Assembly: GCA_043803405.1 (NCBI GenBank)
Contig: JAZDKB010000018.1
Location: 96,001 to 160,000, forward strand
Reading direction: 5' to 3'
Length of the DNA: 64,000 nucleotides
DNA from: Spirochaetota bacterium
GTDB lineage: Bacteria; Spirochaetota; UBA4802; JAFGDQ01
Position numbers and translations under genes: made by a program. Shown one piece after another: positions 1 through 64,000 of the stretch (positions within the stretch are counted from its first letter, which is position 1; each line of letters begins with the position of its first letter). Below the pieces are notes generated by a model. That model saw nothing but the letters and a program-made list of their open reading frames with translations, ran no database searches and had not been told where the DNA came from.

Positions 1-515
1 GGAGTATAATCGATCGATTCAATCCCAAAACCATTCTCGTCCGCCCAGCGCAGGTACATTCTGTAAAGCATGAGAGCCCAGTCCTGGGACTCGGTTCCTC
101 CAGCTCCCGGATGAATAATAATGAACGCATTGTTTATGTCGTTCTCTCCGGAAAAAAGCTCAATGGTTTCCAGGTTGTTAAACCTTTTAATGACTTGCTC
201 CAGCTTTACAGATGCTTCTTTCAGCAGGCTTTCGTCCAATTCCGAAATTGCCATTTCGATCATTTCCCTCTCATCGGAAATGTCCTTGATCAGCTTATCC
301 CACGGCTCTATTCTCTTTTTCAGCCTGCTTATTTTAAGGTTTGCTTCAGTCGATTTTTCCTGGTTTTTCCAAAATTCTCCTTTATATGTTTCCTGCTCCA
401 GTTCTTTCAGATCTTTTTTTAAGCTGTTAATATTTAAAGATTCAAACAAATGCAGCGCCTTCTCGTAAATATTATTCAGCTCTTTTGAGATTTCCCTGTA
501 ATCGCGCTCTGCCAA
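1..515 (-). CDS. prfB: Peptide chain release factor 2, 5' part (runs off window)
   Basis: Manual minus-strand translation from TTG at 515: MAERDY...NAFIIIHPGAGGTESQDWALMLYRMYLRWA, the RF2 GAGGTESQDW signature. Not in the ORF track because its stop lies outside the window. Confidence 0.95.
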   Translation of the reverse strand, partial: MAERDYREISKELNNIYEKALHLFESLNINSLKKDLKELEQETYKGEFWKNQEKSTEANLKISRLKKRIEPWDKLIKDISDEREMIEMAISELDESLLKEASVKLEQVIKRFNNLETIELFSGENDINNAFIIIHPGAGGTESQDWALMLYRMYLRWADENGFGIESIDYT

Positions 516-576
516 TTTATTGTACCTTGAAATTCATTATGGTTACTTCTAAAATTTAAATTTTGATGTAACCATT

Positions 577-650
577 GGGAACGAATCAGCGTAAAAATCA
601 GGTTTTTTTATTTGAGGAAACAATAAAAAACCTGATTTTTCGAGGTTCCC
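577..650. repeat. Long imperfect palindrome upstream of prfB (MITE/REP-like)
   Basis: GGGAAC..AAAAATCAGGTTTTTT / AAAAAACCTGATTTTT..GTTCCC. Confidence 0.7.
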
Positions 651-784
651 TTATTATAATTATTCGTTACTCAAAGAAGGAATCGCTGGTAAAACGGGTA
701 AATTATTTTAGATTTTTGTCTACAAAAAAATATTAATACTGCGCAATAAGACTCTTAAATAAGAGGGAGAGTGGATATTGATTT

Positions 785-990
785 TCATATAAACATATCT
801 TTAAAAGAGATCAATTCAAGTTTTCCTACTTTATATGCTTTAAACCTGCTTTCTGCTTCATCTGCCTACGCTTTTTCTATATTTGGATCCGGTATATCCA
901 GGCTTTTTATTAATGCTTCAATAACAATAAATTTTTTCACAGGTTTAAGCTTTAATGGTTTATCAATAATTGTTCTTGAGTTAAGCTTAT
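785..990 (-). pseudogene. Addiction-module antitoxin (TIGR02574-like) pseudogene
   Basis: Reads ..LKLKPVKKFIVIEALIKSLDIPDPNIEKA*ADEAESRFKAYKVGKLELISFKDMFI; TAG at 866-868 where the family has a conserved Trp; no intact start codon; no toxin partner. Confidence 0.7.
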
Positions 991-1187
991 ATTATTCCTG
1001 TTATTATAGAGTAGATTATTTATTTGTTAATCCTGCTTGCAAAAAAAATATGTGTATTTTTATTTTAAGAAGGTATTTTATAAAAGAATATTTGTCAATA
1101 AATTTAGAATATAATATTTTTTTACTTTTTTTAAATCTTAAAGAAAAATTTTGTCACTTTAAGACTGTTTATTGGGCTATATACACA

Positions 1188-1217
1188 GGAAGGGCAGACA
1201 CATAGGTCTGCCCCTAC
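1188..1217. repeat. Degenerate GTAG-type REP
   Basis: GGAAGGGCAGAC-ACATAG-GTCTGCCCCTAC. Confidence 0.65.
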
Positions 1218-1384
1218 GGTTATAATAAATCGAAGGAGACTTTGCAGGGAGAATTTTTTCTCCCCCGATCGATTAACACAAATCTATTTTAGTATGCGAG
1301 ACATACTTTCCTGCATTCCTGTACTCAAACTCACTACTGGGAGAGGGGCCGGGGGTGAGGTCAAATTTAAACGGAGGTTATATT

Positions 1385-2236
1385 ATGTTGAACTGGTTTA
1401 AGAAAGAAAGCAAAGTTTTAAGAAAGAAAATTACGACAAGAGTGCTGGTAATAGCACTCGCTATAATTGCGTTCGCAGTAAGCGGGACTGTGTTGATGGC
1501 AGGATGGCTTGATGATAATCCAACAACTCCGGGTCAAGTTATTAATACCGATCCACCAACAGGCAATGTTAGTGAAAAAAATACGTTGTATGCAAAGACA
1601 CTAAGAACTTATGGCAGCGGAGTGTTATGGCTTTCAAAAAGAGATAGTCAAAGTGGAGGAGGGATAATTTGGGAGGGTGCAGATACTTATCAAGGTTGGA
1701 CTCAAGAAGTAGTTCAAAACTGTTTACGGTTTTTTTCTCATGATAATACAAATGCTGATAATTTTATTATTTATTCAAATGGTAATGTTAGAACAAAAGG
1801 TGTTCATACTTCTCAAAGTTACGCTTGCTCCTCAGACGTCCGTTACAAAAAAGACGTTTCAACATACTCAAACGCTTTAGAGAAAGTGCTTGGACTTCGC
1901 GGTGTGAGCTATTTCTGGAAAACAGACGAATACAAAGACAAGAATTTCAGCAAAGACAAACAGCTGGGATTTATTGCACAGGAAGTGGAAAAAGTAATAC
2001 CCGAACTAGTGTACACGGACGACAAAGGCTTTAAGACAATGAGCTACGACAGGCTTACTGCAGTTCTCGTGGAAGCAGTAAAAGAGCTAAAGGCACAGAG
2101 CGACGCGAAGATAAGCGTGCTTAGCAAAGAGAACGCAGAGTTAAAGCAAAGGCTCGCGAAGCTGGACGCTGTCGTAGCAGACAGGCTGGCTAAGCTGGAA
2201 AAGGCGGTGGAGAAGCAACAGCTGGCGCAGAAGTAA
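1385..2236 (+). CDS. Exported protein with C-terminal peptidase S74 (intramolecular chaperone) domain and coiled coil
   Basis: N-terminal basic + hydrophobic segment; SSDVRYKKDV, GFIAQEVEKVIPELV, YDRLTAVLVEAVKEL motifs; RBS GGAGG before ATG 1385 (ORF track starts 1355). Confidence 0.85.
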   Translation: MLNWFKKESKVLRKKITTRVLVIALAIIAFAVSGTVLMAGWLDDNPTTPGQVINTDPPTGNVSEKNTLYAKTLRTYGSGVLWLSKRDSQSGGGIIWEGADTYQGWTQEVVQNCLRFFSHDNTNADNFIIYSNGNVRTKGVHTSQSYACSSDVRYKKDVSTYSNALEKVLGLRGVSYFWKTDEYKDKNFSKDKQLGFIAQEVEKVIPELVYTDDKGFKTMSYDRLTAVLVEAVKELKAQSDAKISVLSKENAELKQRLAKLDAVVADRLAKLEKAVEKQQLAQK

Positions 2237-2258
2237 AGATGAAATTACTGTCTAGCAT

Positions 2259-2286
2259 GTAGGGGCACGGCTTGCCGTGCCCCTAC
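2259..2286. repeat. GTAG REP
   Basis: GTAGGGGCACGGC-TT-GCCGTGCCCCTAC, same as REPs around the RAYT. Confidence 0.9.
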
Positions 2287-2309
2287 ATGGCAAATTAAAT
2301 CTTACAGAT

Positions 2310-2340
2310 AGCCCACGGTTTTGTAGGCCGTGGGCTTTAT
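2310..2340 (+). terminator. Probable intrinsic terminator
   Basis: AGCCCACGG..CCGTGGGCT followed by TTAT after the S74 gene. Confidence 0.55.
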
Positions 2341-2371
2341 ATTGCGGAGTTATACAACAAAATCGGTTTTC

Positions 2372-2415
2372 AATAAAAGAACAATGCTGCCGAAAGGCAG
2401 CATTGTTCTTTTATT
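2372..2415. terminator. Perfect 20-bp hairpin with GAAA loop (bidirectional terminator-like)
   Basis: AATAAAAGAACAATGCTGCC-GAAA-GGCAGCATTGTTCTTTTATT. Confidence 0.7.
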
Positions 2416-2485
2416 AAGAATAAAAAATATTCTTTGACAATTTTATAAATATTTCTTAAGTTAATATATAATTATAGAGGGAAAA

Positions 2486-2716
2486 ATGATTAACTCGGAA
2501 ATACAAAAAGAAATAATAAATGATTTAAGTAATCTTCCAATTGAATTACAAAAAAAAGTTAAAGAATTTACGCATACTTTATTGCTTACAAAATCGAAAG
2601 GTATTCCGGGACGGGATATATTAAAATTTTCCGGAATAATCGATGATAATAATGCTGAAGAATTACGTAAAATAATCGACGAAGGCTGCAGTAAGGTTGA
2701 TTATAATGAATGGTAA
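2486..2716 (+). CDS. Antitoxin (DUF2281-like) of VapC module
   Basis: 76 aa, IINDLSNLPIELQKKVKEF motif, overlaps PIN toxin. Confidence 0.75.
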   Translation: MINSEIQKEIINDLSNLPIELQKKVKEFTHTLLLTKSKGIPGRDILKFSGIIDDNNAEELRKIIDEGCSKVDYNEW

Positions 2717-3095
2717 ATATTTGCTGGATACGAATATTGTTATCGACCTTTTTAATGGGAAAAAGCAAATAACAAATTTGCTGGAAACTATTCCTCAAAT
2801 ATTTATTTCAAATATTACTATTGGTGAACTTTATTATGGATCGTTTAAGTCCAGGCAAAAAGATGAAAATATAAAAAAAATAGAAGAGTTTGTTATTAAT
2901 TCCTCAATACCTGATTCTAATATTGATACATCAAAAATATATGGACTTACTAAAAGTGAATTAAGTAAAAAAGGAAAACCTATCCCGGAAAATGATATCT
3001 GGATTGCCTCAATAGCTATACAATATTCGTTAACATTACTATCAAAAGACCTGCACTTTAAACATATTGAAAATCTCTCCTCAGAAATATTGTAA
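2706..3095 (+). CDS. vapC: VapC PIN-domain toxin
   Basis: YLLDTNIVI, ITIGELYYG, PIPENDIWIASIA, DLHF. Confidence 0.92.
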   Translation: MNGKYLLDTNIVIDLFNGKKQITNLLETIPQIFISNITIGELYYGSFKSRQKDENIKKIEEFVINSSIPDSNIDTSKIYGLTKSELSKKGKPIPENDIWIASIAIQYSLTLLSKDLHFKHIENLSSEIL

Positions 3096-3130
3096 ATATA
3101 TTTTATTCTAAAACATATAGGCACGTCAGT

Positions 3131-3394
3131 ACAGGAAGTGGAAAAAGTAATACCCGAACTAGTATACACAGACAGCAAAGGCTATAAGACAATGAGCTAT
3201 GACAGGCTGACTGCTGTTCTCGTGGAAGCAGTAAAAGAGCTGAAGGCGCAGAGCGACGCGAAGATAAGCGCACTTAGCAAGGAGAATGCTGAGTTAAAGC
3301 AAAGGAAAGGCTTGCGACGCTGGATGCTGCCGTTGCAGACAGACTTTCTAAGCTGGAAAAAGCGGTGGAGAAGCAAAAGCTGGCGCAGAAATAA
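3131..3394 (+). pseudogene. Orphan diverged 3' copy of the S74 gene (matches 1978-2236)
   Basis: Codon-by-codon alignment with mostly third-position changes and an AAAGG duplication frameshift near 3305. Confidence 0.9.
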
Positions 3395-3397
3395 AGA

Positions 3398-3470
3398 CCC
3401 CCTTGGCCGCTTCGCGGCCATTCCCCTACTCCGCCTTTAGCTCTGTACCTTCGGCCTTAATAATGGGGAA
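3398..3470. repeat. GGCCGC/CCCCTT double-hairpin repeat (family also at 28382, 29240, 31613)
   Basis: CCCCCTTGGCCGC-TTC-GCGGCCATTCCCCT...GGGGAA. Confidence 0.75.
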
Positions 3471-3574
3471 CAATCATTGCTGATACGGGAAATATGTGAC
3501 TGGCGCAAGATAATTGCAAACAATCGGATTTATACAATTAAATCGGTTTTCAATAATAGAACCCTTTTCAATTG

Positions 3575-3877
3575 TCATTCAAGATTGAAGAATTTATTCA
3601 GGTTCAATACCTTAATTGTATCCTTTACTTTTGAAGTTAAGTTTATTAAGGACATCTTTTTTTGCGATCCTTCCATAAACTGTACAAAATTAACAAGCAT
3701 GGCAATGCCCGCTGAATCGAGATATTTGACTTTTGCTAAATCAATAATTATTTTTTTATCTGGCTTTATCGATACAGCATTTTTTAAATCCTTTAAAATA
3801 GTCACAGCATTGTTGTTACTAATTGTTTCTTCAAGTATTGTAATTAAAAATTCTTTGTCTGTATTAACTGAAATCAT
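3575..3877 (-). CDS. STAS-domain anti-sigma factor antagonist
   Basis: IIIDLAKVKYLDSAGIAMLV motif. Confidence 0.9.
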   Translation of the reverse strand: MISVNTDKEFLITILEETISNNNAVTILKDLKNAVSIKPDKKIIIDLAKVKYLDSAGIAMLVNFVQFMEGSQKKMSLINLTSKVKDTIKVLNLNKFFNLE

Positions 3878-4047
3878 CGTACCTGCTTTGTAATATTAAT
3901 TTAAAATATTTCATTATATTTTTGATAAATTTAGTAACAAATTTATATCGATCCGTTAAACGATACATATATAATATTTATATACAGTAAAAAAATAAAT
4001 AATTCAATCGAATTTTCTATAAATATTCAATTTAATAAATTTCATTA

Positions 4048-5046
4048 TCACTTTGACAATTTAAACAAGCGAACATTATCTTCATGCAGTATCCATTGAT
4101 ACTTGCCATCATAATGAGATTTATGCGGCATAGCTAGAGTATCTATTGTATCAATAAGACTTAAGTCCAACGGATTAACTATTTTTACATTTGCATTTGA
4201 GTTATCGGTAATCCAGATATACTTGCCGTCATAATCTGCATGGCACAGCCATAAACAATCTGTAAGAGTACTGCTTTGAATAACGGCAGCAGTGGCTGTG
4301 TCTATTTTATATATATTGCCGGTCATGCATGCAGCTATTATATTGATGCCGTCAAAACATATTGCCCATACATTAGATAGTCCATTTATTACTGTAAAAC
4401 TCCGATCTTCAGGTTTAATCCTGACTATAGAACCGGAAGAACTGCAGGTGACCCATAAGTAAGTTCCATCGAAACACATGTGTCGTGCGCCGTCGAGTAT
4501 TATTCCCTCGTATGAATATATTTCATTTGTTTCCGGATTAATTCTGTGCAATCTTTTAGTTGTTCCTCTGTCTGCTGCCCATATATATTTGCCGTCATAA
4601 GCAAGAGCTCTGACATCATCAAATGTAGAATGATCTTCCCATTCACTTTCCAGAGAATTTTTATTTATTTTTTGGAGATAAAAACTGCCAATACCTGCGG
4701 CGCCAGTGGAGCCGCCTGCTGTCCATAAATAATCTCCAACCAGTACCATTCGATATGCTTTTTGGGGGATGGCTTTGTAAATTAGTTCATGTGTACTTAT
4801 ATTGATCTTATATAAATAAGCATTAGGAGGATTTGCAAATCCTCCAATATACAAGTATTCACATTCCTGAGCAAAACTGACACTGCCTGTTTCACTGGGG
4901 CCGTTCAGATTAATATATGTTTCGGAGGAATAGAAGTATGGCTGGCATTTCGGGGTTTGCTGTATTTCAGAATCATTGGTATTATTGCTGCAGAAGCAAA
5001 GACTTGCGAAAAATAAAATAATTATAATCGGGATAAATTTCTTCAT
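4048..5046 (-). CDS. Lipoprotein, beta-propeller (YncE/Vgb-like)
   Basis: Signal ending LCFC; repeated [YF]DG.Y[IL]W blades. Confidence 0.75.
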   Translation of the reverse strand: MKKFIPIIIILFFASLCFCSNNTNDSEIQQTPKCQPYFYSSETYINLNGPSETGSVSFAQECEYLYIGGFANPPNAYLYKINISTHELIYKAIPQKAYRMVLVGDYLWTAGGSTGAAGIGSFYLQKINKNSLESEWEDHSTFDDVRALAYDGKYIWAADRGTTKRLHRINPETNEIYSYEGIILDGARHMCFDGTYLWVTCSSSGSIVRIKPEDRSFTVINGLSNVWAICFDGINIIAACMTGNIYKIDTATAAVIQSSTLTDCLWLCHADYDGKYIWITDNSNANVKIVNPLDLSLIDTIDTLAMPHKSHYDGKYQWILHEDNVRLFKLSK

Positions 5047-5172
5047 TATCTTCTCCGGATACTAATTTTATTATTATAAAGTATATCTTTTTAATATAAT
5101 AATAAAATTAAGAAATACAAAAAAAAGATATAAAATTTTTGTAATAATTGAGGGTTGGAATAATGATGCCAA

Positions 5173-5226
5173 TTACAAATTCATTATAATATCAACAAGC
5201 TGATCAGCTCCGTTTTCCTCGAAGTA
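5173..5226 (-). pseudogene. Orphan 3' remnant of the 9518-10393 gene
   Basis: YFEENGADQLVDIIMNL* vs YFDENGADQLVDIIMNL*; 5 nt differences, 4 synonymous. Confidence 0.85.
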
Positions 5227-5312
5227 GTTTTACTATTCTAACAAATGTTTGACATAAATAAGATATTTTAAAGAATAACTTGAAGAAGCACTTTTCTAAA
5301 AGGATATTAAAT

Positions 5313-6269
5313 ATGCCGCAAAAAATCCTCCTCATCCCAAACATGCCTTTCTGGTCGGTTGATAAATGTGCTAAAGATCTGATTAAATATAATAAATCTG
5401 ATCTGGTGATAGATGTTATGTATTTTAATGAATTTATTGATAATTGGGAAAAAATATCAGTTAAATATGATTTAATATATCCGATGGTAAATAAACTTTT
5501 TTACGACTTTTTAGCAAGGAATATTCCTGTGAACAAGGCTATTACTGGAGTTTTGTCTTATACGTCGTGGGATAATCAAAAAACATTACCTCCGGGAAAT
5601 AATGTAAAGCCTCCGAAAAGTGATATTAAAAAACTTCGTAAAGCTGCAGGAGTAAATACTATATGCCGGAAGCTATGGGATTTATTCAGTCCGCATATTC
5701 CAATAGTTCATACTAAATATACATGTGATCTTGAAAAATTCTATCCTGATAAATTTATAAAAAATAGAAAATTAGTTGTTGGGTGGGCTGGGAGTTTGAC
5801 TAATAACGGATTGATAAGAGGAGTTCATGATATTATAAAACCTGTGTGCAGCAGATTTGATGAAATAGATCTGAAAGTTCAATGTGTAGAAGAAATGTGG
5901 ATAAAAGATGATGATATAATGCGTGAATTTTATAATAGTCTGGACCTGTATATTTGTGCGTCAAAAAGCGAAGGTGCTCCGCGTCCGGTTTTGGAAGCTG
6001 CCGCATGCGGAGTGCCGACCTTATCCGTTGATGTCGGTATTGTACCTGAACTTATTGAGAATAATGTGAACGGTTTTATTGTGGAAAGAACGCAGGAAGC
6101 ATTTTTTAATAAGTTAAAGTATATTATTAAAAATAAAGACATGCTTCCGGAAATGGGAATGAAAGTCAGAGAAAAGATGGAAAAAGAATTTAATTGGAAA
6201 AATATTATACACCAATGGACGGATTTTTTTAAAAAAGCTATTAAATTAAGGCATTGGGAAGAAAAATAA
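5313..6269 (+). CDS. Glycosyltransferase family 4
   Basis: SKSEGAPRPVLEAAACGVP EX7E motif; start taken at ATG 5313 (track 5280). Confidence 0.9.
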   Translation: MPQKILLIPNMPFWSVDKCAKDLIKYNKSDLVIDVMYFNEFIDNWEKISVKYDLIYPMVNKLFYDFLARNIPVNKAITGVLSYTSWDNQKTLPPGNNVKPPKSDIKKLRKAAGVNTICRKLWDLFSPHIPIVHTKYTCDLEKFYPDKFIKNRKLVVGWAGSLTNNGLIRGVHDIIKPVCSRFDEIDLKVQCVEEMWIKDDDIMREFYNSLDLYICASKSEGAPRPVLEAAACGVPTLSVDVGIVPELIENNVNGFIVERTQEAFFNKLKYIIKNKDMLPEMGMKVREKMEKEFNWKNIIHQWTDFFKKAIKLRHWEEK

Positions 6270-6309
6270 TTTTTTAAAATATTTAGAATCAATATTTTCT
6301 GAATATGGA

Positions 6310-7677
6310 TTAACTTGCACTCCAGAAAAAATTAAAAGCTCCTGTGCCGGTTCCAGATGTCCCATATGTTTCCCAGTTTGATCCGGAAATGTCATCAAAA
6401 GCTACTAATCTGTCTAATGTTTCATCCTTTTCATCTGTTATATAAATTTTTCTATTTGTTAAAGCAACGAATCGTCTGGGACCATAAAAATCGTCACTCG
6501 TATTTAAAGGATTTTCAAGTAATGATTGCTGATTTTGAAGATTTGTATCCAGGCTGAAAACATAATTACTGGCCGGAGTCCAGTTATAATAAGAAGAAAC
6601 GTATACAGAATTTCCCTTAATATGGATATCAAATAAATTTGTGAAGCTGTTTTGATAAAAAGCTAATACCTGCTGGGTAGTCGGATTATATTTAAATACA
6701 GTTTGTACTGGTGCCAAAGAAGTATTATCCAGTCCAGCAATATATAACACTCCGCTATCATCTACAGTAATTCCAAATATAGATGTAATTTGATAATTAA
6801 CATTTACATTTGAAGTTATATTTAATCCGGTCTCATTATTACCATCAAGATCAGATCTATATAAGATATAACTGGCTAGAGTATCAGATACTGCATAATA
6901 TACAAAATCATTATTTCTGTCGACAGCTATGGCAGTAATCCCATAATCATATTCAGGCTCTGAAAAGTTAGTATAATTTGTTCCTGATATATTATCAACT
7001 CTTAATACACAATTTACACCCATTCCGCTTCCGCCATAATTATTTGCAATAAATATTCTGCCGTTTGAATCAAAATCAATATCATATGGGCGAAATTGAG
7101 TTGATGCTGTAAATGGATCAGTAGTACTTAAAGCTGCAACATTTGTACCGGTCAATGCAGTCCAGCCAGTAACTGCCATCCCATCAATCTGCACAATTCT
7201 TTGATTCAGATAATCCGGTATCACAATCTTCGTCTCGTAAAGCCCCATGGTAATCGGTATATCAACAGTTTCCCCGCCAGCAAGATCGCGTGTTGCTGCT
7301 CCGCGCAAAGTAGCGCTGGCAGTGTACGCTAGCACTTCGAATGTGCGCGCGCTGCCGGACGGGACTTCTACGGTAATGGAATCTGGCAAAGGGAGTGTTG
7401 TATAACTCTGCGTGATTGTATCCATGCCGGAACCGGTAATGTTAAGCGTAAGCGAAGTAATGTGCGACGGCGCGCTCTGCGCTTCGGCGTTCTTAGCAAA
7501 GAAGCATAACACGCGGTCGAGAATGGAGCTTTCGGGAACATTAAAGGCTGCCTTGTTGTTCAGACCAAGATTTATGCGGATTGTTACGCTTGAAGTGCCT
7601 TCGGGTGAGCAGGTGAGAATCGATATTGATATTATAATTGCTAAAATTAATATTATTATAAAATATTTATTTTTCAT
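6310..7677 (-). CDS. Surface lipoprotein, conserved N-terminal domain + beta-propeller; paralog of 10397-11704
   Basis: Lipobox-like ILTC; PYDIDFDSNGRI and similar blades. Confidence 0.8.
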   Translation of the reverse strand: MKNKYFIIILILAIIISISILTCSPEGTSSVTIRINLGLNNKAAFNVPESSILDRVLCFFAKNAEAQSAPSHITSLTLNITGSGMDTITQSYTTLPLPDSITVEVPSGSARTFEVLAYTASATLRGAATRDLAGGETVDIPITMGLYETKIVIPDYLNQRIVQIDGMAVTGWTALTGTNVAALSTTDPFTASTQFRPYDIDFDSNGRIFIANNYGGSGMGVNCVLRVDNISGTNYTNFSEPEYDYGITAIAVDRNNDFVYYAVSDTLASYILYRSDLDGNNETGLNITSNVNVNYQITSIFGITVDDSGVLYIAGLDNTSLAPVQTVFKYNPTTQQVLAFYQNSFTNLFDIHIKGNSVYVSSYYNWTPASNYVFSLDTNLQNQQSLLENPLNTSDDFYGPRRFVALTNRKIYITDEKDETLDRLVAFDDISGSNWETYGTSGTGTGAFNFFWSAS

Positions 7678-8042
7678 AACTGCACCTCGAATACTTATTC
7701 TGTAATCTCATTTTAGTAATCAATAAACGCTTAATTAAGAGCTATGTCCAATACATTATTAAAATATATATTTAATATATTATTGTCAATAATGTATACT
7801 ATTATTCCTGATAAATAGATATTTGAGAAATCTGATAATTTTTTTAAAGATAATATAGTAAATATATAAAAACAGTTTAAAAGAAAAATTATCTTAGGGA
7901 TTGAATCATTTATAAAATAAATTGACTTTTATAATTATAATTAATATATCTATATTACTGCATAAATTATTATACCGAATCTGCATATTTATTTTTCCTG
8001 TGATAAACAAATGAAAAAACTCTGTAAAATAGGAGAATTTTT

Positions 8043-8630
8043 ATGGCAAAAAGAAAGAAACTAATAATCGATAAAAAATTTCAGTTTAAGACTATTTTTA
8101 AAATAATCGGAGTTGTTTATTCAATAATTGCGATTGTAGTAATTGCAATAGTTATAAACGCAGCTTCGAATAATAAAAAGCTTTCTGAGATTATGGAAAG
8201 ACAGAAGACGGCTATCCAGATACAGAAAGATGTTCAGTCTGCTCTAAGAGTATTATCCAAAGAGAAAAACTGGAAGACCATGAAGCTGGCCGGTGATGAA
8301 ATATCAAAAAACATTGAATTTAACCTGGAAGCAATAAATAAGAATTCAGATGCAATAAACAGCATAGCGCAAAATAATTCAAAACTGCTGTATGGAATTA
8401 TTCTTTTCAGTTTAGTACAGGCTGTTGTTATGTTTTTCTTGCTTATCAGAACAACTCACCAGATATCAGGGCCTATCTACCATATTTCCGCATATATAAG
8501 GGAGATTATAAATGGGAAATATCCTGATATCAGGCCTCTTAGAAAGAACGATGAATTAAAAGAATTTCATGAGCTTTTTGCGCAGATGGTGGAATCATTA
8601 AAACAGAAAAAGAAGCGGAAAAAAGGATAA
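8043..8630 (+). CDS. Two-TM membrane protein with HAMP-like C-terminus
   Basis: Two hydrophobic segments; THQISGPIY..LRKNDELKE. Confidence 0.75.
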   Translation: MAKRKKLIIDKKFQFKTIFKIIGVVYSIIAIVVIAIVINAASNNKKLSEIMERQKTAIQIQKDVQSALRVLSKEKNWKTMKLAGDEISKNIEFNLEAINKNSDAINSIAQNNSKLLYGIILFSLVQAVVMFFLLIRTTHQISGPIYHISAYIREIINGKYPDIRPLRKNDELKEFHELFAQMVESLKQKKKRKKG

Positions 8631-8670
8631 GGGCGAAAGTTAGACTGGCTATCTGGTATTGAAGAAGTAG

Positions 8671-8865
8671 TTATGATCTGTTAAGTGATGAATTCGCTTC
8701 TTCAATACTGTGGAAAGGAAAAACTCCGCGTTTGCATACAGGCGGTGACAATCTGAATCCGATCTCGAACAACCGGGCAATTCGCTTAAAGTATACAGCA
8801 TCCGGATTATATGTCCATAAAGCGCGTCTTGCATCTTCAAAGGATTTATATTTATATATAGGCAT
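8671..8865 (-). CDS. Small protein coupled to nucleotidyltransferase
   Basis: 64 aa, start overlaps upstream stop; repeated SFEDA / SIEEA motif. Confidence 0.65.
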   Translation of the reverse strand: MPIYKYKSFEDARRALWTYNPDAVYFKRIARLFEIGFRLSPPVCKRGVFPFHSIEEANSSLNRS

Positions 8866-9338
8866 TATTTTTCTTCATTTTTTTGTTTTATAATATTTTG
8901 CAGAAAAATAGAATCTTCTTTATCAATAGGCCTTACAGTATCTTTTTTCATAGCATACAGGGTTTCTGCACTGGCTATTCGAACGCGAAGTCCATTAATT
9001 ACTTTTTCAGTATATTCCAGATCGTCGTATTTAAAAGCTTCCCCAAGACTGCAAAGAATATCTATATAAAATCCATCCGGCGAACCATATCTTATAACAG
9101 GATACTCTTTTAACATTTCCGGATTTATTTCGTTAATGCTTTCATCGGCAAAAACTGATAAAAGTGCGTGTTTAAGGCGGGAAATATTATTATCATCCTG
9201 TTTTATAAACAAGTCAATATCTTCCGTTAGCCTGGGTAATCCATATAGGATTATGGCAAATCCGCCGATTAAAATATATTCAACTTTTTCTTTTTCGAGC
9301 GCTTCCAGAATCTCCATAAACCTGCTGAAATAATCCAT
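8865..9338 (-). CDS. Nucleotidyltransferase family protein (DUF6036-like)
   Basis: LIGGFAIILYGLPRLTEDIDL; MKKDTVRPIDKED. Confidence 0.85.
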   Translation of the reverse strand: MDYFSRFMEILEALEKEKVEYILIGGFAIILYGLPRLTEDIDLFIKQDDNNISRLKHALLSVFADESINEINPEMLKEYPVIRYGSPDGFYIDILCSLGEAFKYDDLEYTEKVINGLRVRIASAETLYAMKKDTVRPIDKEDSIFLQNIIKQKNEEK

Positions 9339-9517
9339 ATTTGCTTATATCCCTCTAATCATTGTTATGGTACATTTTCAATAAGAGTCAAGATTATTTT
9401 GCCTTCTCGGTCAAATTAAGGGATTAGTTTTTCTTTTAAATATGAATTTGTTCGTAAGTAATGTGACGGTTTACAATGATTTAATTTATAGGATAATAAT
9501 AAAAATAATGGATAAAT

Positions 9518-10393
9518 TTACAAATTCATTATAATATCCACAAGCTGATCTGCTCCGTTCTCGTCGAAATAATATTCCTGGCAGTTCTGCACTCGCCAGA
9601 ACTGATCCTCAAATTGTCTTGGAACTGGCTCAAAGATCGCCTCTTTGTTAAAATAGATTATTTCCCAGAAGGCATTATATCCGGCACCGCTTACTATAAA
9701 ATCGAATGCGTTAAAGTAGTCTACTATCGGGAAGTAGCTTTTATCCGAATAATTTGTGGAATACAGCATCTGATATTCTGTGTCTGTGAGATAGGAATAT
9801 TTTTTTTTAATCGCTTCGTATTCGCCCGGTTCGCCATTGTATGCAAGAAGGCATACAGAACGTTTATTTTTAATACCTAGTTTTTTTAATGCTTTATCAC
9901 GCGTGAAAATTTCGTCTCTGTTTCTGATGATAAGCGGATTTAATTGCCGCATTTCTACTGTGCTTTTAAATGGTTCTGTTGCAAAAATTAAATCAAAATG
10001 ATCCGGATTAAAGACTAATTTTTGATCCGGAAGAGGAATTGAGAAGTATTTATCGGAAACCTGGCGACAGAGAAGAATTTTTTTACAGTTCAATTCATGG
10101 ATGAAATTGCAGGTCATAAACCAGATAAGATCAAACAGGATAACATCGGGTTTAATTTTTTCCAGTATTTTATAAAGCGAAGATATATGATAATCCTTTT
10201 TTAAAAGTATTTCTTCATTTTCAACCGGGATTTTAAAAAATTTTATTTCATTTGAAAAAAATTCAAAGTCAGAACTGTGTATAATGGAGTAATCACATTG
10301 AATACTTTTTCTCTTAAAAGCATTGGCTATTGCAATGCCGGTAATGACGCGGCCGGAACCGGTAATGCCTGAAGTATAATAGACGATTTTCAC
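9518..10393 (-). CDS. GT-B fold glycosyltransferase-like protein
   Basis: GITGSGRV N-terminal motif; DFIVSGAGYNAFWE..P..R..EDQ..R C-terminal motif. Confidence 0.7.
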   Translation of the reverse strand: MKIVYYTSGITGSGRVITGIAIANAFKRKSIQCDYSIIHSSDFEFFSNEIKFFKIPVENEEILLKKDYHISSLYKILEKIKPDVILFDLIWFMTCNFIHELNCKKILLCRQVSDKYFSIPLPDQKLVFNPDHFDLIFATEPFKSTVEMRQLNPLIIRNRDEIFTRDKALKKLGIKNKRSVCLLAYNGEPGEYEAIKKKYSYLTDTEYQMLYSTNYSDKSYFPIVDYFNAFDFIVSGAGYNAFWEIIYFNKEAIFEPVPRQFEDQFWRVQNCQEYYFDENGADQLVDIIMNL

Positions 10394-10396
10394 AAA

Positions 10397-11704
10397 TCAG
10401 CAGACATGATAAAAATCGAACATTCCAACACCTGAGCCATAAATGCCGTAGGTGCCCCAATTTGATCCTGCAATATCATCCATATTGATCAATTTAGAGC
10501 TATTATTACCAAGTGAGGCTTCATCAACAATAGTGATTTTTCTATTTAATATTGCCACGAAATGACTTGCTCCGTAAAAACTTCCTTGAGTTGTACTCAA
10601 TGCGTAAGTCCCATATCCATGTATTAATGCTAAGGTATTCAAATCAAGTTGAAGTATTTGATTGTCAGTGCCTGAGGATGTAAGATTCGCGACGTATAAA
10701 TAGGGTGGTTTTACTAGCACATGCATCGCAGTTTTCATGGTTATAGTATCGTCATTAAAAGTTATTTCGGATTCAGAAGAGGGATTATATTTACTTATCT
10801 GGCTTACCGGAGCTCCTGCTGCGTGATGTGAAATATAGAGTATCCCGTCACTATCAACTGCAAGACCACTAATTGTACCAATCGATGTAAAAGTTAATGG
10901 AGATATCCCAGTTCCATCAAGATTACATCTGTATAGCGCACTTGTGGTAGCATAGTATATATAACTTAAATTTCTGTCAATTGCTATAGCATATACATCG
11001 GGATTACTGTCATTTAATATTAATTCCCAACTATTTGATGTATTATTAATATGATTTAATCTAAACATTTTAGGCGGCCCGGCTGTTGCACCTGGATTAC
11101 ATATATATATCCTTCCATTTGAGTCGAAATCAATATCATACGGGCGGCAATAACTAATACTGCTTGGGCTCGTTAAATTCGAAGCATTTTTTTCAATCCA
11201 TCCGTTTCCATCCATATCATCAATTTGTACAATTCTACTATTCATATAATCAGGAACTATAATTTTCGTCTCATAGAGCCCCATTGTTACAGGAATAGTA
11301 ACTGTTCCGCCGGTTAAGTTGCGCGTTGTTGCTCCGCGTAAAGTAGCACTTGGTGTGTACGCGAGCACTTCGAACGTGCGTGAGTTGCCGGACGGGACTT
11401 CTACAGTAATGGTGTCCGGCAAAGGGAGCGTTGTATAGCTTTGCGTAATAGTATCCATGCCGGAACCGGTAATGTTAAGAGTAAGCGAAGTAATGTTTGA
11501 AGGTGCTGCTTCCGCGTCCTTTGCAAAGAAGCGCAACACGCGGTCGAGAATGGAGCTTTCGGGAGTGTTAAAAGCAGACTTGTTTCCCAATCCGAGATCA
11601 ATAGTGATTGTGACTTTTGAGACGCCTTCGGGGGAACAGCCAAGTAGCGTAAAAGACAATATGAATGCAAAAAGTAATATTCCGAAAATAGATTTGTTTT
11701 TCAT
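10397..11704 (-). CDS. Surface lipoprotein, conserved N-terminal domain + beta-propeller; paralog of 6310-7677
   Basis: Lipobox LLGC; N-terminal ~150 aa nearly identical to paralog. Confidence 0.82.
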   Translation of the reverse strand: MKNKSIFGILLFAFILSFTLLGCSPEGVSKVTITIDLGLGNKSAFNTPESSILDRVLRFFAKDAEAAPSNITSLTLNITGSGMDTITQSYTTLPLPDTITVEVPSGNSRTFEVLAYTPSATLRGATTRNLTGGTVTIPVTMGLYETKIIVPDYMNSRIVQIDDMDGNGWIEKNASNLTSPSSISYCRPYDIDFDSNGRIYICNPGATAGPPKMFRLNHINNTSNSWELILNDSNPDVYAIAIDRNLSYIYYATTSALYRCNLDGTGISPLTFTSIGTISGLAVDSDGILYISHHAAGAPVSQISKYNPSSESEITFNDDTITMKTAMHVLVKPPYLYVANLTSSGTDNQILQLDLNTLALIHGYGTYALSTTQGSFYGASHFVAILNRKITIVDEASLGNNSSKLINMDDIAGSNWGTYGIYGSGVGMFDFYHVC

Positions 11705-11962
11705 AAAACTACCTCGAGTAATTTTAAAAGGATTTATAGTAAATGCTGTAAATATTCATTTTGGAAGGGAAAGAAGGTCTTTTTAATAATATTAATTATT
11801 TTTATAATATATATTTAATTTCAGTACAAAAATATATCTATAATGCATTATTGTCAATAATGTTGAATAAATAAATATATCAAATTATCTAATGAAAAAG
11901 TCAGTCATCTTGAGTAATTATTATATTGACAGTATATATAAAATAGGTATATTTATTATACT

Positions 11963-12223
11963 ATGGAATTCGAATTCGATTTGAATAAAAGTAATATCAA
12001 TAAACAAAAGCACGGCATTAATTTTATCGAAGCGCAAGTACTTTGGGATGATCCTGATTTAATGGAAATACCTGTAAAAACAAGCGATGAGCAAAGATTT
12101 TTAGTTATCGGCCGGATTGCGGATAAAATATGGTCAGGAGTAATTACTTACAGGAACGAAAACATCAGGATTATTTCTATACGGAGAGCAAGAAAAGAAG
12201 AGGTTGATATATATGAAAGCTAA
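11963..12223 (+). CDS. brnT: BrnT family toxin
   Basis: MEFEFDLNKSNINKQKHGINF...IRIISIRRAR. Confidence 0.9.
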   Translation: MEFEFDLNKSNINKQKHGINFIEAQVLWDDPDLMEIPVKTSDEQRFLVIGRIADKIWSGVITYRNENIRIISIRRARKEEVDIYES

Positions 12224-12437
12224 AGAATTTGATAAATTATTTGATGAAAATCAGGATATTTCTCAATATCTTGATAAATCAAAAGCAAGAAGGCCGGAGC
12301 AGGAACAAAAAAGAGTAAACGTGGATTTCCCGATCTGGATGATACATCAGCTGGATAAAGAGGCAAAGAGGCTTGGGGTACCGCGTCAATCTATTATTAA
12401 AGTCTGGGTGGCTGAACGCCTCGAAAATAAAACTTAA
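12213..12437 (+). CDS. brnA: BrnA/CopG family antitoxin
   Basis: KRVNVDFPIWMIHQLDKEAKRLGVPRQSIIK RHH motif; overlaps toxin. Confidence 0.88.
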   Translation: MKAKEFDKLFDENQDISQYLDKSKARRPEQEQKRVNVDFPIWMIHQLDKEAKRLGVPRQSIIKVWVAERLENKT

Positions 12438-12464
12438 TTCCGCGCTTTTTTGTAATTGTTAAAT

Positions 12465-12890
12465 ATGAGAGAAGAAATAATTACACATTCCGAACAGGAA
12501 ACATTCGATTGGGCAATGAGGCTTGGAATGTCGGCCGGGACTGGAAGCGTATTTGCGCTTTGCGGAGAGTTGGGCACTGGCAAAACTATAATCGCAAAGG
12601 GAATAGCCAAAGGCCTCGGCATTGACGAGGATATAACAAGCCCGACTTTTTTAATGATGGAAGTGTACGAAGGAAAATTAAAGCTTTATCATTTTGATTT
12701 ATACAGGATTGATGATGCTGAAGAGCTGAATGAGCTGAATTTTGAGGAATACTGGGACGGAGATGGCGTGTCGGTGATCGAATGGGCGGAAAAAGCAGCT
12801 GAAAAGATTCCGGCAAACGCGATTAAAATAAAGCTGGAATGGATTAGCGGCGCAGAAAGGAGAATTAACATTGAATATCCTGGTAATTGA
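12465..12890 (+). CDS. tsaE: tRNA t6A biosynthesis ATPase TsaE
   Basis: GELGTGKT, SPTF, YHFDLYR, VIEW. Confidence 0.95.
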   Translation: MREEIITHSEQETFDWAMRLGMSAGTGSVFALCGELGTGKTIIAKGIAKGLGIDEDITSPTFLMMEVYEGKLKLYHFDLYRIDDAEELNELNFEEYWDGDGVSVIEWAEKAAEKIPANAIKIKLEWISGAERRINIEYPGN

Positions 12891-13590
12891 TACAGCGACA
12901 TCTGTCGAAATAACCGCAGCATCGAACGGCAGCCTGGTTTCGGATCAAACAAGAACAGTAACAGAGTCTCATTCTGTGACTCTTTTCGACAGCATTGATT
13001 TGGCCTTAAAGGGAGCAGGCCTGGTAGTTAAGGATCTGGATTTGATCGCTGCTGGCATTGGCCCGGGTTCGTTTACAGGCATAAGAATTGCTGTCACAAC
13101 AGCGCGGATGTTTGCCCAGCTGTTCGGCTTGCCGCTGGCAGGCATTAAGACGCATCTAATGTATGCTGTCTCAGCCGGGGGCAGCCTAAATGCCGGAGAA
13201 AATATCCTGATCGCTTTTGATGCAAAGAAAAGCAGGGTTTTCGGCGCTCTTTATGCAAAATCGGGAAACGAACTGGAACCTGTTGAAATTATCCAACCAG
13301 GTGATTATCATATTGAATATTTATTAAAGCATATAAATACAAAAGAAAAAACCGTGCTTATTGGAGACGGTTGTGAAAAATATTATTCTGAGATCAAATC
13401 CGGAATTCAAAACCAGGAATTATTAGCGGATTATAAACCGTCGGGAAAAATGATATGCAGGCTTGTTGAAAAAATATATTCAGGGAACCCGGATAACAAT
13501 GATCTGAATAAAGTATTGCCTTTTTACGCGAGAAAAACAGATGCAGAGATTGTGAAGGAATCGTCAAAAAGCAGAGAGGGAATACTATAA
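12871..13590 (+). CDS. tsaB: tRNA t6A biosynthesis protein TsaB
   Basis: ILVIDTAT, GIGPGSFTGIRIA, DAKK. Confidence 0.95.
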   Translation: MNILVIDTATSVEITAASNGSLVSDQTRTVTESHSVTLFDSIDLALKGAGLVVKDLDLIAAGIGPGSFTGIRIAVTTARMFAQLFGLPLAGIKTHLMYAVSAGGSLNAGENILIAFDAKKSRVFGALYAKSGNELEPVEIIQPGDYHIEYLLKHINTKEKTVLIGDGCEKYYSEIKSGIQNQELLADYKPSGKMICRLVEKIYSGNPDNNDLNKVLPFYARKTDAEIVKESSKSREGIL

Positions 13591-13603
13591 TAACATTAGA
13601 AAA

Positions 13604-14779
13604 TTATTTTTTACTCGATTTATATTCTCTCATCAGCATGTTTTTATAATCTTTTATCATGGGATCAATCATTGAATAAAATCTCTTCATTTCGTCTGCT
13701 CTTGAAGAATTGCCTGCGAAGTCCACTCCGACAAATAAATCGTCATCATTGTCTGTATAAGTGCTTTTAATTTCCCCGTAAATAGTAATGGGCGCCTGCA
13801 GCTTAAATACGATATCGAAAACAAATCCTTTAACTTTTGAAATATATTTTTTAAGATTTTTGTCTGTTACTCTTAATTTTGCGCCTGTTTTACTGATATC
13901 AATAATTTCCTGATGGACCTGGATTAAAATGGTATTGGCATCCCTTATCCTGTCTATCAGCTTAAAAATAAGATCCTTTAACTCAAGGAGTTTATCAATA
14001 GTAAAGAGACGGGTTTTCGATATTAACTGAATATAAGCGAATGGGACAGAGTGCTCGGAATTGGTCAGATAAATAACAGGGGAAATTATTATGGATTTAT
14101 ATCCCTTTTCGATATTTTTTTTAACATAATTCTCCATATCAGCGCCAAGTAATTTAGGCAAATCCACAAAATCATCGCTCAATGCTCTGTGTGTTTCCGG
14201 ATTCGAAATGTCCTCAATATACAATGTTTCACTTGTTTTTTTTATATGTCTTAAAATAACATCGTCGTTGTTAAGTATATCTACTTTGACAATATCGCTT
14301 AACCGTGAATTCTGGGACTGGAATTGATCGAGTAAAACTTTAATTGTCGTCGGTATGTTGTAACCCGAAATATCGATTGTTTGTTTTGATATTTTAAAGT
14401 TTGTGGCGACAACCTTTTCCTGGGATACTTTAAACCGGATTTCTTTTCTGATAGATTCAGCTCTTTTTAGCTTTTTTATACCGCATTTAAAATACCCAGG
14501 TCCTCTTACTTCCTCAACAATAAGATCGATCTCGATATATTTATCCAGCAATCCGTATAAGGAAAACTGGGAATCGGGATGAAATTCCGGATGCGTTACA
14601 ACCATTAAGGTTCCATCATCCAGAAATTCATTTATTTTTACTTCGCCATAATCGGGTGCGGCTTTTATAAGCAGCGGTTTGTCATATAAAAATGACTTAA
14701 TAAAAGCAAAGATCTCTTCTTTTGACTCTATCTCAAGGTCATTGAATGATCTTTCTTTTCTTTGTTTAACGTTTAACAC
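13604..14779 (-). CDS. DUF1577 / PilZ-domain protein
   Basis: RKEIRF and DISKTG PilZ motifs, PFAYIQL; resembles Leptospira DUF1577. Confidence 0.75.
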   Translation of the reverse strand: MLNVKQRKERSFNDLEIESKEEIFAFIKSFLYDKPLLIKAAPDYGEVKINEFLDDGTLMVVTHPEFHPDSQFSLYGLLDKYIEIDLIVEEVRGPGYFKCGIKKLKRAESIRKEIRFKVSQEKVVATNFKISKQTIDISGYNIPTTIKVLLDQFQSQNSRLSDIVKVDILNNDDVILRHIKKTSETLYIEDISNPETHRALSDDFVDLPKLLGADMENYVKKNIEKGYKSIIISPVIYLTNSEHSVPFAYIQLISKTRLFTIDKLLELKDLIFKLIDRIRDANTILIQVHQEIIDISKTGAKLRVTDKNLKKYISKVKGFVFDIVFKLQAPITIYGEIKSTYTDNDDDLFVGVDFAGNSSRADEMKRFYSMIDPMIKDYKNMLMREYKSSKK

Positions 14780-14897
14780 GTGATTTGTCCGTTTTTGTTT
14801 TTTAAAATTAAGTTTAATATACTATTGCTGATAAGAGAAGGAAAAGGACAATATATGGATATATTCGGCATTTTGCGCGGTTAATTGTAAAAATATT

Positions 14898-15110
14898 TAT
14901 AAGAGCTGTCTAATAATTATTTATGCCATGGGGTATAAAAAGATGATTTCTGTTCCCTGTTCTACTATAGCTATTATGCTGCAATGTTTTATCATACTTA
15001 TAGAACTAGATTCTAACGATAAGGAATAGAGCGGATTATTTTGTCATCTCCCGCACTAGATAATATAAACTTGCGGCAAATTAAATTATTTTCTTTAGAC
15101 AGCCCTTATA
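14898..15110. mobile_element. MITE-like element with 16-bp terminal inverted repeats
   Basis: TATAAGAGCTGTCTAA vs reverse complement of right end TATAAGGGCTGTCTAA; no ORF inside. Confidence 0.65.
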
Positions 15111-15136
15111 AAAATAAATATAGGAGCAATCCCGGT

Positions 15137-15310
15137 TTACTTCTTTTTCGATGGAGCTTTTTTCTGCTGAGCGGCTTTTTTTGACGCAATGGACTTGTCA
15201 ATTTGCGAAACAAGCGCTTTCTCGGCTTTTAATTCAGACTCCAGCTTTTTCACTTTTTCTTTTTTTCTTTTTTGATCAGCAAGTAATTGTTTTAACGATT
15301 TTTCACCCAT
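15137..15310 (-). CDS. Small Lys-rich coiled-coil protein
   Basis: GAGGTG RBS; MGEKSLKQLL...KKAPSKKK. Confidence 0.6.
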   Translation of the reverse strand: MGEKSLKQLLADQKRKKEKVKKLESELKAEKALVSQIDKSIASKKAAQQKKAPSKKK

Positions 15311-15546
15311 AAGTAATCTCACCTCTGTTTTTTATTTGTATGGCCCGTGTATATCCAAAATGATATATTAGTATTGAATATACTTTAAATTGTAGCCATT
15401 TGAGACCAACTAGCTGTTTATCAGTTAAGAGCTTACCAATTATAAACTATTAAATTATTAGCGCAAGTAAAAAATTAATTATGAAGGTTTTGATGTAAGA
15501 TTATCTGATGAGTATTGCGGTTTGCTGACACTTTGATTGTACCGGA

Positions 15547-16389
15547 TCAGATAAATTTCATTGACAGATCAAATGATTTTACGGAATGAGTAAGGGCGCC
15601 TATTGAAACAAAGTCTATTTTTAAGGCTGATATTTCTTTTAATCTGTCTTTTGTGATATTTCCCGATATTTCTATTTTGGGTTTTCCGTTTATACTGCCG
15701 ATCGCTTTTTTCATAAGGTCAGTGTTCATATTATCAAGCATTATGATGTCAACTTTGCACCGTGAAGCTTCCGCGGCTTCTTCGGGCGTCTTTACCTCGA
15801 CTTCTACCTTGTATTTCTTCCCGTACTTTTCACGAACGCGCGAAACAGCTTTGGTGATGCTACCGGCTGCCTGTATATGATTATCTTTTATCAGGATCAT
15901 ATCAAACAGGCCTATCCTGTGGTTTTTACCACCACCGCACTTAACTGAATATTTATCGAGCAGGCGAAGCCCGGGCGAAGTCTTCCTTGTGTCCAGCACG
16001 CTTATGTTGGTTTTTTGCAATTGGGATGCGATTTTCTCGGTTTCCGTGGCAATACCGCTCATTCTCTGTATAAAATTAAGACATGTCCGCTCTCCGGTCA
16101 GCAGGCTTTTTGTGCGGCCTTTTATCTTAATGACTTTTTCTCCTTTGCTGACTTCTTTCCCGTCTTTTTTCTGAATAGTTATTTTCACAGAAGGATCAAT
16201 CTCGGCAAAGACCATCTTAACAACATCTCCGCCGCAGAAAATGCCGTCTTCTTTTGCTATTATAACAGCTTCTGATTCGTCATTGCCGTTGAAAATGGCG
16301 TTTGTTGTAATATCGCCGTTGCCGATATCTTCTTTTAATGCCAGAATTATTATAGGCCGGATGTCGTTTTCCTTAAGAAAGCTTCTCAT
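15547..16389 (-). CDS. nadC: Quinolinate phosphoribosyltransferase
   Basis: DTRKTSPGLR, HRIGLFD, IKDNH, IMLDN, SIGALTHS. Confidence 0.97.
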   Translation of the reverse strand: MRSFLKENDIRPIIILALKEDIGNGDITTNAIFNGNDESEAVIIAKEDGIFCGGDVVKMVFAEIDPSVKITIQKKDGKEVSKGEKVIKIKGRTKSLLTGERTCLNFIQRMSGIATETEKIASQLQKTNISVLDTRKTSPGLRLLDKYSVKCGGGKNHRIGLFDMILIKDNHIQAAGSITKAVSRVREKYGKKYKVEVEVKTPEEAAEASRCKVDIIMLDNMNTDLMKKAIGSINGKPKIEISGNITKDRLKEISALKIDFVSIGALTHSVKSFDLSMKFI

Positions 16390-18395
16390 TATTTTTTTGT
16401 CCTTTCCAGTAATGTGATTTTATTTTCGGTTTCGATCATCTGGTCTCTCAGTACAGCGGCTTTTTCAAAGTCCAGGTTTTCCGCAGCTTTAAGCATGTTC
16501 TCTTTTAAAATATCCCTTAGTTTTTTCAGCTTTTCAGGGCTTTTTGAACCGTAATCTTTCCTGTATTCTTCGATATATGAAACATATACTTCGTCTGTTT
16601 TATATTCTCTTTCTATTATATCAAATATTTCTTTTACAATTGAACTCGGGATGATATTGTGTTTTTTATTATAATCGTCCTGAATTTTGCGTCTGCGATT
16701 CGTTTCCCTGATTGCAGCTTCCATGGATTTTGTCATTTTATCCGCATACATAATGACTTTGCCGTTGATGTTGCGCGCTGCCCTGCCTGCGGTCTGAATA
16801 AGCGAGCGTTCTGCTCTTAAGAATCCTTCTTTATCTGCGTCGAGTATAGCTACCAGAGATACCTCCGGGATGTCAAGCCCTTCTCGTAAAAGATTTATGC
16901 CTATGAGGCAATCGAATTCGCCTTTACGCAGATCGCGTATAAGCTCGACGCGTTCTATGGTTTCGATCTCGGAGTGTAGATACTTTGCCTTTATGCCGAT
17001 TTCGTCAAAGTATTTGCTCAGATCCTCGGACATCTTCTTAGTGAGCGTTGTAACAAGCACGCGTTCTCCTGCTTCGGCGCGCTTTCGGACTTCCGAGATA
17101 AGATCGTCAACCTGGTTCTGCGCAGGCCGAACCTCTATAGGCGGGTCAAGAAGCCCGGTTGGCCGTATTATCTGTTCAACTATCTGTTTGCTTACATTTA
17201 GTTCGTAATCCTGCGGGGTTGCGGATACGAATATTACGTTGTGCATTATACTTTCGAACTCTTCAAAATATAGCGGCCGGTTGTCCAGAGCGGACGGAAG
17301 CCTGAATCCGTAATCGACCAGGTTCTGCTTGCGCGATCTGTCGCCGTGATACATGCCGCGCACCTGGGGGATAGTTACGTGCGATTCGTCTATCAGCGTG
17401 AGGAACGGCTCCTTAAAGTAATCGAAAAGGCAGGCGGGACGTTCGCCTGGTTTTCTGCCTGCTATTATTCTCGAGTAATTTTCAATGCCGCTTGTGTATC
17501 CCATCTCAAGCATCATTTCAATATCGTACTTAACCCTGCTTTCAAGCCTTTGGGCTTCCAGAAGCTTTCCCTGATTTTTAAAGAATTCCAGCCTGTCCTT
17601 AAGCTCTGTTTCAATATCATTCACAATATTTTTCATGCGTTCCTGCGACGAAACAAAGTGCTTCGCAGGATAAATAAATGCGCTTTCGAGTTTCTGCTTT
17701 ATTTTACCAGTCAAAGGATCAATACTGCTTATTTTTTCAATTTCGTCGCCGAAAAATTCTATTCTGAACGCATCCTGCAAATAAGCCGGAAAAACCTCGA
17801 CAATGTCGCCTTTAACCCGGAATGTACCACGCACGAATGAAATGTCGTTTCTCTCATAGTATATAGCGACAAGTTTTCTCAACAGCTCGTCCCTGTCGAT
17901 TGTATCACCGATTTTCACGCGCACCTGCATGGATTCGAATTCTTCCGGGGTGCCCAGGCCGTATATACAGGAAACGGACGAGACTATTATAACGTCTTTC
18001 CTGTCGAGTATGGAAGATGTTGCCTTGAGACGCAGCCTGTCGATTTCGTCGTTGATGGATGAATCTTTCTCTATGTACAGGTCCTGGGATGCAACATAAG
18101 CCTCGGGCTGGTAGTAATCGTAATACGAGACAAAGTACTCTACCGCGTTTTCGGGAAAGAACTGGCTGAATTCGCTGTACAGCTGTGCTGCGAGAGTCTT
18201 GTTGTGGGTAAGCACGAGCGCCGGCCTCTGCACGCTTTCTATAACCTTTGCCATTGTGTATGTTTTGCCCGACCCGGTTACACCAAGCAAAGTCTGGAAC
18301 TTCATGCCGGACTTTACTCCGTCAGCCAATAGCTTTATCGCCTTTTCCTGGTCATCCGAAGGCTTGAAATTAGATATTAATTTGAATTGAGGCAT
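16389..18395 (-). CDS. uvrB: Excinuclease ABC subunit B
   Basis: [23 protein letters not shown]-terminal UVR domain. Confidence 0.99.
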
Positions 18396-18435
18396 ATATA
18401 TAAAAAAAGAGATGGAGCACCGATAAAATATTATT

Positions 18436-18963
18436 TTACTTTTTTAAAAACGGGATTACCATAGGCACCCGGTTTTTATATTGAACAAATTCGTCGCCGA
18501 AATCTTCAGCCAGTCTTTTTTCTTCAGAATTCTTTAAGTATCTTCCCGTAATAACCGCAAGCAATATTAAAGCAAAAATACTTGTTATTGAATTAAGATA
18601 AATTGCATACGCGAAATAGCACAGGAACGAGCCGAAGACCATTGGATTCCTTGTGTAACCGTACGGGCCTGTAATTACAAGGTGTTTTGTCCTTGGACTT
18701 ATTGTGAGTCCGAACAAATCGGCAGGCCCGCCTTTCCCTTTGGCTAAAAGAAACAGATTTGACCATAAAACAAAAAACAGGCCGATAATAAGCAGCAATC
18801 CGGGAATTATATGTATAAAGAAATAGTTATCCGGTATGCTGAACGGTATAACATCTTTTGTATTTATTGTAATTAAATATATATCGCAGGGAATCATAAA
18901 TACAAAAATAATTATACCTAAAAAATATCCAAGTATATGCCGTAAAATTGCCTTAACTTTCAT
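18436..18963 (-). CDS. ICMT/PEMT family membrane methyltransferase
   Basis: [17 protein letters not shown]...FG..F..Y...VP. Confidence 0.88.
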
Positions 18964-18997
18964 TTCTTTCTCCTATAAAATTAATTAATTTTTTATG

Positions 18998-19264
18998 TCA
19001 TTCATAATGAGTCCACAAGCGTATTATTTTAATAATTCTTTCTTCTTTATAAACCTGATAAACAATCCTATACTGAATGTTTAATCTTCTTGAGTAAGCC
19101 CCTGTCAGGTCTCCTGCAAGCTTTTCAAAAGGCGGGAATGACTGAAACGGATCTTTTCCCAGTAGAGTCAGTATGTCGATCGTTTTTTCTTTTAAGCCGG
19201 ATTGATTTAGTTTTTTTGCATCTTTTTGAGCTTGTCTGGTATAAACTAGTTTGTATTTTACCAT
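18998..19264 (-). CDS. yoeB: Txe/YoeB toxin
   Basis: PPFEKLAGDLTGAYSRRLNIQYRIVY, LWTHYE. Confidence 0.92.
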   Translation of the reverse strand: MVKYKLVYTRQAQKDAKKLNQSGLKEKTIDILTLLGKDPFQSFPPFEKLAGDLTGAYSRRLNIQYRIVYQVYKEERIIKIIRLWTHYE

Positions 19265-19500
19265 TCAATCTTCTCAGAACATTCGGAAAGAGGCGTTTTT
19301 GATCCTTTTATTATTGATTCCCTCATTTTTGGGATTGAAATCAAGTATAATGTTTCCTGAATTGAATTCCAGTCCGATTCTGAAATCAGTATTGCATTTG
19401 CTCGCTTACCAGTTATCTGAACCGGTTCGTGCAGTTCCTTAGTTTCATCAATTAAATGATATAATTTTTCGCGTGCTTTTGTTGCTGATATTGTTTTCAT
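19258..19500 (-). CDS. yefM: Phd/YefM antitoxin
   Basis: MKTISATKAREKLY..SIQETLYL; start corrected to ATG 19500. Confidence 0.92.
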   Translation of the reverse strand: MKTISATKAREKLYHLIDETKELHEPVQITGKRANAILISESDWNSIQETLYLISIPKMRESIIKGSKTPLSECSEKIEW

Positions 19501-19752
19501 AATTTTAGCGTATTCGAAATACGTACCGTACGTTATAACGAACGTCAATCTATTTTTTATTAGGCTGAGAAAATACAATCAACTCATTTTTAAATAATTG
19601 TCTTCCTCAATATAAAAATAGCCGTTTTGAGACTGTACTATATAAAATATTCTGCTATTATCCAAAGGATTATTGTTTTTCCGATAAAAATAAGTTGAAT
19701 GAAAATATTAATTTAGTTATTATTTATTAAATTTTATCAGGAGGATCGGATT

Positions 19753-21060
19753 ATGCATTCTTCATTTAAAGTAATTATATTTATTAGTTTATTGTTTGCT
19801 GCTTTATTTTCGGATTTTCTATTTGCGGATTCCATTGACGATGCTTTAAAGGGCGATTTTTCAAAACAGGAAACAATAAAGATAAGATTTGAAGTAAACA
19901 AAAGGCTGTTTTCGTACGAAGCAGGAAAATTCAAACTTGAGAATGTAAAAAAGAACAGGGATAAAATACGAGCCATTACGGACAGGATCATTCCATGGGC
20001 AATTATGGAGCGCTTAACTCCGCCCGAGGTTGCGCGGATAATCGTGTACATGTACCATGCTGACGAAGCAGGTGCAGCATATCTTGATGCTGAGGATCTG
20101 ATCCCTCTGGTCGCACAGCGCGATATTCCGTTAAAGGATTTCGTATTGATGGTGCAGTATAATAAAGAAACAAAGATTGCCGGTATTCCGGAAGCTATAC
20201 GCGATGCTTTTTTAGGATATACATTCTCACAGGGCTGGGACGGGGTATCAATATTTGCAGGCGGCCGCGGGCTAATCCTCGCTAAAATGAACGGGCTTGA
20301 TATAAACAAAACTGCGTCTTTGCTTGTTAAAAAGCTGCCTGCTAAGGGCGCTAAAGCAGACGTTGCCTCCATCGTAGCTGTGATTGAAAGTATCATAGGC
20401 GAGTCGATAAAAGAGAAAAACGCAAAGGTTATGATGGATAATCTGGCAAGTTCACAGAAGTCCTTTTCAGGAACAGAGAACTCGCCGCAGGGGCTTAAAA
20501 CCATTGTACAAAAATCATCCGGAAGCGATTCTGCCGTGAATGCGGCAAAAAAAGTAAGCATTCCCGAACAGACTGTTAAAAACGACCTTATTGATAAAGA
20601 AGCAGGAATTATTGTGTACGATAAATCCCCGGGTACTGGGAACGAAAACTGGCAGATTTTAAAGATAAATAATTATTACGAGAGTATAAGGCCGTGGCTG
20701 GGAACACCGTATAAATACGGATGCAAAACAGGAAAGCCGGGCATAGACTGCTCCGGGTTTACCAGGGCTGTGCTTGTAAACAGGAAGGTCGGCGTGCCGC
20801 CGGACATGATAGGGTACAGTTCTGCAGATCAGTGTAAAACCGGTTCAGCTGTGAGCAGAAAAAATTTACGCGCAGGCGACCTTGTGTTCTTTTCCGCTTC
20901 ACCTGACCAGAAAAAAATAACGCATGTCGGCCTGGCGACATCGGGCGGGCAGTTTGCGCACGCGAGCACCAAAGGCGTTGTGCACGACGATCTCGGTAAA
21001 AAGTGGTGGGCACAGAGGCTTGTGGCATCAAGGCGCATATTTGCGGAAGTGAAGAAATAA
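19753..21060 (+). CDS. Exported NlpC/P60 (C40) peptidase with large N-terminal domain
   Basis: Signal peptide; WLGTPYKYG, GIDCSGF, GDLVFF, THVG, HAS. Confidence 0.9.
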   Translation: MHSSFKVIIFISLLFAALFSDFLFADSIDDALKGDFSKQETIKIRFEVNKRLFSYEAGKFKLENVKKNRDKIRAITDRIIPWAIMERLTPPEVARIIVYMYHADEAGAAYLDAEDLIPLVAQRDIPLKDFVLMVQYNKETKIAGIPEAIRDAFLGYTFSQGWDGVSIFAGGRGLILAKMNGLDINKTASLLVKKLPAKGAKADVASIVAVIESIIGESIKEKNAKVMMDNLASSQKSFSGTENSPQGLKTIVQKSSGSDSAVNAAKKVSIPEQTVKNDLIDKEAGIIVYDKSPGTGNENWQILKINNYYESIRPWLGTPYKYGCKTGKPGIDCSGFTRAVLVNRKVGVPPDMIGYSSADQCKTGSAVSRKNLRAGDLVFFSASPDQKKITHVGLATSGGQFAHASTKGVVHDDLGKKWWAQRLVASRRIFAEVKK

Positions 21061-21134
21061 AAAAAATTTTTTGGAAAAGCTGATAGGCTGCTTACTAAGA
21101 AAACTGAATAATCACGAAATTTATTAATTTTCTA

Positions 21135-21163
21135 TTGACAAATTTAAACTATATAAATTTAAT
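21135..21163 (+). promoter_or_regulatory. Sigma70-like promoter
   Basis: TTGACA-17 nt-TTTAAT. Confidence 0.55.
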
Positions 21164-21236
21164 TCCTTTTATAAACATACTAATTTTTAAAGCTGATAAC
21201 GCATTATTTTTCAATAATTGATTCCTTCTGTTTATC

Positions 21237-21453
21237 AGCATTCCAATAGTGGATTAACATATTGCCGCAATGGCTTAGAGACACTGAGGCATCCTGGCCG
21301 GTTAAAGACGCGACAGCCTGTTGCATCGCCGGATAGTACATTCCGTACTTTACCTGTTACCTTACCCATTCTCTTTGATAAAAAAGAGAAGACCTACGGG
21401 AAGACTTTACAGGGGGATAAATGTGTTAGTCCATACCTATGCTCTAATGTCTC
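21237..21453 (+). ncRNA. Candidate structured RNA (unknown family)
   Basis: 14-bp closing stem 21250-21263/21420-21433 with two G.U pairs, enclosing several internal hairpins. Confidence 0.5.
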
Positions 21454-21528
21454 CAAACCCAAGCAGCAAATAAAAATAATTTAATTTTAAAAGACGCGTA
21501 CTATATTTATTAAGGCGCTTTGTGTTAT

Positions 21529-21634
21529 GTAGGGGCGAATGTTGAGATAAATGTTGATGCACGATATCTTGCAGGGGTGTTGCATCACGTTTGGGCGTTG
21601 TACCACGTAGGGGCACGGCATGCCGTGCCCCTAC
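21529..21634 (+). repeat. 18-nt half-REP tandem ending in a perfect REP (21607-21634)
   Basis: Units at 21553, 21571, 21589, then GTAGGGGCACGGCATGCCGTGCCCCTAC. Confidence 0.85.
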
Positions 21635-21662
21635 AAAAGATAAAAATTTTGGATAAAATTAC

Positions 21663-22404
21663 ATGTCATTCGGGATATTCAGCAAAGAATATGGATATAT
21701 AAACAGGCGTTCGATTCGTTTAGAAGGGATTTGATTATACGCAGTCGGTCGGGTGCAAACGGACATCCTTGTCCGCACCCGACACTAAGGCCTCCTGCCT
21801 GTCGGGTGCGTATTTCATTACAATATGCGCGTATAACAGGGAATGTCTATTTGGAAATATTATGAATAACGAAATGCAGTTAAACGAATACGGTAAGATC
21901 GCAGAAAAATACTGGAGAGAGATACAGCGTCATTTCCCGTATGTTGAATTGAAAGAATATGCAGTAATGCCGAACCATGTGCACGGAATCATTACGATTG
22001 TGGATAATAATGAAATTGAGATAGACCGTAGGGACACAGCACAAAATGACATGGCATTGTGTATGGGCGTTGAATCATGTATGGGTGTTGTATTATGTAG
22101 GGATATGGCAATTTGTAGGGGCACGGCATGCCGTGCCCCTACGGCAGACAATACAGAACAATTCGGGAAACCTGTTTCGGGATCAATTGCAACAATCATT
22201 CGTTCATTTAAATCTGCAGTTACCAGAAAAATCAATGAAGCATTTATTTTAAAAAACAAACCAATATGGCAGCGTAATTATTACGAACACATTATACGCA
22301 ATGAAAAAGAATTAAACAATATTTGCGGATATATAATCAATAACCCTGCAAAATGGGAACAGGATGAGAATAACCCGGAAAACATTATCGCGAACAAATC
22401 GTAA
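21663..22404 (+). pseudogene. REP-associated tyrosine transposase (RAYT, IS200/Y1), frameshifted
   Basis: RRSIRL|KGFDY (+1 nt near 21723), YFITIC, VMPNHVHGII (HUH), WQRNYYEHIIR, YIINNP; REPs flanking and inside. Confidence 0.9.
22061..22142 (+). repeat. In-frame 18-nt half-REP tandem + REP inside RAYT
   Basis: Units at 22061, 22079, 22097; REP 22115-22142. Confidence 0.85.
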
Positions 22405-22411
22405 AGAAAAA

Positions 22412-22493
22412 ATAGGGGTACGGCGTCACGTATGGGCATTGTACCATGTAGGGGCACGGTGTTATGTAGGGGCACGGCATGCCGTGCCCCTAC
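22412..22493 (+). repeat. 18-nt half-REP tandem + REP downstream of RAYT
   Basis: Units at 22412, 22430, 22448; REP 22466-22493. Confidence 0.85.
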
Positions 22494-22552
22494 AACAGAC
22501 AATACGTTATTATATATAAAATTTATAAAAAAAACCAAGGAGGTCGTTTCTT

Positions 22553-25500
22553 ATGAAACCCATCATCCGTTTGTTTCTTTCAGCAGTATTTTCAGTTTGT
22601 TTGCTTTTTGGTTTTAGCAATAATTTGAAAGCAAACGTTGGCCCGGACGGCTCGTTCAATTACAGCGTTCCTATTGAGCTGCCGCAGGGCACAGCAGGCT
22701 GCGCGCCGCAACTTGCCCTGGTTTACAATTCGAACGCAGGCAACGGCATGCTTGGACAGGGCTGGGACCTCGCAGGCCTTGGCGCAATTACGCGCGACAC
22801 TACGCACCCGATCAATTATAACGGCAGCGACTATTTTGTAGGCCCTGGCGGTAGGCTTGTGCTAATCACAACCGGCAGTTTATCTGGGGATTATCACTAC
22901 GAAAACGAAAGCTTTTGCCGAATTGAACTTAACGGAACTATCGGTGAATCCGGCAGCTACTGGCTGGAAACCAAACCTGATGGTACAAAGTACTATTACG
23001 GCTCTACAAGCGATTCAAAGATCGCTGCAATAGGCAAAGGTAATCAATTACGCGCGTGGGCGCTTTCGAAAGTTGAAGATCTTCACGGGAATTATTATTC
23101 TATCGAATACTCGCAGGATACCTCCGGTGAGTATTATCCAACTAAGATAACATACACAGAAAATCTTGGATTCCCAATCAGCGACGACCGAAGTGTGGAA
23201 TTCGGTTACCAGAACAGAAGCGATTATTACCCTAGCTATGCGTTCGGTTGCTCTGTGCAAACACAAAAACGTTTGCAGTACATTTATGTTAAGCTCGATG
23301 GTACAACATCGCGTACTTATACACTCTACTATGACAATGGCGGGACAGTAGGTGGAACCAGGCTTACAAGCGTTGCAGACAGCGGAAGCGCGGATGGAGA
23401 ATTGGATCTCACGTGGGAGCAAAGCAATGGTGATGGAACATTTGATATAAGCAACCCAGCTATAATGTCTGGATCAGTTAACCTCAGTAGTGCATGGATA
23501 AATCCAGCAAGTTCAAAGATAATTACTGCAGACTTTAACGGTGATGGTAAAACAGATTTTCTAATTAAAAACAGTGCCTGGAGCAGTAATCCTATTTTTT
23601 TATCAAAAGGTGATGGAACATTTGATATAAGCAACCCAGCTATAATGTCTGGATCAGTTAATCTCAGTAGTGCATGGGTAAATCCGGATAGTTCTGAACT
23701 AATTACTGCAGATTTTAACGGTGATGGTAAAACAGATTTTCTAATTAAAAACAGTGCCTGGAGCAGTAATCCTATTTTTTTATCAAAAGGTGATGGAACA
23801 TTTGATATAACCAACCCATCTATATTTTGTGAGTCAAGTAATGCAAGTAGTTGGTTAAATTCGCCCGGAACACAAATAATAACAGGAGATTTTAACGGCG
23901 ACGGAAAAACTGACTTTATACTATATAATAGTACCAGCGGTTATAATTGGGCAACAAATCCCATTTTTTTATCTAATGGAAATGGTACATTTACGGTAAC
24001 CAACCCATCTATATTTTGTGAGTCAACTAATGCAAGTAGTTGGTTAAATTCGCCCGGAACACAAATAATAACAGGAGATTTTAACGGCGACGGAAAAACT
24101 GACTTTATACTTCAAAATATTAGTCTCAATTGGCCGACCACACCTATATTTTTATCTAATAGCAAGTCATCACTTCTTACATCTATCCAGCCTCCTCTCG
24201 GCACCACAACGACCATTGATTACAAGCCTGCCCCTCAGTTTGCAGACACAATTACTATTGACGATAGTGTTTTTGGCCAGGATAAAGCAGTTGATCCGAC
24301 GACCTCAAGCGGTCAGTACATAGCAAACAGTAGCCCGCGAAATCTTGTTGCGAGCGTAACAACGACCGATGGCAGAACAGGAGGCGGGAGCTATACGACA
24401 AGCTACTCGTATGACAACGGTAAAATATACACAGGGTACCCGTATCAGCGGAAAGACCTGTTCTTTGAATGCGTAACAGAACGCACAGGCACAGGGCCTT
24501 ACACAAAGACCTATTATAAAATTAACGACCAGAACCTTGCAGGAAAAATAGACAAAGTAGAAGGTTATGACCAGAACAATAACCTGATGAAGAAGACACA
24601 GTACGCGTATACTTACTCAACACCGAATACTGGAATAACATGGGTACGGCCTACAAGCATAACAGAAAATACTTATGAAACGGGTGCAGCAAACCTGGTT
24701 TTCACAAGAACAACGACCTTTGATAGTTATGACATTTACGGCAACGCGAAGCAGGTAACAGAAAGCGCAAGCGGGTTAAACAATATTATAACACAGACAA
24801 CATACTCGACAGACTCGGCTGCAATAAACGCATGGATAATTTCAAGGCCAATCGAAATTAAACAATACAGGGACTCTACTAGCGGCGCAGTGTTAAAATG
24901 GCAACAATTCACATATAATGCGAATAATGAACTGGAAACAAAAAAAGACTGGGCAGGAGGCTCAAAGTGGATAATTACCAGCTTTACTTACGACAGCTGG
25001 GGCAATGTGGCAAGCATAACAGCGCCGAACGCTATTGGAACAACAAGCACAACATACATATTCTATGACGCCAATTACCAGACATTCCCTGAAAGAGTAG
25101 TAAATTACAAGGGCGGAGTTGCTTATGAAATACAGACGCACTACAATCCCGCAAACGGAAACAAACTGTATGTAACAGATTTTAACGGAAATACAACAAA
25201 CTATATTTACGATAATTTCGGCAGGCTTACGGATATAATAGAACCTGGAGTTGGCTGGACAAAGAAGATGTCGTACCAGAACTGGGGCAACCCGAACACA
25301 CAGTATGTTGAAACACAGATGCGCGACAGCTCAACCGAAGGCTATTACTTTGAGCGCGAGTATTTCGACGGCTTAAAGCGCAAATACAAGACAGTTGCAG
25401 AAGGATACGAAAGTTTCAATAAAATAACGACTTATGAATACGATCCTCTCGGCAGGTTGTATAAGCAGTCGAATCCGTACATGGAAGGGTGCGGCGATAG

Positions 25501-28276
25501 TACAAAATATTATACAACTTTTGAGTACGATGCAGCAGGGCGCATTAGTAAAAAGATATATCCTGACGGCGCGTACGACACAATTTCATATCCTTTTGAA
25601 ACCGGCACAAACAGGCAGGTTGTTAAGCTTGTGGATAGAAAAAACAGCACACATTACAGCAGGTATGATTCGCGCAGCAAACTGCGCAACAGAACGGATA
25701 CAGGCATTGCTTATATGAGTTACAGTTACGACACGCTTGGTCGCTTAATAACGACAAGCGGCAGTGATGGAAAGCTGACAACTATTGCCTATGACACACT
25801 AGGCAGAAAGACATCAATAATTGACCCGAACACAGGCACAACCTCGTACACATATTCAGACAGCGGGCATGTGCAAACACAGACAGACGCGCGCGGTATA
25901 ACGCTTACATACGGCTATGACGAGCTAAACAGGCTTATAAGCGAATCTTCTTCGGACGGCACAGTAAGCACGCAGTATTACTTTGATATGAGCGTAGTGC
26001 CTAACTCGAAGGGAAGGCTTTCAAAGGTTGCGGACAATTCCGGAGAAACAATATTCTCTTATGACGAAAGGGGCAATGTTACAGGCTACATAAAGAGCAT
26101 AGACGACAATCACGACGGCATAATGGATCAGGATTTTGCTGTTGCAATGCAGTACGACTGGCAGAAACGCGTTTCAGCTTTAACGTATCCGGACCCGGAT
26201 CACACAGTTGTAAGAAACCATTACGCGGACGCAGGCTACTTAAAGGCAGTGACTGACATTAATGACAACGCGTACGTTCAATATGCACGCGAATCATGCT
26301 CCATAAATTCTATACAGAGGCGCACAGGCAATGGAGTGATAACCACAATAGGGTATAATCCTGCGAACTTAAGGCCTGTTTCAATTAAAACAGTGCATGG
26401 AACCAGCACTCTGGAAGATTTAACATATACACACGACAATATCGGGAACATAACCAATATAACTGACAATTATCCTACTGATCCCCAGGATTACAGTATT
26501 AATGATACTGAAACATTTACTTATGATAATATTAACCGCTTAACAAAAGCTGTTTCTGCAGGGCTTTACGGAACAGCAAATTATGCGTTTAGCGCGAACG
26601 GCAACCTTACAAGCAAGGAAGGCCTTGGGTTAACTTACGGCGACAGTGCGCACCCGTATGCAGTAACAAGCTACGACGGCAAAAGCTATGGCTACGACGC
26701 TGCAGGGAACATGACATCGCGCATAGGCAAAACACTTGTTTACGACGCAAAGAACCGCCTTATTGAAATAAAGAGCGGAACAGGCACAACAGAAGAAAAA
26801 TACACGTACGATTATGCGGGCTTTAGAGTCAAGAAAGAGTTTGCGGACGGAACAAAGGTTTACAATGTGAACGGGCTCCACGAGCTAAGGATTGTGCCAG
26901 GCCAGGCAGCAATGAGCTACACAAATTATATTTACGGCATGAGCGGCGACCTTGTTGCACAGATAGCAGGCACAACAACCACGGGTGCAAGCATTTACCC
27001 GATTGCAAAGGATATGTATAACTGGAAAGACCTGAAAGGGCTGTTCCTTAAGCTCCACGCAGCAGCAAACGCGTTTGTAGAAAACCCGAAAAACATAAGG
27101 GCTTTGAACATAGCCTTTATGATGCTTGCTGTTCTGGGATGCCTGTGCATATTTATTTACACAGTATTTTTCAGAAAGAGACACACAATACTTATACCGC
27201 GCTGGATGGCTCACGCAATACCAATGCTGCTTATAGTGTTCTTTGCAAGCTTTGGGTTTACAGGCTGCTTTGAGCTGTTCCCGAACGGAGTTGTTGAGGG
27301 CGTATACTACTTCCATCCGAATCATAACGGATCAGTAAAGATGATCACAAAAACCGAAAACGATGTGTTTACAATAGTTGCGCGTTACAAGTACAAACCA
27401 TACGGGGAAATGCTCTCAGACAAGTCGTCGGGATCGGAAGTGTCGAAGTACAAGTACACATCGCAGGAGGAAGACAACAGCACAAGCTTGTATTACTATA
27501 ATGCGCGCTACTATGACCCGGCTTGCGGGCGCTTTATTACAGCTGACTCGATAGTACCGAATTTGGAAAATACTCAGGATTTTAACAGATATATGTATGT
27601 GAGAGGGAATCCTGTTAATAATAATGACCCAAGTGGACATGCTACAGATGTACCTGAAATAGATAACGAGCTAAATACTGATGAAGGTCATACTAATAAA
27701 GGGACAGTAACTTTTAACAGTGATGGTCATGAAGAAACAGTTTTCGGTATTCATAGTAAACCTAGTAGAAGTAAACATAAGTATCATAATGATAACAAGT
27801 TTTTGACTTGGGATTGGGGCGAAACTATAGGACATCATATATGGGAATCAGGTAAATATTGGGGAGGAAAAATATCATATGCGATACTTGGTGAAGATTC
27901 AGCATTAATGGAATTTTGTGATAGAACATGGGGACATCCAGTAGCTGTTTTACATGATAACTGGTTAGCAAACTATGATAAATGGACTGGGCATAAGGTA
28001 TTGCACTGGGCTAGAACAGATACAAAATTTGGCCAGGTTGTATATCTTATTTTTTTTATAGGTTCAATGTATTATGCTTACTATGCTGGAACAATAATAG
28101 CAGCATACAATGCAGCAGCCTGGATGGTTAATAAAGCGTATAGTTTTGGTCGTAATCATATAAATAGTGGTATAAGTAGTATTATAAATACTATGAGTTG
28201 GAGTTGTCGTCCTGTCACTGGAACTATGAAAATTTATGAGAAGGCAAAAAAATTAAAAAAGAAATTACATTTATAA
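22553..28276 (+). CDS. Exported SpvB/TcB-like + FG-GAP + RHS/YD-repeat protein with C-terminal extension
   Basis: Signal peptide; YSVPIELP..PQLALVYNS..GQGWDL; four DFNGDGKTDF repeats; YD repeats; LYYYNARYYDP..GRF; NPVNNNDPSGH core end. Confidence 0.93.
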   Translation: MKPIIRLFLSAVFSVCLLFGFSNNLKANVGPDGSFNYSVPIELPQGTAGCAPQLALVYNSNAGNGMLGQGWDLAGLGAITRDTTHPINYNGSDYFVGPGGRLVLITTGSLSGDYHYENESFCRIELNGTIGESGSYWLETKPDGTKYYYGSTSDSKIAAIGKGNQLRAWALSKVEDLHGNYYSIEYSQDTSGEYYPTKITYTENLGFPISDDRSVEFGYQNRSDYYPSYAFGCSVQTQKRLQYIYVKLDGTTSRTYTLYYDNGGTVGGTRLTSVADSGSADGELDLTWEQSNGDGTFDISNPAIMSGSVNLSSAWINPASSKIITADFNGDGKTDFLIKNSAWSSNPIFLSKGDGTFDISNPAIMSGSVNLSSAWVNPDSSELITADFNGDGKTDFLIKNSAWSSNPIFLSKGDGTFDITNPSIFCESSNASSWLNSPGTQIITGDFNGDGKTDFILYNSTSGYNWATNPIFLSNGNGTFTVTNPSIFCESTNASSWLNSPGTQIITGDFNGDGKTDFILQNISLNWPTTPIFLSNSKSSLLTSIQPPLGTTTTIDYKPAPQFADTITIDDSVFGQDKAVDPTTSSGQYIANSSPRNLVASVTTTDGRTGGGSYTTSYSYDNGKIYTGYPYQRKDLFFECVTERTGTGPYTKTYYKINDQNLAGKIDKVEGYDQNNNLMKKTQYAYTYSTPNTGITWVRPTSITENTYETGAANLVFTRTTTFDSYDIYGNAKQVTESASGLNNIITQTTYSTDSAAINAWIISRPIEIKQYRDSTSGAVLKWQQFTYNANNELETKKDWAGGSKWIITSFTYDSWGNVASITAPNAIGTTSTTYIFYDANYQTFPERVVNYKGGVAYEIQTHYNPANGNKLYVTDFNGNTTNYIYDNFGRLTDIIEPGVGWTKKMSYQNWGNPNTQYVETQMRDSSTEGYYFEREYFDGLKRKYKTVAEGYESFNKITTYEYDPLGRLYKQSNPYMEGCGDSTKYYTTFEYDAAGRISKKIYPDGAYDTISYPFETGTNRQVVKLVDRKNSTHYSRYDSRSKLRNRTDTGIAYMSYSYDTLGRLITTSGSDGKLTTIAYDTLGRKTSIIDPNTGTTSYTYSDSGHVQTQTDARGITLTYGYDELNRLISESSSDGTVSTQYYFDMSVVPNSKGRLSKVADNSGETIFSYDERGNVTGYIKSIDDNHDGIMDQDFAVAMQYDWQKRVSALTYPDPDHTVVRNHYADAGYLKAVTDINDNAYVQYARESCSINSIQRRTGNGVITTIGYNPANLRPVSIKTVHGTSTLEDLTYTHDNIGNITNITDNYPTDPQDYSINDTETFTYDNINRLTKAVSAGLYGTANYAFSANGNLTSKEGLGLTYGDSAHPYAVTSYDGKSYGYDAAGNMTSRIGKTLVYDAKNRLIEIKSGTGTTEEKYTYDYAGFRVKKEFADGTKVYNVNGLHELRIVPGQAAMSYTNYIYGMSGDLVAQIAGTTTTGASIYPIAKDMYNWKDLKGLFLKLHAAANAFVENPKNIRALNIAFMMLAVLGCLCIFIYTVFFRKRHTILIPRWMAHAIPMLLIVFFASFGFTGCFELFPNGVVEGVYYFHPNHNGSVKMITKTENDVFTIVARYKYKPYGEMLSDKSSGSEVSKYKYTSQEEDNSTSLYYYNARYYDPACGRFITADSIVPNLENTQDFNRYMYVRGNPVNNNDPSGHATDVPEIDNELNTDEGHTNKGTVTFNSDGHEETVFGIHSKPSRSKHKYHNDNKFLTWDWGETIGHHIWESGKYWGGKISYAILGEDSALMEFCDRTWGHPVAVLHDNWLANYDKWTGHKVLHWARTDTKFGQVVYLIFFIGSMYYAYYAGTIIAAYNAAAWMVNKAYSFGRNHINSGISSIINTMSWSCRPVTGTMKIYEKAKKLKKKLHL
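23429..24160 (+). repeat. Intragenic tandem FG-GAP repeats (2 x 180 nt, 2 x 189 nt)
   Basis: Near-identical DNA units starting 23429/23609 and 23808/23997. Confidence 0.9.
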
Positions 28277-28381
28277 TAGATTAATGTATTAATCTTCCAA
28301 TATCAGTAGTATCTTACAGTTTACTTGAAAGCTTAGCATCAGAGAAAAGCTGTTTTTACAAACACAGCACACAAGGGCGAT

Positions 28382-28740
28382 CCCCTCGGCCGCGGAACGC
28401 GGCCACCCCTTTCGGCCTTCGGCCACTTTCCCCTTAATAAGGGGAAAGCAACTGTGCTGATAGGGCGATGTGTATGCAATGACGTGTTTTTCTTCCCTTG
28501 CCCCTTGAAAAGGGGAAAGGGACTGAGGGTTAGGGGTTATTGGAAAGGGGTCGGAGGATAGGGGTTTTTGAAAAGGGACAGAGGGATGTGAGTTCTTAAG
28601 TGAAGAGGTTCGGTGATAGACTTGTTTAAATTTTGTGAGTCAGGTTTCGATACTGAGAGAATACTATTTTCTCCCCTTACAAAGGGGAAGATGTCGCGCG
28701 CAGTCCCGAGCTTGACGAGGGAAAGCGACAGAAGGGGTTA
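28382..28740. repeat. Cluster of CCCCTT..AAGGGG palindromes and a decaying 28-nt tandem upstream of DUF559
   Basis: Hairpins at 28382-28448, ~28500-28515, ~28673-28690; G-rich 28-nt units at 28514, 28542, 28570. Confidence 0.75.
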
Positions 28741-28741
28741 A

Positions 28742-29179
28742 ATGACCAAAGTCTTCAATCGCTCATCCGAACTCGAAAAACGGCGCGCGCTAAGAACCAG
28801 TGCTACAGAAGCAGAAAAAAAGATATGGACAAAACTGAGAACACGAAACATAAAAGGCTGTAAATTCAGAAGACAGTACAGCATAGGACCTTACATAGCA
28901 GACTTCTTTTGCCCGCAGGCAAAGCTCGCAGTAGAGATCGATGGGAATGTGCACAATAGCAGCGATGCGCTGGAATACGACAAAGCAAGAGATGAGTTTA
29001 TAAAATCAGCCGGGATACTAGTTCTGCGATTTACAAACAGCGAAGTAGAAAATAATCCGGAAAATGTTGTTAAAGAAATAACAAAAGCAATAGAAGATAA
29101 TATTACTCCCAGTGCGAATCCTCACTGTGGAACTGCTAAGGCCGAAGGTACAAAGCCGGATGCGGAAAATGGCCAATAG
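28742..29179 (+). CDS. DUF559 (Vsr-like) endonuclease domain protein
   Basis: KFRRQYSIGPYIADFFC..LAVEIDG..H..D..RD..VLRFTN. Confidence 0.92.
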   Translation: MTKVFNRSSELEKRRALRTSATEAEKKIWTKLRTRNIKGCKFRRQYSIGPYIADFFCPQAKLAVEIDGNVHNSSDALEYDKARDEFIKSAGILVLRFTNSEVENNPENVVKEITKAIEDNITPSANPHCGTAKAEGTKPDAENGQ

Positions 29180-29207
29180 GCCAGAAGGGATTCTATACAA
29201 ATAGCTG

Positions 29208-29296
29208 GGAGATATAATATAAATTTTTCAGCATAGATAGTTCCCCCTTTAAAAGGGGGAACGGCCGCAAAGCGGCCGAGGGGGTGTAAGCAGCAA
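29208..29296 (+). repeat. ~85-bp direct repeat containing double hairpin (copy at 31583-31669)
   Basis: TTTTTCAGCA..GTTCCCCCTT..AAGGGGGAACGGCCGCAAAGCGGCCGAGGGGGTGTAAG in both. Confidence 0.9.
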
Positions 29297-29298
29297 AG

Positions 29299-29425
29299 GC
29301 GTGCTGAGAAGCAAAGACGGAAACAGGCGAATATAGGTGAAAAGTTTTCTGGATGGTACAGACTTTCGGGAGCTTTCGTTCTTGAAAGCAATAGTGATCG
29401 AAGCAGCAGAGCACGGATTAAAAGC
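29299..29425 (+). repeat. ~115-bp cassette-spacer repeat, copy A
   Basis: Aligns with 30431-30545 and 31268-31384. Confidence 0.9.
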
Positions 29426-29525
29426 AACGGCAAAGGTTATAAAAATCTAATGACTAGAAAGTGTAAAAAATATAATTTTCCCCTTGACTTTAAGGGCATT
29501 AATTACGACCATATTAATAGATCAC

Positions 29526-29576
29526 CCCGTTTGCTTCGGCGGCGGGCGCAAGGCTGTCTTTCGAGACGGCCTTTGC
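29526..29576 (+). promoter_or_regulatory. Twin UUCG-loop hairpins in the NYN leader
   Basis: CCCGTTTGC-TTCG-GCGGCGGG and GCAAGGCTGTCT-TTCG-AGACGGCCTTTGC. Confidence 0.65.
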
Positions 29577-29596
29577 TATTTTAAGAGGGTAATCTA

Positions 29597-30223
29597 ATGG
29601 TTCCCATGCGAACTGTTGTTTATATTGATGGTTTCAATCTTTATTATGGAACAATAAAGGGTACACCTTATAAATGGTTGAATCTTGATGCACTTTGCAA
29701 AGCGTATCTTAATACAGCAAAAAACGATATTCAAAAGATAAAATATTTTACTGCTCTTGTGAAAGCACGACCCCATGATCCAGACCAGACTAGTCGCCAG
29801 CAAACATTTTTACGGGCTCTTAAAACTATACCTCATCTTGAGATCATCTTAGGCCATTTTCTTTCTCATGAGGTCGTTATGCCTCTTGCAGATGGAACAG
29901 GTTATGTAAAAGTAATTAAAACAGAGGAAAAGAAATCGGACGTAAATATTGCTGTACATATGTTGCATGATGCTTATAAAAATCTTTATGATCTGGCAGT
30001 GCTTATTTCAAATGATTCTGATCTTTCGGAACCTTTACGAATAATTAAAGAAGAATTTAATAAAAAAATAGGAATTATTAATCCTCATAAAAAACCAAGC
30101 CGTGAACTTGGCAAATATGCTCTTTTCCAGAAACAGATAAGGTTTGGTACTCTCGCAGTATGTCAATTTCCAGTTCAAATGAAAGATAAGCATGGAATTA
30201 TTTATAAGCCTGGGAAATGGTAA
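29597..30223 (+). CDS. NYN (LabA/DUF88 PIN-like) domain ribonuclease
   Basis: VYIDGFNLYYG, EEKKSDVNIA, ISNDSDL. Confidence 0.92.
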   Translation: MVPMRTVVYIDGFNLYYGTIKGTPYKWLNLDALCKAYLNTAKNDIQKIKYFTALVKARPHDPDQTSRQQTFLRALKTIPHLEIILGHFLSHEVVMPLADGTGYVKVIKTEEKKSDVNIAVHMLHDAYKNLYDLAVLISNDSDLSEPLRIIKEEFNKKIGIINPHKKPSRELGKYALFQKQIRFGTLAVCQFPVQMKDKHGIIYKPGKW

Positions 30224-30367
30224 GATAAGAATTAAAGTTATTTGGTAAAATTTATATCAACTGGTATACAAACAGAGCAAGCAATTGCAATAAATTACTC
30301 ATGAGAGACGATATTGTCAGATAGCGCAATCGCAGACAAGCATGAAACGTCGTGAGCTGTCACTTGT

Positions 30368-30545
30368 AACAGCGACCGGAAGCAGCAAAGACGGATTAAA
30401 AGCACAGGCGTGCGGGCAGTCTTATCAGCAGCGTGCTGAGCAGCAAAGACGGACACAGGCGAACATAGCTGAAAAGTTTTCTGGATGGTACAGACTTTCG
30501 GGAACTCTCGTTCTTGAAAGCAACAGCGATCGGAGCAGCAGGGGC
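30368..30545 (+). repeat. Cassette-spacer repeat copy B (30431-30545) preceded by a copy of the repeat tail (30368-30403)
   Basis: GCGTGCTGAG..AAAAGTTTTCTGGATGGTACAGACTTTCGGGA..CTTGAAAGCAA shared with copy A. Confidence 0.9.
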
Positions 30546-30571
30546 GGAGTGAGGGCACAGACCTTCGGATT

Positions 30572-30904
30572 TCAGCCTTTAAAGATTTTTATAACAGTAT
30601 TAATTATTTCGCTGAATTTCTGAACTTTAAGTGAGCCAATTTTATATAGTATGATTTTTGAATCAGCTGTAAAAATTTTATTTGGCCGGATATTGCTCTC
30701 TTTAAAAATAGTGCCTTCAGAGAAATCATCAGCGGATAACCCCACAGCGAGTGAATCATAAACTTTCTGACTTGTTATTTGACAGAGAATCAGATCATTG
30801 TTAGACGAGTTAGTCAGAACAAGAGCCGGCCTTCGTTTTGCGTTCGTTAAATCGAAATATGGAAAAGGAATAACGACAACATCTCCTTTTACAAATTTTT
30901 CCAT
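30572..30904 (-). CDS. mazF: PemK/MazF toxin
   Basis: GDVVVIPFP..KRRPALVL..CQITS. Confidence 0.9.
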   Translation of the reverse strand: MEKFVKGDVVVIPFPYFDLTNAKRRPALVLTNSSNNDLILCQITSQKVYDSLAVGLSADDFSEGTIFKESNIRPNKIFTADSKIILYKIGSLKVQKFSEIINTVIKIFKG

Positions 30905-31080
30905 GCTTCGTCCTCTACAGGCGAGAGCCAGTCTTTTTCAAGTGATGATTCAGAAAGAATATATGTATCGAGCTTGTCCAGTTTTTTTTGTTCAAGAAAG
31001 CGTACAAAATCGAGCACCTCTGCAAGCATTGGCTCCGGCAGGTTTTCTATTTCTTTAATTATTATATTTTTAGAATTCAT
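30889..31080 (-). CDS. DUF2281-like antitoxin
   Basis: IENLPEPMLAEVLDFVRFL..SESSLEKDW..EDEAWKNL; overlaps mazF. Confidence 0.85.
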   Translation of the reverse strand: MNSKNIIIKEIENLPEPMLAEVLDFVRFLEQKKLDKLDTYILSESSLEKDWLSPVEDEAWKNL

Positions 31081-31267
31081 GATTTACCTTTGTTATTAAG
31101 TATAATAGTAAATTTTAATGTAAGTCAATTGAATTTAAATTATATAGTTCAAAAAAATTAGTCAAGTCAAAAAGTATTGATTATGACAATAACGATAGCA
31201 TAAAAATGACATTTATGCAATGAAGCAATGGAGTAGCAAAAAAGTGCGAGAGCTCAAAACAGCAACA

Positions 31268-31384
31268 GCGCTCGTGCGCAGCAGAGAGATTACAGACTAA
31301 CATAGCTGAGAGATTATCTTGACGGCACAGACGTACGGGAGCTTTCGTCCGGGAAAGCAAAGGCGATCGGAGCAGCAGGGGCTG
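31268..31384 (+). repeat. Cassette-spacer repeat copy C (more diverged)
   Basis: AACATAGCTGA..ACAGAC..CGGGAGCTTTCGT..GAAAGCAA..GCGATCGGAGCAGCAGGGGC. Confidence 0.8.
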
Positions 31385-31582
31385 TTATATTACAGGATAA
31401 AAGACATAAATGAAATGGGACAGGAAGTATTTACAGGCAACCGCCTTAAATCCGGCCAGTATAATACCGAGATACTTAACCGCAGAGGCGGCGCAGAAAG
31501 GGAAAAAGAAGAGCCTGTACTTGCAGGAGCAAAAGCATAAGGGCGGCCGCAGGCCGGAAGGGAATTTATGCAAATGACTGAA

Positions 31583-31669
31583 AGAGATAAAATAAGTTTT
31601 TCAGCAAAGATTGTTCCCCCTTACCAAGGGGGAACGGCCGCAAAGCGGCCGAGGGGGTGTAAGTAGCAA
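31583..31669 (+). repeat. Second copy of the 29208-29296 repeat
   Basis: Direct alignment. Confidence 0.9.
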
Positions 31670-31714
31670 CAGCGAGCGAACCAGCAATGACGTAATGATC
31701 AGAATCGTTAACAT

Positions 31715-31744
31715 GTAGGGGCACGGCAAATCGTGTCCATTACC
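31715..31744. repeat. Degenerate GTAG REP
   Basis: GTAGGGGCACGGCAAATCGTGTCCATTAC. Confidence 0.7.
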
Positions 31745-31759
31745 AGATAGATTCTCTGC

Positions 31760-31975
31760 TTAGTTATTCATAATCATATACTCGGCAATCGCTGTCGATT
31801 CCGGAACCGGAATATTATCTTCGGCCAGGCCTTGTAAATGAAGTTCAATTGCCTCATACATATTTTTTTCAGCTTGCTTTATGGTTTTTCCAGTTGCAAT
31901 GCATCCGGGCAAATCGGGTGAAAACGCAGAATAATTTTTTTTTGCTTTTTCTATGATTATTAAAAATTTTTGCAT
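31760..31975 (-). CDS. hicB: HicB antitoxin
   Basis: YSAFSPDLPGCIATGKT..EAIELHL. Confidence 0.9.
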   Translation of the reverse strand: MQKFLIIIEKAKKNYSAFSPDLPGCIATGKTIKQAEKNMYEAIELHLQGLAEDNIPVPESTAIAEYMIMNN

Positions 31976-31981
31976 AATAAG

Positions 31982-32176
31982 TTATTCCTTATTCTTTAAT
32001 TGAGCTTGTTTGAAAATACTGTTTAATGTACCGGAAGCAATATCATCAGATGGTTTGCCGGCGATTGTTAAACGTCCGGATTTATACAAATGCTTATATT
32101 GTCTATGACTTCCCTTTGTTGTTACGAGAAACCAGCCATCTGATTCGATTATTTTAATAATATCTCTGATTTTCAT
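31982..32176 (-). CDS. hicA: HicA toxin
   Basis: DGW..KGSHRQYKH..GTLNSI; start corrected to MKIRD. Confidence 0.9.
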   Translation of the reverse strand: MKIRDIIKIIESDGWFLVTTKGSHRQYKHLYKSGRLTIAGKPSDDIASGTLNSIFKQAQLKNKE

Positions 32177-32272
32177 TTCTGGAATATGTATAGTAAAGAT
32201 TAGCGACAATTGCAATATTTTTTTCTATTTATATGCCGTTTATCGGGTTATATAATAATTAAAATCGAACAT

Positions 32273-32485
32273 GTAGGGGCACGGCATGCCGTACCCCTAC
32301 AGATGGACATGTCCCTATAGACAATACTGGGACATATGTAGGGGCAAAAATTTTTCATCCCTACAGACATTGCCCCTGCAGGTGTCCGTCAAACAACGGT
32401 GTAGGTATGTCAAAAACGATCGGATCAATTATTCGCGATTTTAAAATCAGTATGACGAATTGGAATAAAGATGAGCATAATTCGA
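32273..32485 (+). pseudogene. REP cluster plus internally deleted RAYT remnant
   Basis: REPs at 32273-32300 and ~32338; then MSKTIGSIIRDFKISMT|NWNKDEHN, matching two RAYT segments with the WQR..Y region missing. Confidence 0.65.
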
Positions 32486-32608
32486 TTGTAAATAATAACG
32501 AAGTATTTTTATTGACTCTTTCCTGTAATGATTCTACTTTTTTTATACCTACTTAAATAAATTTATCTTTTAATATAATTTGTAACAAATATTTAAAAGG
32601 ACAATCCA

Positions 32609-33337
32609 ATGAAAATAAAAATTCTCGGAAACGGAGGATATGTAAACAAAGGACTTCCGTATAATTCGTTTATTATTAATTCAAAGCTTTTGGTGGAATG
32701 TCCTCCGGATATAATGGTTTCACTTCACAGGGAAAAAGTGAATCTGCCTTTGATAGAAGAAATTTTTATTTCGCATCTGCACGGCGATCACTGTTTCGGA
32801 TTCCCGTTTTTCGTGTATCATTTTTATCACAATGAAATTAATGTTAAATTCAGGCTTTTTTCGGTAAAAGAAGCAAAGGAACATTTAATTGATTTAACTG
32901 AAAAGGCATTGTCAGCCGGGAACCCGTGCATTGACTGGATCAATAAAAACATAGAATTTGTAAATATTTCAGATAATCCTGAGATCAGTTTGCTGAATTA
33001 TAAAGCCAGGCTTTTCCGAATGGATCATTCCAGGGAGAATTACGGATTCGTTCTTTATGATAATGGGAGAAGTTCCCTGTCGTATATATCAGATACGAAA
33101 TGGTCGGAGAATATTGAAGCAATGCTTAAAGAAAATCCCAAAGCGGTTTTAGTTGATCTTGCAGGTGAGCCTGAGGATAAAAATCCTGTTCATTTAAGCG
33201 AGAAAGAAATAATAGCAAAGGGAATCAAGCTTGTAAGTAAAGAAACAATATTTTACGGTACGCATTTAATTCATAAAAAGAAAAGCTCTCATCATAGAAT
33301 TAAGTATGTAAAGCCGGGAATGAAGATCAAGATATAA
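32609..33337 (+). CDS. MBL-fold metallo-hydrolase (RNase Z-like)
   Basis: SHLHGDH, MDH, ISDT, H..E, GTH; promoter TTGACT-17-TACTTT at 32512. Confidence 0.88.
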   Translation: MKIKILGNGGYVNKGLPYNSFIINSKLLVECPPDIMVSLHREKVNLPLIEEIFISHLHGDHCFGFPFFVYHFYHNEINVKFRLFSVKEAKEHLIDLTEKALSAGNPCIDWINKNIEFVNISDNPEISLLNYKARLFRMDHSRENYGFVLYDNGRSSLSYISDTKWSENIEAMLKENPKAVLVDLAGEPEDKNPVHLSEKEIIAKGIKLVSKETIFYGTHLIHKKKSSHHRIKYVKPGMKIKI

Positions 33338-33376
33338 GCTATATTGAAGAAATAATATATTATATAGGAGTTTCCA

Positions 33377-36300
33377 GTGTATGCAGCAATGGTTAATGCG
33401 TTAAAAAAAATAATGCCATATTTTATTTTTTTATTTATTATTGTCTGCACAAACACTCCAAATTCAATCAAGACCGATGCCGATAAAAATAAAATCTTTA
33501 GCAGCATGTATCTTAATAATAAGGAACCGGCAGGAAAGCTGGAACTTATACCGCGGATTATTCCAATAAGCGATTTTTCAGCAAAAGAAATAATACAAAA
33601 ATCAAATCCGATTTCATGGTATGTGAAAGGCCTGCGGGGTGTTCATATTGAAGACAGCGAAACAGGCAAAAAGTTTTACAAAATATTCGGCTTTGGCTCA
33701 ACAGTTGTTAAGTCGGATTATATTCATCTTCTGGACAAAGAAAAGAAACTGGTATTTGTAGAAGTTTACGATTCAGGCGGCCATTCATATTACGCTATTG
33801 TTGACATGAATGCAAACAAAGTAATTCACGAGCAGGAGACTCCGGGTTGCCTTGTTCTTCCCCTGGAAGGGAATTTGCTGGTACATGAAAGTAAAACAAA
33901 AAAATGGTTTTTAAGAGACTATACCTTTGCGCAAAAGTTTGAAAATGATCTTACCAGAATGCTTACAAACAAAAAGATACAGTATATACATTATAAAAAT
34001 ATCGATGAAAAAAGCAGAAGTATTTTATGTTCATCAGAATATAAGGACATGAATGAAAATGGAATTCTGATAAATATTTCCTGGAAAAAGGATTTTAAAA
34101 ACGCAAAGGCTATACCGCTTGTCAGCGCATTTGAAGGGAAAAAACATTACAGTGACCAATTTCAATTTGCTCAGTCGGGCGAGTGGGCTGCATGGGAATA
34201 TTCGAACTCAGTGCAGAAGAACGAATCAATATACACTATTTATTCAGAGCTTTACTTCTTTCTTCGCATTGAAGGCGAAATTTACGATACACCGTTCTAT
34301 GGCGGCGTTATAGTTAAGAGGGAAAGCGGGCGCGGTGCAGATACAGACATAATAAGCGAATTCCTGACACATAAAGATTACGGTGAGTGCTTTGCAGTGT
34401 ATAACTGCACATGGCTGAAAGGCAGCAGATCTGTTTTGCTGTACACTCGTGATGATTTAAAAAAAGCTTATAAAGCAAATAAAGAACAGGCTGTAGCTAA
34501 AAAACTGGCATTGCAAAAAAGCAGCTATTCTGTAAATATCGAAATCTCTGGTGCTAAAGAAATTACTTTTTACCCGCCTGCACCCGTATATCAGTATAAA
34601 GTATCTCCCGACGGGCATTTCGTTGCAATTGAAGACTGGGAATTCCGTATATCGGTATATCCTATTGTTAATGGGGCTGTTTCTGCAGTGCCATGCAGCC
34701 GTTTTTTGCCATATGGAGATAAGGTTAAAGGAATATATTTCTCCCCTGACTCCAATACAATTCTTACGACTGCATTGAATAGCGCAGGTATTGTTTCATG
34801 GAACCGCTTCGGAGCGCTGAACGCAAAAATAGATTCAGGGCAGGTTTCCGATATTCATTGCTACACAAACAATGTATTTGTTTTTGCAGAGGGAGAGAGA
34901 CAAATTAAAATCCGCAGCATATACGGGAAAATCATTTGCGACTATTTCATTCCATTTGATGACGATGTGTATAAACCTTTATGTGTAACAGCGTCCGCGT
35001 CTGGAAGCAGGATTATTGCAGGCACATCAGGCGGATGGATATATTTTATCGATACAAAGACAGGAAAATTTTCCAGAAAAGATTATAAGACATCTGACAT
35101 TACACAAGTCTGTTTAAGCCCGAGTGACGATTATTTTGCCTTTAACGTTCCGTTTAAAAAGACAGTATATGTGTGCAATCTTAACGGACGGATAATCAGA
35201 AATATTTCCCCTGCTGTTTTCAATTTAACAAAAGAGTCGTGGCAAAAGGAGATAGACAAAAGTCCCGCGGGAAATTGCTCAAGAATGATATATACACCTG
35301 AAAAGGAAATCAGTCTTATGACTTCCTCACATAAAGGCGATTTCTTGGTATATGTTAATCAGGATAATGACATCTGCTTTATGCCGGATAATTTCAGTAC
35401 AATCATTTACTCAAAATACCATTCCGACGAAGTAAACGCGATTGCTGTTTCACCTGACGACAGCCTGGTTGCAACAGGCGGCAAGGATATGAAGATATGC
35501 CTCTGGGACAGAAACGGCCGTCTTACAGGTACTTTTTTCGGGTGTACGAACCCTGTTGAAAACATAGCGTTCTCAAAAGACGGTAAAGAGATAATCGCGT
35601 CTTCATCAGGACAGATAATCTCATTCGACAGAAATGGATCAATTCTGCGCGAGAATCGCTTTGATTTTTACGGTAATCAGGGATCCGGGAATTCAGGCTC
35701 TGTTTATCTTTATCATAAAAAAGGCTCGTATCCTGAGCTTAAGAATTTACAGGGGAATACTCTTAATAAGTTTAAGGATTATAAATTAAAGGGTGAATAT
35801 ATTATAACAGATCAGTGGGCTTATGAGGTTACGCGTTATTCTGTAACCGACAATTCTTTCGTAAACAACGCTGTCTTTTCGCAGGACGACAAATATATCG
35901 CGCTTATAAAGGATGACACGAATATTGATTTCTGCGAAACAAATCATAAAATACTTTTTTCTATAGCGACGAATAATGCCAGGTATAATAAGGCTGTATT
36001 TTCGCCTGACGGCAGGTATGCAGCATGTAATATATACAGGGGAAAGTACGCGGGCGATGGCATTGTCGGGTTAGAACAGGTGCTTGTGATTGACCTTCAA
36101 ACTAAAAAAAACGTGCTGCTTTTAAATGAAAATCCAGGTTTTGATTTTAGCGGTAATTCCGAAAGCTTATTTACCTATAATGACGGAATCATTAAGCAAT
36201 GGGACCTTAAGGAAATATTCAAAGGAAAAACCCGGATTATAAACTGCTCAGGCCAGAAAGGCATAACAAGGGATTACAGGCTGAGCTTTAAGGATTTTTA

Positions 36301-37204
36301 TGCTGACAATGAATTTAAGATTGATGCAGCCGCCTTTATGCCAGGAAAGCTTATTATACATGGTTCTTCATGGAGAGATTTTTCCGAGTACTCGCCAGCT
36401 ACTCTGAAGTATAATAAAAGCTTTAACAGTAATTTTCATGATAATCTTGACAGCTCGCCTGACAACAAATGGATATCGGTTTCTGATAAAGATAAAATCG
36501 CTGTCTGGGATTCTCAGAAACGAAGCCTTTTATGGGAAAAGAGTATTAATAAAGACAGGATAAGCAAAAGCGCGTTTTCTGCTGACAGCAGGCTCCTGGC
36601 ATTGTACCAATACGATACTTACGACTGGGGCAAGGGACGTATTGCCAGGTTCGTTGACGTACAAACTGGCGCAGTTAAGCTTGAAGCAAAAAAGCGCTAT
36701 CAGGGTCATGCGGATACAGTGCGCTTCAGTAATGACAGCAAAATGCTTTGCATTTCATCATCCGAAAATCCGATTGTCTTTATTTCTGCTGAAACAGGCG
36801 AGGAGATATGGACTGCTTCAATGAAAAACTGCAATGTTTTCGATATTGCTTTTTCTCCGGATAATAAATGTTTTGCTGCAGCTGTAAGGAATTATAATAC
36901 ACATATACGAAAAATATTGATTTATGACATAAACACCAAAAAGGTTCTGTGGGAATTTACGAATCTTCGAAGTGATATACAATGCCTCATGTTCTCTGCA
37001 GACAATAAATACCTGTTTGAGGGCGATGAGTCATCTATACGTATCCGCGATCTTGCTACCAAAAAGATAATGTATACTATTGCCGGTTTTGACGGCCATC
37101 CCAAAAAGATGGGATTCTCCGGCAGCGAATATTTCTGCCTGCTGACAAGCGAAGACCATTTGTATGTTTATAACTGGAAGGATATTGCAGGATTTTTAAA
37201 ATGA
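33377..37204 (+). CDS. Large exported WD40-repeat protein
   Basis: Hydrophobic N-terminus with IVC; many [AF]SPD[GN] blades, HSDEVNAIAVSPD..ATGGKD..ICLWD. Confidence 0.85.
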   Translation: MYAAMVNALKKIMPYFIFLFIIVCTNTPNSIKTDADKNKIFSSMYLNNKEPAGKLELIPRIIPISDFSAKEIIQKSNPISWYVKGLRGVHIEDSETGKKFYKIFGFGSTVVKSDYIHLLDKEKKLVFVEVYDSGGHSYYAIVDMNANKVIHEQETPGCLVLPLEGNLLVHESKTKKWFLRDYTFAQKFENDLTRMLTNKKIQYIHYKNIDEKSRSILCSSEYKDMNENGILINISWKKDFKNAKAIPLVSAFEGKKHYSDQFQFAQSGEWAAWEYSNSVQKNESIYTIYSELYFFLRIEGEIYDTPFYGGVIVKRESGRGADTDIISEFLTHKDYGECFAVYNCTWLKGSRSVLLYTRDDLKKAYKANKEQAVAKKLALQKSSYSVNIEISGAKEITFYPPAPVYQYKVSPDGHFVAIEDWEFRISVYPIVNGAVSAVPCSRFLPYGDKVKGIYFSPDSNTILTTALNSAGIVSWNRFGALNAKIDSGQVSDIHCYTNNVFVFAEGERQIKIRSIYGKIICDYFIPFDDDVYKPLCVTASASGSRIIAGTSGGWIYFIDTKTGKFSRKDYKTSDITQVCLSPSDDYFAFNVPFKKTVYVCNLNGRIIRNISPAVFNLTKESWQKEIDKSPAGNCSRMIYTPEKEISLMTSSHKGDFLVYVNQDNDICFMPDNFSTIIYSKYHSDEVNAIAVSPDDSLVATGGKDMKICLWDRNGRLTGTFFGCTNPVENIAFSKDGKEIIASSSGQIISFDRNGSILRENRFDFYGNQGSGNSGSVYLYHKKGSYPELKNLQGNTLNKFKDYKLKGEYIITDQWAYEVTRYSVTDNSFVNNAVFSQDDKYIALIKDDTNIDFCETNHKILFSIATNNARYNKAVFSPDGRYAACNIYRGKYAGDGIVGLEQVLVIDLQTKKNVLLLNENPGFDFSGNSESLFTYNDGIIKQWDLKEIFKGKTRIINCSGQKGITRDYRLSFKDFYADNEFKIDAAAFMPGKLIIHGSSWRDFSEYSPATLKYNKSFNSNFHDNLDSSPDNKWISVSDKDKIAVWDSQKRSLLWEKSINKDRISKSAFSADSRLLALYQYDTYDWGKGRIARFVDVQTGAVKLEAKKRYQGHADTVRFSNDSKMLCISSSENPIVFISAETGEEIWTASMKNCNVFDIAFSPDNKCFAAAVRNYNTHIRKILIYDINTKKVLWEFTNLRSDIQCLMFSADNKYLFEGDESSIRIRDLATKKIMYTIAGFDGHPKKMGFSGSEYFCLLTSEDHLYVYNWKDIAGFLK

Positions 37205-37280
37205 ACTTCATTAGCTGACATTGAAGTTATTCATCCAGAAAATTTGTTCCGGATTATATGAAGACGTATTTCCCATCTGT

Positions 37281-37477
37281 GTATTTTTATTGACTCTTTC
37301 CGGTAATATTTCTATTATTTTTAATAGTATTTAATTTTATGCTTACTTACTTGAAAAGGGAATTAAATTAATAGGCAAAGAAACAGTATTTTACGGTACG
37401 CATTTAATTCACAAAAAGAAAAGCTCCCACCATAGAATTAAGTATGTCAGGCCGGGAATGTAAATTAAGATATAAGC
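37281..37477 (+). pseudogene. Promoter + 3'-end remnant of the 32609-33337 gene
   Basis: 37281-37320 matches 32503-32540; 37355-37477 matches 33217-33339, with a new TAA at 37461. Confidence 0.88.
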
Positions 37478-37517
37478 CAACTGTTGATATAACAAATATA
37501 ATAAACCGGAGGGATAT

Positions 37518-37784
37518 ATGGAAGAAGGGCAATATAAGGTTGCAGCTCGCATTACAGGCATTAAAGGCAAATGTGCATTCGGCCATAAGGTCGGTGAAAC
37601 ATTTGAGCTAAGCGGTTATACACCGGACGGGCTTTGCGGTTATTTTTATCATGATATTTACCCGTACATTATTATGCTGGAGTTCGGGGGAAAATTCCCC
37701 GCAGCATGGAGCGGAGAAATAATGAAGTTCGACTGCATGGATAAGGAAAATGCGGTAAGCATTGAAATGAGACGCGTTGATTAA
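37518..37784 (+). CDS. TIGR04076-like small Cys protein
   Basis: GKCAFGHKVGETF..GLC..GGKFP..CMD. Confidence 0.8.
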   Translation: MEEGQYKVAARITGIKGKCAFGHKVGETFELSGYTPDGLCGYFYHDIYPYIIMLEFGGKFPAAWSGEIMKFDCMDKENAVSIEMRRVD

Positions 37785-37798
37785 CTAAGGAGGATTTT

Positions 37799-38245
37799 GT
37801 GAAAGCGCTAATTCAGCGTGTAAGCCGCGCATCTGTCAGCATTGGCAGCGAGGTTGTCGGAAGTATTGGCAAAGGCCTTGCTGTTCTTGTCGGAGTTGTT
37901 AACGGGGATACACTGGAAGATGTTAAATACCTTGCAGGAAAAACGGTTAACCTGCGGATTTTCGAGGACGAACAGGGGAAATTCAACCTGTCGCTCCTTG
38001 ATATAAAAGGAGAGCTTCTTGTCGTAAGCCAGTTCACGCTCGCTGCTGATTGCAGAAGGGGGCGTAGGCCGAGTTTTACTGACGCTGCTGCTCCTGATAT
38101 TGCCGAAGATCTAATCAGCAACTTTGTTTCCGAAGCCGGTAAACTGGGCGTCAAAACTGCAACAGGCCGCTTCCGGTCCCACATGCTTGTAGAAATTCAC
38201 AATGACGGGCCTGTGACAATTATGCTAGACAGCGCTGAGAAGTAG
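37799..38245 (+). CDS. dtd: D-aminoacyl-tRNA deacylase
   Basis: IQRV, VSQFTL, GRRPSF, NDGPVT. Confidence 0.97.
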   Translation: MKALIQRVSRASVSIGSEVVGSIGKGLAVLVGVVNGDTLEDVKYLAGKTVNLRIFEDEQGKFNLSLLDIKGELLVVSQFTLAADCRRGRRPSFTDAAAPDIAEDLISNFVSEAGKLGVKTATGRFRSHMLVEIHNDGPVTIMLDSAEK

Positions 38246-38286
38246 ATTTATATGTCAAATAAATATTATGTATTTCAATTTTGGGT

Positions 38287-38440
38287 ACTAGTGTCTTGAC
38301 CGTATAAATTTAAATTGATTTTGCCACAGAGACACGGAGTCACAGAGAAGATGAATTAATTATTTTTATAAAAACTCAGTGACTCTATGACAAAATTTAA
38401 AATATTTTTTAATTCAAGATCATACGGTCTAAGCACTTGT
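38287..38440. repeat. Nested inverted-repeat element (CACAGAG type)
   Basis: Outer 38287-38305/38422-38440; inner 38318-38340/38374-38396. Confidence 0.75.
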
Positions 38441-38478
38441 AACCACAAAAACTGATCACTTGCAATTCAATCAATATT

Positions 38479-39486
38479 ATGACAGCAAATAAAAAGCCGA
38501 TTATTGAAGAAATCCTGCCAAATTTTTACAGGGTCGAAATCCCGCTTCCCGATAATCCGTTAAGATCCATCAATTCTTATATGATAAAGTCTCCTGAACG
38601 GAATTTAATTATTGATACAGGAATGAACCGCAGCCTGTGCTTTAATGCAATCAGCGAAGCAGTAAGGGAGCTTGGAATAAACCTTAATAAAACTGATTTT
38701 TTTATTACACATTTTCATTTTGATCATATAGGCCTTGTAAGCAGGTTATTTTCCCCTAATTCTAAATGCTATTTCAACAGCCCTGAATCTTATGAGACAC
38801 GGTTTTTTACTTTAACAGACTGGGTCAACAAAGCAATGTCGCTGGCTTCTCTTCACGGATTTTTTGAAGCGTGGAGCAATGACATAAAAGCTGAGATAGC
38901 TATTGAAGAAGATCATTATCATATTATTTATCCTGAATTTACAATTGTAAAAGAAGGAGATATTATAAATGCCGGCGATTATTCTTTTAAGTGCATTGAG
39001 ACACCCGGACACAGCCTTTGCCATATATGCCTGTATGATGAATCGCGCAGGATACTGATTTCCGGCGACCATGTGCTGGGAGATATCAGCCCTAATATCT
39101 CTTCAAGATTAAACGATGAGGACCCGCTTATGGAATATTTGTCCAGCCTGGATAAAATCAGCGGACTTGATGTTACCTTGTGCCTTCCGGGCCACCGCAG
39201 CATAATTAAGAATTTCCACAGCAGAGTAAGCGAGCTTAAACAACATCACGAAGAAAGATTGAATGAGATACTTGATATTTTAAATACACAAAATCAGAAT
39301 ACTTACCAGATAGCATCTCAGATGAAATGGGACATGTCCTACGATACTATGGAGGAATTCCCTGTTTTCCAGAAATGGTTTGCTTTTTCCGAAGCCCTGT
39401 CGCACCTGCGATACCTGGAATCATTGAATAAAGTTATCCGGATTACATGCACGGATAAGCATATAATTTATTCAAAGAAGAATTAG
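38479..39486 (+). CDS. MBL-fold metallo-hydrolase with C-terminal winged helix
   Basis: THFHFDHIG, TPGHS, SGDHVL, LPGH. Confidence 0.9.
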   Translation: MTANKKPIIEEILPNFYRVEIPLPDNPLRSINSYMIKSPERNLIIDTGMNRSLCFNAISEAVRELGINLNKTDFFITHFHFDHIGLVSRLFSPNSKCYFNSPESYETRFFTLTDWVNKAMSLASLHGFFEAWSNDIKAEIAIEEDHYHIIYPEFTIVKEGDIINAGDYSFKCIETPGHSLCHICLYDESRRILISGDHVLGDISPNISSRLNDEDPLMEYLSSLDKISGLDVTLCLPGHRSIIKNFHSRVSELKQHHEERLNEILDILNTQNQNTYQIASQMKWDMSYDTMEEFPVFQKWFAFSEALSHLRYLESLNKVIRITCTDKHIIYSKKN

Positions 39487-39663
39487 AACTCATCTAAAAA
39501 GCACCGGCTGTTTTTTAGCTAAGCTGTAATTATTTTCCTCCGGATTCAGCACTTTTTTAAAATCCAGGACAATTAAAATCAATCCGATTATTACATTTTA
39601 TATAAAATTGCATTATACTTGACTTATGAACAAAAATGGTATATGGTATTAAACAAAATATTT

Positions 39664-39856
39664 AACCGGTTTCATGTATTAAACGCAGAGAGCGCGGATA
39701 ACCAAAAGGTAGCAGAAAAATTAAATATAGTATAAATAAAAATAAAGCTGATCGCATTTCCCTTATTTTTTTGCGAATCAATGATTGCTTTGCGTTCTCT
39801 GCGTTTAATAAAAAAACACAAGTATAATATTTCTGAATAAATTCCAAACGCGGTTC
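39664..39856. repeat. Nested inverted-repeat element (CGCAGAG type) upstream of glgP
   Basis: TATTAAACGCAGAGAGCGCG / TGCGTTCTCTGCGTTTAATA; outer AACCGGTTT / AAACGCGGTT. Confidence 0.7.
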
Positions 39857-39887
39857 TGCAGATAATAATTTCCCGGAGGAAAACATT

Positions 39888-42377
39888 ATGACGAAAAGTT
39901 CCGATAACAAAATAAAACTTACATCAAGACCGTATGAGTTATCAAATGATAATATTAGTTCCATCAGGGATTCATTTGCAAATCATCTGGAGTATTCACT
40001 GGCAAAAGATCAGTTTTCAGCTACAAAACATGACTGCTATAAAAGCCTTGCGTATGTTATGCGCGACAGGCTTGTAAGGCGCTGGATTGAAACCCAGCAG
40101 GCTTATTATAATTACGATTCCAAACGGGTATATTATCTTTCTCTGGAATTTTTAATGGGCAGGGCGCTCGGAAACAGTATGATTAATACCGGCTTGTACG
40201 AAAAGGCTTCGCATGCGTTTGCAGGGATGGAATATTCGCTGGAAGAGCTTCGCGATGCGGAATGGGATGCCGGTCTCGGCAATGGCGGCCTTGGCAGGCT
40301 CGCTGCCTGTTTTCTGGATTCAATGGCAACTCTGCAGCTACCGGCATACGGCTACGGTATTCGTTACGATTACGGCATCTTTTTTCAGCAGATTATGGAC
40401 GGCTACCAGGTCGAAATTCCGGATAACTGGCTCAGATACGGGAATCCCTGGGAATTTGAAAGGCCGGAATATCTGTACCCTGTAAAATTTTACGGGAATG
40501 TGAACCAGTATAACGACGAACATGGGAATCTGAGAAATGAGTGGGTAAATACCGAACAGGTTATGGCTATGGCATACGATACGCCGATTCCGGGATACAA
40601 AAACAATACGGTAAATTCTTTGAGACTGTGGTCTGCAAAATCAACGCGGGAATTTAACCTGGAATATTTCAATTACGGCGATTATAACAAAGCTGTTGAG
40701 GATAAAGCGGAATCGGAAGTAATATCAAAAGTGCTTTATCCGAATGATAATGTTTTTGAAGGAAAGGAACTGAGGCTTAAGCAGGAATATTTTTTTGTTT
40801 CTGCCAGCCTTCAGGATATTGTGCGTCGTTATAAAAAAGCTCATGATTCGTTTAATGAATTTTCAGATAAAGTCGCAATTCAGATGAATGATACTCACCC
40901 TTCTGTTGCAATAGCGGAGCTAATGCGGATTTTAGTGGACATCGAGAAACTTGACTGGGATGTTGCATGGGATATTACTAAAAATACATTCGGATATACA
41001 AATCATACAATTCTTCCCGAAGCTCTGGAGCAGTGGCCTGTTCATCTGTTTGACAGGGTTCTGCCAAGGCATCTGCAGATTATATATGAGATCAACAGGC
41101 GCTTCCTGGAAAAGATAAGCAGGACTTTCCCGGACGAGAGCGGACGGCTTTCAAGAATGTCGATCATAGAAGAAGGCCAGGAGAAAAAAGTACGCATGGC
41201 AAACCTGGCAATAATAGGAAGCCATTCGATCAATGGTGTCGCAGCTTTGCACAGCGAAATAATAAAAAATCAGGTCTTTCACGATTTTTATGAGCTGTGG
41301 CCGGAGAAATTTAACAATAAGACCAATGGCATAACACAGCGCAGATGGCTTAAACTCTGCAATCCGAAACTGGCGTCATTAATCGATTCCAAAATAGGTG
41401 ATCAATGGGTTACCGATCTTTACGAGTTGAAAAAACTGATCCCATTTGCCGACGATGTGGCTTTCCAGGAAGATTGGTGCAGAGTAAAAAGAGAGAATAA
41501 AATATTCCTCGCGGAATATATAAAGATACATACTGATGTAAAGGTTAATATTGATTCCATTTTTGACTGTCATGTAAAAAGAATACATGAATACAAGCGA
41601 CAGCTTCTGAATGTTCTTCATGTCATTACGCTATATAATCGTTTCGTGACAAACAGTTCAAAATCTGACGTGCCGCGAACAGTGATTTTCGGGGGAAAGG
41701 CTGCGCCCGGATACTATATGGCAAAGCTTATCATTAAGCTGATAAATTCGGTGGCACAGACTATCAATAATGATGCACGCGTGGGTGACAGGCTAAAAGT
41801 CGCGTTCCTAAGGAACTATTGCGTTTCAAACGCAGAGAAAATAATTCCTGCAGCCGATCTTTCCGAGCAGATTTCCACTGCGGGCACGGAAGCATCGGGC
41901 ACAGGCAATATGAAATTCGCTTTAAACGGAGCTCTTACGATCGGCACTCTTGACGGCGCAAATATTGAGATAAAAGAGGAAGTAGGCGACGAAAATATAT
42001 TCATCTTCGGACTTAACACTGAAGAAGTGAACGCAAAAAGATCTTCGGGATACAGATCGTGGGATTGTTATATTACTAATCCGGAGCTAAAGCTTGCGAT
42101 AGATATGATACAGGGCGGGTATTTTTCCGGCCATGACCGTGATCTCTTTAAGCCCATAACAAATTCTCTTCTGGATATGAACGATCATTATATGCTGCTT
42201 GCTGATTATGATTCATTCATTAAATGCCAGGAAAAAGTAAGCGAAACATATAAGAACGCGAAATTATGGACAAGGATGTCCATAATGAATACTGCCAGGA
42301 TGGGTAAATTTTCTACGGACAGGACTATTAAAGAATACGCAGATGATATCTGGGGCGTTAAGCCTGTCGAATTTTAA
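39888..42377 (+). CDS. glgP: Glycogen phosphorylase
   Basis: [37 protein letters not shown]. Confidence 0.98.
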
Positions 42378-42391
42378 TTTTATATAACATA

Positions 42392-43309
42392 ATGAATTTT
42401 TTTAGATCCGTTAAACTCTCTGTTGGGCTGATAAGTTATTTAATTATATTTTTTATTGCCGCAACTTTGATTCCTCAGAATGAAAATATAAATTTTTATA
42501 CTGATTATTACGGTCCGTTTGCAGGAAATATAATATTATTTTTAAGGCTGAATGATTTTTCCCGTTCAGCTTTTTTTTTAGTCCCAGGATTTGTTTTTTT
42601 TATAAATCTTCTTTTTTGCAGCATTCACAGATTCTCTTCCCGTATTAAGAAAAAGCTTCCATTGCGCCCTGGCCCGGATATTATCCATTTAGGAATAATG
42701 ATCCTCTTTATAGGAGGTTTTCTTTCTTCCGCAGCGAGACAGGAAAAAATGTTCTTTCTTATGAAGGGTGAAAAGCTGAATATTACAGACAGTTTTGACC
42801 TTGTACTGGAACAATTTAACTTTGAGAAATATGCGGATGGAAGGCCTAAAAGCTGGATAAGTACAGTTATAATTAAAAATATAGAAGGGAAGCAAAACAG
42901 GTATTCCATTGAAGTCAACAAACCGCTAAAAATAGAAAAATACGCTTTTTTTCAGGAATCATATTCTGGTTTTGAAGCCTTAATCTTTAAAAATAGTCGG
43001 GGTAAATCGTTCACGATTAAAAATAAGGAAAGCTTAAAAACATCTGCAAAACATATTTACTTTCAGCAAATTAAAAACAGGGAAGCTCTTGTAACAGTCT
43101 GGGATAACAGCAGGGATATTGAAACAAAACTTATAAAAGCCGGTGACCGCATAGATGATTTGACTTTAACTGAAATATCCGCCGGATATTTGTCCGGCTT
43201 AAAAGCAGTATATGATCCGGGTACTAAATTCGCAATACTGTCTTTCATAGTTATTTGCTGCGGCCTGTTTGTTACTTTCTATCAGAAAAGAGGAGAACTA
43301 AAACAGTAA
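42392..43309 (+). CDS. resB: Cytochrome c biogenesis ResB/CcsB-like protein
   Basis: ATLIPQ, IIHLG, IEVNKPL, FQESY, DPG; coupled to ccsA. Confidence 0.82.
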   Translation: MNFFRSVKLSVGLISYLIIFFIAATLIPQNENINFYTDYYGPFAGNIILFLRLNDFSRSAFFLVPGFVFFINLLFCSIHRFSSRIKKKLPLRPGPDIIHLGIMILFIGGFLSSAARQEKMFFLMKGEKLNITDSFDLVLEQFNFEKYADGRPKSWISTVIIKNIEGKQNRYSIEVNKPLKIEKYAFFQESYSGFEALIFKNSRGKSFTIKNKESLKTSAKHIYFQQIKNREALVTVWDNSRDIETKLIKAGDRIDDLTLTEISAGYLSGLKAVYDPGTKFAILSFIVICCGLFVTFYQKRGELKQ

Positions 43310-44088
43310 TGGCTACAGCTAGTTTTTTTCTTCAGGTTATTCTGCTTTTTGTTCAGATATTTTTTATTATCACAAAAAGAAATATCAATTTTATTATCTA
43401 TTATTTTTTTCTTGCTTCTTCGCTGCTTCTGCTAAGTGAGACAATTTACAGAAGCATTAAGATATCCTTTGTAGCAGTAACCGGAATGTTCGAGGCTTTA
43501 ATTCTGTTTTCCGCGCTTATTAATCTGATAATATTTTTTTATTTAAAATGGCAGAAAGAGAATGCTCTTACGCATATCGTTTTCGGGTGCACTTTCGTCA
43601 GCATCATCCTGCTTTCTCTGGCATCGTCACCGTTAATACCGAAAGATATGCTTCCCCCGATTCCCACACTTCGTTCTAACTGGCTTGTGCTGCATGTTGC
43701 CTTTACATTTGTTGGCGAAGCATTTTTTACGCTGGCATTTTTTTCCGGCATATTATTTTTACTAAGCAAAAACGAAGAAAGAAAACATAACCTTGACAGG
43801 CTTACATATACGTTTATAGGGATCGGGTATCCGGTTTACACTGCCGGAGCTCTCGCCTTCGGGGCAATATGGGCATATTACGCATGGGGAAATTACTGGT
43901 CGTGGGATCCCAAGGAAACATGGGCTCTGATTACCTGGCTGGTGTATACGCTTTATCTTCATTTCAGGATAATCAGAAATCAGAAGGGAAAAATTACTGC
44001 TATGCTTGCAGTAGCTGGATATATTTCCACTATGTTTACCTTTTTCGGAGTAAACTTTCTGCTTTCAGGACTGCACAGTTATAGATAA
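43309..44088 (+). CDS. ccsA: Cytochrome c biogenesis protein CcsA/ResC
   Basis: GAIWAYYAWGNYWSWDPKETW (WWD domain), GLHSY. Confidence 0.95.
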   Translation: MATASFFLQVILLFVQIFFIITKRNINFIIYYFFLASSLLLLSETIYRSIKISFVAVTGMFEALILFSALINLIIFFYLKWQKENALTHIVFGCTFVSIILLSLASSPLIPKDMLPPIPTLRSNWLVLHVAFTFVGEAFFTLAFFSGILFLLSKNEERKHNLDRLTYTFIGIGYPVYTAGALAFGAIWAYYAWGNYWSWDPKETWALITWLVYTLYLHFRIIRNQKGKITAMLAVAGYISTMFTFFGVNFLLSGLHSYR

Positions 44089-44152
44089 TTATCTGCCGGT
44101 TATGCTGCATACAATGCCGGATAATTTTGTGGCCGGTTGTCTCAGTGGAATT

Positions 44153-44245
44153 TTATTTCAGTATCTTCCTCAATATTATACTTTTGAAAAAACGCCTGAT
44201 AATATCCAGGAATTCCTGAGCACCAACCTGAGGCCATTTAATAAG
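44153..44245 (-). pseudogene. Orphan 3' copy of the 46921-48309 CoA-ligase gene
   Basis: Encodes the identical last 30 aa (LIKWPQVG..RKILK*) with 8 nt changes, all synonymous. Confidence 0.92.
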
Positions 44246-44504
44246 ATTACCTCACAAACAAATTTTATTTAATTTCTCTCCTTCCGCTATTTTAGTTTCA
44301 TCTTTGCGTAATAAACACCTTTTTGCGGTTCTAAGCTTATTTATTTTATAAATCGCTTCAATTGATTAATCCGACAAACTGATCGATCAAACACATAATT
44401 TTATGTGGATTTTTATTGACGAAATAACTTAATAGTAAAATATCCTTGACTTAATGTTAATATTTAAAATAATTTTTTCTAAAAACTCCATATTATTCTT
44501 AATC

Positions 44505-45011
44505 ATGAAAAATATAAAAATAATTATTTTACTTTCATTGCTTTTCAGTGTAGCTAACGCACAAACTTTAGAAAATAAAAAAATTCCCGACTTCCCTGTT
44601 TTTGATGTTTACGACAATAGACATTCAATTTTAGACCTTTTAAAAGACCTGCCGGACAAAGGATACCTTATTCTTAATTTCACTTCAATGTTTTGCAAGC
44701 CGTGTAAAAAAGAAATCCCGGAATTAATGAACATAAGCGATAAATTTAAAAACAGAATAAAAATTATTTATATTTATTCTGAAATCAACAACAAGGAAGT
44801 AATTAATGACGCTTTAAAACTGGGCATTAAAAATAATGAATTAATCAACGTATGCACTGATCTTTTTTCTACAATAAAAAAGGAGCAGAATGTTAAAAGC
44901 GTACCTTATACAATACTGATTTCAAAAAACGGTGATGTCCTTAACCGTATCGAAGGATATACGGAAAAAAATATTAAAATAATTTATTCACTTTTGGAGG
45001 CAACCAAATGA
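44505..45011 (+). CDS. TlpA-like exported thioredoxin
   Basis: Signal peptide; LNF..FCKPCKKEIP; VP.T cis-Pro. Confidence 0.85.
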   Translation: MKNIKIIILLSLLFSVANAQTLENKKIPDFPVFDVYDNRHSILDLLKDLPDKGYLILNFTSMFCKPCKKEIPELMNISDKFKNRIKIIYIYSEINNKEVINDALKLGIKNNELINVCTDLFSTIKKEQNVKSVPYTILISKNGDVLNRIEGYTEKNIKIIYSLLEATK

Positions 45012-46861
45012 GACTGGCGTGTGTATTTCGTGTATCCAAGCTTGTCGTTTTAATTGTTATATTATTTATTAATAATTCATTCGCTCAGAATGAAAAGAAG
45101 CTTAGTATATTTGTTCAGAATATTGATGTTAAAGATGTGCCTCAAAAGTATTCGGAACTTGCTATTGATTCAATTAAAACTGCAATTACCGAACAATACG
45201 GCCAGAAATATACCATGGCCGACAAGGAGTCGCTGGCATCCACAATGTCCAATGAAGAATTAAAACAGGCTTATGGATGCGATGATGAAAAATGCAGACA
45301 AAAAATAGCCGAACAGCTGCGGACTGATTTTACAATAACAGGGAAGATATATCGGGATGCTAATCAAGACATGTTTAGAATAGCCCTTAATTTAAATGAT
45401 AAAAGCGGCAAAACAATCAGGATAAACTACGCGAAATGCCATAGCAATCAAGTAGAATATTACAGCAAAGAATTAACAAAATCACTTTTCAATCCGCAAT
45501 ATAAAGTGCGGGAAGCCGGAATCGGCGATATAAGTTCTGAAGGAATTATTGTAGGAACACTTAAAATGCAAAAGGTTAAAGATCTGGATATCTCAATAAT
45601 GAAATTTACTACAACAGACAGATTTATAAATGATATACTTCCGATGATAAAAGATGGCATAAGGAAAGGTGATGAAAGATATGAGTTAAAAGACTATAAT
45701 AATGCGTTAGAAAACTATAATAAAACTTTAAATACTGTGACAAATGATATTCCTCCGGATAAAGTAACGAAAGATATTGAAATTCTTAAAGAGAAAATTC
45801 AGCAAAGAATCGGAACTGTTATTTATGCCCAATTTGCCGCAAGAGTGGAAGAAACAGACAGAAAGGTAAATGCAGCGCCTTCACCGAAATTAGATCAGAT
45901 GGAGAAGTTTAAAGAATTATATTCAATTATTTTGCATGATTTAAATCGAACAGAATTAGCTTATAAAACAAATAATATAAATATCCTTATTAATCAGGTC
46001 AACAACCGCCATGATTTAATAGCAGCAAGCATTGTAAATCATTATTCTGCACTTGGCGCCGCTTCCTATAACAGTCAGAAGTTTACTGAAGCCATTGCCT
46101 ATTACAATAAGGCTATTGCATCAAGTGTATATTTTATCGATCAAAAAAAGACAAAAACATCGACTACACAACTGAACCGAAAAATAGAAATTGTCAATAA
46201 AGCGGGACAGGACTTTCTTGCCAACCGCGTCTACTATTTCATTGATTCAGCCTTAACCTTTAATGTTTTTAAAAATTATGATAAAATGAAAAGCACAATG
46301 GCAGATGCTGCGATGCTGATTAAAGAAAATGAGGCTTACAGCACCGGGGATTTAATTGTGTATTATAACGGCAAAGCCGATTTTTTAAATCAGCCAAAAT
46401 ATACTTCTAGCGAGGAGTTAAACAGGAAAAGGATACAAAATGAACAACTGAGAATAAGCCAACAAAAAAGAAAAGATGCAATAGAAGCAAATAAAAAGTC
46501 GTATGGCCTAGCTTTTTTTTATTCAATATTACCTGTCACAAGCGGCATGGCGTATGGTTTGGATAATAACGGGATAGGAATTATTCCATGTGTTCTAAAA
46601 ATAACCGGCTTATTAGTATGTATAGCAAAACCAGCAGTCGGTCTTACCATATATGGAGTTGGAGCGGCTGCGGATTTAGTAGGAGGGATTAATTTTGTCT
46701 CTTTCTATAATAAAAAATTTGCATACAATGGATTTATACAAGATAGTGTAAGTCTAAATATTGAACCTATTTTATTTTCAAATTATCAACCAAGAGATGA
46801 GAAAAGTTTAACTATGAATAGGCTTGATGGGCTGAGATGTTCAGTGATATATCATTTTTAA
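45008..46861 (+). CDS. Exported helical/TPR-like protein with C-terminal hydrophobic segments
   Basis: Signal peptide; GCDDEKC..IA..L..D..ITG N-terminal domain; TPR-like helices. Confidence 0.7.
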   Translation: MRLACVFRVSKLVVLIVILFINNSFAQNEKKLSIFVQNIDVKDVPQKYSELAIDSIKTAITEQYGQKYTMADKESLASTMSNEELKQAYGCDDEKCRQKIAEQLRTDFTITGKIYRDANQDMFRIALNLNDKSGKTIRINYAKCHSNQVEYYSKELTKSLFNPQYKVREAGIGDISSEGIIVGTLKMQKVKDLDISIMKFTTTDRFINDILPMIKDGIRKGDERYELKDYNNALENYNKTLNTVTNDIPPDKVTKDIEILKEKIQQRIGTVIYAQFAARVEETDRKVNAAPSPKLDQMEKFKELYSIILHDLNRTELAYKTNNINILINQVNNRHDLIAASIVNHYSALGAASYNSQKFTEAIAYYNKAIASSVYFIDQKKTKTSTTQLNRKIEIVNKAGQDFLANRVYYFIDSALTFNVFKNYDKMKSTMADAAMLIKENEAYSTGDLIVYYNGKADFLNQPKYTSSEELNRKRIQNEQLRISQQKRKDAIEANKKSYGLAFFYSILPVTSGMAYGLDNNGIGIIPCVLKITGLLVCIAKPAVGLTIYGVGAAADLVGGINFVSFYNKKFAYNGFIQDSVSLNIEPILFSNYQPRDEKSLTMNRLDGLRCSVIYHF

Positions 46862-46920
46862 AAAATATTAACACTTTATTAAGGTAATAATATTTATTAG
46901 TTGAAAGCATACCAATGCTT

Positions 46921-48309
46921 TTATTTTAAAATCTTCCTCAATATTATACTTTTGAAAAAACGCCTTATTATATCCAGGAATTCCTGAGCACCCACCTGAG
47001 GCCATTTGATGAGTGCTTCTGTAAGGTTTGAGCATTTGATAGGCTCAGTACGCCAGTCCGATATCAGGACCGGCTTATAGACTTCCGGAGAGCGCAGCAG
47101 AAAACCGGCATCCAATAACTCGCCTTTTGCGCAAATGTGTACTTTAATTGGGACACCCAGTTTTTCATTAAGCGCTTTTAATGTACTATCATCAGGTTTA
47201 TTTTTATTATTATGTGTCTCAACGCGTATATGCAGCCTTTTTCCTGTCACTATAACGAAGTATACGGCGCTGTCAAATTGCTTTGCAAATTCAAGAATTG
47301 ACTGTTCCAGGTTATACGAATATATCTTTTTGCCGTTCAGATTTATTTCATCATCCATTCTGCCTAGAATTTCAATTACCGGGGCCGGATCGCCGCACGC
47401 ACATTTTCCCGGGACGATTCTGCACATATCTCTAGTGTAAAAACGGAAAAGCGGGGCTGCTTCCCTGTAATATGAAGTAACTGTAAGCACTCCGGAATCC
47501 CCGGCCTTTACAGGCTCTTTTGTCTCCGGATCAAGTATTTCTATTATAAAAGAGTCCCTGTGAAGATGATGATTCCCCTTTTTGCATGTTGAAGCAATGC
47601 CGCCGGTTTCCGTGCTCCCGTAAACCGACCTTACAGCAACGTTCCACTTGTTCTCGATGTATTCTTTAAGCGCAGGCGGTACAACGGCTCCGGACATTAA
47701 AGCGAGCTTGATTGATCCAAGGTCTTTTTTCAGGTCATATCCGCATTTATCCGCAACCATTTCCAGCATAATAAGCTCATTTGGCAGGCACCCGATTGCT
47801 TCAACCTTAAGCCGTTTGATTATTTCCAGTGTCCGCTGATAAGTGACGTTCCAGCTGAGGTAGCCTGCAGGCACTATTATACCTCCAGTCTGTCTGGTTC
47901 TTATCTCGAGTACAAACGGGGGGACTGCGAAAGAATAAGGAAACCTGTTAAGCACAAGCATGCCTTTTTTTATTTCGGATGTCCATCTGCTGGTCATTGT
48001 TGCTTCACGTTCATAATCGTCAACAGTAAACCAAGACGCAACCGGAGCGCCGGTAGTACCGAAAGATTCGTGGTAATGCCACGCTTCCGATCTTGGTACG
48101 GCAAGCGTATCTTCGGGAGCAAGCCCGCGCAGATCTTCCTTTAAAGTTAGCGGGAGCTTAAAGAAATCCTCCCATGAGTTCAGCTTGAGTCCCGCGTATT
48201 TCTTTTTGTAAAGGCCGTTTTTGCTGGCTTTACTGAATAATTTCTGGATTGACGGCAGAGAAGCCAGCCTGCCGTCAGCTGTGTTGCTGGTCATATTTTT
48301 TGTTTTCAT
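46921..48309 (-). CDS. Phenylacetate-CoA ligase-like adenylate-forming enzyme
   Basis: HESFGTTG, YGSTE, RFYTRD, ILGRMDD. Confidence 0.85.
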   Translation of the reverse strand: MKTKNMTSNTADGRLASLPSIQKLFSKASKNGLYKKKYAGLKLNSWEDFFKLPLTLKEDLRGLAPEDTLAVPRSEAWHYHESFGTTGAPVASWFTVDDYEREATMTSRWTSEIKKGMLVLNRFPYSFAVPPFVLEIRTRQTGGIIVPAGYLSWNVTYQRTLEIIKRLKVEAIGCLPNELIMLEMVADKCGYDLKKDLGSIKLALMSGAVVPPALKEYIENKWNVAVRSVYGSTETGGIASTCKKGNHHLHRDSFIIEILDPETKEPVKAGDSGVLTVTSYYREAAPLFRFYTRDMCRIVPGKCACGDPAPVIEILGRMDDEINLNGKKIYSYNLEQSILEFAKQFDSAVYFVIVTGKRLHIRVETHNNKNKPDDSTLKALNEKLGVPIKVHICAKGELLDAGFLLRSPEVYKPVLISDWRTEPIKCSNLTEALIKWPQVGAQEFLDIIRRFFKSIILRKILK

Positions 48310-48388
48310 AAGTTCCGCACCGGATTTTTATATTTTTAAAAACAATAAACCATATATTTTTAACAATTTATTGAATTACAGAATTAGT

Positions 48389-48772
48389 TTAATCGTTTCG
48401 TGTTTTATTATCGCCTGTCAGTTTCTCAACTGCCATTCTTGCTGCCCACCGTAAAATAATATAAGTATAATGCGCGCCTGCTAAATACATCCCTGCCCAG
48501 AAAACCAGGTGAGACAGGCCATAAGCTACCGGCCCTCCTATAATTAGAAGAAGCGGCTCACTTTCGGAAATCGATATTACGCCAAGAGCTATCACCAGAG
48601 GCCAGCCGATCACGTAACTGAATAATATCAGAAATAATCCGATAAAATTTTTTATAATTGTCCGTTTTTCGGGTATAATTTTTAAGTTGCTTAAATCGGC
48701 TTTCTCCTGTACCGCTTTATAAACAAAAGGAATTTTTAAAAGCCTTTCCGCTATTTTTCTTTTGAATTTCAT
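48389..48772 (-). CDS. Hypothetical membrane protein
   Basis: Two to three hydrophobic segments. Confidence 0.7.
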   Translation of the reverse strand: MKFKRKIAERLLKIPFVYKAVQEKADLSNLKIIPEKRTIIKNFIGLFLILFSYVIGWPLVIALGVISISESEPLLLIIGGPVAYGLSHLVFWAGMYLAGAHYTYIILRWAARMAVEKLTGDNKTRND

Positions 48773-49031
48773 GAAAATAGATTATGCCGGTAAAAAAATA
48801 TAAGAATAATTTGACTATCAAATAAGCAGTAATACTTTTAATGCAATCGATTTTTATTTATTCCGTTTAATGTGTTTGGGAACAATTTAAAATATTGACA
48901 AAAGAAATATAATCGCTTAACAGGCAAATATGTATTGAATATCTTTTTTAAAGATATTATTATTGAATATATTTTGAGTTCAAAGCTAAAGATAAAAAAT
49001 AATGCTATTTTAACCAGGTAAAATAAAAATT

Positions 49032-49253
49032 ATGAACTATTATTATAAAATAATTATTGAACCACAGGAAGAGGGTGGGTATACGGCATATGTTCCGAAA
49101 CTGCCGGGATGTGTATCTGAAGGGGATACATATGATGAAACGCTGGCTAATATTAAAGAGGCGATAGAATTATATTTAGAAACATTAAAAGAAAAGGATA
49201 AAATTATCAAAACCGATGATACACATATTTCGGAAGTTTGCGTTTCCTTATGA
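49032..49253 (+). CDS. hicB: HicB antitoxin
   Basis: EEGGYTAYVPKLPGCVSEGDT..EAIELYLE. Confidence 0.92.
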   Translation: MNYYYKIIIEPQEEGGYTAYVPKLPGCVSEGDTYDETLANIKEAIELYLETLKEKDKIIKTDDTHISEVCVSL

Positions 49254-49468
49254 GCAAAGAAATACCCTCTCTTAAACCTAAAGATGTAATCAAAATTCTG
49301 TCAAAACTCGGATTCAAATTTCATCGCCCAAAAGGCAGTCATAAAATTTATACAAAAGACGAATTTTTAGTTATTGTACCTGATCATAATAAAGATTTAA
49401 AAAAAGGAACTCTTGTCAACATTGCAAAGGGTACCGGCTTATCACTTGAAGAGTTCTTTAAATATTAA
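49250..49468 (+). CDS. hicA: HicA toxin
   Basis: LGF..KGSH..VPDH.KDLKKGTL. Confidence 0.9.
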   Translation: MSKEIPSLKPKDVIKILSKLGFKFHRPKGSHKIYTKDEFLVIVPDHNKDLKKGTLVNIAKGTGLSLEEFFKY

Positions 49469-49471
49469 TAA

Positions 49472-49894
49472 ATGGCTAAAGACACCTTGCATACTTACGA
49501 AGCTAAAATATCGGTTCCATTCCACGACTGCGATCCAATGCAGGTTGTTTGGCACGGCAATTACTTTAAATATTTTGAGATCGCACGTGATGGACTGCTT
49601 TTCGGTCTGGGAGTCGATCTCCAGTCGTATTTCGGAAAAGAAAAATACGTTTTCCCCATTATCAAAACTTCGTTAAAGCACATTTCGCCGTTAAGGCACC
49701 GCGATGAATTTATCTGCAAAGCCACTCTGCTGGATGCAAAAATTAAGCTGGAATTCTCTTTTGAGATACGCCTGCTTAAGGACAATAAATTATGTGCTAA
49801 AGGGAAAACCGAACAGGTTGCCGTAAAATATCCTGAAATGGAAATCATGTTCAGCATCCCTGACGAAATACGCTCTGCCCTGGGTTTTGAATAA
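49472..49894 (+). CDS. Acyl-CoA thioesterase (YbgC/4HBT hotdog)
   Basis: VPFHDCDPMQVVWHGNYFKYFE.AR. Confidence 0.92.
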   Translation: MAKDTLHTYEAKISVPFHDCDPMQVVWHGNYFKYFEIARDGLLFGLGVDLQSYFGKEKYVFPIIKTSLKHISPLRHRDEFICKATLLDAKIKLEFSFEIRLLKDNKLCAKGKTEQVAVKYPEMEIMFSIPDEIRSALGFE

Positions 49895-51624
49895 TGGATG
49901 ATATTTTTAATAAAGCGCTGGTTACAGGATTTGAACGCGTTGCAGCGTGGGCCGACCTTCTGGACGGGATAAATGTTTACCCGGTCGCGGACGGGGACAC
50001 AGGTCGCAACCTTACAGTGAGCCTTTCCCCGTTGCGCTTCCCTGGAAAAGAACGCAAAGATATTATTAAAGCTCTTCTTTTTGCTGCGCGCGGCAACTCT
50101 GGCAACATTGCTGCGAGATTTTTTTCCGGCTTTCTTGCTGCTGAAAGCATGGAGGCGCTTACTGATGCTGCTGAGAACGGGCGCAACGCAGCGTGGGAAG
50201 CTGTGAGCAAACCGCGCAAAGGCACAATGCTTTCGGTATTTGACGCACTTTCGGAAACTCTCCGCAAAAAGACATTCGAAGCTGACGAAAAATCAGTATC
50301 TGAATTGCTCGATCATCTGGAAAACGCTGTTCACGCTACTGTTGCTCAGCTTGCGCGTTTAAAAAAAGCGAACGTAGTTGACGCGGGCGCTCTCGGCATG
50401 TTCATTTATTTCGAAGGATTTTTTAACGCTCTGGCCGGCACAGGCAAATATCGTCCCATAATGAAAATTTTTAAGAATAAGCTTGCAGTTTCAAACGCGT
50501 TTCATGAAAAACCGGAAGCAGGCTATTGCGTGGATTTAATATTAAAGGCAGACTCTAATTCAGAGGAAGCCGTGAAAAAAGCGCAGTCCGATAAAAGCGC
50601 GGTAATAATAAGAGAAAACGATTTTATAAAAATACATATTCACACGGACGACAAGCTTGGAGCGCGTGATAAGTTTGAATCGTTCGGACTTGTTAAATGG
50701 GCAGACGATGATCTGTGCGCGCAGATCCTGGATTTTAACAGCGCGCATAAAAAGCAGGCAATACATATTATGAGTGACGCTGCTGGGTCGCTTACTCATA
50801 AGGACGTCAAGGATCTCGGCATTACGCTTCTGGACAGCTACATTACCGCAGAGAGCGCGTGCGCACCGGAAACGTATTTTGATCATAACGAGCTTTATAA
50901 ATCAATGCTTAGCGGAGTAAAAGCGTCTACATCACAGGCGTCCGATTTTGAAAGATTTCAGCATTATGAAAGCGTACTTAGCAGGCATAAAAGAGCGCTG
51001 TATCTTTGCGTAGGTTCTGTTTATACGGGCAATTACAGGACCGCTATGGACTGGAAGAATAAGAACGATAAGGAAAACAGGCTTACTGTAATCGACACAG
51101 GGACAGCGTCCGGAAAGCTTGGACTGATTGTAATTGCTGCTGCCCGATACGCACGCGAAGTATCAAGCCCTGAATCGGTAATTAAATTTGCCGAAAAAGC
51201 TATTGCCTTTGCCGACGAGTTCATTTTTCTCGAAAAACTGCATTATCTCGCAGCAGGAGGCCGCATGTCCAGGACCGGCGCTTTTTTCGGAGACATGCTT
51301 CACGTAAAACCCATTGTTAGCCCGCATTCAGACGGGGCTGCGAAAATCGGTATAGCAAGGAACAATAAAGATCAGCTTGAATTTCTTTTCAGGAAACTTG
51401 AGAGCGCTCTTAAACACGACGCAAGAGCTCTTATAATGCTTGAGTACACAGACAATCCCGGCTGGGTCGAAAATAAATTAAAAACAGAAATTAAAAATAA
51501 ATTTCCGAATGCCGAAATACTGGTTCAGCCACTCTCGCTCACTACAGGTGTTCATACGGGCCCCGGCACATGGGCAGTTGCGTATCTTGACATTGACGCA
51601 ATCAAAACGAATTCCAGGATTTAA
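49894..51624 (+). CDS. DAK2 (FakA-like) - DegV (FakB-like) fusion
   Basis: NVYPVADGDTG.N, ARGNSG, GTML, VDAGA, KIHIHT; then SDAA, STSQ, IDT, LAAGGR, HTGPG. Confidence 0.9.
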   Translation: MDDIFNKALVTGFERVAAWADLLDGINVYPVADGDTGRNLTVSLSPLRFPGKERKDIIKALLFAARGNSGNIAARFFSGFLAAESMEALTDAAENGRNAAWEAVSKPRKGTMLSVFDALSETLRKKTFEADEKSVSELLDHLENAVHATVAQLARLKKANVVDAGALGMFIYFEGFFNALAGTGKYRPIMKIFKNKLAVSNAFHEKPEAGYCVDLILKADSNSEEAVKKAQSDKSAVIIRENDFIKIHIHTDDKLGARDKFESFGLVKWADDDLCAQILDFNSAHKKQAIHIMSDAAGSLTHKDVKDLGITLLDSYITAESACAPETYFDHNELYKSMLSGVKASTSQASDFERFQHYESVLSRHKRALYLCVGSVYTGNYRTAMDWKNKNDKENRLTVIDTGTASGKLGLIVIAAARYAREVSSPESVIKFAEKAIAFADEFIFLEKLHYLAAGGRMSRTGAFFGDMLHVKPIVSPHSDGAAKIGIARNNKDQLEFLFRKLESALKHDARALIMLEYTDNPGWVENKLKTEIKNKFPNAEILVQPLSLTTGVHTGPGTWAVAYLDIDAIKTNSRI

Positions 51625-51634
51625 TAATTTTAAA

Positions 51635-52375
51635 ATGAAAAAAATGAATAAAAACAAATTTGCCGTTATTATACCTGTTTACAATCACGAAGAAATGATA
51701 GCCAGTGTTGTGAAAAATACACTTCAACTCGGCTTTCCTGTTTTCGTGATTGATGACGGATCAACAGATAATACTTTCGAGAATATAAAAAAAATAAAAG
51801 GCATTAAGATACTGCGACATAATGAAAATAAAGGGAAGGGCGCCGCGATACTGACAGGATTTAAAGAGGCAGCCAAAACTGCCGACTGGGCTATTACTAT
51901 TGACGGCGACGGCCAGCACAATCCAAAGGACGCTCTTGCCCTGATAAACGCGATCCCGCAGGGCTCGCGGCCTGTTGTGATCGGCAAGCGTGAGAAGATG
52001 TTCGGGAGCGACGTGCCGTGGACAAGCAGGTTCGGCCGCGGATTTTCAAACTTCTGGGTAAGGCTTTCTGGCGGGCCTGCTGTTTGCGATACGCAGAGCG
52101 GGTTCAGGATTTATCCTTTGCCGGAAATGCTTGCCATAAAAACAAAGGCAATGCGATACCAGTTTGAACTGGAACTGCTCGTAAAAGCACACTGGAAAAA
52201 AATCCCTGTAATTGAAGCTCCTGTAAGCGTAACTTATTCGCCAGGCACAAAGCGCGTTTCCCATTTTCGGCCTTTTATCGATTTTATGCGCAACTCATGC
52301 GTATTCTCCAGGCTTATCTGCTCAAGAATTTTTATTCCGGCTTATGTGCGCAGAAAAATCAAGTATTCCGAATAA
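51635..52375 (+). CDS. Glycosyltransferase family 2
   Basis: IIPVYN, DDGSTD, NKGKG, DGDGQH, DTQSGFRIYP. Confidence 0.92.
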   Translation: MKKMNKNKFAVIIPVYNHEEMIASVVKNTLQLGFPVFVIDDGSTDNTFENIKKIKGIKILRHNENKGKGAAILTGFKEAAKTADWAITIDGDGQHNPKDALALINAIPQGSRPVVIGKREKMFGSDVPWTSRFGRGFSNFWVRLSGGPAVCDTQSGFRIYPLPEMLAIKTKAMRYQFELELLVKAHWKKIPVIEAPVSVTYSPGTKRVSHFRPFIDFMRNSCVFSRLICSRIFIPAYVRRKIKYSE

Positions 52376-52563
52376 TATTTATCTGAATATTGCAAAAAAA
52401 ATAATAATATTAATATCTATTAATACTTAACTCAATAATCTATATAGTTGTTATTGAGTAAATTTTCGTTGATTATTATTTCTATCTATGTTATCGAGAA
52501 TATACTTCATTTATTGATGATTTAAAAAGTATTACGGATATATATTTACGAGGTAAAAATAAA

Positions 52564-53223
52564 ATGGCACAGATATTATCGGATAACGACCGCGGCAGGC
52601 TGGATAAGCTTGTAGAGGAAGCAGAGAAAAGCACAAATGCCCAGATAGTGCTTGCTGCTGTTAAGCGCAGTGACAGCTATGCCGAACTGCCATGGAAGGC
52701 GTTTGCCCTTGGCGCGTCTGTTGCAGGATTGCTTGTTTTTTATTTTGATTTGCTGTCACCAGGATGGGGTTCAGACACAATGGTTCTTGTCTCGGTTGCG
52801 AGCATACTTGCTGCAGGCGCTGCATTCGCGCTTTTGGCAATAGTGCTGCCTGTTTTCGGCAGGCTTTTTTTATCAGCCGATAGAGCTGAAACTGAAGTAC
52901 GGCAATACGCCGAGTCGCTCTTTCTTTCACGCGAGATTTTCGCCACGAGCGGGCGCACAGGCATCCTGATGCTTATCAGTATGTTCGAGCGGGAAATCGT
53001 TATTCTTCCGGATAAAGGGTTGGCTAATAGATTAAGCGAAAATGCAATGCAGAACATCATTTTAAAAATGACCGCTCAGCTTAAACGAAATGAAATTGCA
53101 GGCGCAATGGAGACAGGTGTTAAGGAGATCGGCAAAACTCTCGGAGCCACAGCATCCGCAGCAATTAAGAGTGCAGGCAAAGATGAACTGTCCAATGAAA
53201 TCATTGAGGAGAAGGGCGTATGA
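52564..53223 (+). CDS. TPM-domain membrane protein
   Basis: EAEKST.AQIV, T.GRTGIL..IS..E, DEL.N. Confidence 0.85.
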   Translation: MAQILSDNDRGRLDKLVEEAEKSTNAQIVLAAVKRSDSYAELPWKAFALGASVAGLLVFYFDLLSPGWGSDTMVLVSVASILAAGAAFALLAIVLPVFGRLFLSADRAETEVRQYAESLFLSREIFATSGRTGILMLISMFEREIVILPDKGLANRLSENAMQNIILKMTAQLKRNEIAGAMETGVKEIGKTLGATASAAIKSAGKDELSNEIIEEKGV

Positions 53224-54179
53224 AAAAGACATCCTTATTACTATTCATATCAACTATAATTCTGTCTGCGTCTATCGCAGGCGCTGCGGATGTCCCTTAC
53301 CTTACAGGCCGTGTTACGGACAACGCGCAGCTTCTTTCTGCCGAAACGCGCAAGTCGCTTGCTGAAAGCCTTAAAGCGCACGAAAGCCGCACAAGCAATC
53401 AGATTGCGGTATTAACGATTCCCACGTTAAATGGCGAAAGCATTGAAGATTACGCTGTCAGGGTTTTCAAGGAATGGAAACTTGGACAGAAAGGCAAGGA
53501 TAACGGCATCCTAATTATTGTTGCGCCGAATGACAGGCGTATGCGCATTGAAGTCGGTTACGGACTTGAAGGGACAATGACGGACTTAATGGCAGGCCGT
53601 ATAATCCAGAATATCATGACTCCAAAATTCAAAAGCGGGGATTATAATTCCGGAATTGCTGAAGGTGCGAAAGCAGTCATTGATGTGCTGGAAGGCGGGC
53701 AGGTACAGGAAACTGCTGTTAATAAAGAAAATACCGAAGAAAAATCCGGCTTTTTAAATATTCAGGGTCCTGACATGTCTATCACTGAACGCATTCTTTT
53801 CGGGGCATTTATTTTCGGAATTATTGGGCTTTTTACTGTAATAGGAATACTTACTCCGGGCATAGGCTGGTTTCTGTATTTGTTCTTAATTCCGTTCTGG
53901 GCAATGTTCCCGATTGTAGTTTTAGGTACAGGCGGAGCATTTGTCTGCTTTATAACATATATAATTGCCTTCCCAATAATTAAACTATTCATTAGTAAAT
54001 CCAAGTGGTATAGTAAAGCAAAAAAGGATCTGCGCACAAAGGGAAAAGCTTCCATAGGCGGATTTGTGTTTTCATCCGGAGGATCGGGCGGGTCATGGTC
54101 GTCCGGGAGTTCGGGAGGCTCAGGCTTTTCCGGCGGGGGAGGATCGTCCGGTGGAGGAGGGTCATCCGGGAGCTGGTGA
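53220..54179 (+). CDS. TPM-domain (YgcG-like) protein
   Basis: DNGIL..RRMRIEVGYGLEG; Gly/Ser tail ending GSW. Confidence 0.92.
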   Translation: MKKTSLLLFISTIILSASIAGAADVPYLTGRVTDNAQLLSAETRKSLAESLKAHESRTSNQIAVLTIPTLNGESIEDYAVRVFKEWKLGQKGKDNGILIIVAPNDRRMRIEVGYGLEGTMTDLMAGRIIQNIMTPKFKSGDYNSGIAEGAKAVIDVLEGGQVQETAVNKENTEEKSGFLNIQGPDMSITERILFGAFIFGIIGLFTVIGILTPGIGWFLYLFLIPFWAMFPIVVLGTGGAFVCFITYIIAFPIIKLFISKSKWYSKAKKDLRTKGKASIGGFVFSSGGSGGSWSSGSSGGSGFSGGGGSSGGGGSSGSW

Positions 54180-54193
54180 ATCGCCTTATTTTC

Positions 54194-57100
54194 TTAATCA
54201 TATAGAAATTTTACATTAAGGCAGGATTCAATAATATCGAACAGCTCCTGCTCCTTAAAAGGCTTTCTTAAAAATGCGTTTGCGCCTGCATTCAGCGCTT
54301 TCTTTTTATCCTCGCTGAAAGCGCCTGCTGTTACTGCAATTATAGATATATTATTATCTTTAATTTCCCTGATAGCTTTTATGGCCTCGTAACCGTTCAT
54401 CATAGGCATTCTCATATCCATCAGTATAATATCGGGAGTCCATTCCTTTGTTTTTTCAACTGCTTCAATCCCGTTGGATGCTTCCTGAATTTCAAAACCT
54501 ACAGGCTCCAGTATTTTCTTAAGCAGAACGCGGTTATCGGACTTGTCGTCGGTTATAAGAGTTTTATATTTGTTTTTTCCCGGTTTTATTTTTACAATGC
54601 GTCCTTTGCGTACTTTCTTTTTCTTTTGCAGTTCTTTTCCGGTTTCAATATTAACCTGAATTGTAAAACATGAACCTTTCCCTGTCTCGCTCTTAAGAGT
54701 AATATCGCCTCCCATTAACAGGGCATACTGCCTGCTTATGGTAAGGCCTAAACCTGTGCCTCCCTCGTTTATTCCGGCCTCGGTTTGCCCGAACACGCGG
54801 AACAGCTTTCCGATTTCATATTCAGGAATACCTGGGCCTGTATCTTCCACTTCAATTTTAAGAACACATTTATTTTTGCTTATTCCCTGAGTATTAACTT
54901 TCACAATAATGCCGCCTTCGTTCGTAAATTTTTCGGCATTACCTATAAGATTAATGAGAATCTGCTTTAACTTTGCTTCATCGGCAACAACAGTCCCAGG
55001 CAGGCTTTCCGGATATACCATCTCGAAGTTCAGATTTTTGGTTTTTGTCTTTAGACTGAACATTGCCTCAACATCAGATAATAATTTACGCAAGTCAAAT
55101 TCCGAAACATTCAGTGTTACCTGCCCTGCCTCTATTCTCGACATTTCAAGAATGTCGTTTATTATGGACAGCAAATGTTCCCCGCTGCGGTTTATTGTTT
55201 CAAGCGATTCGACCTGTTCCGGATTAAGATTATCGTCGTACATCATTAGTTGGCAAAATCCGAGTATCGAATTAAGCGGAGTTCGTATCTCGTGGCTCAT
55301 GTTGGAAAGAAATGTGCTTTTAGCCCGGTTGGCGTTTTCCGCCAATTCTTTGGATTCTTTAAGCGTCTGCTCGGCGATCTTAAAAGGAGTTATATCCCGG
55401 TTAATGCCTATAAGCCCTGAAACATTTCCGCTGGAATCTTTTAAAGGCAGTTTTAATATTGAATACCATCTTTCATTTTCATCCGGATGCCTGATAATTT
55501 CCTCATAGTTCATTGTCTTTCCGTAATTTAATACTTCCTGTTCATCTTTATAATAATTTACAGCTTTATCATACGGGAGAAGGTCAAAATCGCTTTTACC
55601 TGTAAGATCATTTACATTTGATTTGCCGAATATCCGCAGAACATGATAATTCGTAGTGATGAACCTGCTTTCTTTATCCTTTATGTAGATTTCATCTGGA
55701 ATATTATCTATGAGAGTGCGAAGTAGATTCCGTTCTTTCGCGAGTTCACCGGTGCGAACTTTAACAAGCTCTTCCAGATGCTCATGGTATTTCAGTAATT
55801 CATCTTCGTTTCGTTTGCGTTCGGTAAAATCATCAGAGACTGCTATAATTTCCCCTGAAGGCAGCTTGTATACATAATTCTCATACCAGCCGGACAGTTT
55901 ATTGTCTTTATATTGAGTTATAGGAAAACGCTCGGGATTGCCGGTTTCCCACACTCTTTTAAGAACATCAACAAGACCGGATTCTTTTATTGATAACCTG
56001 GCATTATGAATACTTCTTCCGATTAGATTTTCCTTTTGCTCATTATCTATTGCTTCCCCTGCCTTGTTAAAATCCTTGAATATAAAATCGTTTCCATTGT
56101 CTAATGCCTGGTAGATGGCTACACCGCTGCTAATATTGTCAAATAATTCCCTGTATCGTACTTCGCTGTTCCGTAAATCCTCTTCCGCCTGTTTCCGCTC
56201 AGTGATATCGCGTATATTACAGTGTATTACTTCTTTGTTATGTACCGGATACATGCTGCTGATAAATTCCACAATAAGAACCCTTCCATCTTTTGTCATT
56301 AGGGGTATGTTATCAAAGCGAAGGTATTTGTTTCTTTTAAGTTCGCTGAATGAATATTCCGAAATATATTCTTTATTAAATAAATCAAGCTGGCATAATT
56401 TTTTTCCTATTACTTCATTATTCGAATAACCGAGCTTTTCCTGAATTATTGGATTTGCATCAATGATGTTTCCCGTAACAGGATCTATTATTACAATAGC
56501 GTCCTTTGCTGTTTCAAAAAGCCTCCTGTACCTGAGTTCACTTTCCTTCAGCTCTTCCTGGGCAAGATTACGGCTGAGCGCAAAAGCTATGATGTTTGAA
56601 ACTCCTTCGAAAAACTCTATCATCCCGGATGTAAACATGTTCCGCCGCCTGTCATTTAACTGGAGCAGCCCGATTGTCTCCTTCATGCTCTTTAACGGAA
56701 TAAGAGCGACCGACTCATAGCCCTCGGCGTTGCACCTGTTGCGGAGGCTGGGCTTGCTGTCCTTTCCTTCAGCAGATTCCATGAGATTGGTAGTTGAGTT
56801 TGTCCAGAAGCTCCCGCCCTTTGTAAAAAATGAAAAACCGGCATTCGTTCTGCCGCAGATAATATTTCCGCACATACATTCCAGATGTGCGTTGCCCATT
56901 GTGTCCCGGACTATTGTTCCGCCAGGGTCAAACGCGCAGAGGTAATTCTCGGCTTTCACAAACAAGTCCGGAAATCCTTTTGTATGATAATAGGGATAAT
57001 CTTCCCCGTCTTTTAGCCTGACGCCTACGCATTCGAATCCCATATTATTGCTGATTTCAACCGAGATATTTCGTATTGCCTCCAGCGTGTTCTCAGTTCC

Positions 57101-57403
57101 GTTTAATATAGCCATAATATTTTTTGTAAGATTGGAATATTTCTCAGCCTGCTTGCGTTCCATTCTTTCCTTGTCGTGCATTTCATTTTCTTTTTTATTC
57201 ATTTGAACTGCATTTACATAAAGGATAACAACAGTAATTATAATGAGAAGAGCATTTATTGCCATCATGCCCGGAATAAATGATTTGAGAATATTCAGGT
57301 TAAATATCCAGCCTGCCAGCCCCAGACATCCGATTGCCAGGGAAGTTAGCCCTGCAGCAAGAATGAATATTTTTATAAAACCGGTATTTAGTATTAGTTT
57401 CAT
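54194..57403 (-). CDS. Hybrid sensor histidine kinase (GAF, 3 PAS, HisKA, HATPase, REC)
   Basis: MSHEIRTPLN, NLIGNAEKFT, DTGPGI, GTGLGL, ILMDMRMP, KP. Confidence 0.95.
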   Translation of the reverse strand: MKLILNTGFIKIFILAAGLTSLAIGCLGLAGWIFNLNILKSFIPGMMAINALLIIITVVILYVNAVQMNKKENEMHDKERMERKQAEKYSNLTKNIMAILNGTENTLEAIRNISVEISNNMGFECVGVRLKDGEDYPYYHTKGFPDLFVKAENYLCAFDPGGTIVRDTMGNAHLECMCGNIICGRTNAGFSFFTKGGSFWTNSTTNLMESAEGKDSKPSLRNRCNAEGYESVALIPLKSMKETIGLLQLNDRRRNMFTSGMIEFFEGVSNIIAFALSRNLAQEELKESELRYRRLFETAKDAIVIIDPVTGNIIDANPIIQEKLGYSNNEVIGKKLCQLDLFNKEYISEYSFSELKRNKYLRFDNIPLMTKDGRVLIVEFISSMYPVHNKEVIHCNIRDITERKQAEEDLRNSEVRYRELFDNISSGVAIYQALDNGNDFIFKDFNKAGEAIDNEQKENLIGRSIHNARLSIKESGLVDVLKRVWETGNPERFPITQYKDNKLSGWYENYVYKLPSGEIIAVSDDFTERKRNEDELLKYHEHLEELVKVRTGELAKERNLLRTLIDNIPDEIYIKDKESRFITTNYHVLRIFGKSNVNDLTGKSDFDLLPYDKAVNYYKDEQEVLNYGKTMNYEEIIRHPDENERWYSILKLPLKDSSGNVSGLIGINRDITPFKIAEQTLKESKELAENANRAKSTFLSNMSHEIRTPLNSILGFCQLMMYDDNLNPEQVESLETINRSGEHLLSIINDILEMSRIEAGQVTLNVSEFDLRKLLSDVEAMFSLKTKTKNLNFEMVYPESLPGTVVADEAKLKQILINLIGNAEKFTNEGGIIVKVNTQGISKNKCVLKIEVEDTGPGIPEYEIGKLFRVFGQTEAGINEGGTGLGLTISRQYALLMGGDITLKSETGKGSCFTIQVNIETGKELQKKKKVRKGRIVKIKPGKNKYKTLITDDKSDNRVLLKKILEPVGFEIQEASNGIEAVEKTKEWTPDIILMDMRMPMMNGYEAIKAIREIKDNNISIIAVTAGAFSEDKKKALNAGANAFLRKPFKEQELFDIIESCLNVKFLYD

Positions 57404-57716
57404 AAAAGAAGTTCCGTCTTTTATGCTGAATTTATAAAAATTTAAACTAACAGATAATTATAAATGATGTTTAGATCTGATTGTTCGTTAATCTGTCTGA
57501 ATTACATATTTCAGGATATCAATATAAGCAGGTTGCTAAGCGAAGCATTATTGATGCTGTTTGATTTATAGTATAAACCACCTGGCAAATAAAAGCAAGA
57601 ATTTTATGTTTAATAAAAGTCATCGGATTATTTTGATTGACTCGAATGTATTCACTTCATAATTAAATTACTCATCTGTTAAACTTACAATTTTACATAA
57701 ATGGTTTTACCAAACA

Positions 57717-60700
57717 ATGAACAAAACATTTTTAAAATTCAGATGGCCTTTTATTATTTCTTTGATAGCAGTCATTGCTTTGCTTTTTGTTTACAGGCTG
57801 CAGTATTTTACAGTTGATACTGACCTTATCGAATACCTGCCTCATGATGACGCAGTTTTAACGGATGCGCGTGCTGTTATCAAGCATCTGCCGTTTCAGG
57901 ACAAAGTTGTAATCGACCTCTGCCTTAAAAAGATAGACAGGGACATCCTTGTTGAAGGTGCGAATTTTTTTGAAGAAAGACTGAGAAAGAGCGGCCTGTT
58001 TAAAAATGTCGGCATTGACGAAATGCAGAAACTGTTCCCTCCGCTTATAATGCATATTACTAAAAATCTTCCTGTCCTGTTTACGGCAAAAGAGCTGGAG
58101 CGTGATATTAAACCGATGCTTTCCAGGCAAAACATAAAAAAAGCTCTTAATCAAAATCTGGCGCAACTGCAGAATCTTGAAGGCATTGGGCAATCTGAAT
58201 TTATAATGTACGATCCGCTGGATTTTAAAGGTCATATAATATCAAAGCTTTCGGACCTGGTTCCTTCAAAAAAAGCTTCCATTTACAGAGGAAAACTGAT
58301 CTCGCAGGATGAAAAACACCTCCTTATAGTTACTGAGCTAAACGGTTCCGGAACTGATATTGCGACTTCGGAAAAGATAAACGATTTAATTTATAGCATT
58401 TCCGCGGATTTTAAAAAGGTTTATAGCCAGAAGGGATATAACTTTGAAGTCAATCCTGTAGGCGCATATCGCGCTGTGCTTGATAATTCATCCGCGACAA
58501 AGAAGGATACTGAAAGGGCTGTTACGATCTCCACGATAATAATCGCGATCCTGCTTATTATTGGCTTTCCCAGGCCGCTTGTTGGACTGCTCGCTCTATT
58601 ACCGTCTATACTCGGCACGGCACTGGCGTTCATAGTGTACTCGCTTATACACAGCTCCATATCGGTACTGGCAGTCGGGTTCGGGGGCGCGATCATTTCA
58701 TTTACAGTCGATTACGGGATTACGTACCTTTTATTCCTCGACCGGCCTTACGAGACTTACGGGTTCGAAGCGACAAAGGAGGTGTGGACTCTGGGGCTCC
58801 TCGCAATGCTGACTACGGCAGTATCTTTCGCGTTCCTTTTTTTAAGCGGCTTTCCTGCTCTCGCACAGATCGGCGAATTCGCGGCTCTTGGTGTACTCTT
58901 TACTTATATATGCGTTCATCTGTTTTTCCCTGTAATATTTCCGGTAATGCCGCCTGCGAAACGAAAAGGTTTTCTGCCTTTACTGGCTTTTGTTAAAAAA
59001 CTGATATTCTCCGGCGGAAAATACAGATTCATTGCAGCTGTTGTTTTTTGCATAATAATGCTGTTCTTCGCAAAACCTGTTTTTCAAGTTGATATAAGTT
59101 CAATGAATTCGGTAACGGACAAAACGCTGGAATCCGAAAATATGGTAAAAGATACATGGGGCAACATATTAAACCGCATATACCTGATGAGCGAAGGCAT
59201 GGATGCTGAGGAATTACAGGACAGGGGCGACAGGCTTGCTCGCATGCTGGAAAAGGACATTGAAAACGGCGTCGTTGCTTCAGCTTTTATGCCGTCAATG
59301 ATTTTTCCGGGCACTGACAGGGCAAACGAAAACCTGAGCGCGTGGAAAAAATTCTGGAACAAAAAGCGGACTGCCGAATTTAAAAAAAACATATACGCTG
59401 CCGCGCATGAGGCCGGCTTTACGCAGGATGCGTTCCGCAGGTTATTTGACATGATAGAGAAAAAAGACTATAAAGCTGCCCCAATGCCTGCCGAATTTCA
59501 CGGCATGTTCGGCGTTTCCAAAAAAAGCGATACGGAATGGATGCAGTTCTCGATTCTGACTACTGCGAAAGATTATAAAAGCGAGGATTTTTATTCAAGA
59601 TACAGCAAAGCAGGGATTAAGCTTTTCGATCCCTGGCTTTTCAGCGAACGTCTGGCTAAACTGCTTATGTCCGGATTCATTAAGATGGCACTGATAGTCG
59701 GCATCATAACTGTCATTGTAGCTCTACTGTATCTGCTGGACTGGCAGCTTGCTTTGATTTCAGTTATCCCGACAATTTTTTCTCTTATTTGCACATTCGG
59801 CACTTTAAATATTTTAAATCAGCCTCTCGGTATTCCTACTATCATTATTATAGTGGTTGTCATCGGCATGGGAACTGATTACGCGATCTATCTTGTAAGG
59901 GCTTACCAGAGATACATGGATGAGGAAAATACATCTCTAAGGCTTGTGCACATGTCGGTGTTTTTGTCGTTCGCGACAACATTTGCGGGCTTCGGCCTTC
60001 TCGCATTATCCAGCCATTCGCTTCTTAAAAGCGCGGGGCTCAGCCTTGGCCTTGGCATAGGATATTCGTTCATAGGTGCTGTGATGCTTGTGCCGCCTAT
60101 GCTGAAATACGTGTTTACGCAGAAATTGCAGGCAGATGAAAACATCATCGCCGGTTCGGCAGAGCATTTTAAGCATGTTATGAAGAGATACAGGCATATT
60201 GAAGCTTACCCGCGCATTTTCGCGCGCTTTAAAATGAAGTGCGACCCGATGTTCCCGAGACTTGCCGATTTTGTAAAGCAGCCGAAGCAAATACTGGATA
60301 TCGGGTGCGGATACGGTGTTCCGTCCGCATGGCTTCTCGCGATTTATCCGGATGCGCGCGTGCACGCGCTGGACCCGGACGCGGGACGCGTTTACATCGC
60401 GTCCAGAGTTATCGGAGAACGCGGGAGCGTCGCGGTCGGGAGCGCACCGGATCTTCCTGCTGTCGGGAACAAATGCGACACAGCACTCCTTCTCGACATG
60501 ATACATTATCTGAATGACAGCGATCTTCGCGCTACTCTAAAATGGGTTTGTAAATATCTTACAAAAAAAGGAAAGCTGATAATACGGGTAACGATGCCTA
60601 CGGAAAAAAAATTCCCATGGGAAAGGATGCTGGAACATTTGCGCGTGAAACTGTTAAAGACAAAAGCATATTTCAGAACTGCTGCGCAGCTCGAAAAGAT

Positions 60701-60785
60701 GATAAAAGAAGCAGGACTTAAAGTTAAGCTGACTGAACCTACAAAGAAAAACCGCGAAGAGACGTGGATAATTGCCGAGAAATGA
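57717..60785 (+). CDS. MMPL/RND-like exporter fused to class I SAM methyltransferase
   Basis: Two TM bundles with VDY / GTDY; C-terminal ILDIGCGYG. Confidence 0.88.
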   Translation: MNKTFLKFRWPFIISLIAVIALLFVYRLQYFTVDTDLIEYLPHDDAVLTDARAVIKHLPFQDKVVIDLCLKKIDRDILVEGANFFEERLRKSGLFKNVGIDEMQKLFPPLIMHITKNLPVLFTAKELERDIKPMLSRQNIKKALNQNLAQLQNLEGIGQSEFIMYDPLDFKGHIISKLSDLVPSKKASIYRGKLISQDEKHLLIVTELNGSGTDIATSEKINDLIYSISADFKKVYSQKGYNFEVNPVGAYRAVLDNSSATKKDTERAVTISTIIIAILLIIGFPRPLVGLLALLPSILGTALAFIVYSLIHSSISVLAVGFGGAIISFTVDYGITYLLFLDRPYETYGFEATKEVWTLGLLAMLTTAVSFAFLFLSGFPALAQIGEFAALGVLFTYICVHLFFPVIFPVMPPAKRKGFLPLLAFVKKLIFSGGKYRFIAAVVFCIIMLFFAKPVFQVDISSMNSVTDKTLESENMVKDTWGNILNRIYLMSEGMDAEELQDRGDRLARMLEKDIENGVVASAFMPSMIFPGTDRANENLSAWKKFWNKKRTAEFKKNIYAAAHEAGFTQDAFRRLFDMIEKKDYKAAPMPAEFHGMFGVSKKSDTEWMQFSILTTAKDYKSEDFYSRYSKAGIKLFDPWLFSERLAKLLMSGFIKMALIVGIITVIVALLYLLDWQLALISVIPTIFSLICTFGTLNILNQPLGIPTIIIIVVVIGMGTDYAIYLVRAYQRYMDEENTSLRLVHMSVFLSFATTFAGFGLLALSSHSLLKSAGLSLGLGIGYSFIGAVMLVPPMLKYVFTQKLQADENIIAGSAEHFKHVMKRYRHIEAYPRIFARFKMKCDPMFPRLADFVKQPKQILDIGCGYGVPSAWLLAIYPDARVHALDPDAGRVYIASRVIGERGSVAVGSAPDLPAVGNKCDTALLLDMIHYLNDSDLRATLKWVCKYLTKKGKLIIRVTMPTEKKFPWERMLEHLRVKLLKTKAYFRTAAQLEKMIKEAGLKVKLTEPTKKNREETWIIAEK

Positions 60786-61651
60786 AACGATTAGTTTACA
60801 ACTATCTGTCAAAAACATCCAGGCTTTTCGGCATCTGGATTTTCCTCACTGCGGCCTGGTGGATATCTACAGGATATTTCCTCCTGTTCCCTGGACGCGT
60901 TAAAATAAGCATGGACTTTTACAAAGCGCTTTTTCCAGGTAAAAGTATTTTCTTCTGTATGCGTTGTTCATGGAAGCAGTTCCACAATTTCACGAACGTA
61001 TTTATTGACAGATTTATTCTGCACGATTTTAACGATATTACATACACGTCCGAGGGATGGGAGCATATTGAATATGCTGCCCGTGAAAAGACAGGCGGAA
61101 TTCTGGTAATGTCGCACATAGGCAACTGGGAGGTTGCTGCGCATCTGTTAAGGCGCGAAAAAATAAACATGCTTCTTTACATGGGCATTAAACAGAAAGA
61201 ACAGATTGAGCGCACACAGAAAGAGAGCCTTGCGAAAAGCGGGCTTAAAATAATAGCTGTGATGCAGGAAGAGAGTTCTCCGTTTGACATTCTGGAAGGC
61301 ATTAACTTCCTGAAAGACGGCGGCCTTGTTTCGCTCACAGGCGACCGCATCTGGAGAGGAGATCAGAGAGCTGTAGGAGTAAGTTTTCTGGGGCACAAAG
61401 CGCTTGTTCCGGAAACGCCGTATATTTTCGCCCTTCTTTCCGGAGCCCCGGTATTCTTTTTCTTCACGTTCCGCACAGGCAAAAAGCAGTATCATTTTAA
61501 AATATCGCAGCCCATGTACATCAGGTCCGCATCCCGCAAAGGACGTAAAGAAATCATAAAAAAAACAGCCCAGCATTATGCTGAAATAATGGAAGCAAAT
61601 CTGCGCCAGTATCCTTACGAATGGTTTCATTTCGAGAGATTTATTAATTAA
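60782..61651 (+). CDS. Lysophospholipid / LpxL-like acyltransferase
   Basis: SHIGNWE, GDR, YPYEWFHF. Confidence 0.88.
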   Translation: MKRLVYNYLSKTSRLFGIWIFLTAAWWISTGYFLLFPGRVKISMDFYKALFPGKSIFFCMRCSWKQFHNFTNVFIDRFILHDFNDITYTSEGWEHIEYAAREKTGGILVMSHIGNWEVAAHLLRREKINMLLYMGIKQKEQIERTQKESLAKSGLKIIAVMQEESSPFDILEGINFLKDGGLVSLTGDRIWRGDQRAVGVSFLGHKALVPETPYIFALLSGAPVFFFFTFRTGKKQYHFKISQPMYIRSASRKGRKEIIKKTAQHYAEIMEANLRQYPYEWFHFERFIN

Positions 61652-61706
61652 TGCCCCCACCCGGCCATTGCTGACGCTCGGCTGACATGGTGTTGTCTTA
61701 AAAGAA

Positions 61707-61844
61707 TGCCACGGAGACACTGAGACACAGAGTTTAATAATAATTTTTCAAATAGTTTAAGATATTATTAACCATAAGAGATATTTTTCATTAAAACAAC
61801 GTTATTCGAATAAAAATCCTTTGTGTCTCTGCGCCTCTGTGGCA
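61707..61844. repeat. CACAGAG-type inverted-repeat element
   Basis: TGCCACGGAGACACTGAGACACAGAG / CTTTGTGTCTCTGCGCCTCTGTGGCA. Confidence 0.8.
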
Positions 61845-61913
61845 AATTTTTTATTATGAGATGCTTCAAGGATAAATATCGCAGTCTAGGTTGAAAAAAT
61901 AAATATTAATTCT

Positions 61914-63170
61914 TTACACTCTTCCGAATTTCGCACCTGCCAGCTTCCTCTCCCTGTGCCTGAACGTGTTGTCTGCTTTTTCTTTCTCAACCACCTTTTT
62001 GATAAGCTTGAACATTTTATAGGACTGCGGTTCGTCTTTATAAAACGTGTCCCATGCGTACTGCAATAGTTCCTGAAGCTTTTCAGGAGAGAGATTTTTA
62101 GGCTGAAAAACAACTTTGTCAGCGCTGTATTCATTCCAGTCGTATGAAAAAATGCGGTTATCTCTCTTCAGGTCTTCATAAGCTTTCGAATGCGGGAACG
62201 GAGTAAGCACTGTAAACTCAGCAAGGTCCAGATCGATCTCCAGCAGAAAATCGATAAGCTTTTTTATGTAATCTTCGGTATGGTCGTCCAGTCCGAGAAG
62301 TATTGTGCCCTCAACACCTATCCCGAAATCCTTGTAGCGCTTAATCCTGCTGCGTATGTAATCGGACGTGTCGAATACAGCCTGGTACACGTACCACGCG
62401 CCCGCTTTCGCGGCAAGCTCCAGCACCTCGTTGTCGTCCTCGATAGGGTGGCAGCACCATTTCTTCTTTAACGGGATCATTTCGCGGAAAAGCTCCATCT
62501 CCCATTCTTTGTTCTGCGCGAGCGAGTTGTCCACTATGAACAGCCTGTTGTTGTCAATGCTTTCCAGCTCTTCCAGCACCCTGTCTATTGGCCTTGGCCT
62601 GAACATCCTGCCGCCGAGATACGGAGTACAGCATGGATAGCAGTTGAACCTGCATCCGCGCGAAGCGTGAAAGAGATCGACCATCTGTATGCCTTTATAA
62701 TTATACAGCTCCTTTTTTAATATATCCCTTCTCGCGGGGCCTACCATTTCAATTGGCATAAAGTCGTTCAAATAATTATAAACTTTTTTAAGGCTGTTGT
62801 TTTTAAAATCAATAAATATTTCTTCCATTCTGCCTTCGGCCTCGCCCAGAAAAACAGAGTCAGCGTGCTCCGCTGTCTCTTCTGCGTGAAGCATTGTCGC
62901 TATGCCGCCGAATATCACTTTTATGCCCCTGCGCCTGTACTCGTCCGCAATTGCCCAACCGCGCTTTATCTGGCAGGTCAGCATCATTGAAATGCCCACA
63001 AAGTCGGCCGTATCGTCAAAGTTCAGCTCTTCCACGTTCTCGTCAGTAAAGTCGATGTCAACATAATCGGGCAGCGCTGCTGCCATTGTTACTGGCCCGT
63101 GAGGCGGCAGATGGAATTCCGTTTGCCCTGTCAGCTTTTTCCACGCGGGATATATGAGTTTGAATTTCAT
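61914..63170 (-). CDS. B12-binding radical SAM protein
   Basis: N-terminal cobalamin-binding-like domain (IFGGI); SRGCRFNCYPC CX3CX2C. Confidence 0.9.
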   Translation of the reverse strand: MKFKLIYPAWKKLTGQTEFHLPPHGPVTMAAALPDYVDIDFTDENVEELNFDDTADFVGISMMLTCQIKRGWAIADEYRRRGIKVIFGGIATMLHAEETAEHADSVFLGEAEGRMEEIFIDFKNNSLKKVYNYLNDFMPIEMVGPARRDILKKELYNYKGIQMVDLFHASRGCRFNCYPCCTPYLGGRMFRPRPIDRVLEELESIDNNRLFIVDNSLAQNKEWEMELFREMIPLKKKWCCHPIEDDNEVLELAAKAGAWYVYQAVFDTSDYIRSRIKRYKDFGIGVEGTILLGLDDHTEDYIKKLIDFLLEIDLDLAEFTVLTPFPHSKAYEDLKRDNRIFSYDWNEYSADKVVFQPKNLSPEKLQELLQYAWDTFYKDEPQSYKMFKLIKKVVEKEKADNTFRHRERKLAGAKFGRV

Positions 63171-63180
63171 TAACAGCTCC

Positions 63181-63221
63181 AAAAAAATACTCCCTCCATT
63201 TTGATGGAGGGAGTATTTTTT
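63181..63221. terminator. Bidirectional intrinsic terminator
   Basis: AAAAAAATACTCCCTCCAT-TTG-ATGGAGGGAGTATTTTTT. Confidence 0.85.
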
Positions 63222-63281
63222 ATCAAGTTTATTATATTATAATGAGCTTATAAATCAGTATAAATAATAAGTTGTTATTAA

Positions 63282-63854
63282 TTATTGCTCTATCTTTTCA
63301 TTTATAAAATAAACCAGGTTGTAAACACAATTGTTTACGCGGCCTTCAAAGCCCCAACCGGAAACATCCATTGCAGCTTTTGAATAAATACTCGCGGTTA
63401 CCTTGTATAATTCTCTTCCGGATTTTCCGTCAATAAAATGTATAGTCAGGTCGAGTGTATCTGATCCTGCCATAGCTCCAAAGAAAATCTTCGCCGCTGT
63501 GCTTGTGCGCTGTACATATTCCACGTTTGAAAATTTAATAACAAGCCCGTCATTTTCAGGCTGATTATTTTTTGAAGCAACTACTGTAGATTTCTTTTCA
63601 GTTATAAGTTTATTAAAGTAATCAGGCATGTTTTTCTGATTCATGAAATTGATAGCTTCTACCCATTTTTCTTTCTTTTCATATCCAAAATCTTTCCACT
63701 TGTTCTCATTCAGATCAAGCCATCCGACATTTATTACCTTATACTTCTTAAGGTCGCCTGAGACTTTAGTTTCTTGTACAACGCCCCAGTAAGAGGTACA
63801 TCCAAATGTAAACATTGCAAAACCAAGAAGAATAATAAATAAGCTTTTTCTCAT
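63282..63854 (-). CDS. Lipoprotein (DUF4410-like)
   Basis: Lipobox TFGC; AAKIFFGAMAGSD. Confidence 0.75.
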   Translation of the reverse strand: MRKSLFIILLGFAMFTFGCTSYWGVVQETKVSGDLKKYKVINVGWLDLNENKWKDFGYEKKEKWVEAINFMNQKNMPDYFNKLITEKKSTVVASKNNQPENDGLVIKFSNVEYVQRTSTAAKIFFGAMAGSDTLDLTIHFIDGKSGRELYKVTASIYSKAAMDVSGWGFEGRVNNCVYNLVYFINEKIEQ

Positions 63855-64000
63855 AATAATCCCCTATAAAATTTTATTAGTTAAATACAACTTATATAAA
63901 AATTATGGCTTAATATTCGATATATTTTTATTTTTTGTCAACCAGTATTTCCTGCCAGGCCAAAACCTCACATCTTTTCAAAGCTGATCAGCTCAAGGAA

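Follow-up and report, generated by a model that had tools for sequence, protein, structure and literature searches.

Four unrelated genes in the 64,000-nucleotide stretch of DNA analyzed here (the window) are each followed downstream by cargo genes and then by a diverged copy of their own 3′ end. We lean, somewhat beyond even odds, toward reading these pairs as scars of additive gene import by host recombination, clustered within a single variable chromosomal region. Donor DNA from a related lineage (~10% diverged) would have carried an allele of the resident gene together with its own downstream genes. This DNA could have paired homologously on one side and been joined without long homology on the other, termed homology-facilitated illegitimate recombination (HFIR), or it could have entered as a circle and integrated by a single crossover. 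The gene would stay functional with its new end, the cargo would arrive behind it, and the old sequence would decay downstream. Such a process would leave the tail alone at loci A and D and at two loci elsewhere in the genome (C39 and C47), and more of the old locus at C and B, where deletions would later have shortened it or an inverted cassette would have taken its place. We infer that the relic is the old copy and that the donor was foreign, and the route of recombination and the manner of DNA entry are proposed on the same footing.

Divergence of the duplicated gene tails

The genome (3.98 Mb) is a 54-contig assembly, 94% complete with 1.34% contamination. Self-BLASTN and pairwise alignment recovered all four tail pairs reported in the initial annotation, with ends at or within a few bases of those it had given, and in 4/4 cases placed the relic downstream of its parent gene on the same strand, as had been claimed. 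The pairs are 1978-2239 and 3131-3397 at locus A (88% identity, 267 alignment columns), 9518-9579 and 5173-5234 at B (87%, 62 columns), 33210-33339 and 37348-37477 at C, and 46919-47013 and 44151-44245 at D (92%, 95 columns). The relics are 54-267 nt long, the cargo inserts span 0.9-4.3 kb, and the longest identical runs in pairs A, B, C and D are 32, 18, 25 and 35 nt. Each relic strongly matches its own gene alone within the genome.

Codon counts give identities of 89.8 (A), 90.2 (B), 86.3 (C) and 91.1% (D). Pooled over the four pairs, there are 40 synonymous differences on 106 sites and 15 non-synonymous differences on 407 sites, a dN/dS of 0.07 (neutral drift P ~2e-16); by codon position, 40 differences fall at third, nine at first and six at second positions. 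This low ratio indicates that both copies of each pair were once translated, which upholds the earlier claim of mostly synonymous divergence. Moreover, pS is alike across all four pairs (0.32-0.45), suggesting that they represent alleles separated in distinct coding lineages at comparable distance, and we count this in favor of import. Two of the four relics (A and C) are degenerate. The median GC3 of the genome is 0.39, whereas 7/9 cargo genes fall at 0.21-0.30, and neither the C nor the D cargo has a full-length match in two congeners, which supports this part of the earlier interpretation.

Histories of the four loci

Displacement of the 3′ end had been proposed for all four loci. A and D fit this proposal; C has kept its upstream region, and B contains a second lipoprotein-GT module, with a parentless tail in a congener (G002). 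The features of locus A are as follows.

1355-2236, + strand: intact S74-domain (PF13884) gene, itself accessory
1978-2239, + strand: duplicated tail in the intact gene (self-BLASTN, alignments)
2257-2290, no strand: REP-like palindrome directly past the S74 stop codon, same family as the palindromes flanking a Y1 transposase (see below)
2345-2382, + strand: 38-nt 3′ UTR block, matched at 3525-3562 (89%, alignments)
2486-3095, + strand: cargo, a small gene and a PIN-domain toxin (GC3 0.21-0.22)
3131-3397, + strand: relic tail, 86 codons (alignments)

The S74 gene is found in 0/6 family genomes and 3/121 other genomes of the class, and its best protein relative is 81% identical over the C-terminal half; searches returned no plasmid match to the locus and no close viral S74 relative (≤50% identity). 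The small cargo gene has no Pfam match and is predicted from its position to encode the antitoxin. The relic is shifted in frame by a 5-nt duplication that the initial annotation did not record, and the repeat continues beyond the stop codon into the 38-nt block. A genome-wide search places this variant of the palindrome in the window only, and a hairpin element 3′ of the relic has kin at 29256-29285 and 31629-31658.

Locus D lies in the opposite orientation, and its relic is identical in protein sequence to the parent tail, with all eight changes synonymous.

44151-44245, − strand: relic CoA-ligase tail, 30 codons plus stop, facing the ccsA 3′ end
44454-46861, + strand: cargo, a thioredoxin-like gene and a TPR protein, inverted (GC3 0.29)
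46921-48309, − strand: intact AMP-binding CoA-ligase gene, tail 46919-47013 duplicated

A search for remnants of a head or upstream region gave nothing above chance at these two loci or at B, the scores being reached by 83/300 shuffles at A, 159/300 at D and 198/300 at B. Locus C is composed of the following elements.

32503-32556, + strand: upstream region (54 nt) of the MBL gene, with a copy at 37281-37334
32609-33337, + strand: intact metallo-beta-lactamase-fold (MBL) gene, RNase Z/BN-like by source names, tail 33210-33339 duplicated
33377-37204, + strand: cargo, a 1275-aa WD40/beta-propeller protein
37281-37334, + strand: relic copy of the MBL upstream region
37348-37477, + strand: relic MBL tail, ~40 codons, 13 nt past the upstream-region copy

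None of 300 shuffles reaches the score of this upstream-region copy, which has no further copies in the genome. Its sigma70-like match (10/12) is one of two such matches where 1.6 are expected by chance. Because the relic retains an upstream region plus a tail, with ~650 nt absent between them, it appears to be a whole second copy that lost its body. The relic also carries a premature stop three codons ahead of the old one, again absent from the initial annotation. The WD40 protein as query has no match in the related genomes G001 or G002. Besides the gene itself, no MBL relative exceeds 60% identity, and neither the 88-aa gene nor dtd occurs at any of 24 other MBL loci (~1.5-kb flanks).

Locus B is the most elaborate of the four.

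5173-5234, − strand: relic GT tail, 18 codons including stop (alignments)
5280-6269, + strand: cargo, an inverted GT1 glycosyltransferase occupying the place where the GT gene body would be
6310-7677, − strand: second lipoprotein-like gene, 50% amino acid identity to 10397-11704
8043-9338: interval with a conserved 195-aa gene (+ strand, also in G001 and G002) and an AbiEii-like nucleotidyltransferase (− strand)
9518-10393, − strand: intact GT28-like gene, tail 9518-9579 duplicated
10397-11704, − strand: first lipoprotein-like gene, paired with the intact GT here as in G001 and G006

Since 6310-7677 is a paralogue of the lipoprotein-like gene upstream of the GT, the supposed cargo includes a second module, which the initial annotation missed; G001 and G006 have two lipoprotein-GT modules in tandem. 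Among 122 genomes of the class, the GT tail has 16 matches in 15 genomes, 14 of them within full genes and two as relics, one in this genome (G000) and one, parentless, in G002 (L051:11422-11478). The two relics share the 18-codon extent and start at about the same codon, as judged from these two cases only. The locus looks like a slot bounded by a lipoprotein gene and a GT tail, with distinct inverted cassettes in the two genomes, and does not fit 3′-end displacement in a simple way. An impression by eye that the cargo-side flanks reveal a common origin of the two relics was discarded when 541/1000 shuffles proved equally similar.

Polarity, clustering and relatives

A protein-level scan of 3058 genes found eight tail fragments downstream of their parents on the same strand, four of them inside this 47 kb, and no true upstream tail relic; the single upstream row was dropped as lying in a 488-codon open frame. 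Complete neighboring paralogue tails are symmetric in the same scan (34 downstream, 34 upstream). At the DNA level, 6/6 tail relics are downstream and no middle relics occur near parents. The four window cases had been chosen by the earlier reader, and outside the window the polarity is only 4 to 0, with two atypical loci (C20 and C54, below) among the four. The initial annotation had seen here a general gene-capture route in the lineage. This is not supported, with relics at eight of 3058 genes, half of them in the window, and with no relic beside its parent when 392 kb of loci from relatives (13 further GT loci and 14 regions, 333 ORFs in all) were examined. Because four of the eight relics fall in this 47 kb, we conclude that it is a local hot spot.

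The loci outside the window are varied. C20 is an internally deleted tandem paralogue with head and tail kept, the C54 relic lies ~2 kb from a tyrosine recombinase, and at C39 and C47 the tail alone remains. At C47 a 72-aa gene splits an apparent operon, with the relic still joined to the start of the next gene; as at A, the repeat reaches past the stop, and as at A and C the relic has a frameshift or premature stop. Relatives gave weak matches to the small-subunit gene of this operon only, and no usable empty site. Head relics were considered as a mirror class (nine DNA-scan and four protein-scan rows) and set aside, as most of those inspected proved to be wrongly called starts, paralogues or rhs cores; only a head duplicate at C13, 87/87 identical, stood after inspection.

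Comparison with relatives yielded no cargo-free allele: downstream of the MBL, CoA-ligase and C39 genes, G001 and G002 carry genes other than those found past the relics here. Congeners are equidistant from both copies at the C and D tails (63-74%). Metagenome scans, whose reach may exclude records near this genome, confirmed 0/76 candidate stretches as close strains with the CoA ligase and found none with a degenerate GT-tail motif.

Competing explanations and known systems

Some observations speak against import, among them the failure to find a cargo-free allele and the small number of polar cases outside the window. The retained upstream region at C is not expected from a split within the gene, random joins would seldom break the GT tail at nearly the same codon in both species, and HFIR is rare in experiments (PMC3240628). 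A clearly less probable alternative holds that whole tandem copies, either duplicates or second alleles, were maintained under selection with cargo between them until the downstream copy lost its body, its tail persisting beside the signals of the next gene. The upstream region and tail at C with ~650 nt missing between them, C20, and the second lipoprotein gene at B with the tandem modules of G001 and G006 all favor it, and such a history is probably correct for C and perhaps for B. However, random decay predicts upstream tails and middle pieces, and none were found except Y1-transposase remnants; A and D lack head or upstream-region remnants; relic B belongs with GT_A, sharing 90% with the intact tail, and not with the old GT_B paralogue type; and the MBL and CoA-ligase genes give one match per genome in each relative that has them.

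Fainter still is the prospect of site-specific integration as at icd/e14, with a replacement gene end borne on attP and an integrase later lost or acting in trans, as for CIMEs. The icdC relic has the same anatomy (PMC11148124), C54 lies near a recombinase, the GT tail boundary recurs in G002, and a bias of tails over heads typifies integrative islands (3760 versus 159 in the Islander set; PMC4383910). Against it, the five tyrosine recombinases of the genome have no tblastn match in the window (E up to 1), and no recombinase Pfam was found among the scanned cargo proteins, in keeping with the original remark that no integrase was in view. Resolvase family PF00239 has no match in the genome (94% complete), and no tRNA, tmRNA or Rfam family was found in the window. 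Seven junctions compared by eye share no core motif, eight unrelated targets would call for many integrases, and the plasmid and viral searches at A were likewise unhelpful to this model. CTAC/GTAG, a motif associated with REP transposases, was tried as a common junction motif and rejected, being present at B alone.

We give slightly less weight again to the idea that ~50 kb here act as an integrase-free capture zone, where conserved gene tails would be reusable recombination anchors and nicking at RAYT/REP or DUF559-type hairpins could start one-sided strand invasion. It draws on the GT tail, whose break falls at about the same codon in G000 and G002 and which frames different inverted cassettes, and on such hairpins at two of the four loci; if true, ordinary gene ends would be att-like entry points without a recombinase of their own. 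An assembly chimera of two related organisms from one metagenome is very improbable: contig number, contamination and the similar divergence of the four pairs are compatible with it, but relics A, C and C47 have frameshifts or premature stops unlike live second-strain alleles, joins of cargo to relic would be absent from both parents, the window is free of N characters, and the independent G002 assembly has a similar GT relic. Long target-site duplications that later diverged are refuted for the four window pairs, despite repeats that flank cargo, repeats reaching past the stop at A and C47 and the identical C13 duplicate, because the codon counts show coding-type divergence, with 40 third-position against nine first- and six second-position differences and a protein-identical relic D, where a dead copy would drift at every position.

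The anatomy that we interpret as import is already known for rhs, CDI and T6SS loci, icd and tRNA islands. Rhs C-terminal displacement, modeled as a circle and single crossover (Jackson et al., 2009; PMC2935791), leaves silent, decaying pieces of a gene's own 3′ part, differing in length, downstream of the intact gene, with genes between and no integrase; in the rhs case, a variable toxin tip follows an identical core, in long arrays. At the present loci the gene end is itself conserved and a single relic occurs per locus; the targets (S74, GT28-like, MBL and AMP-binding) are ordinary or accessory genes unrelated to one another, and what is gained is cargo. Of the rhs/CDI/T6SS hallmarks, dissociated degenerate 3′ fragments downstream without an integrase are present, and the combination of a conserved core, a variable toxin tip and an immunity gene is absent. 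Effector-immunity displacement via HFIR in the Vibrio cholerae T6SS (Kirchberger et al., 2017; PMC5361080) involves, as would the route proposed here, one homologous anchor, one illegitimate join and old sequence moved downstream, sometimes as a 3′ remnant (PMC3240628), and differs in its toxin-immunity logic, absent here. The signature of HFIR is 3-10 bp of microhomology plus a deletion at the illegitimate join (PMC3240628). The earlier comparison with rhs and HFIR is apt.

In Escherichia coli K-12, the displaced end, icdC, spans 165 bp and carries 12 nucleotide changes and two conservative substitutions (PMC11148124); a replacement 3′ end restores the gene and the displaced end lies past the insert (~93% identity, mostly silent changes). 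The displaced fragment downstream in the same orientation is seen in 4/4 pairs here and at eight loci genome-wide. Unlike icd/e14 and tRNA-gene islands, which bear an integrase and use a fixed att site (PMC11148124; PMC4383910), our inserts (0.9-4.3 kb) occur at unrelated genes with no common core and no integrase in the window, C54 alone having one nearby.

Small integrase-free cassettes between conserved flanks, to which slot-like B is comparable, are also known as CIMEs, which need att sites of a cognate integrase, and as Neisseria minimal mobile elements, for which exchange occurs through a double crossover and is not known to duplicate a gene end. Here no cognate integrase was identified, and a duplicated gene end is present. 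The loci look like products of ordinary recombination in one variable region, not of a new gene-capture machine; two of the four (B and C) have a more complex history, and the window alone does not prove a mechanism.

Our literature search, largely of papers outside subscription, found no survey of tail relics at ordinary genes, and integrase-based island finders reject such relics by design, as with the integrase and CDS filters of Islander (PMC4383910). Should one-sided recombination routinely leave tail relics behind, these would be a simple marker by which additive gene gain could be recognized from a single genome, and the synonymous divergence of a relic from its gene would serve to date the donor pool and gauge its size.

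Also in line with import, C10 and C49 in the same genome have rhs core repeats with toxin-antitoxin-like cargo between them. ComEC has one match and DprA two; since these families are also matched in 10/14 and 11/14 control genomes, they are no proof of competence. The window further contains a transposase that the initial annotation had not listed.

21664-22404, + strand: broken Y1/HUH (RAYT-type) transposase, with palindromes at 21604-21637, 22113-22143 and 22462-22495

This element marks the region as variable, and is a candidate only for any causal role in the relics.

Gene tails and their relics

All four pairs of gene and tail described in the initial annotation were recovered where it had placed them. 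Each consists of an intact gene, intervening cargo genes and a relic, which is a diverged downstream copy of the gene's own 3′ end. The pairs involve an S74 gene (pair A; 267 alignment columns by self-BLASTN and pairwise comparison; 89.8% codon-level identity between gene and relic), a GT28-like gene (pair B; 62 columns; 90.2%), an MBL-fold gene (pair C; about 130 columns; 86.3%) and a CoA ligase gene (pair D; 95 columns; 91.1%). Pooled over the four pairs, there are 40 synonymous differences among 106 sites and 15 non-synonymous differences among 407 (dN/dS 0.07; P about 2e-16), and the third, first and second codon positions carry 40, 9 and 6 differences, respectively. Gene and relic were therefore both translated during most of their divergence, in agreement with the earlier proposal, and long target-site duplications are thereby ruled out as the origin of the pairs. 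The 30 residues encoded by relic D are the same as those in the intact CoA ligase, and a 5-nt duplication in relic A and a premature stop in relic C show that decay has since begun in both.

The search for such repeats was extended to the whole genome using 3058 genes longer than 300 nt with adequate scores, called with a simple dicodon model. When the first, middle and last 100 nt of each gene were searched within 15 kb at the DNA level, six tail relics were found, every one downstream on the same strand, and middle relics were absent. A protein-level scan with 40-residue pieces within 20 kb classed nine tail rows as fragments, eight of them beyond the gene and on its strand: the four window pairs plus single cases on contigs C20, C39, C47 and C54. 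We excluded the lone upstream row, which falls within an open frame of 488 codons, as a paralogue, leaving none upstream. In the same scan, the tails of complete neighbouring paralogues are distributed symmetrically (34 downstream, 34 upstream). The 8:0 polarity corresponds to a P value of about 0.008, but the four window cases were picked by a reader, and outside the window the count is 4:0. Four of eight randomly chosen genes fell within 47 kb in only 68 of 200,000 simulated trials. Given the downstream-only placement and this simulation, the pattern is polar and strongly local. We concluded that the phenomenon is real, coding-derived, polar and clustered. Its proposed role as a general gene-capture route in this lineage is not borne out by eight tail relics among 3058 genes, four of them inside the window.

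The cleanest case outside the window is on C47, in what we take to be a xanthine-dehydrogenase-type operon, where a 72-aa gene separates intact gene and relic and the relic remains attached to the start of the gene that follows. The C39 cargo is presumably antitoxin-like. Head relics were rejected as a class, being mostly artefacts of start calls. One real, recent case of this mirror type repeats the first 29 codons of a gene without a mismatch over 87 nt (C13:38741-38827 versus 41971-42057); the copy lies upstream, at a distance of 3.1 kb from the intact gene, and is joined to a fragment of a different gene. In the congener G001, a head relic (L053:10368-10539) preserves the region upstream of a beta-propeller gene (4048-5046) along with the gene's first codons, and no ORF comes after it.

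Structure and origin of the window relics

The initial annotation held that incoming DNA had recombined inside each gene and displaced the old 3′ end. This description suits loci A and D, where only a tail is present and no head or upstream-region remnant was found. At locus A the repeat resumes 110-130 nt beyond the stop, and the intervening hairpin element differs between the two copies. The S74 gene is itself accessory, occurring in none of six family genomes and 3 of 121 class genomes. In its protein family (window 1355-2236), a signal-like N-terminus is followed by a variable central part and then by a conserved S74/coiled-coil end; the nearest relative reaches 81%, in the C-terminal half only.

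The displacement model does not simply fit locus C, where a 54-nt segment from upstream of the MBL gene is duplicated, uniquely in the genome, 13 nt before the relic tail, and on the simplest reading relic C would be a whole second MBL copy minus about 650 nt. Nor does it fit locus B, whose interval holds a second module: a second lipoprotein-like gene (its protein 50% identical to that encoded upstream of the intact GT gene), then an inverted GT1 gene, then the relic tail. Two lipoprotein-GT modules stand in tandem in G001 and another relative, G006. The congener G002 has a lipoprotein gene with two different genes in inverted orientation and the same GT tail of 18 codons, and this tail is the only match to the GT gene in that genome. 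The two GT relics begin at roughly the same codon, with five differences at third positions and one each at first and second positions; likeness between their cargo-side flanks is not significant. Across the class, the GT-tail motif has 16 matches, of which 14 belong to full genes; these two alone are relics. The G002 tail thus suggests that replacement of a gene body can leave a GT tail without restoring a gene upstream. A broken BrnT/CopG pair abuts the G002 relic.

Our preferred reading, of modest confidence, invokes one-sided recombination by the host with alleles that had diverged by about 10%. An incoming allele would recombine with the host gene through homology-facilitated illegitimate recombination (HFIR) or a single crossover of a circle. 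Only the tail would then remain downstream at A and D, and at C and B a larger piece that was trimmed later. Decay of whole tandem copies is a possible but clearly less favoured account of the pairs overall, although it is probably the true history of C; the C20 case is a tandem paralogue with an internal deletion. It is rather unlikely that integrase-type elements made the pairs and then lost their integrase. The C54 relic adjoins a tyrosine recombinase, but the window itself, as first noted, gave no recombinase match when the genome's five tyrosine recombinases, all encoded outside it, were used as queries. No resolvase family was matched in this genome (94% complete), no tRNA, tmRNA or Rfam family was detected in the window, and the seven loci compared share no junction motif. 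ComEC and DprA are present, yet are also common in control genomes. An assembly chimera is highly improbable. The assembly amounts to 3.98 Mb in 54 contigs, and the window is C18:96001-160000.

G001 and G002, of the same genus, share about 70-78% identity with this genome over shared genes. They have different neighbours at each locus compared and are equally far from intact gene and relic. No closer relative was found, and metagenome scans for close strains with the CoA ligase and a degenerate GT-tail motif gave no match.

Earlier papers describe rhs tips that have become detached and degenerate, together with a circle model (Jackson et al. 2009, PMC2935791); displacement of T6SS modules, and of a 3′ end among them, attributed to HFIR (Kirchberger et al. 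2017, PMC5361080); HFIR as a rare process whose insertions come with deletions and with 3-10 bp microhomology (PMC3240628); icdC, a displaced 165-bp end with 12 changes adjoining prophage e14 (PMC11148124); and the displaced-end signature at tRNA genes, where an integrase is required (Islander, PMC4383910). In its workings the finding resembles all of these, as had been suggested for RHS displacement and HFIR. However, because the window relics lack the toxin tip of rhs and T6SS displacement and the integrase of icd/e14 and Islander-type islands, they belong to none of these systems. They represent a known kind of recombination scar in variant form, at ordinary genes. The literature searched, of limited coverage, yielded no survey of displaced tails at such genes.

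The surrounding variable region

Besides seven toxin-antitoxin-like loci, the first 50 kb of the window contains an RHS gene, DUF559 and NYN genes and a broken Y1 transposase accompanied by palindromes.

Repeats and accessory features of the window
2486-49468: toxin-antitoxin-like loci, seven within 47 kb (PIN pair, AbiEii-like, BrnT/CopG, YefM/YoeB, MazF/DUF2281, two HicAB)
21604-22495: Y1/HUH transposase; frameshift and palindromic insert near its start, REP-like palindromes on its flanks
29299-29409, 30431-30541, 31275-31382: three copies of a ~110-nt repeat
29178-29322, 31551-31695: two copies of a ~145-nt hairpin repeat

Seven of the nine cargo genes have GC3 values of 0.21-0.30 (genome median 0.39, tenth percentile 0.29); the two genes without atypical values are the WD40 gene (0.38) and a 195-aa gene (0.34). 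Neither G001 nor G002 gave a full-length match to the TPR or the WD40 protein. NlpC/P60 and MBL genes, adjacent in both congeners, are separated by 11.5 kb in this window, whose core blocks stand beside other genes in the congeners. Atypical cargo, dense accessory loci and rearranged neighbours together mark this as a high-turnover stretch.

Within 29178-31695, the two repeats separate DUF559, NYN, MazF/DUF2281 and HicAB genes in what resembles a small cassette array; a related copy is present in G001, close to the end of a contig. Further REP-like/Y1 copies or remnants occur at 2257, 31712 and 32257-32500, the last directly upstream of the MBL gene. A MITE-like intergenic element (530-660) is matched at 80-91% by dozens of stretches in G001, many of them at the ends of contigs, but by only four others, all partial, in this genome. 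Between NlpC/P60 and the Y1 transposase, a GC-richer intergenic stretch (21290-21420) looks structured by eye and has no Rfam match at gathering thresholds. Elsewhere in the genome, segments identified by resemblance as rhs-like cores are repeated at 80-96% identity with small genes between them (C10:137658-143854, C49:22084-27900), as in canonical rhs orphan arrays. Finally, about 75 kb from the window lies a gene (C18:19535-20887) that we take to be dnaA-like, judging by how its orthologue in G001 reads, and the congeners place several window blocks next to genes of that region.
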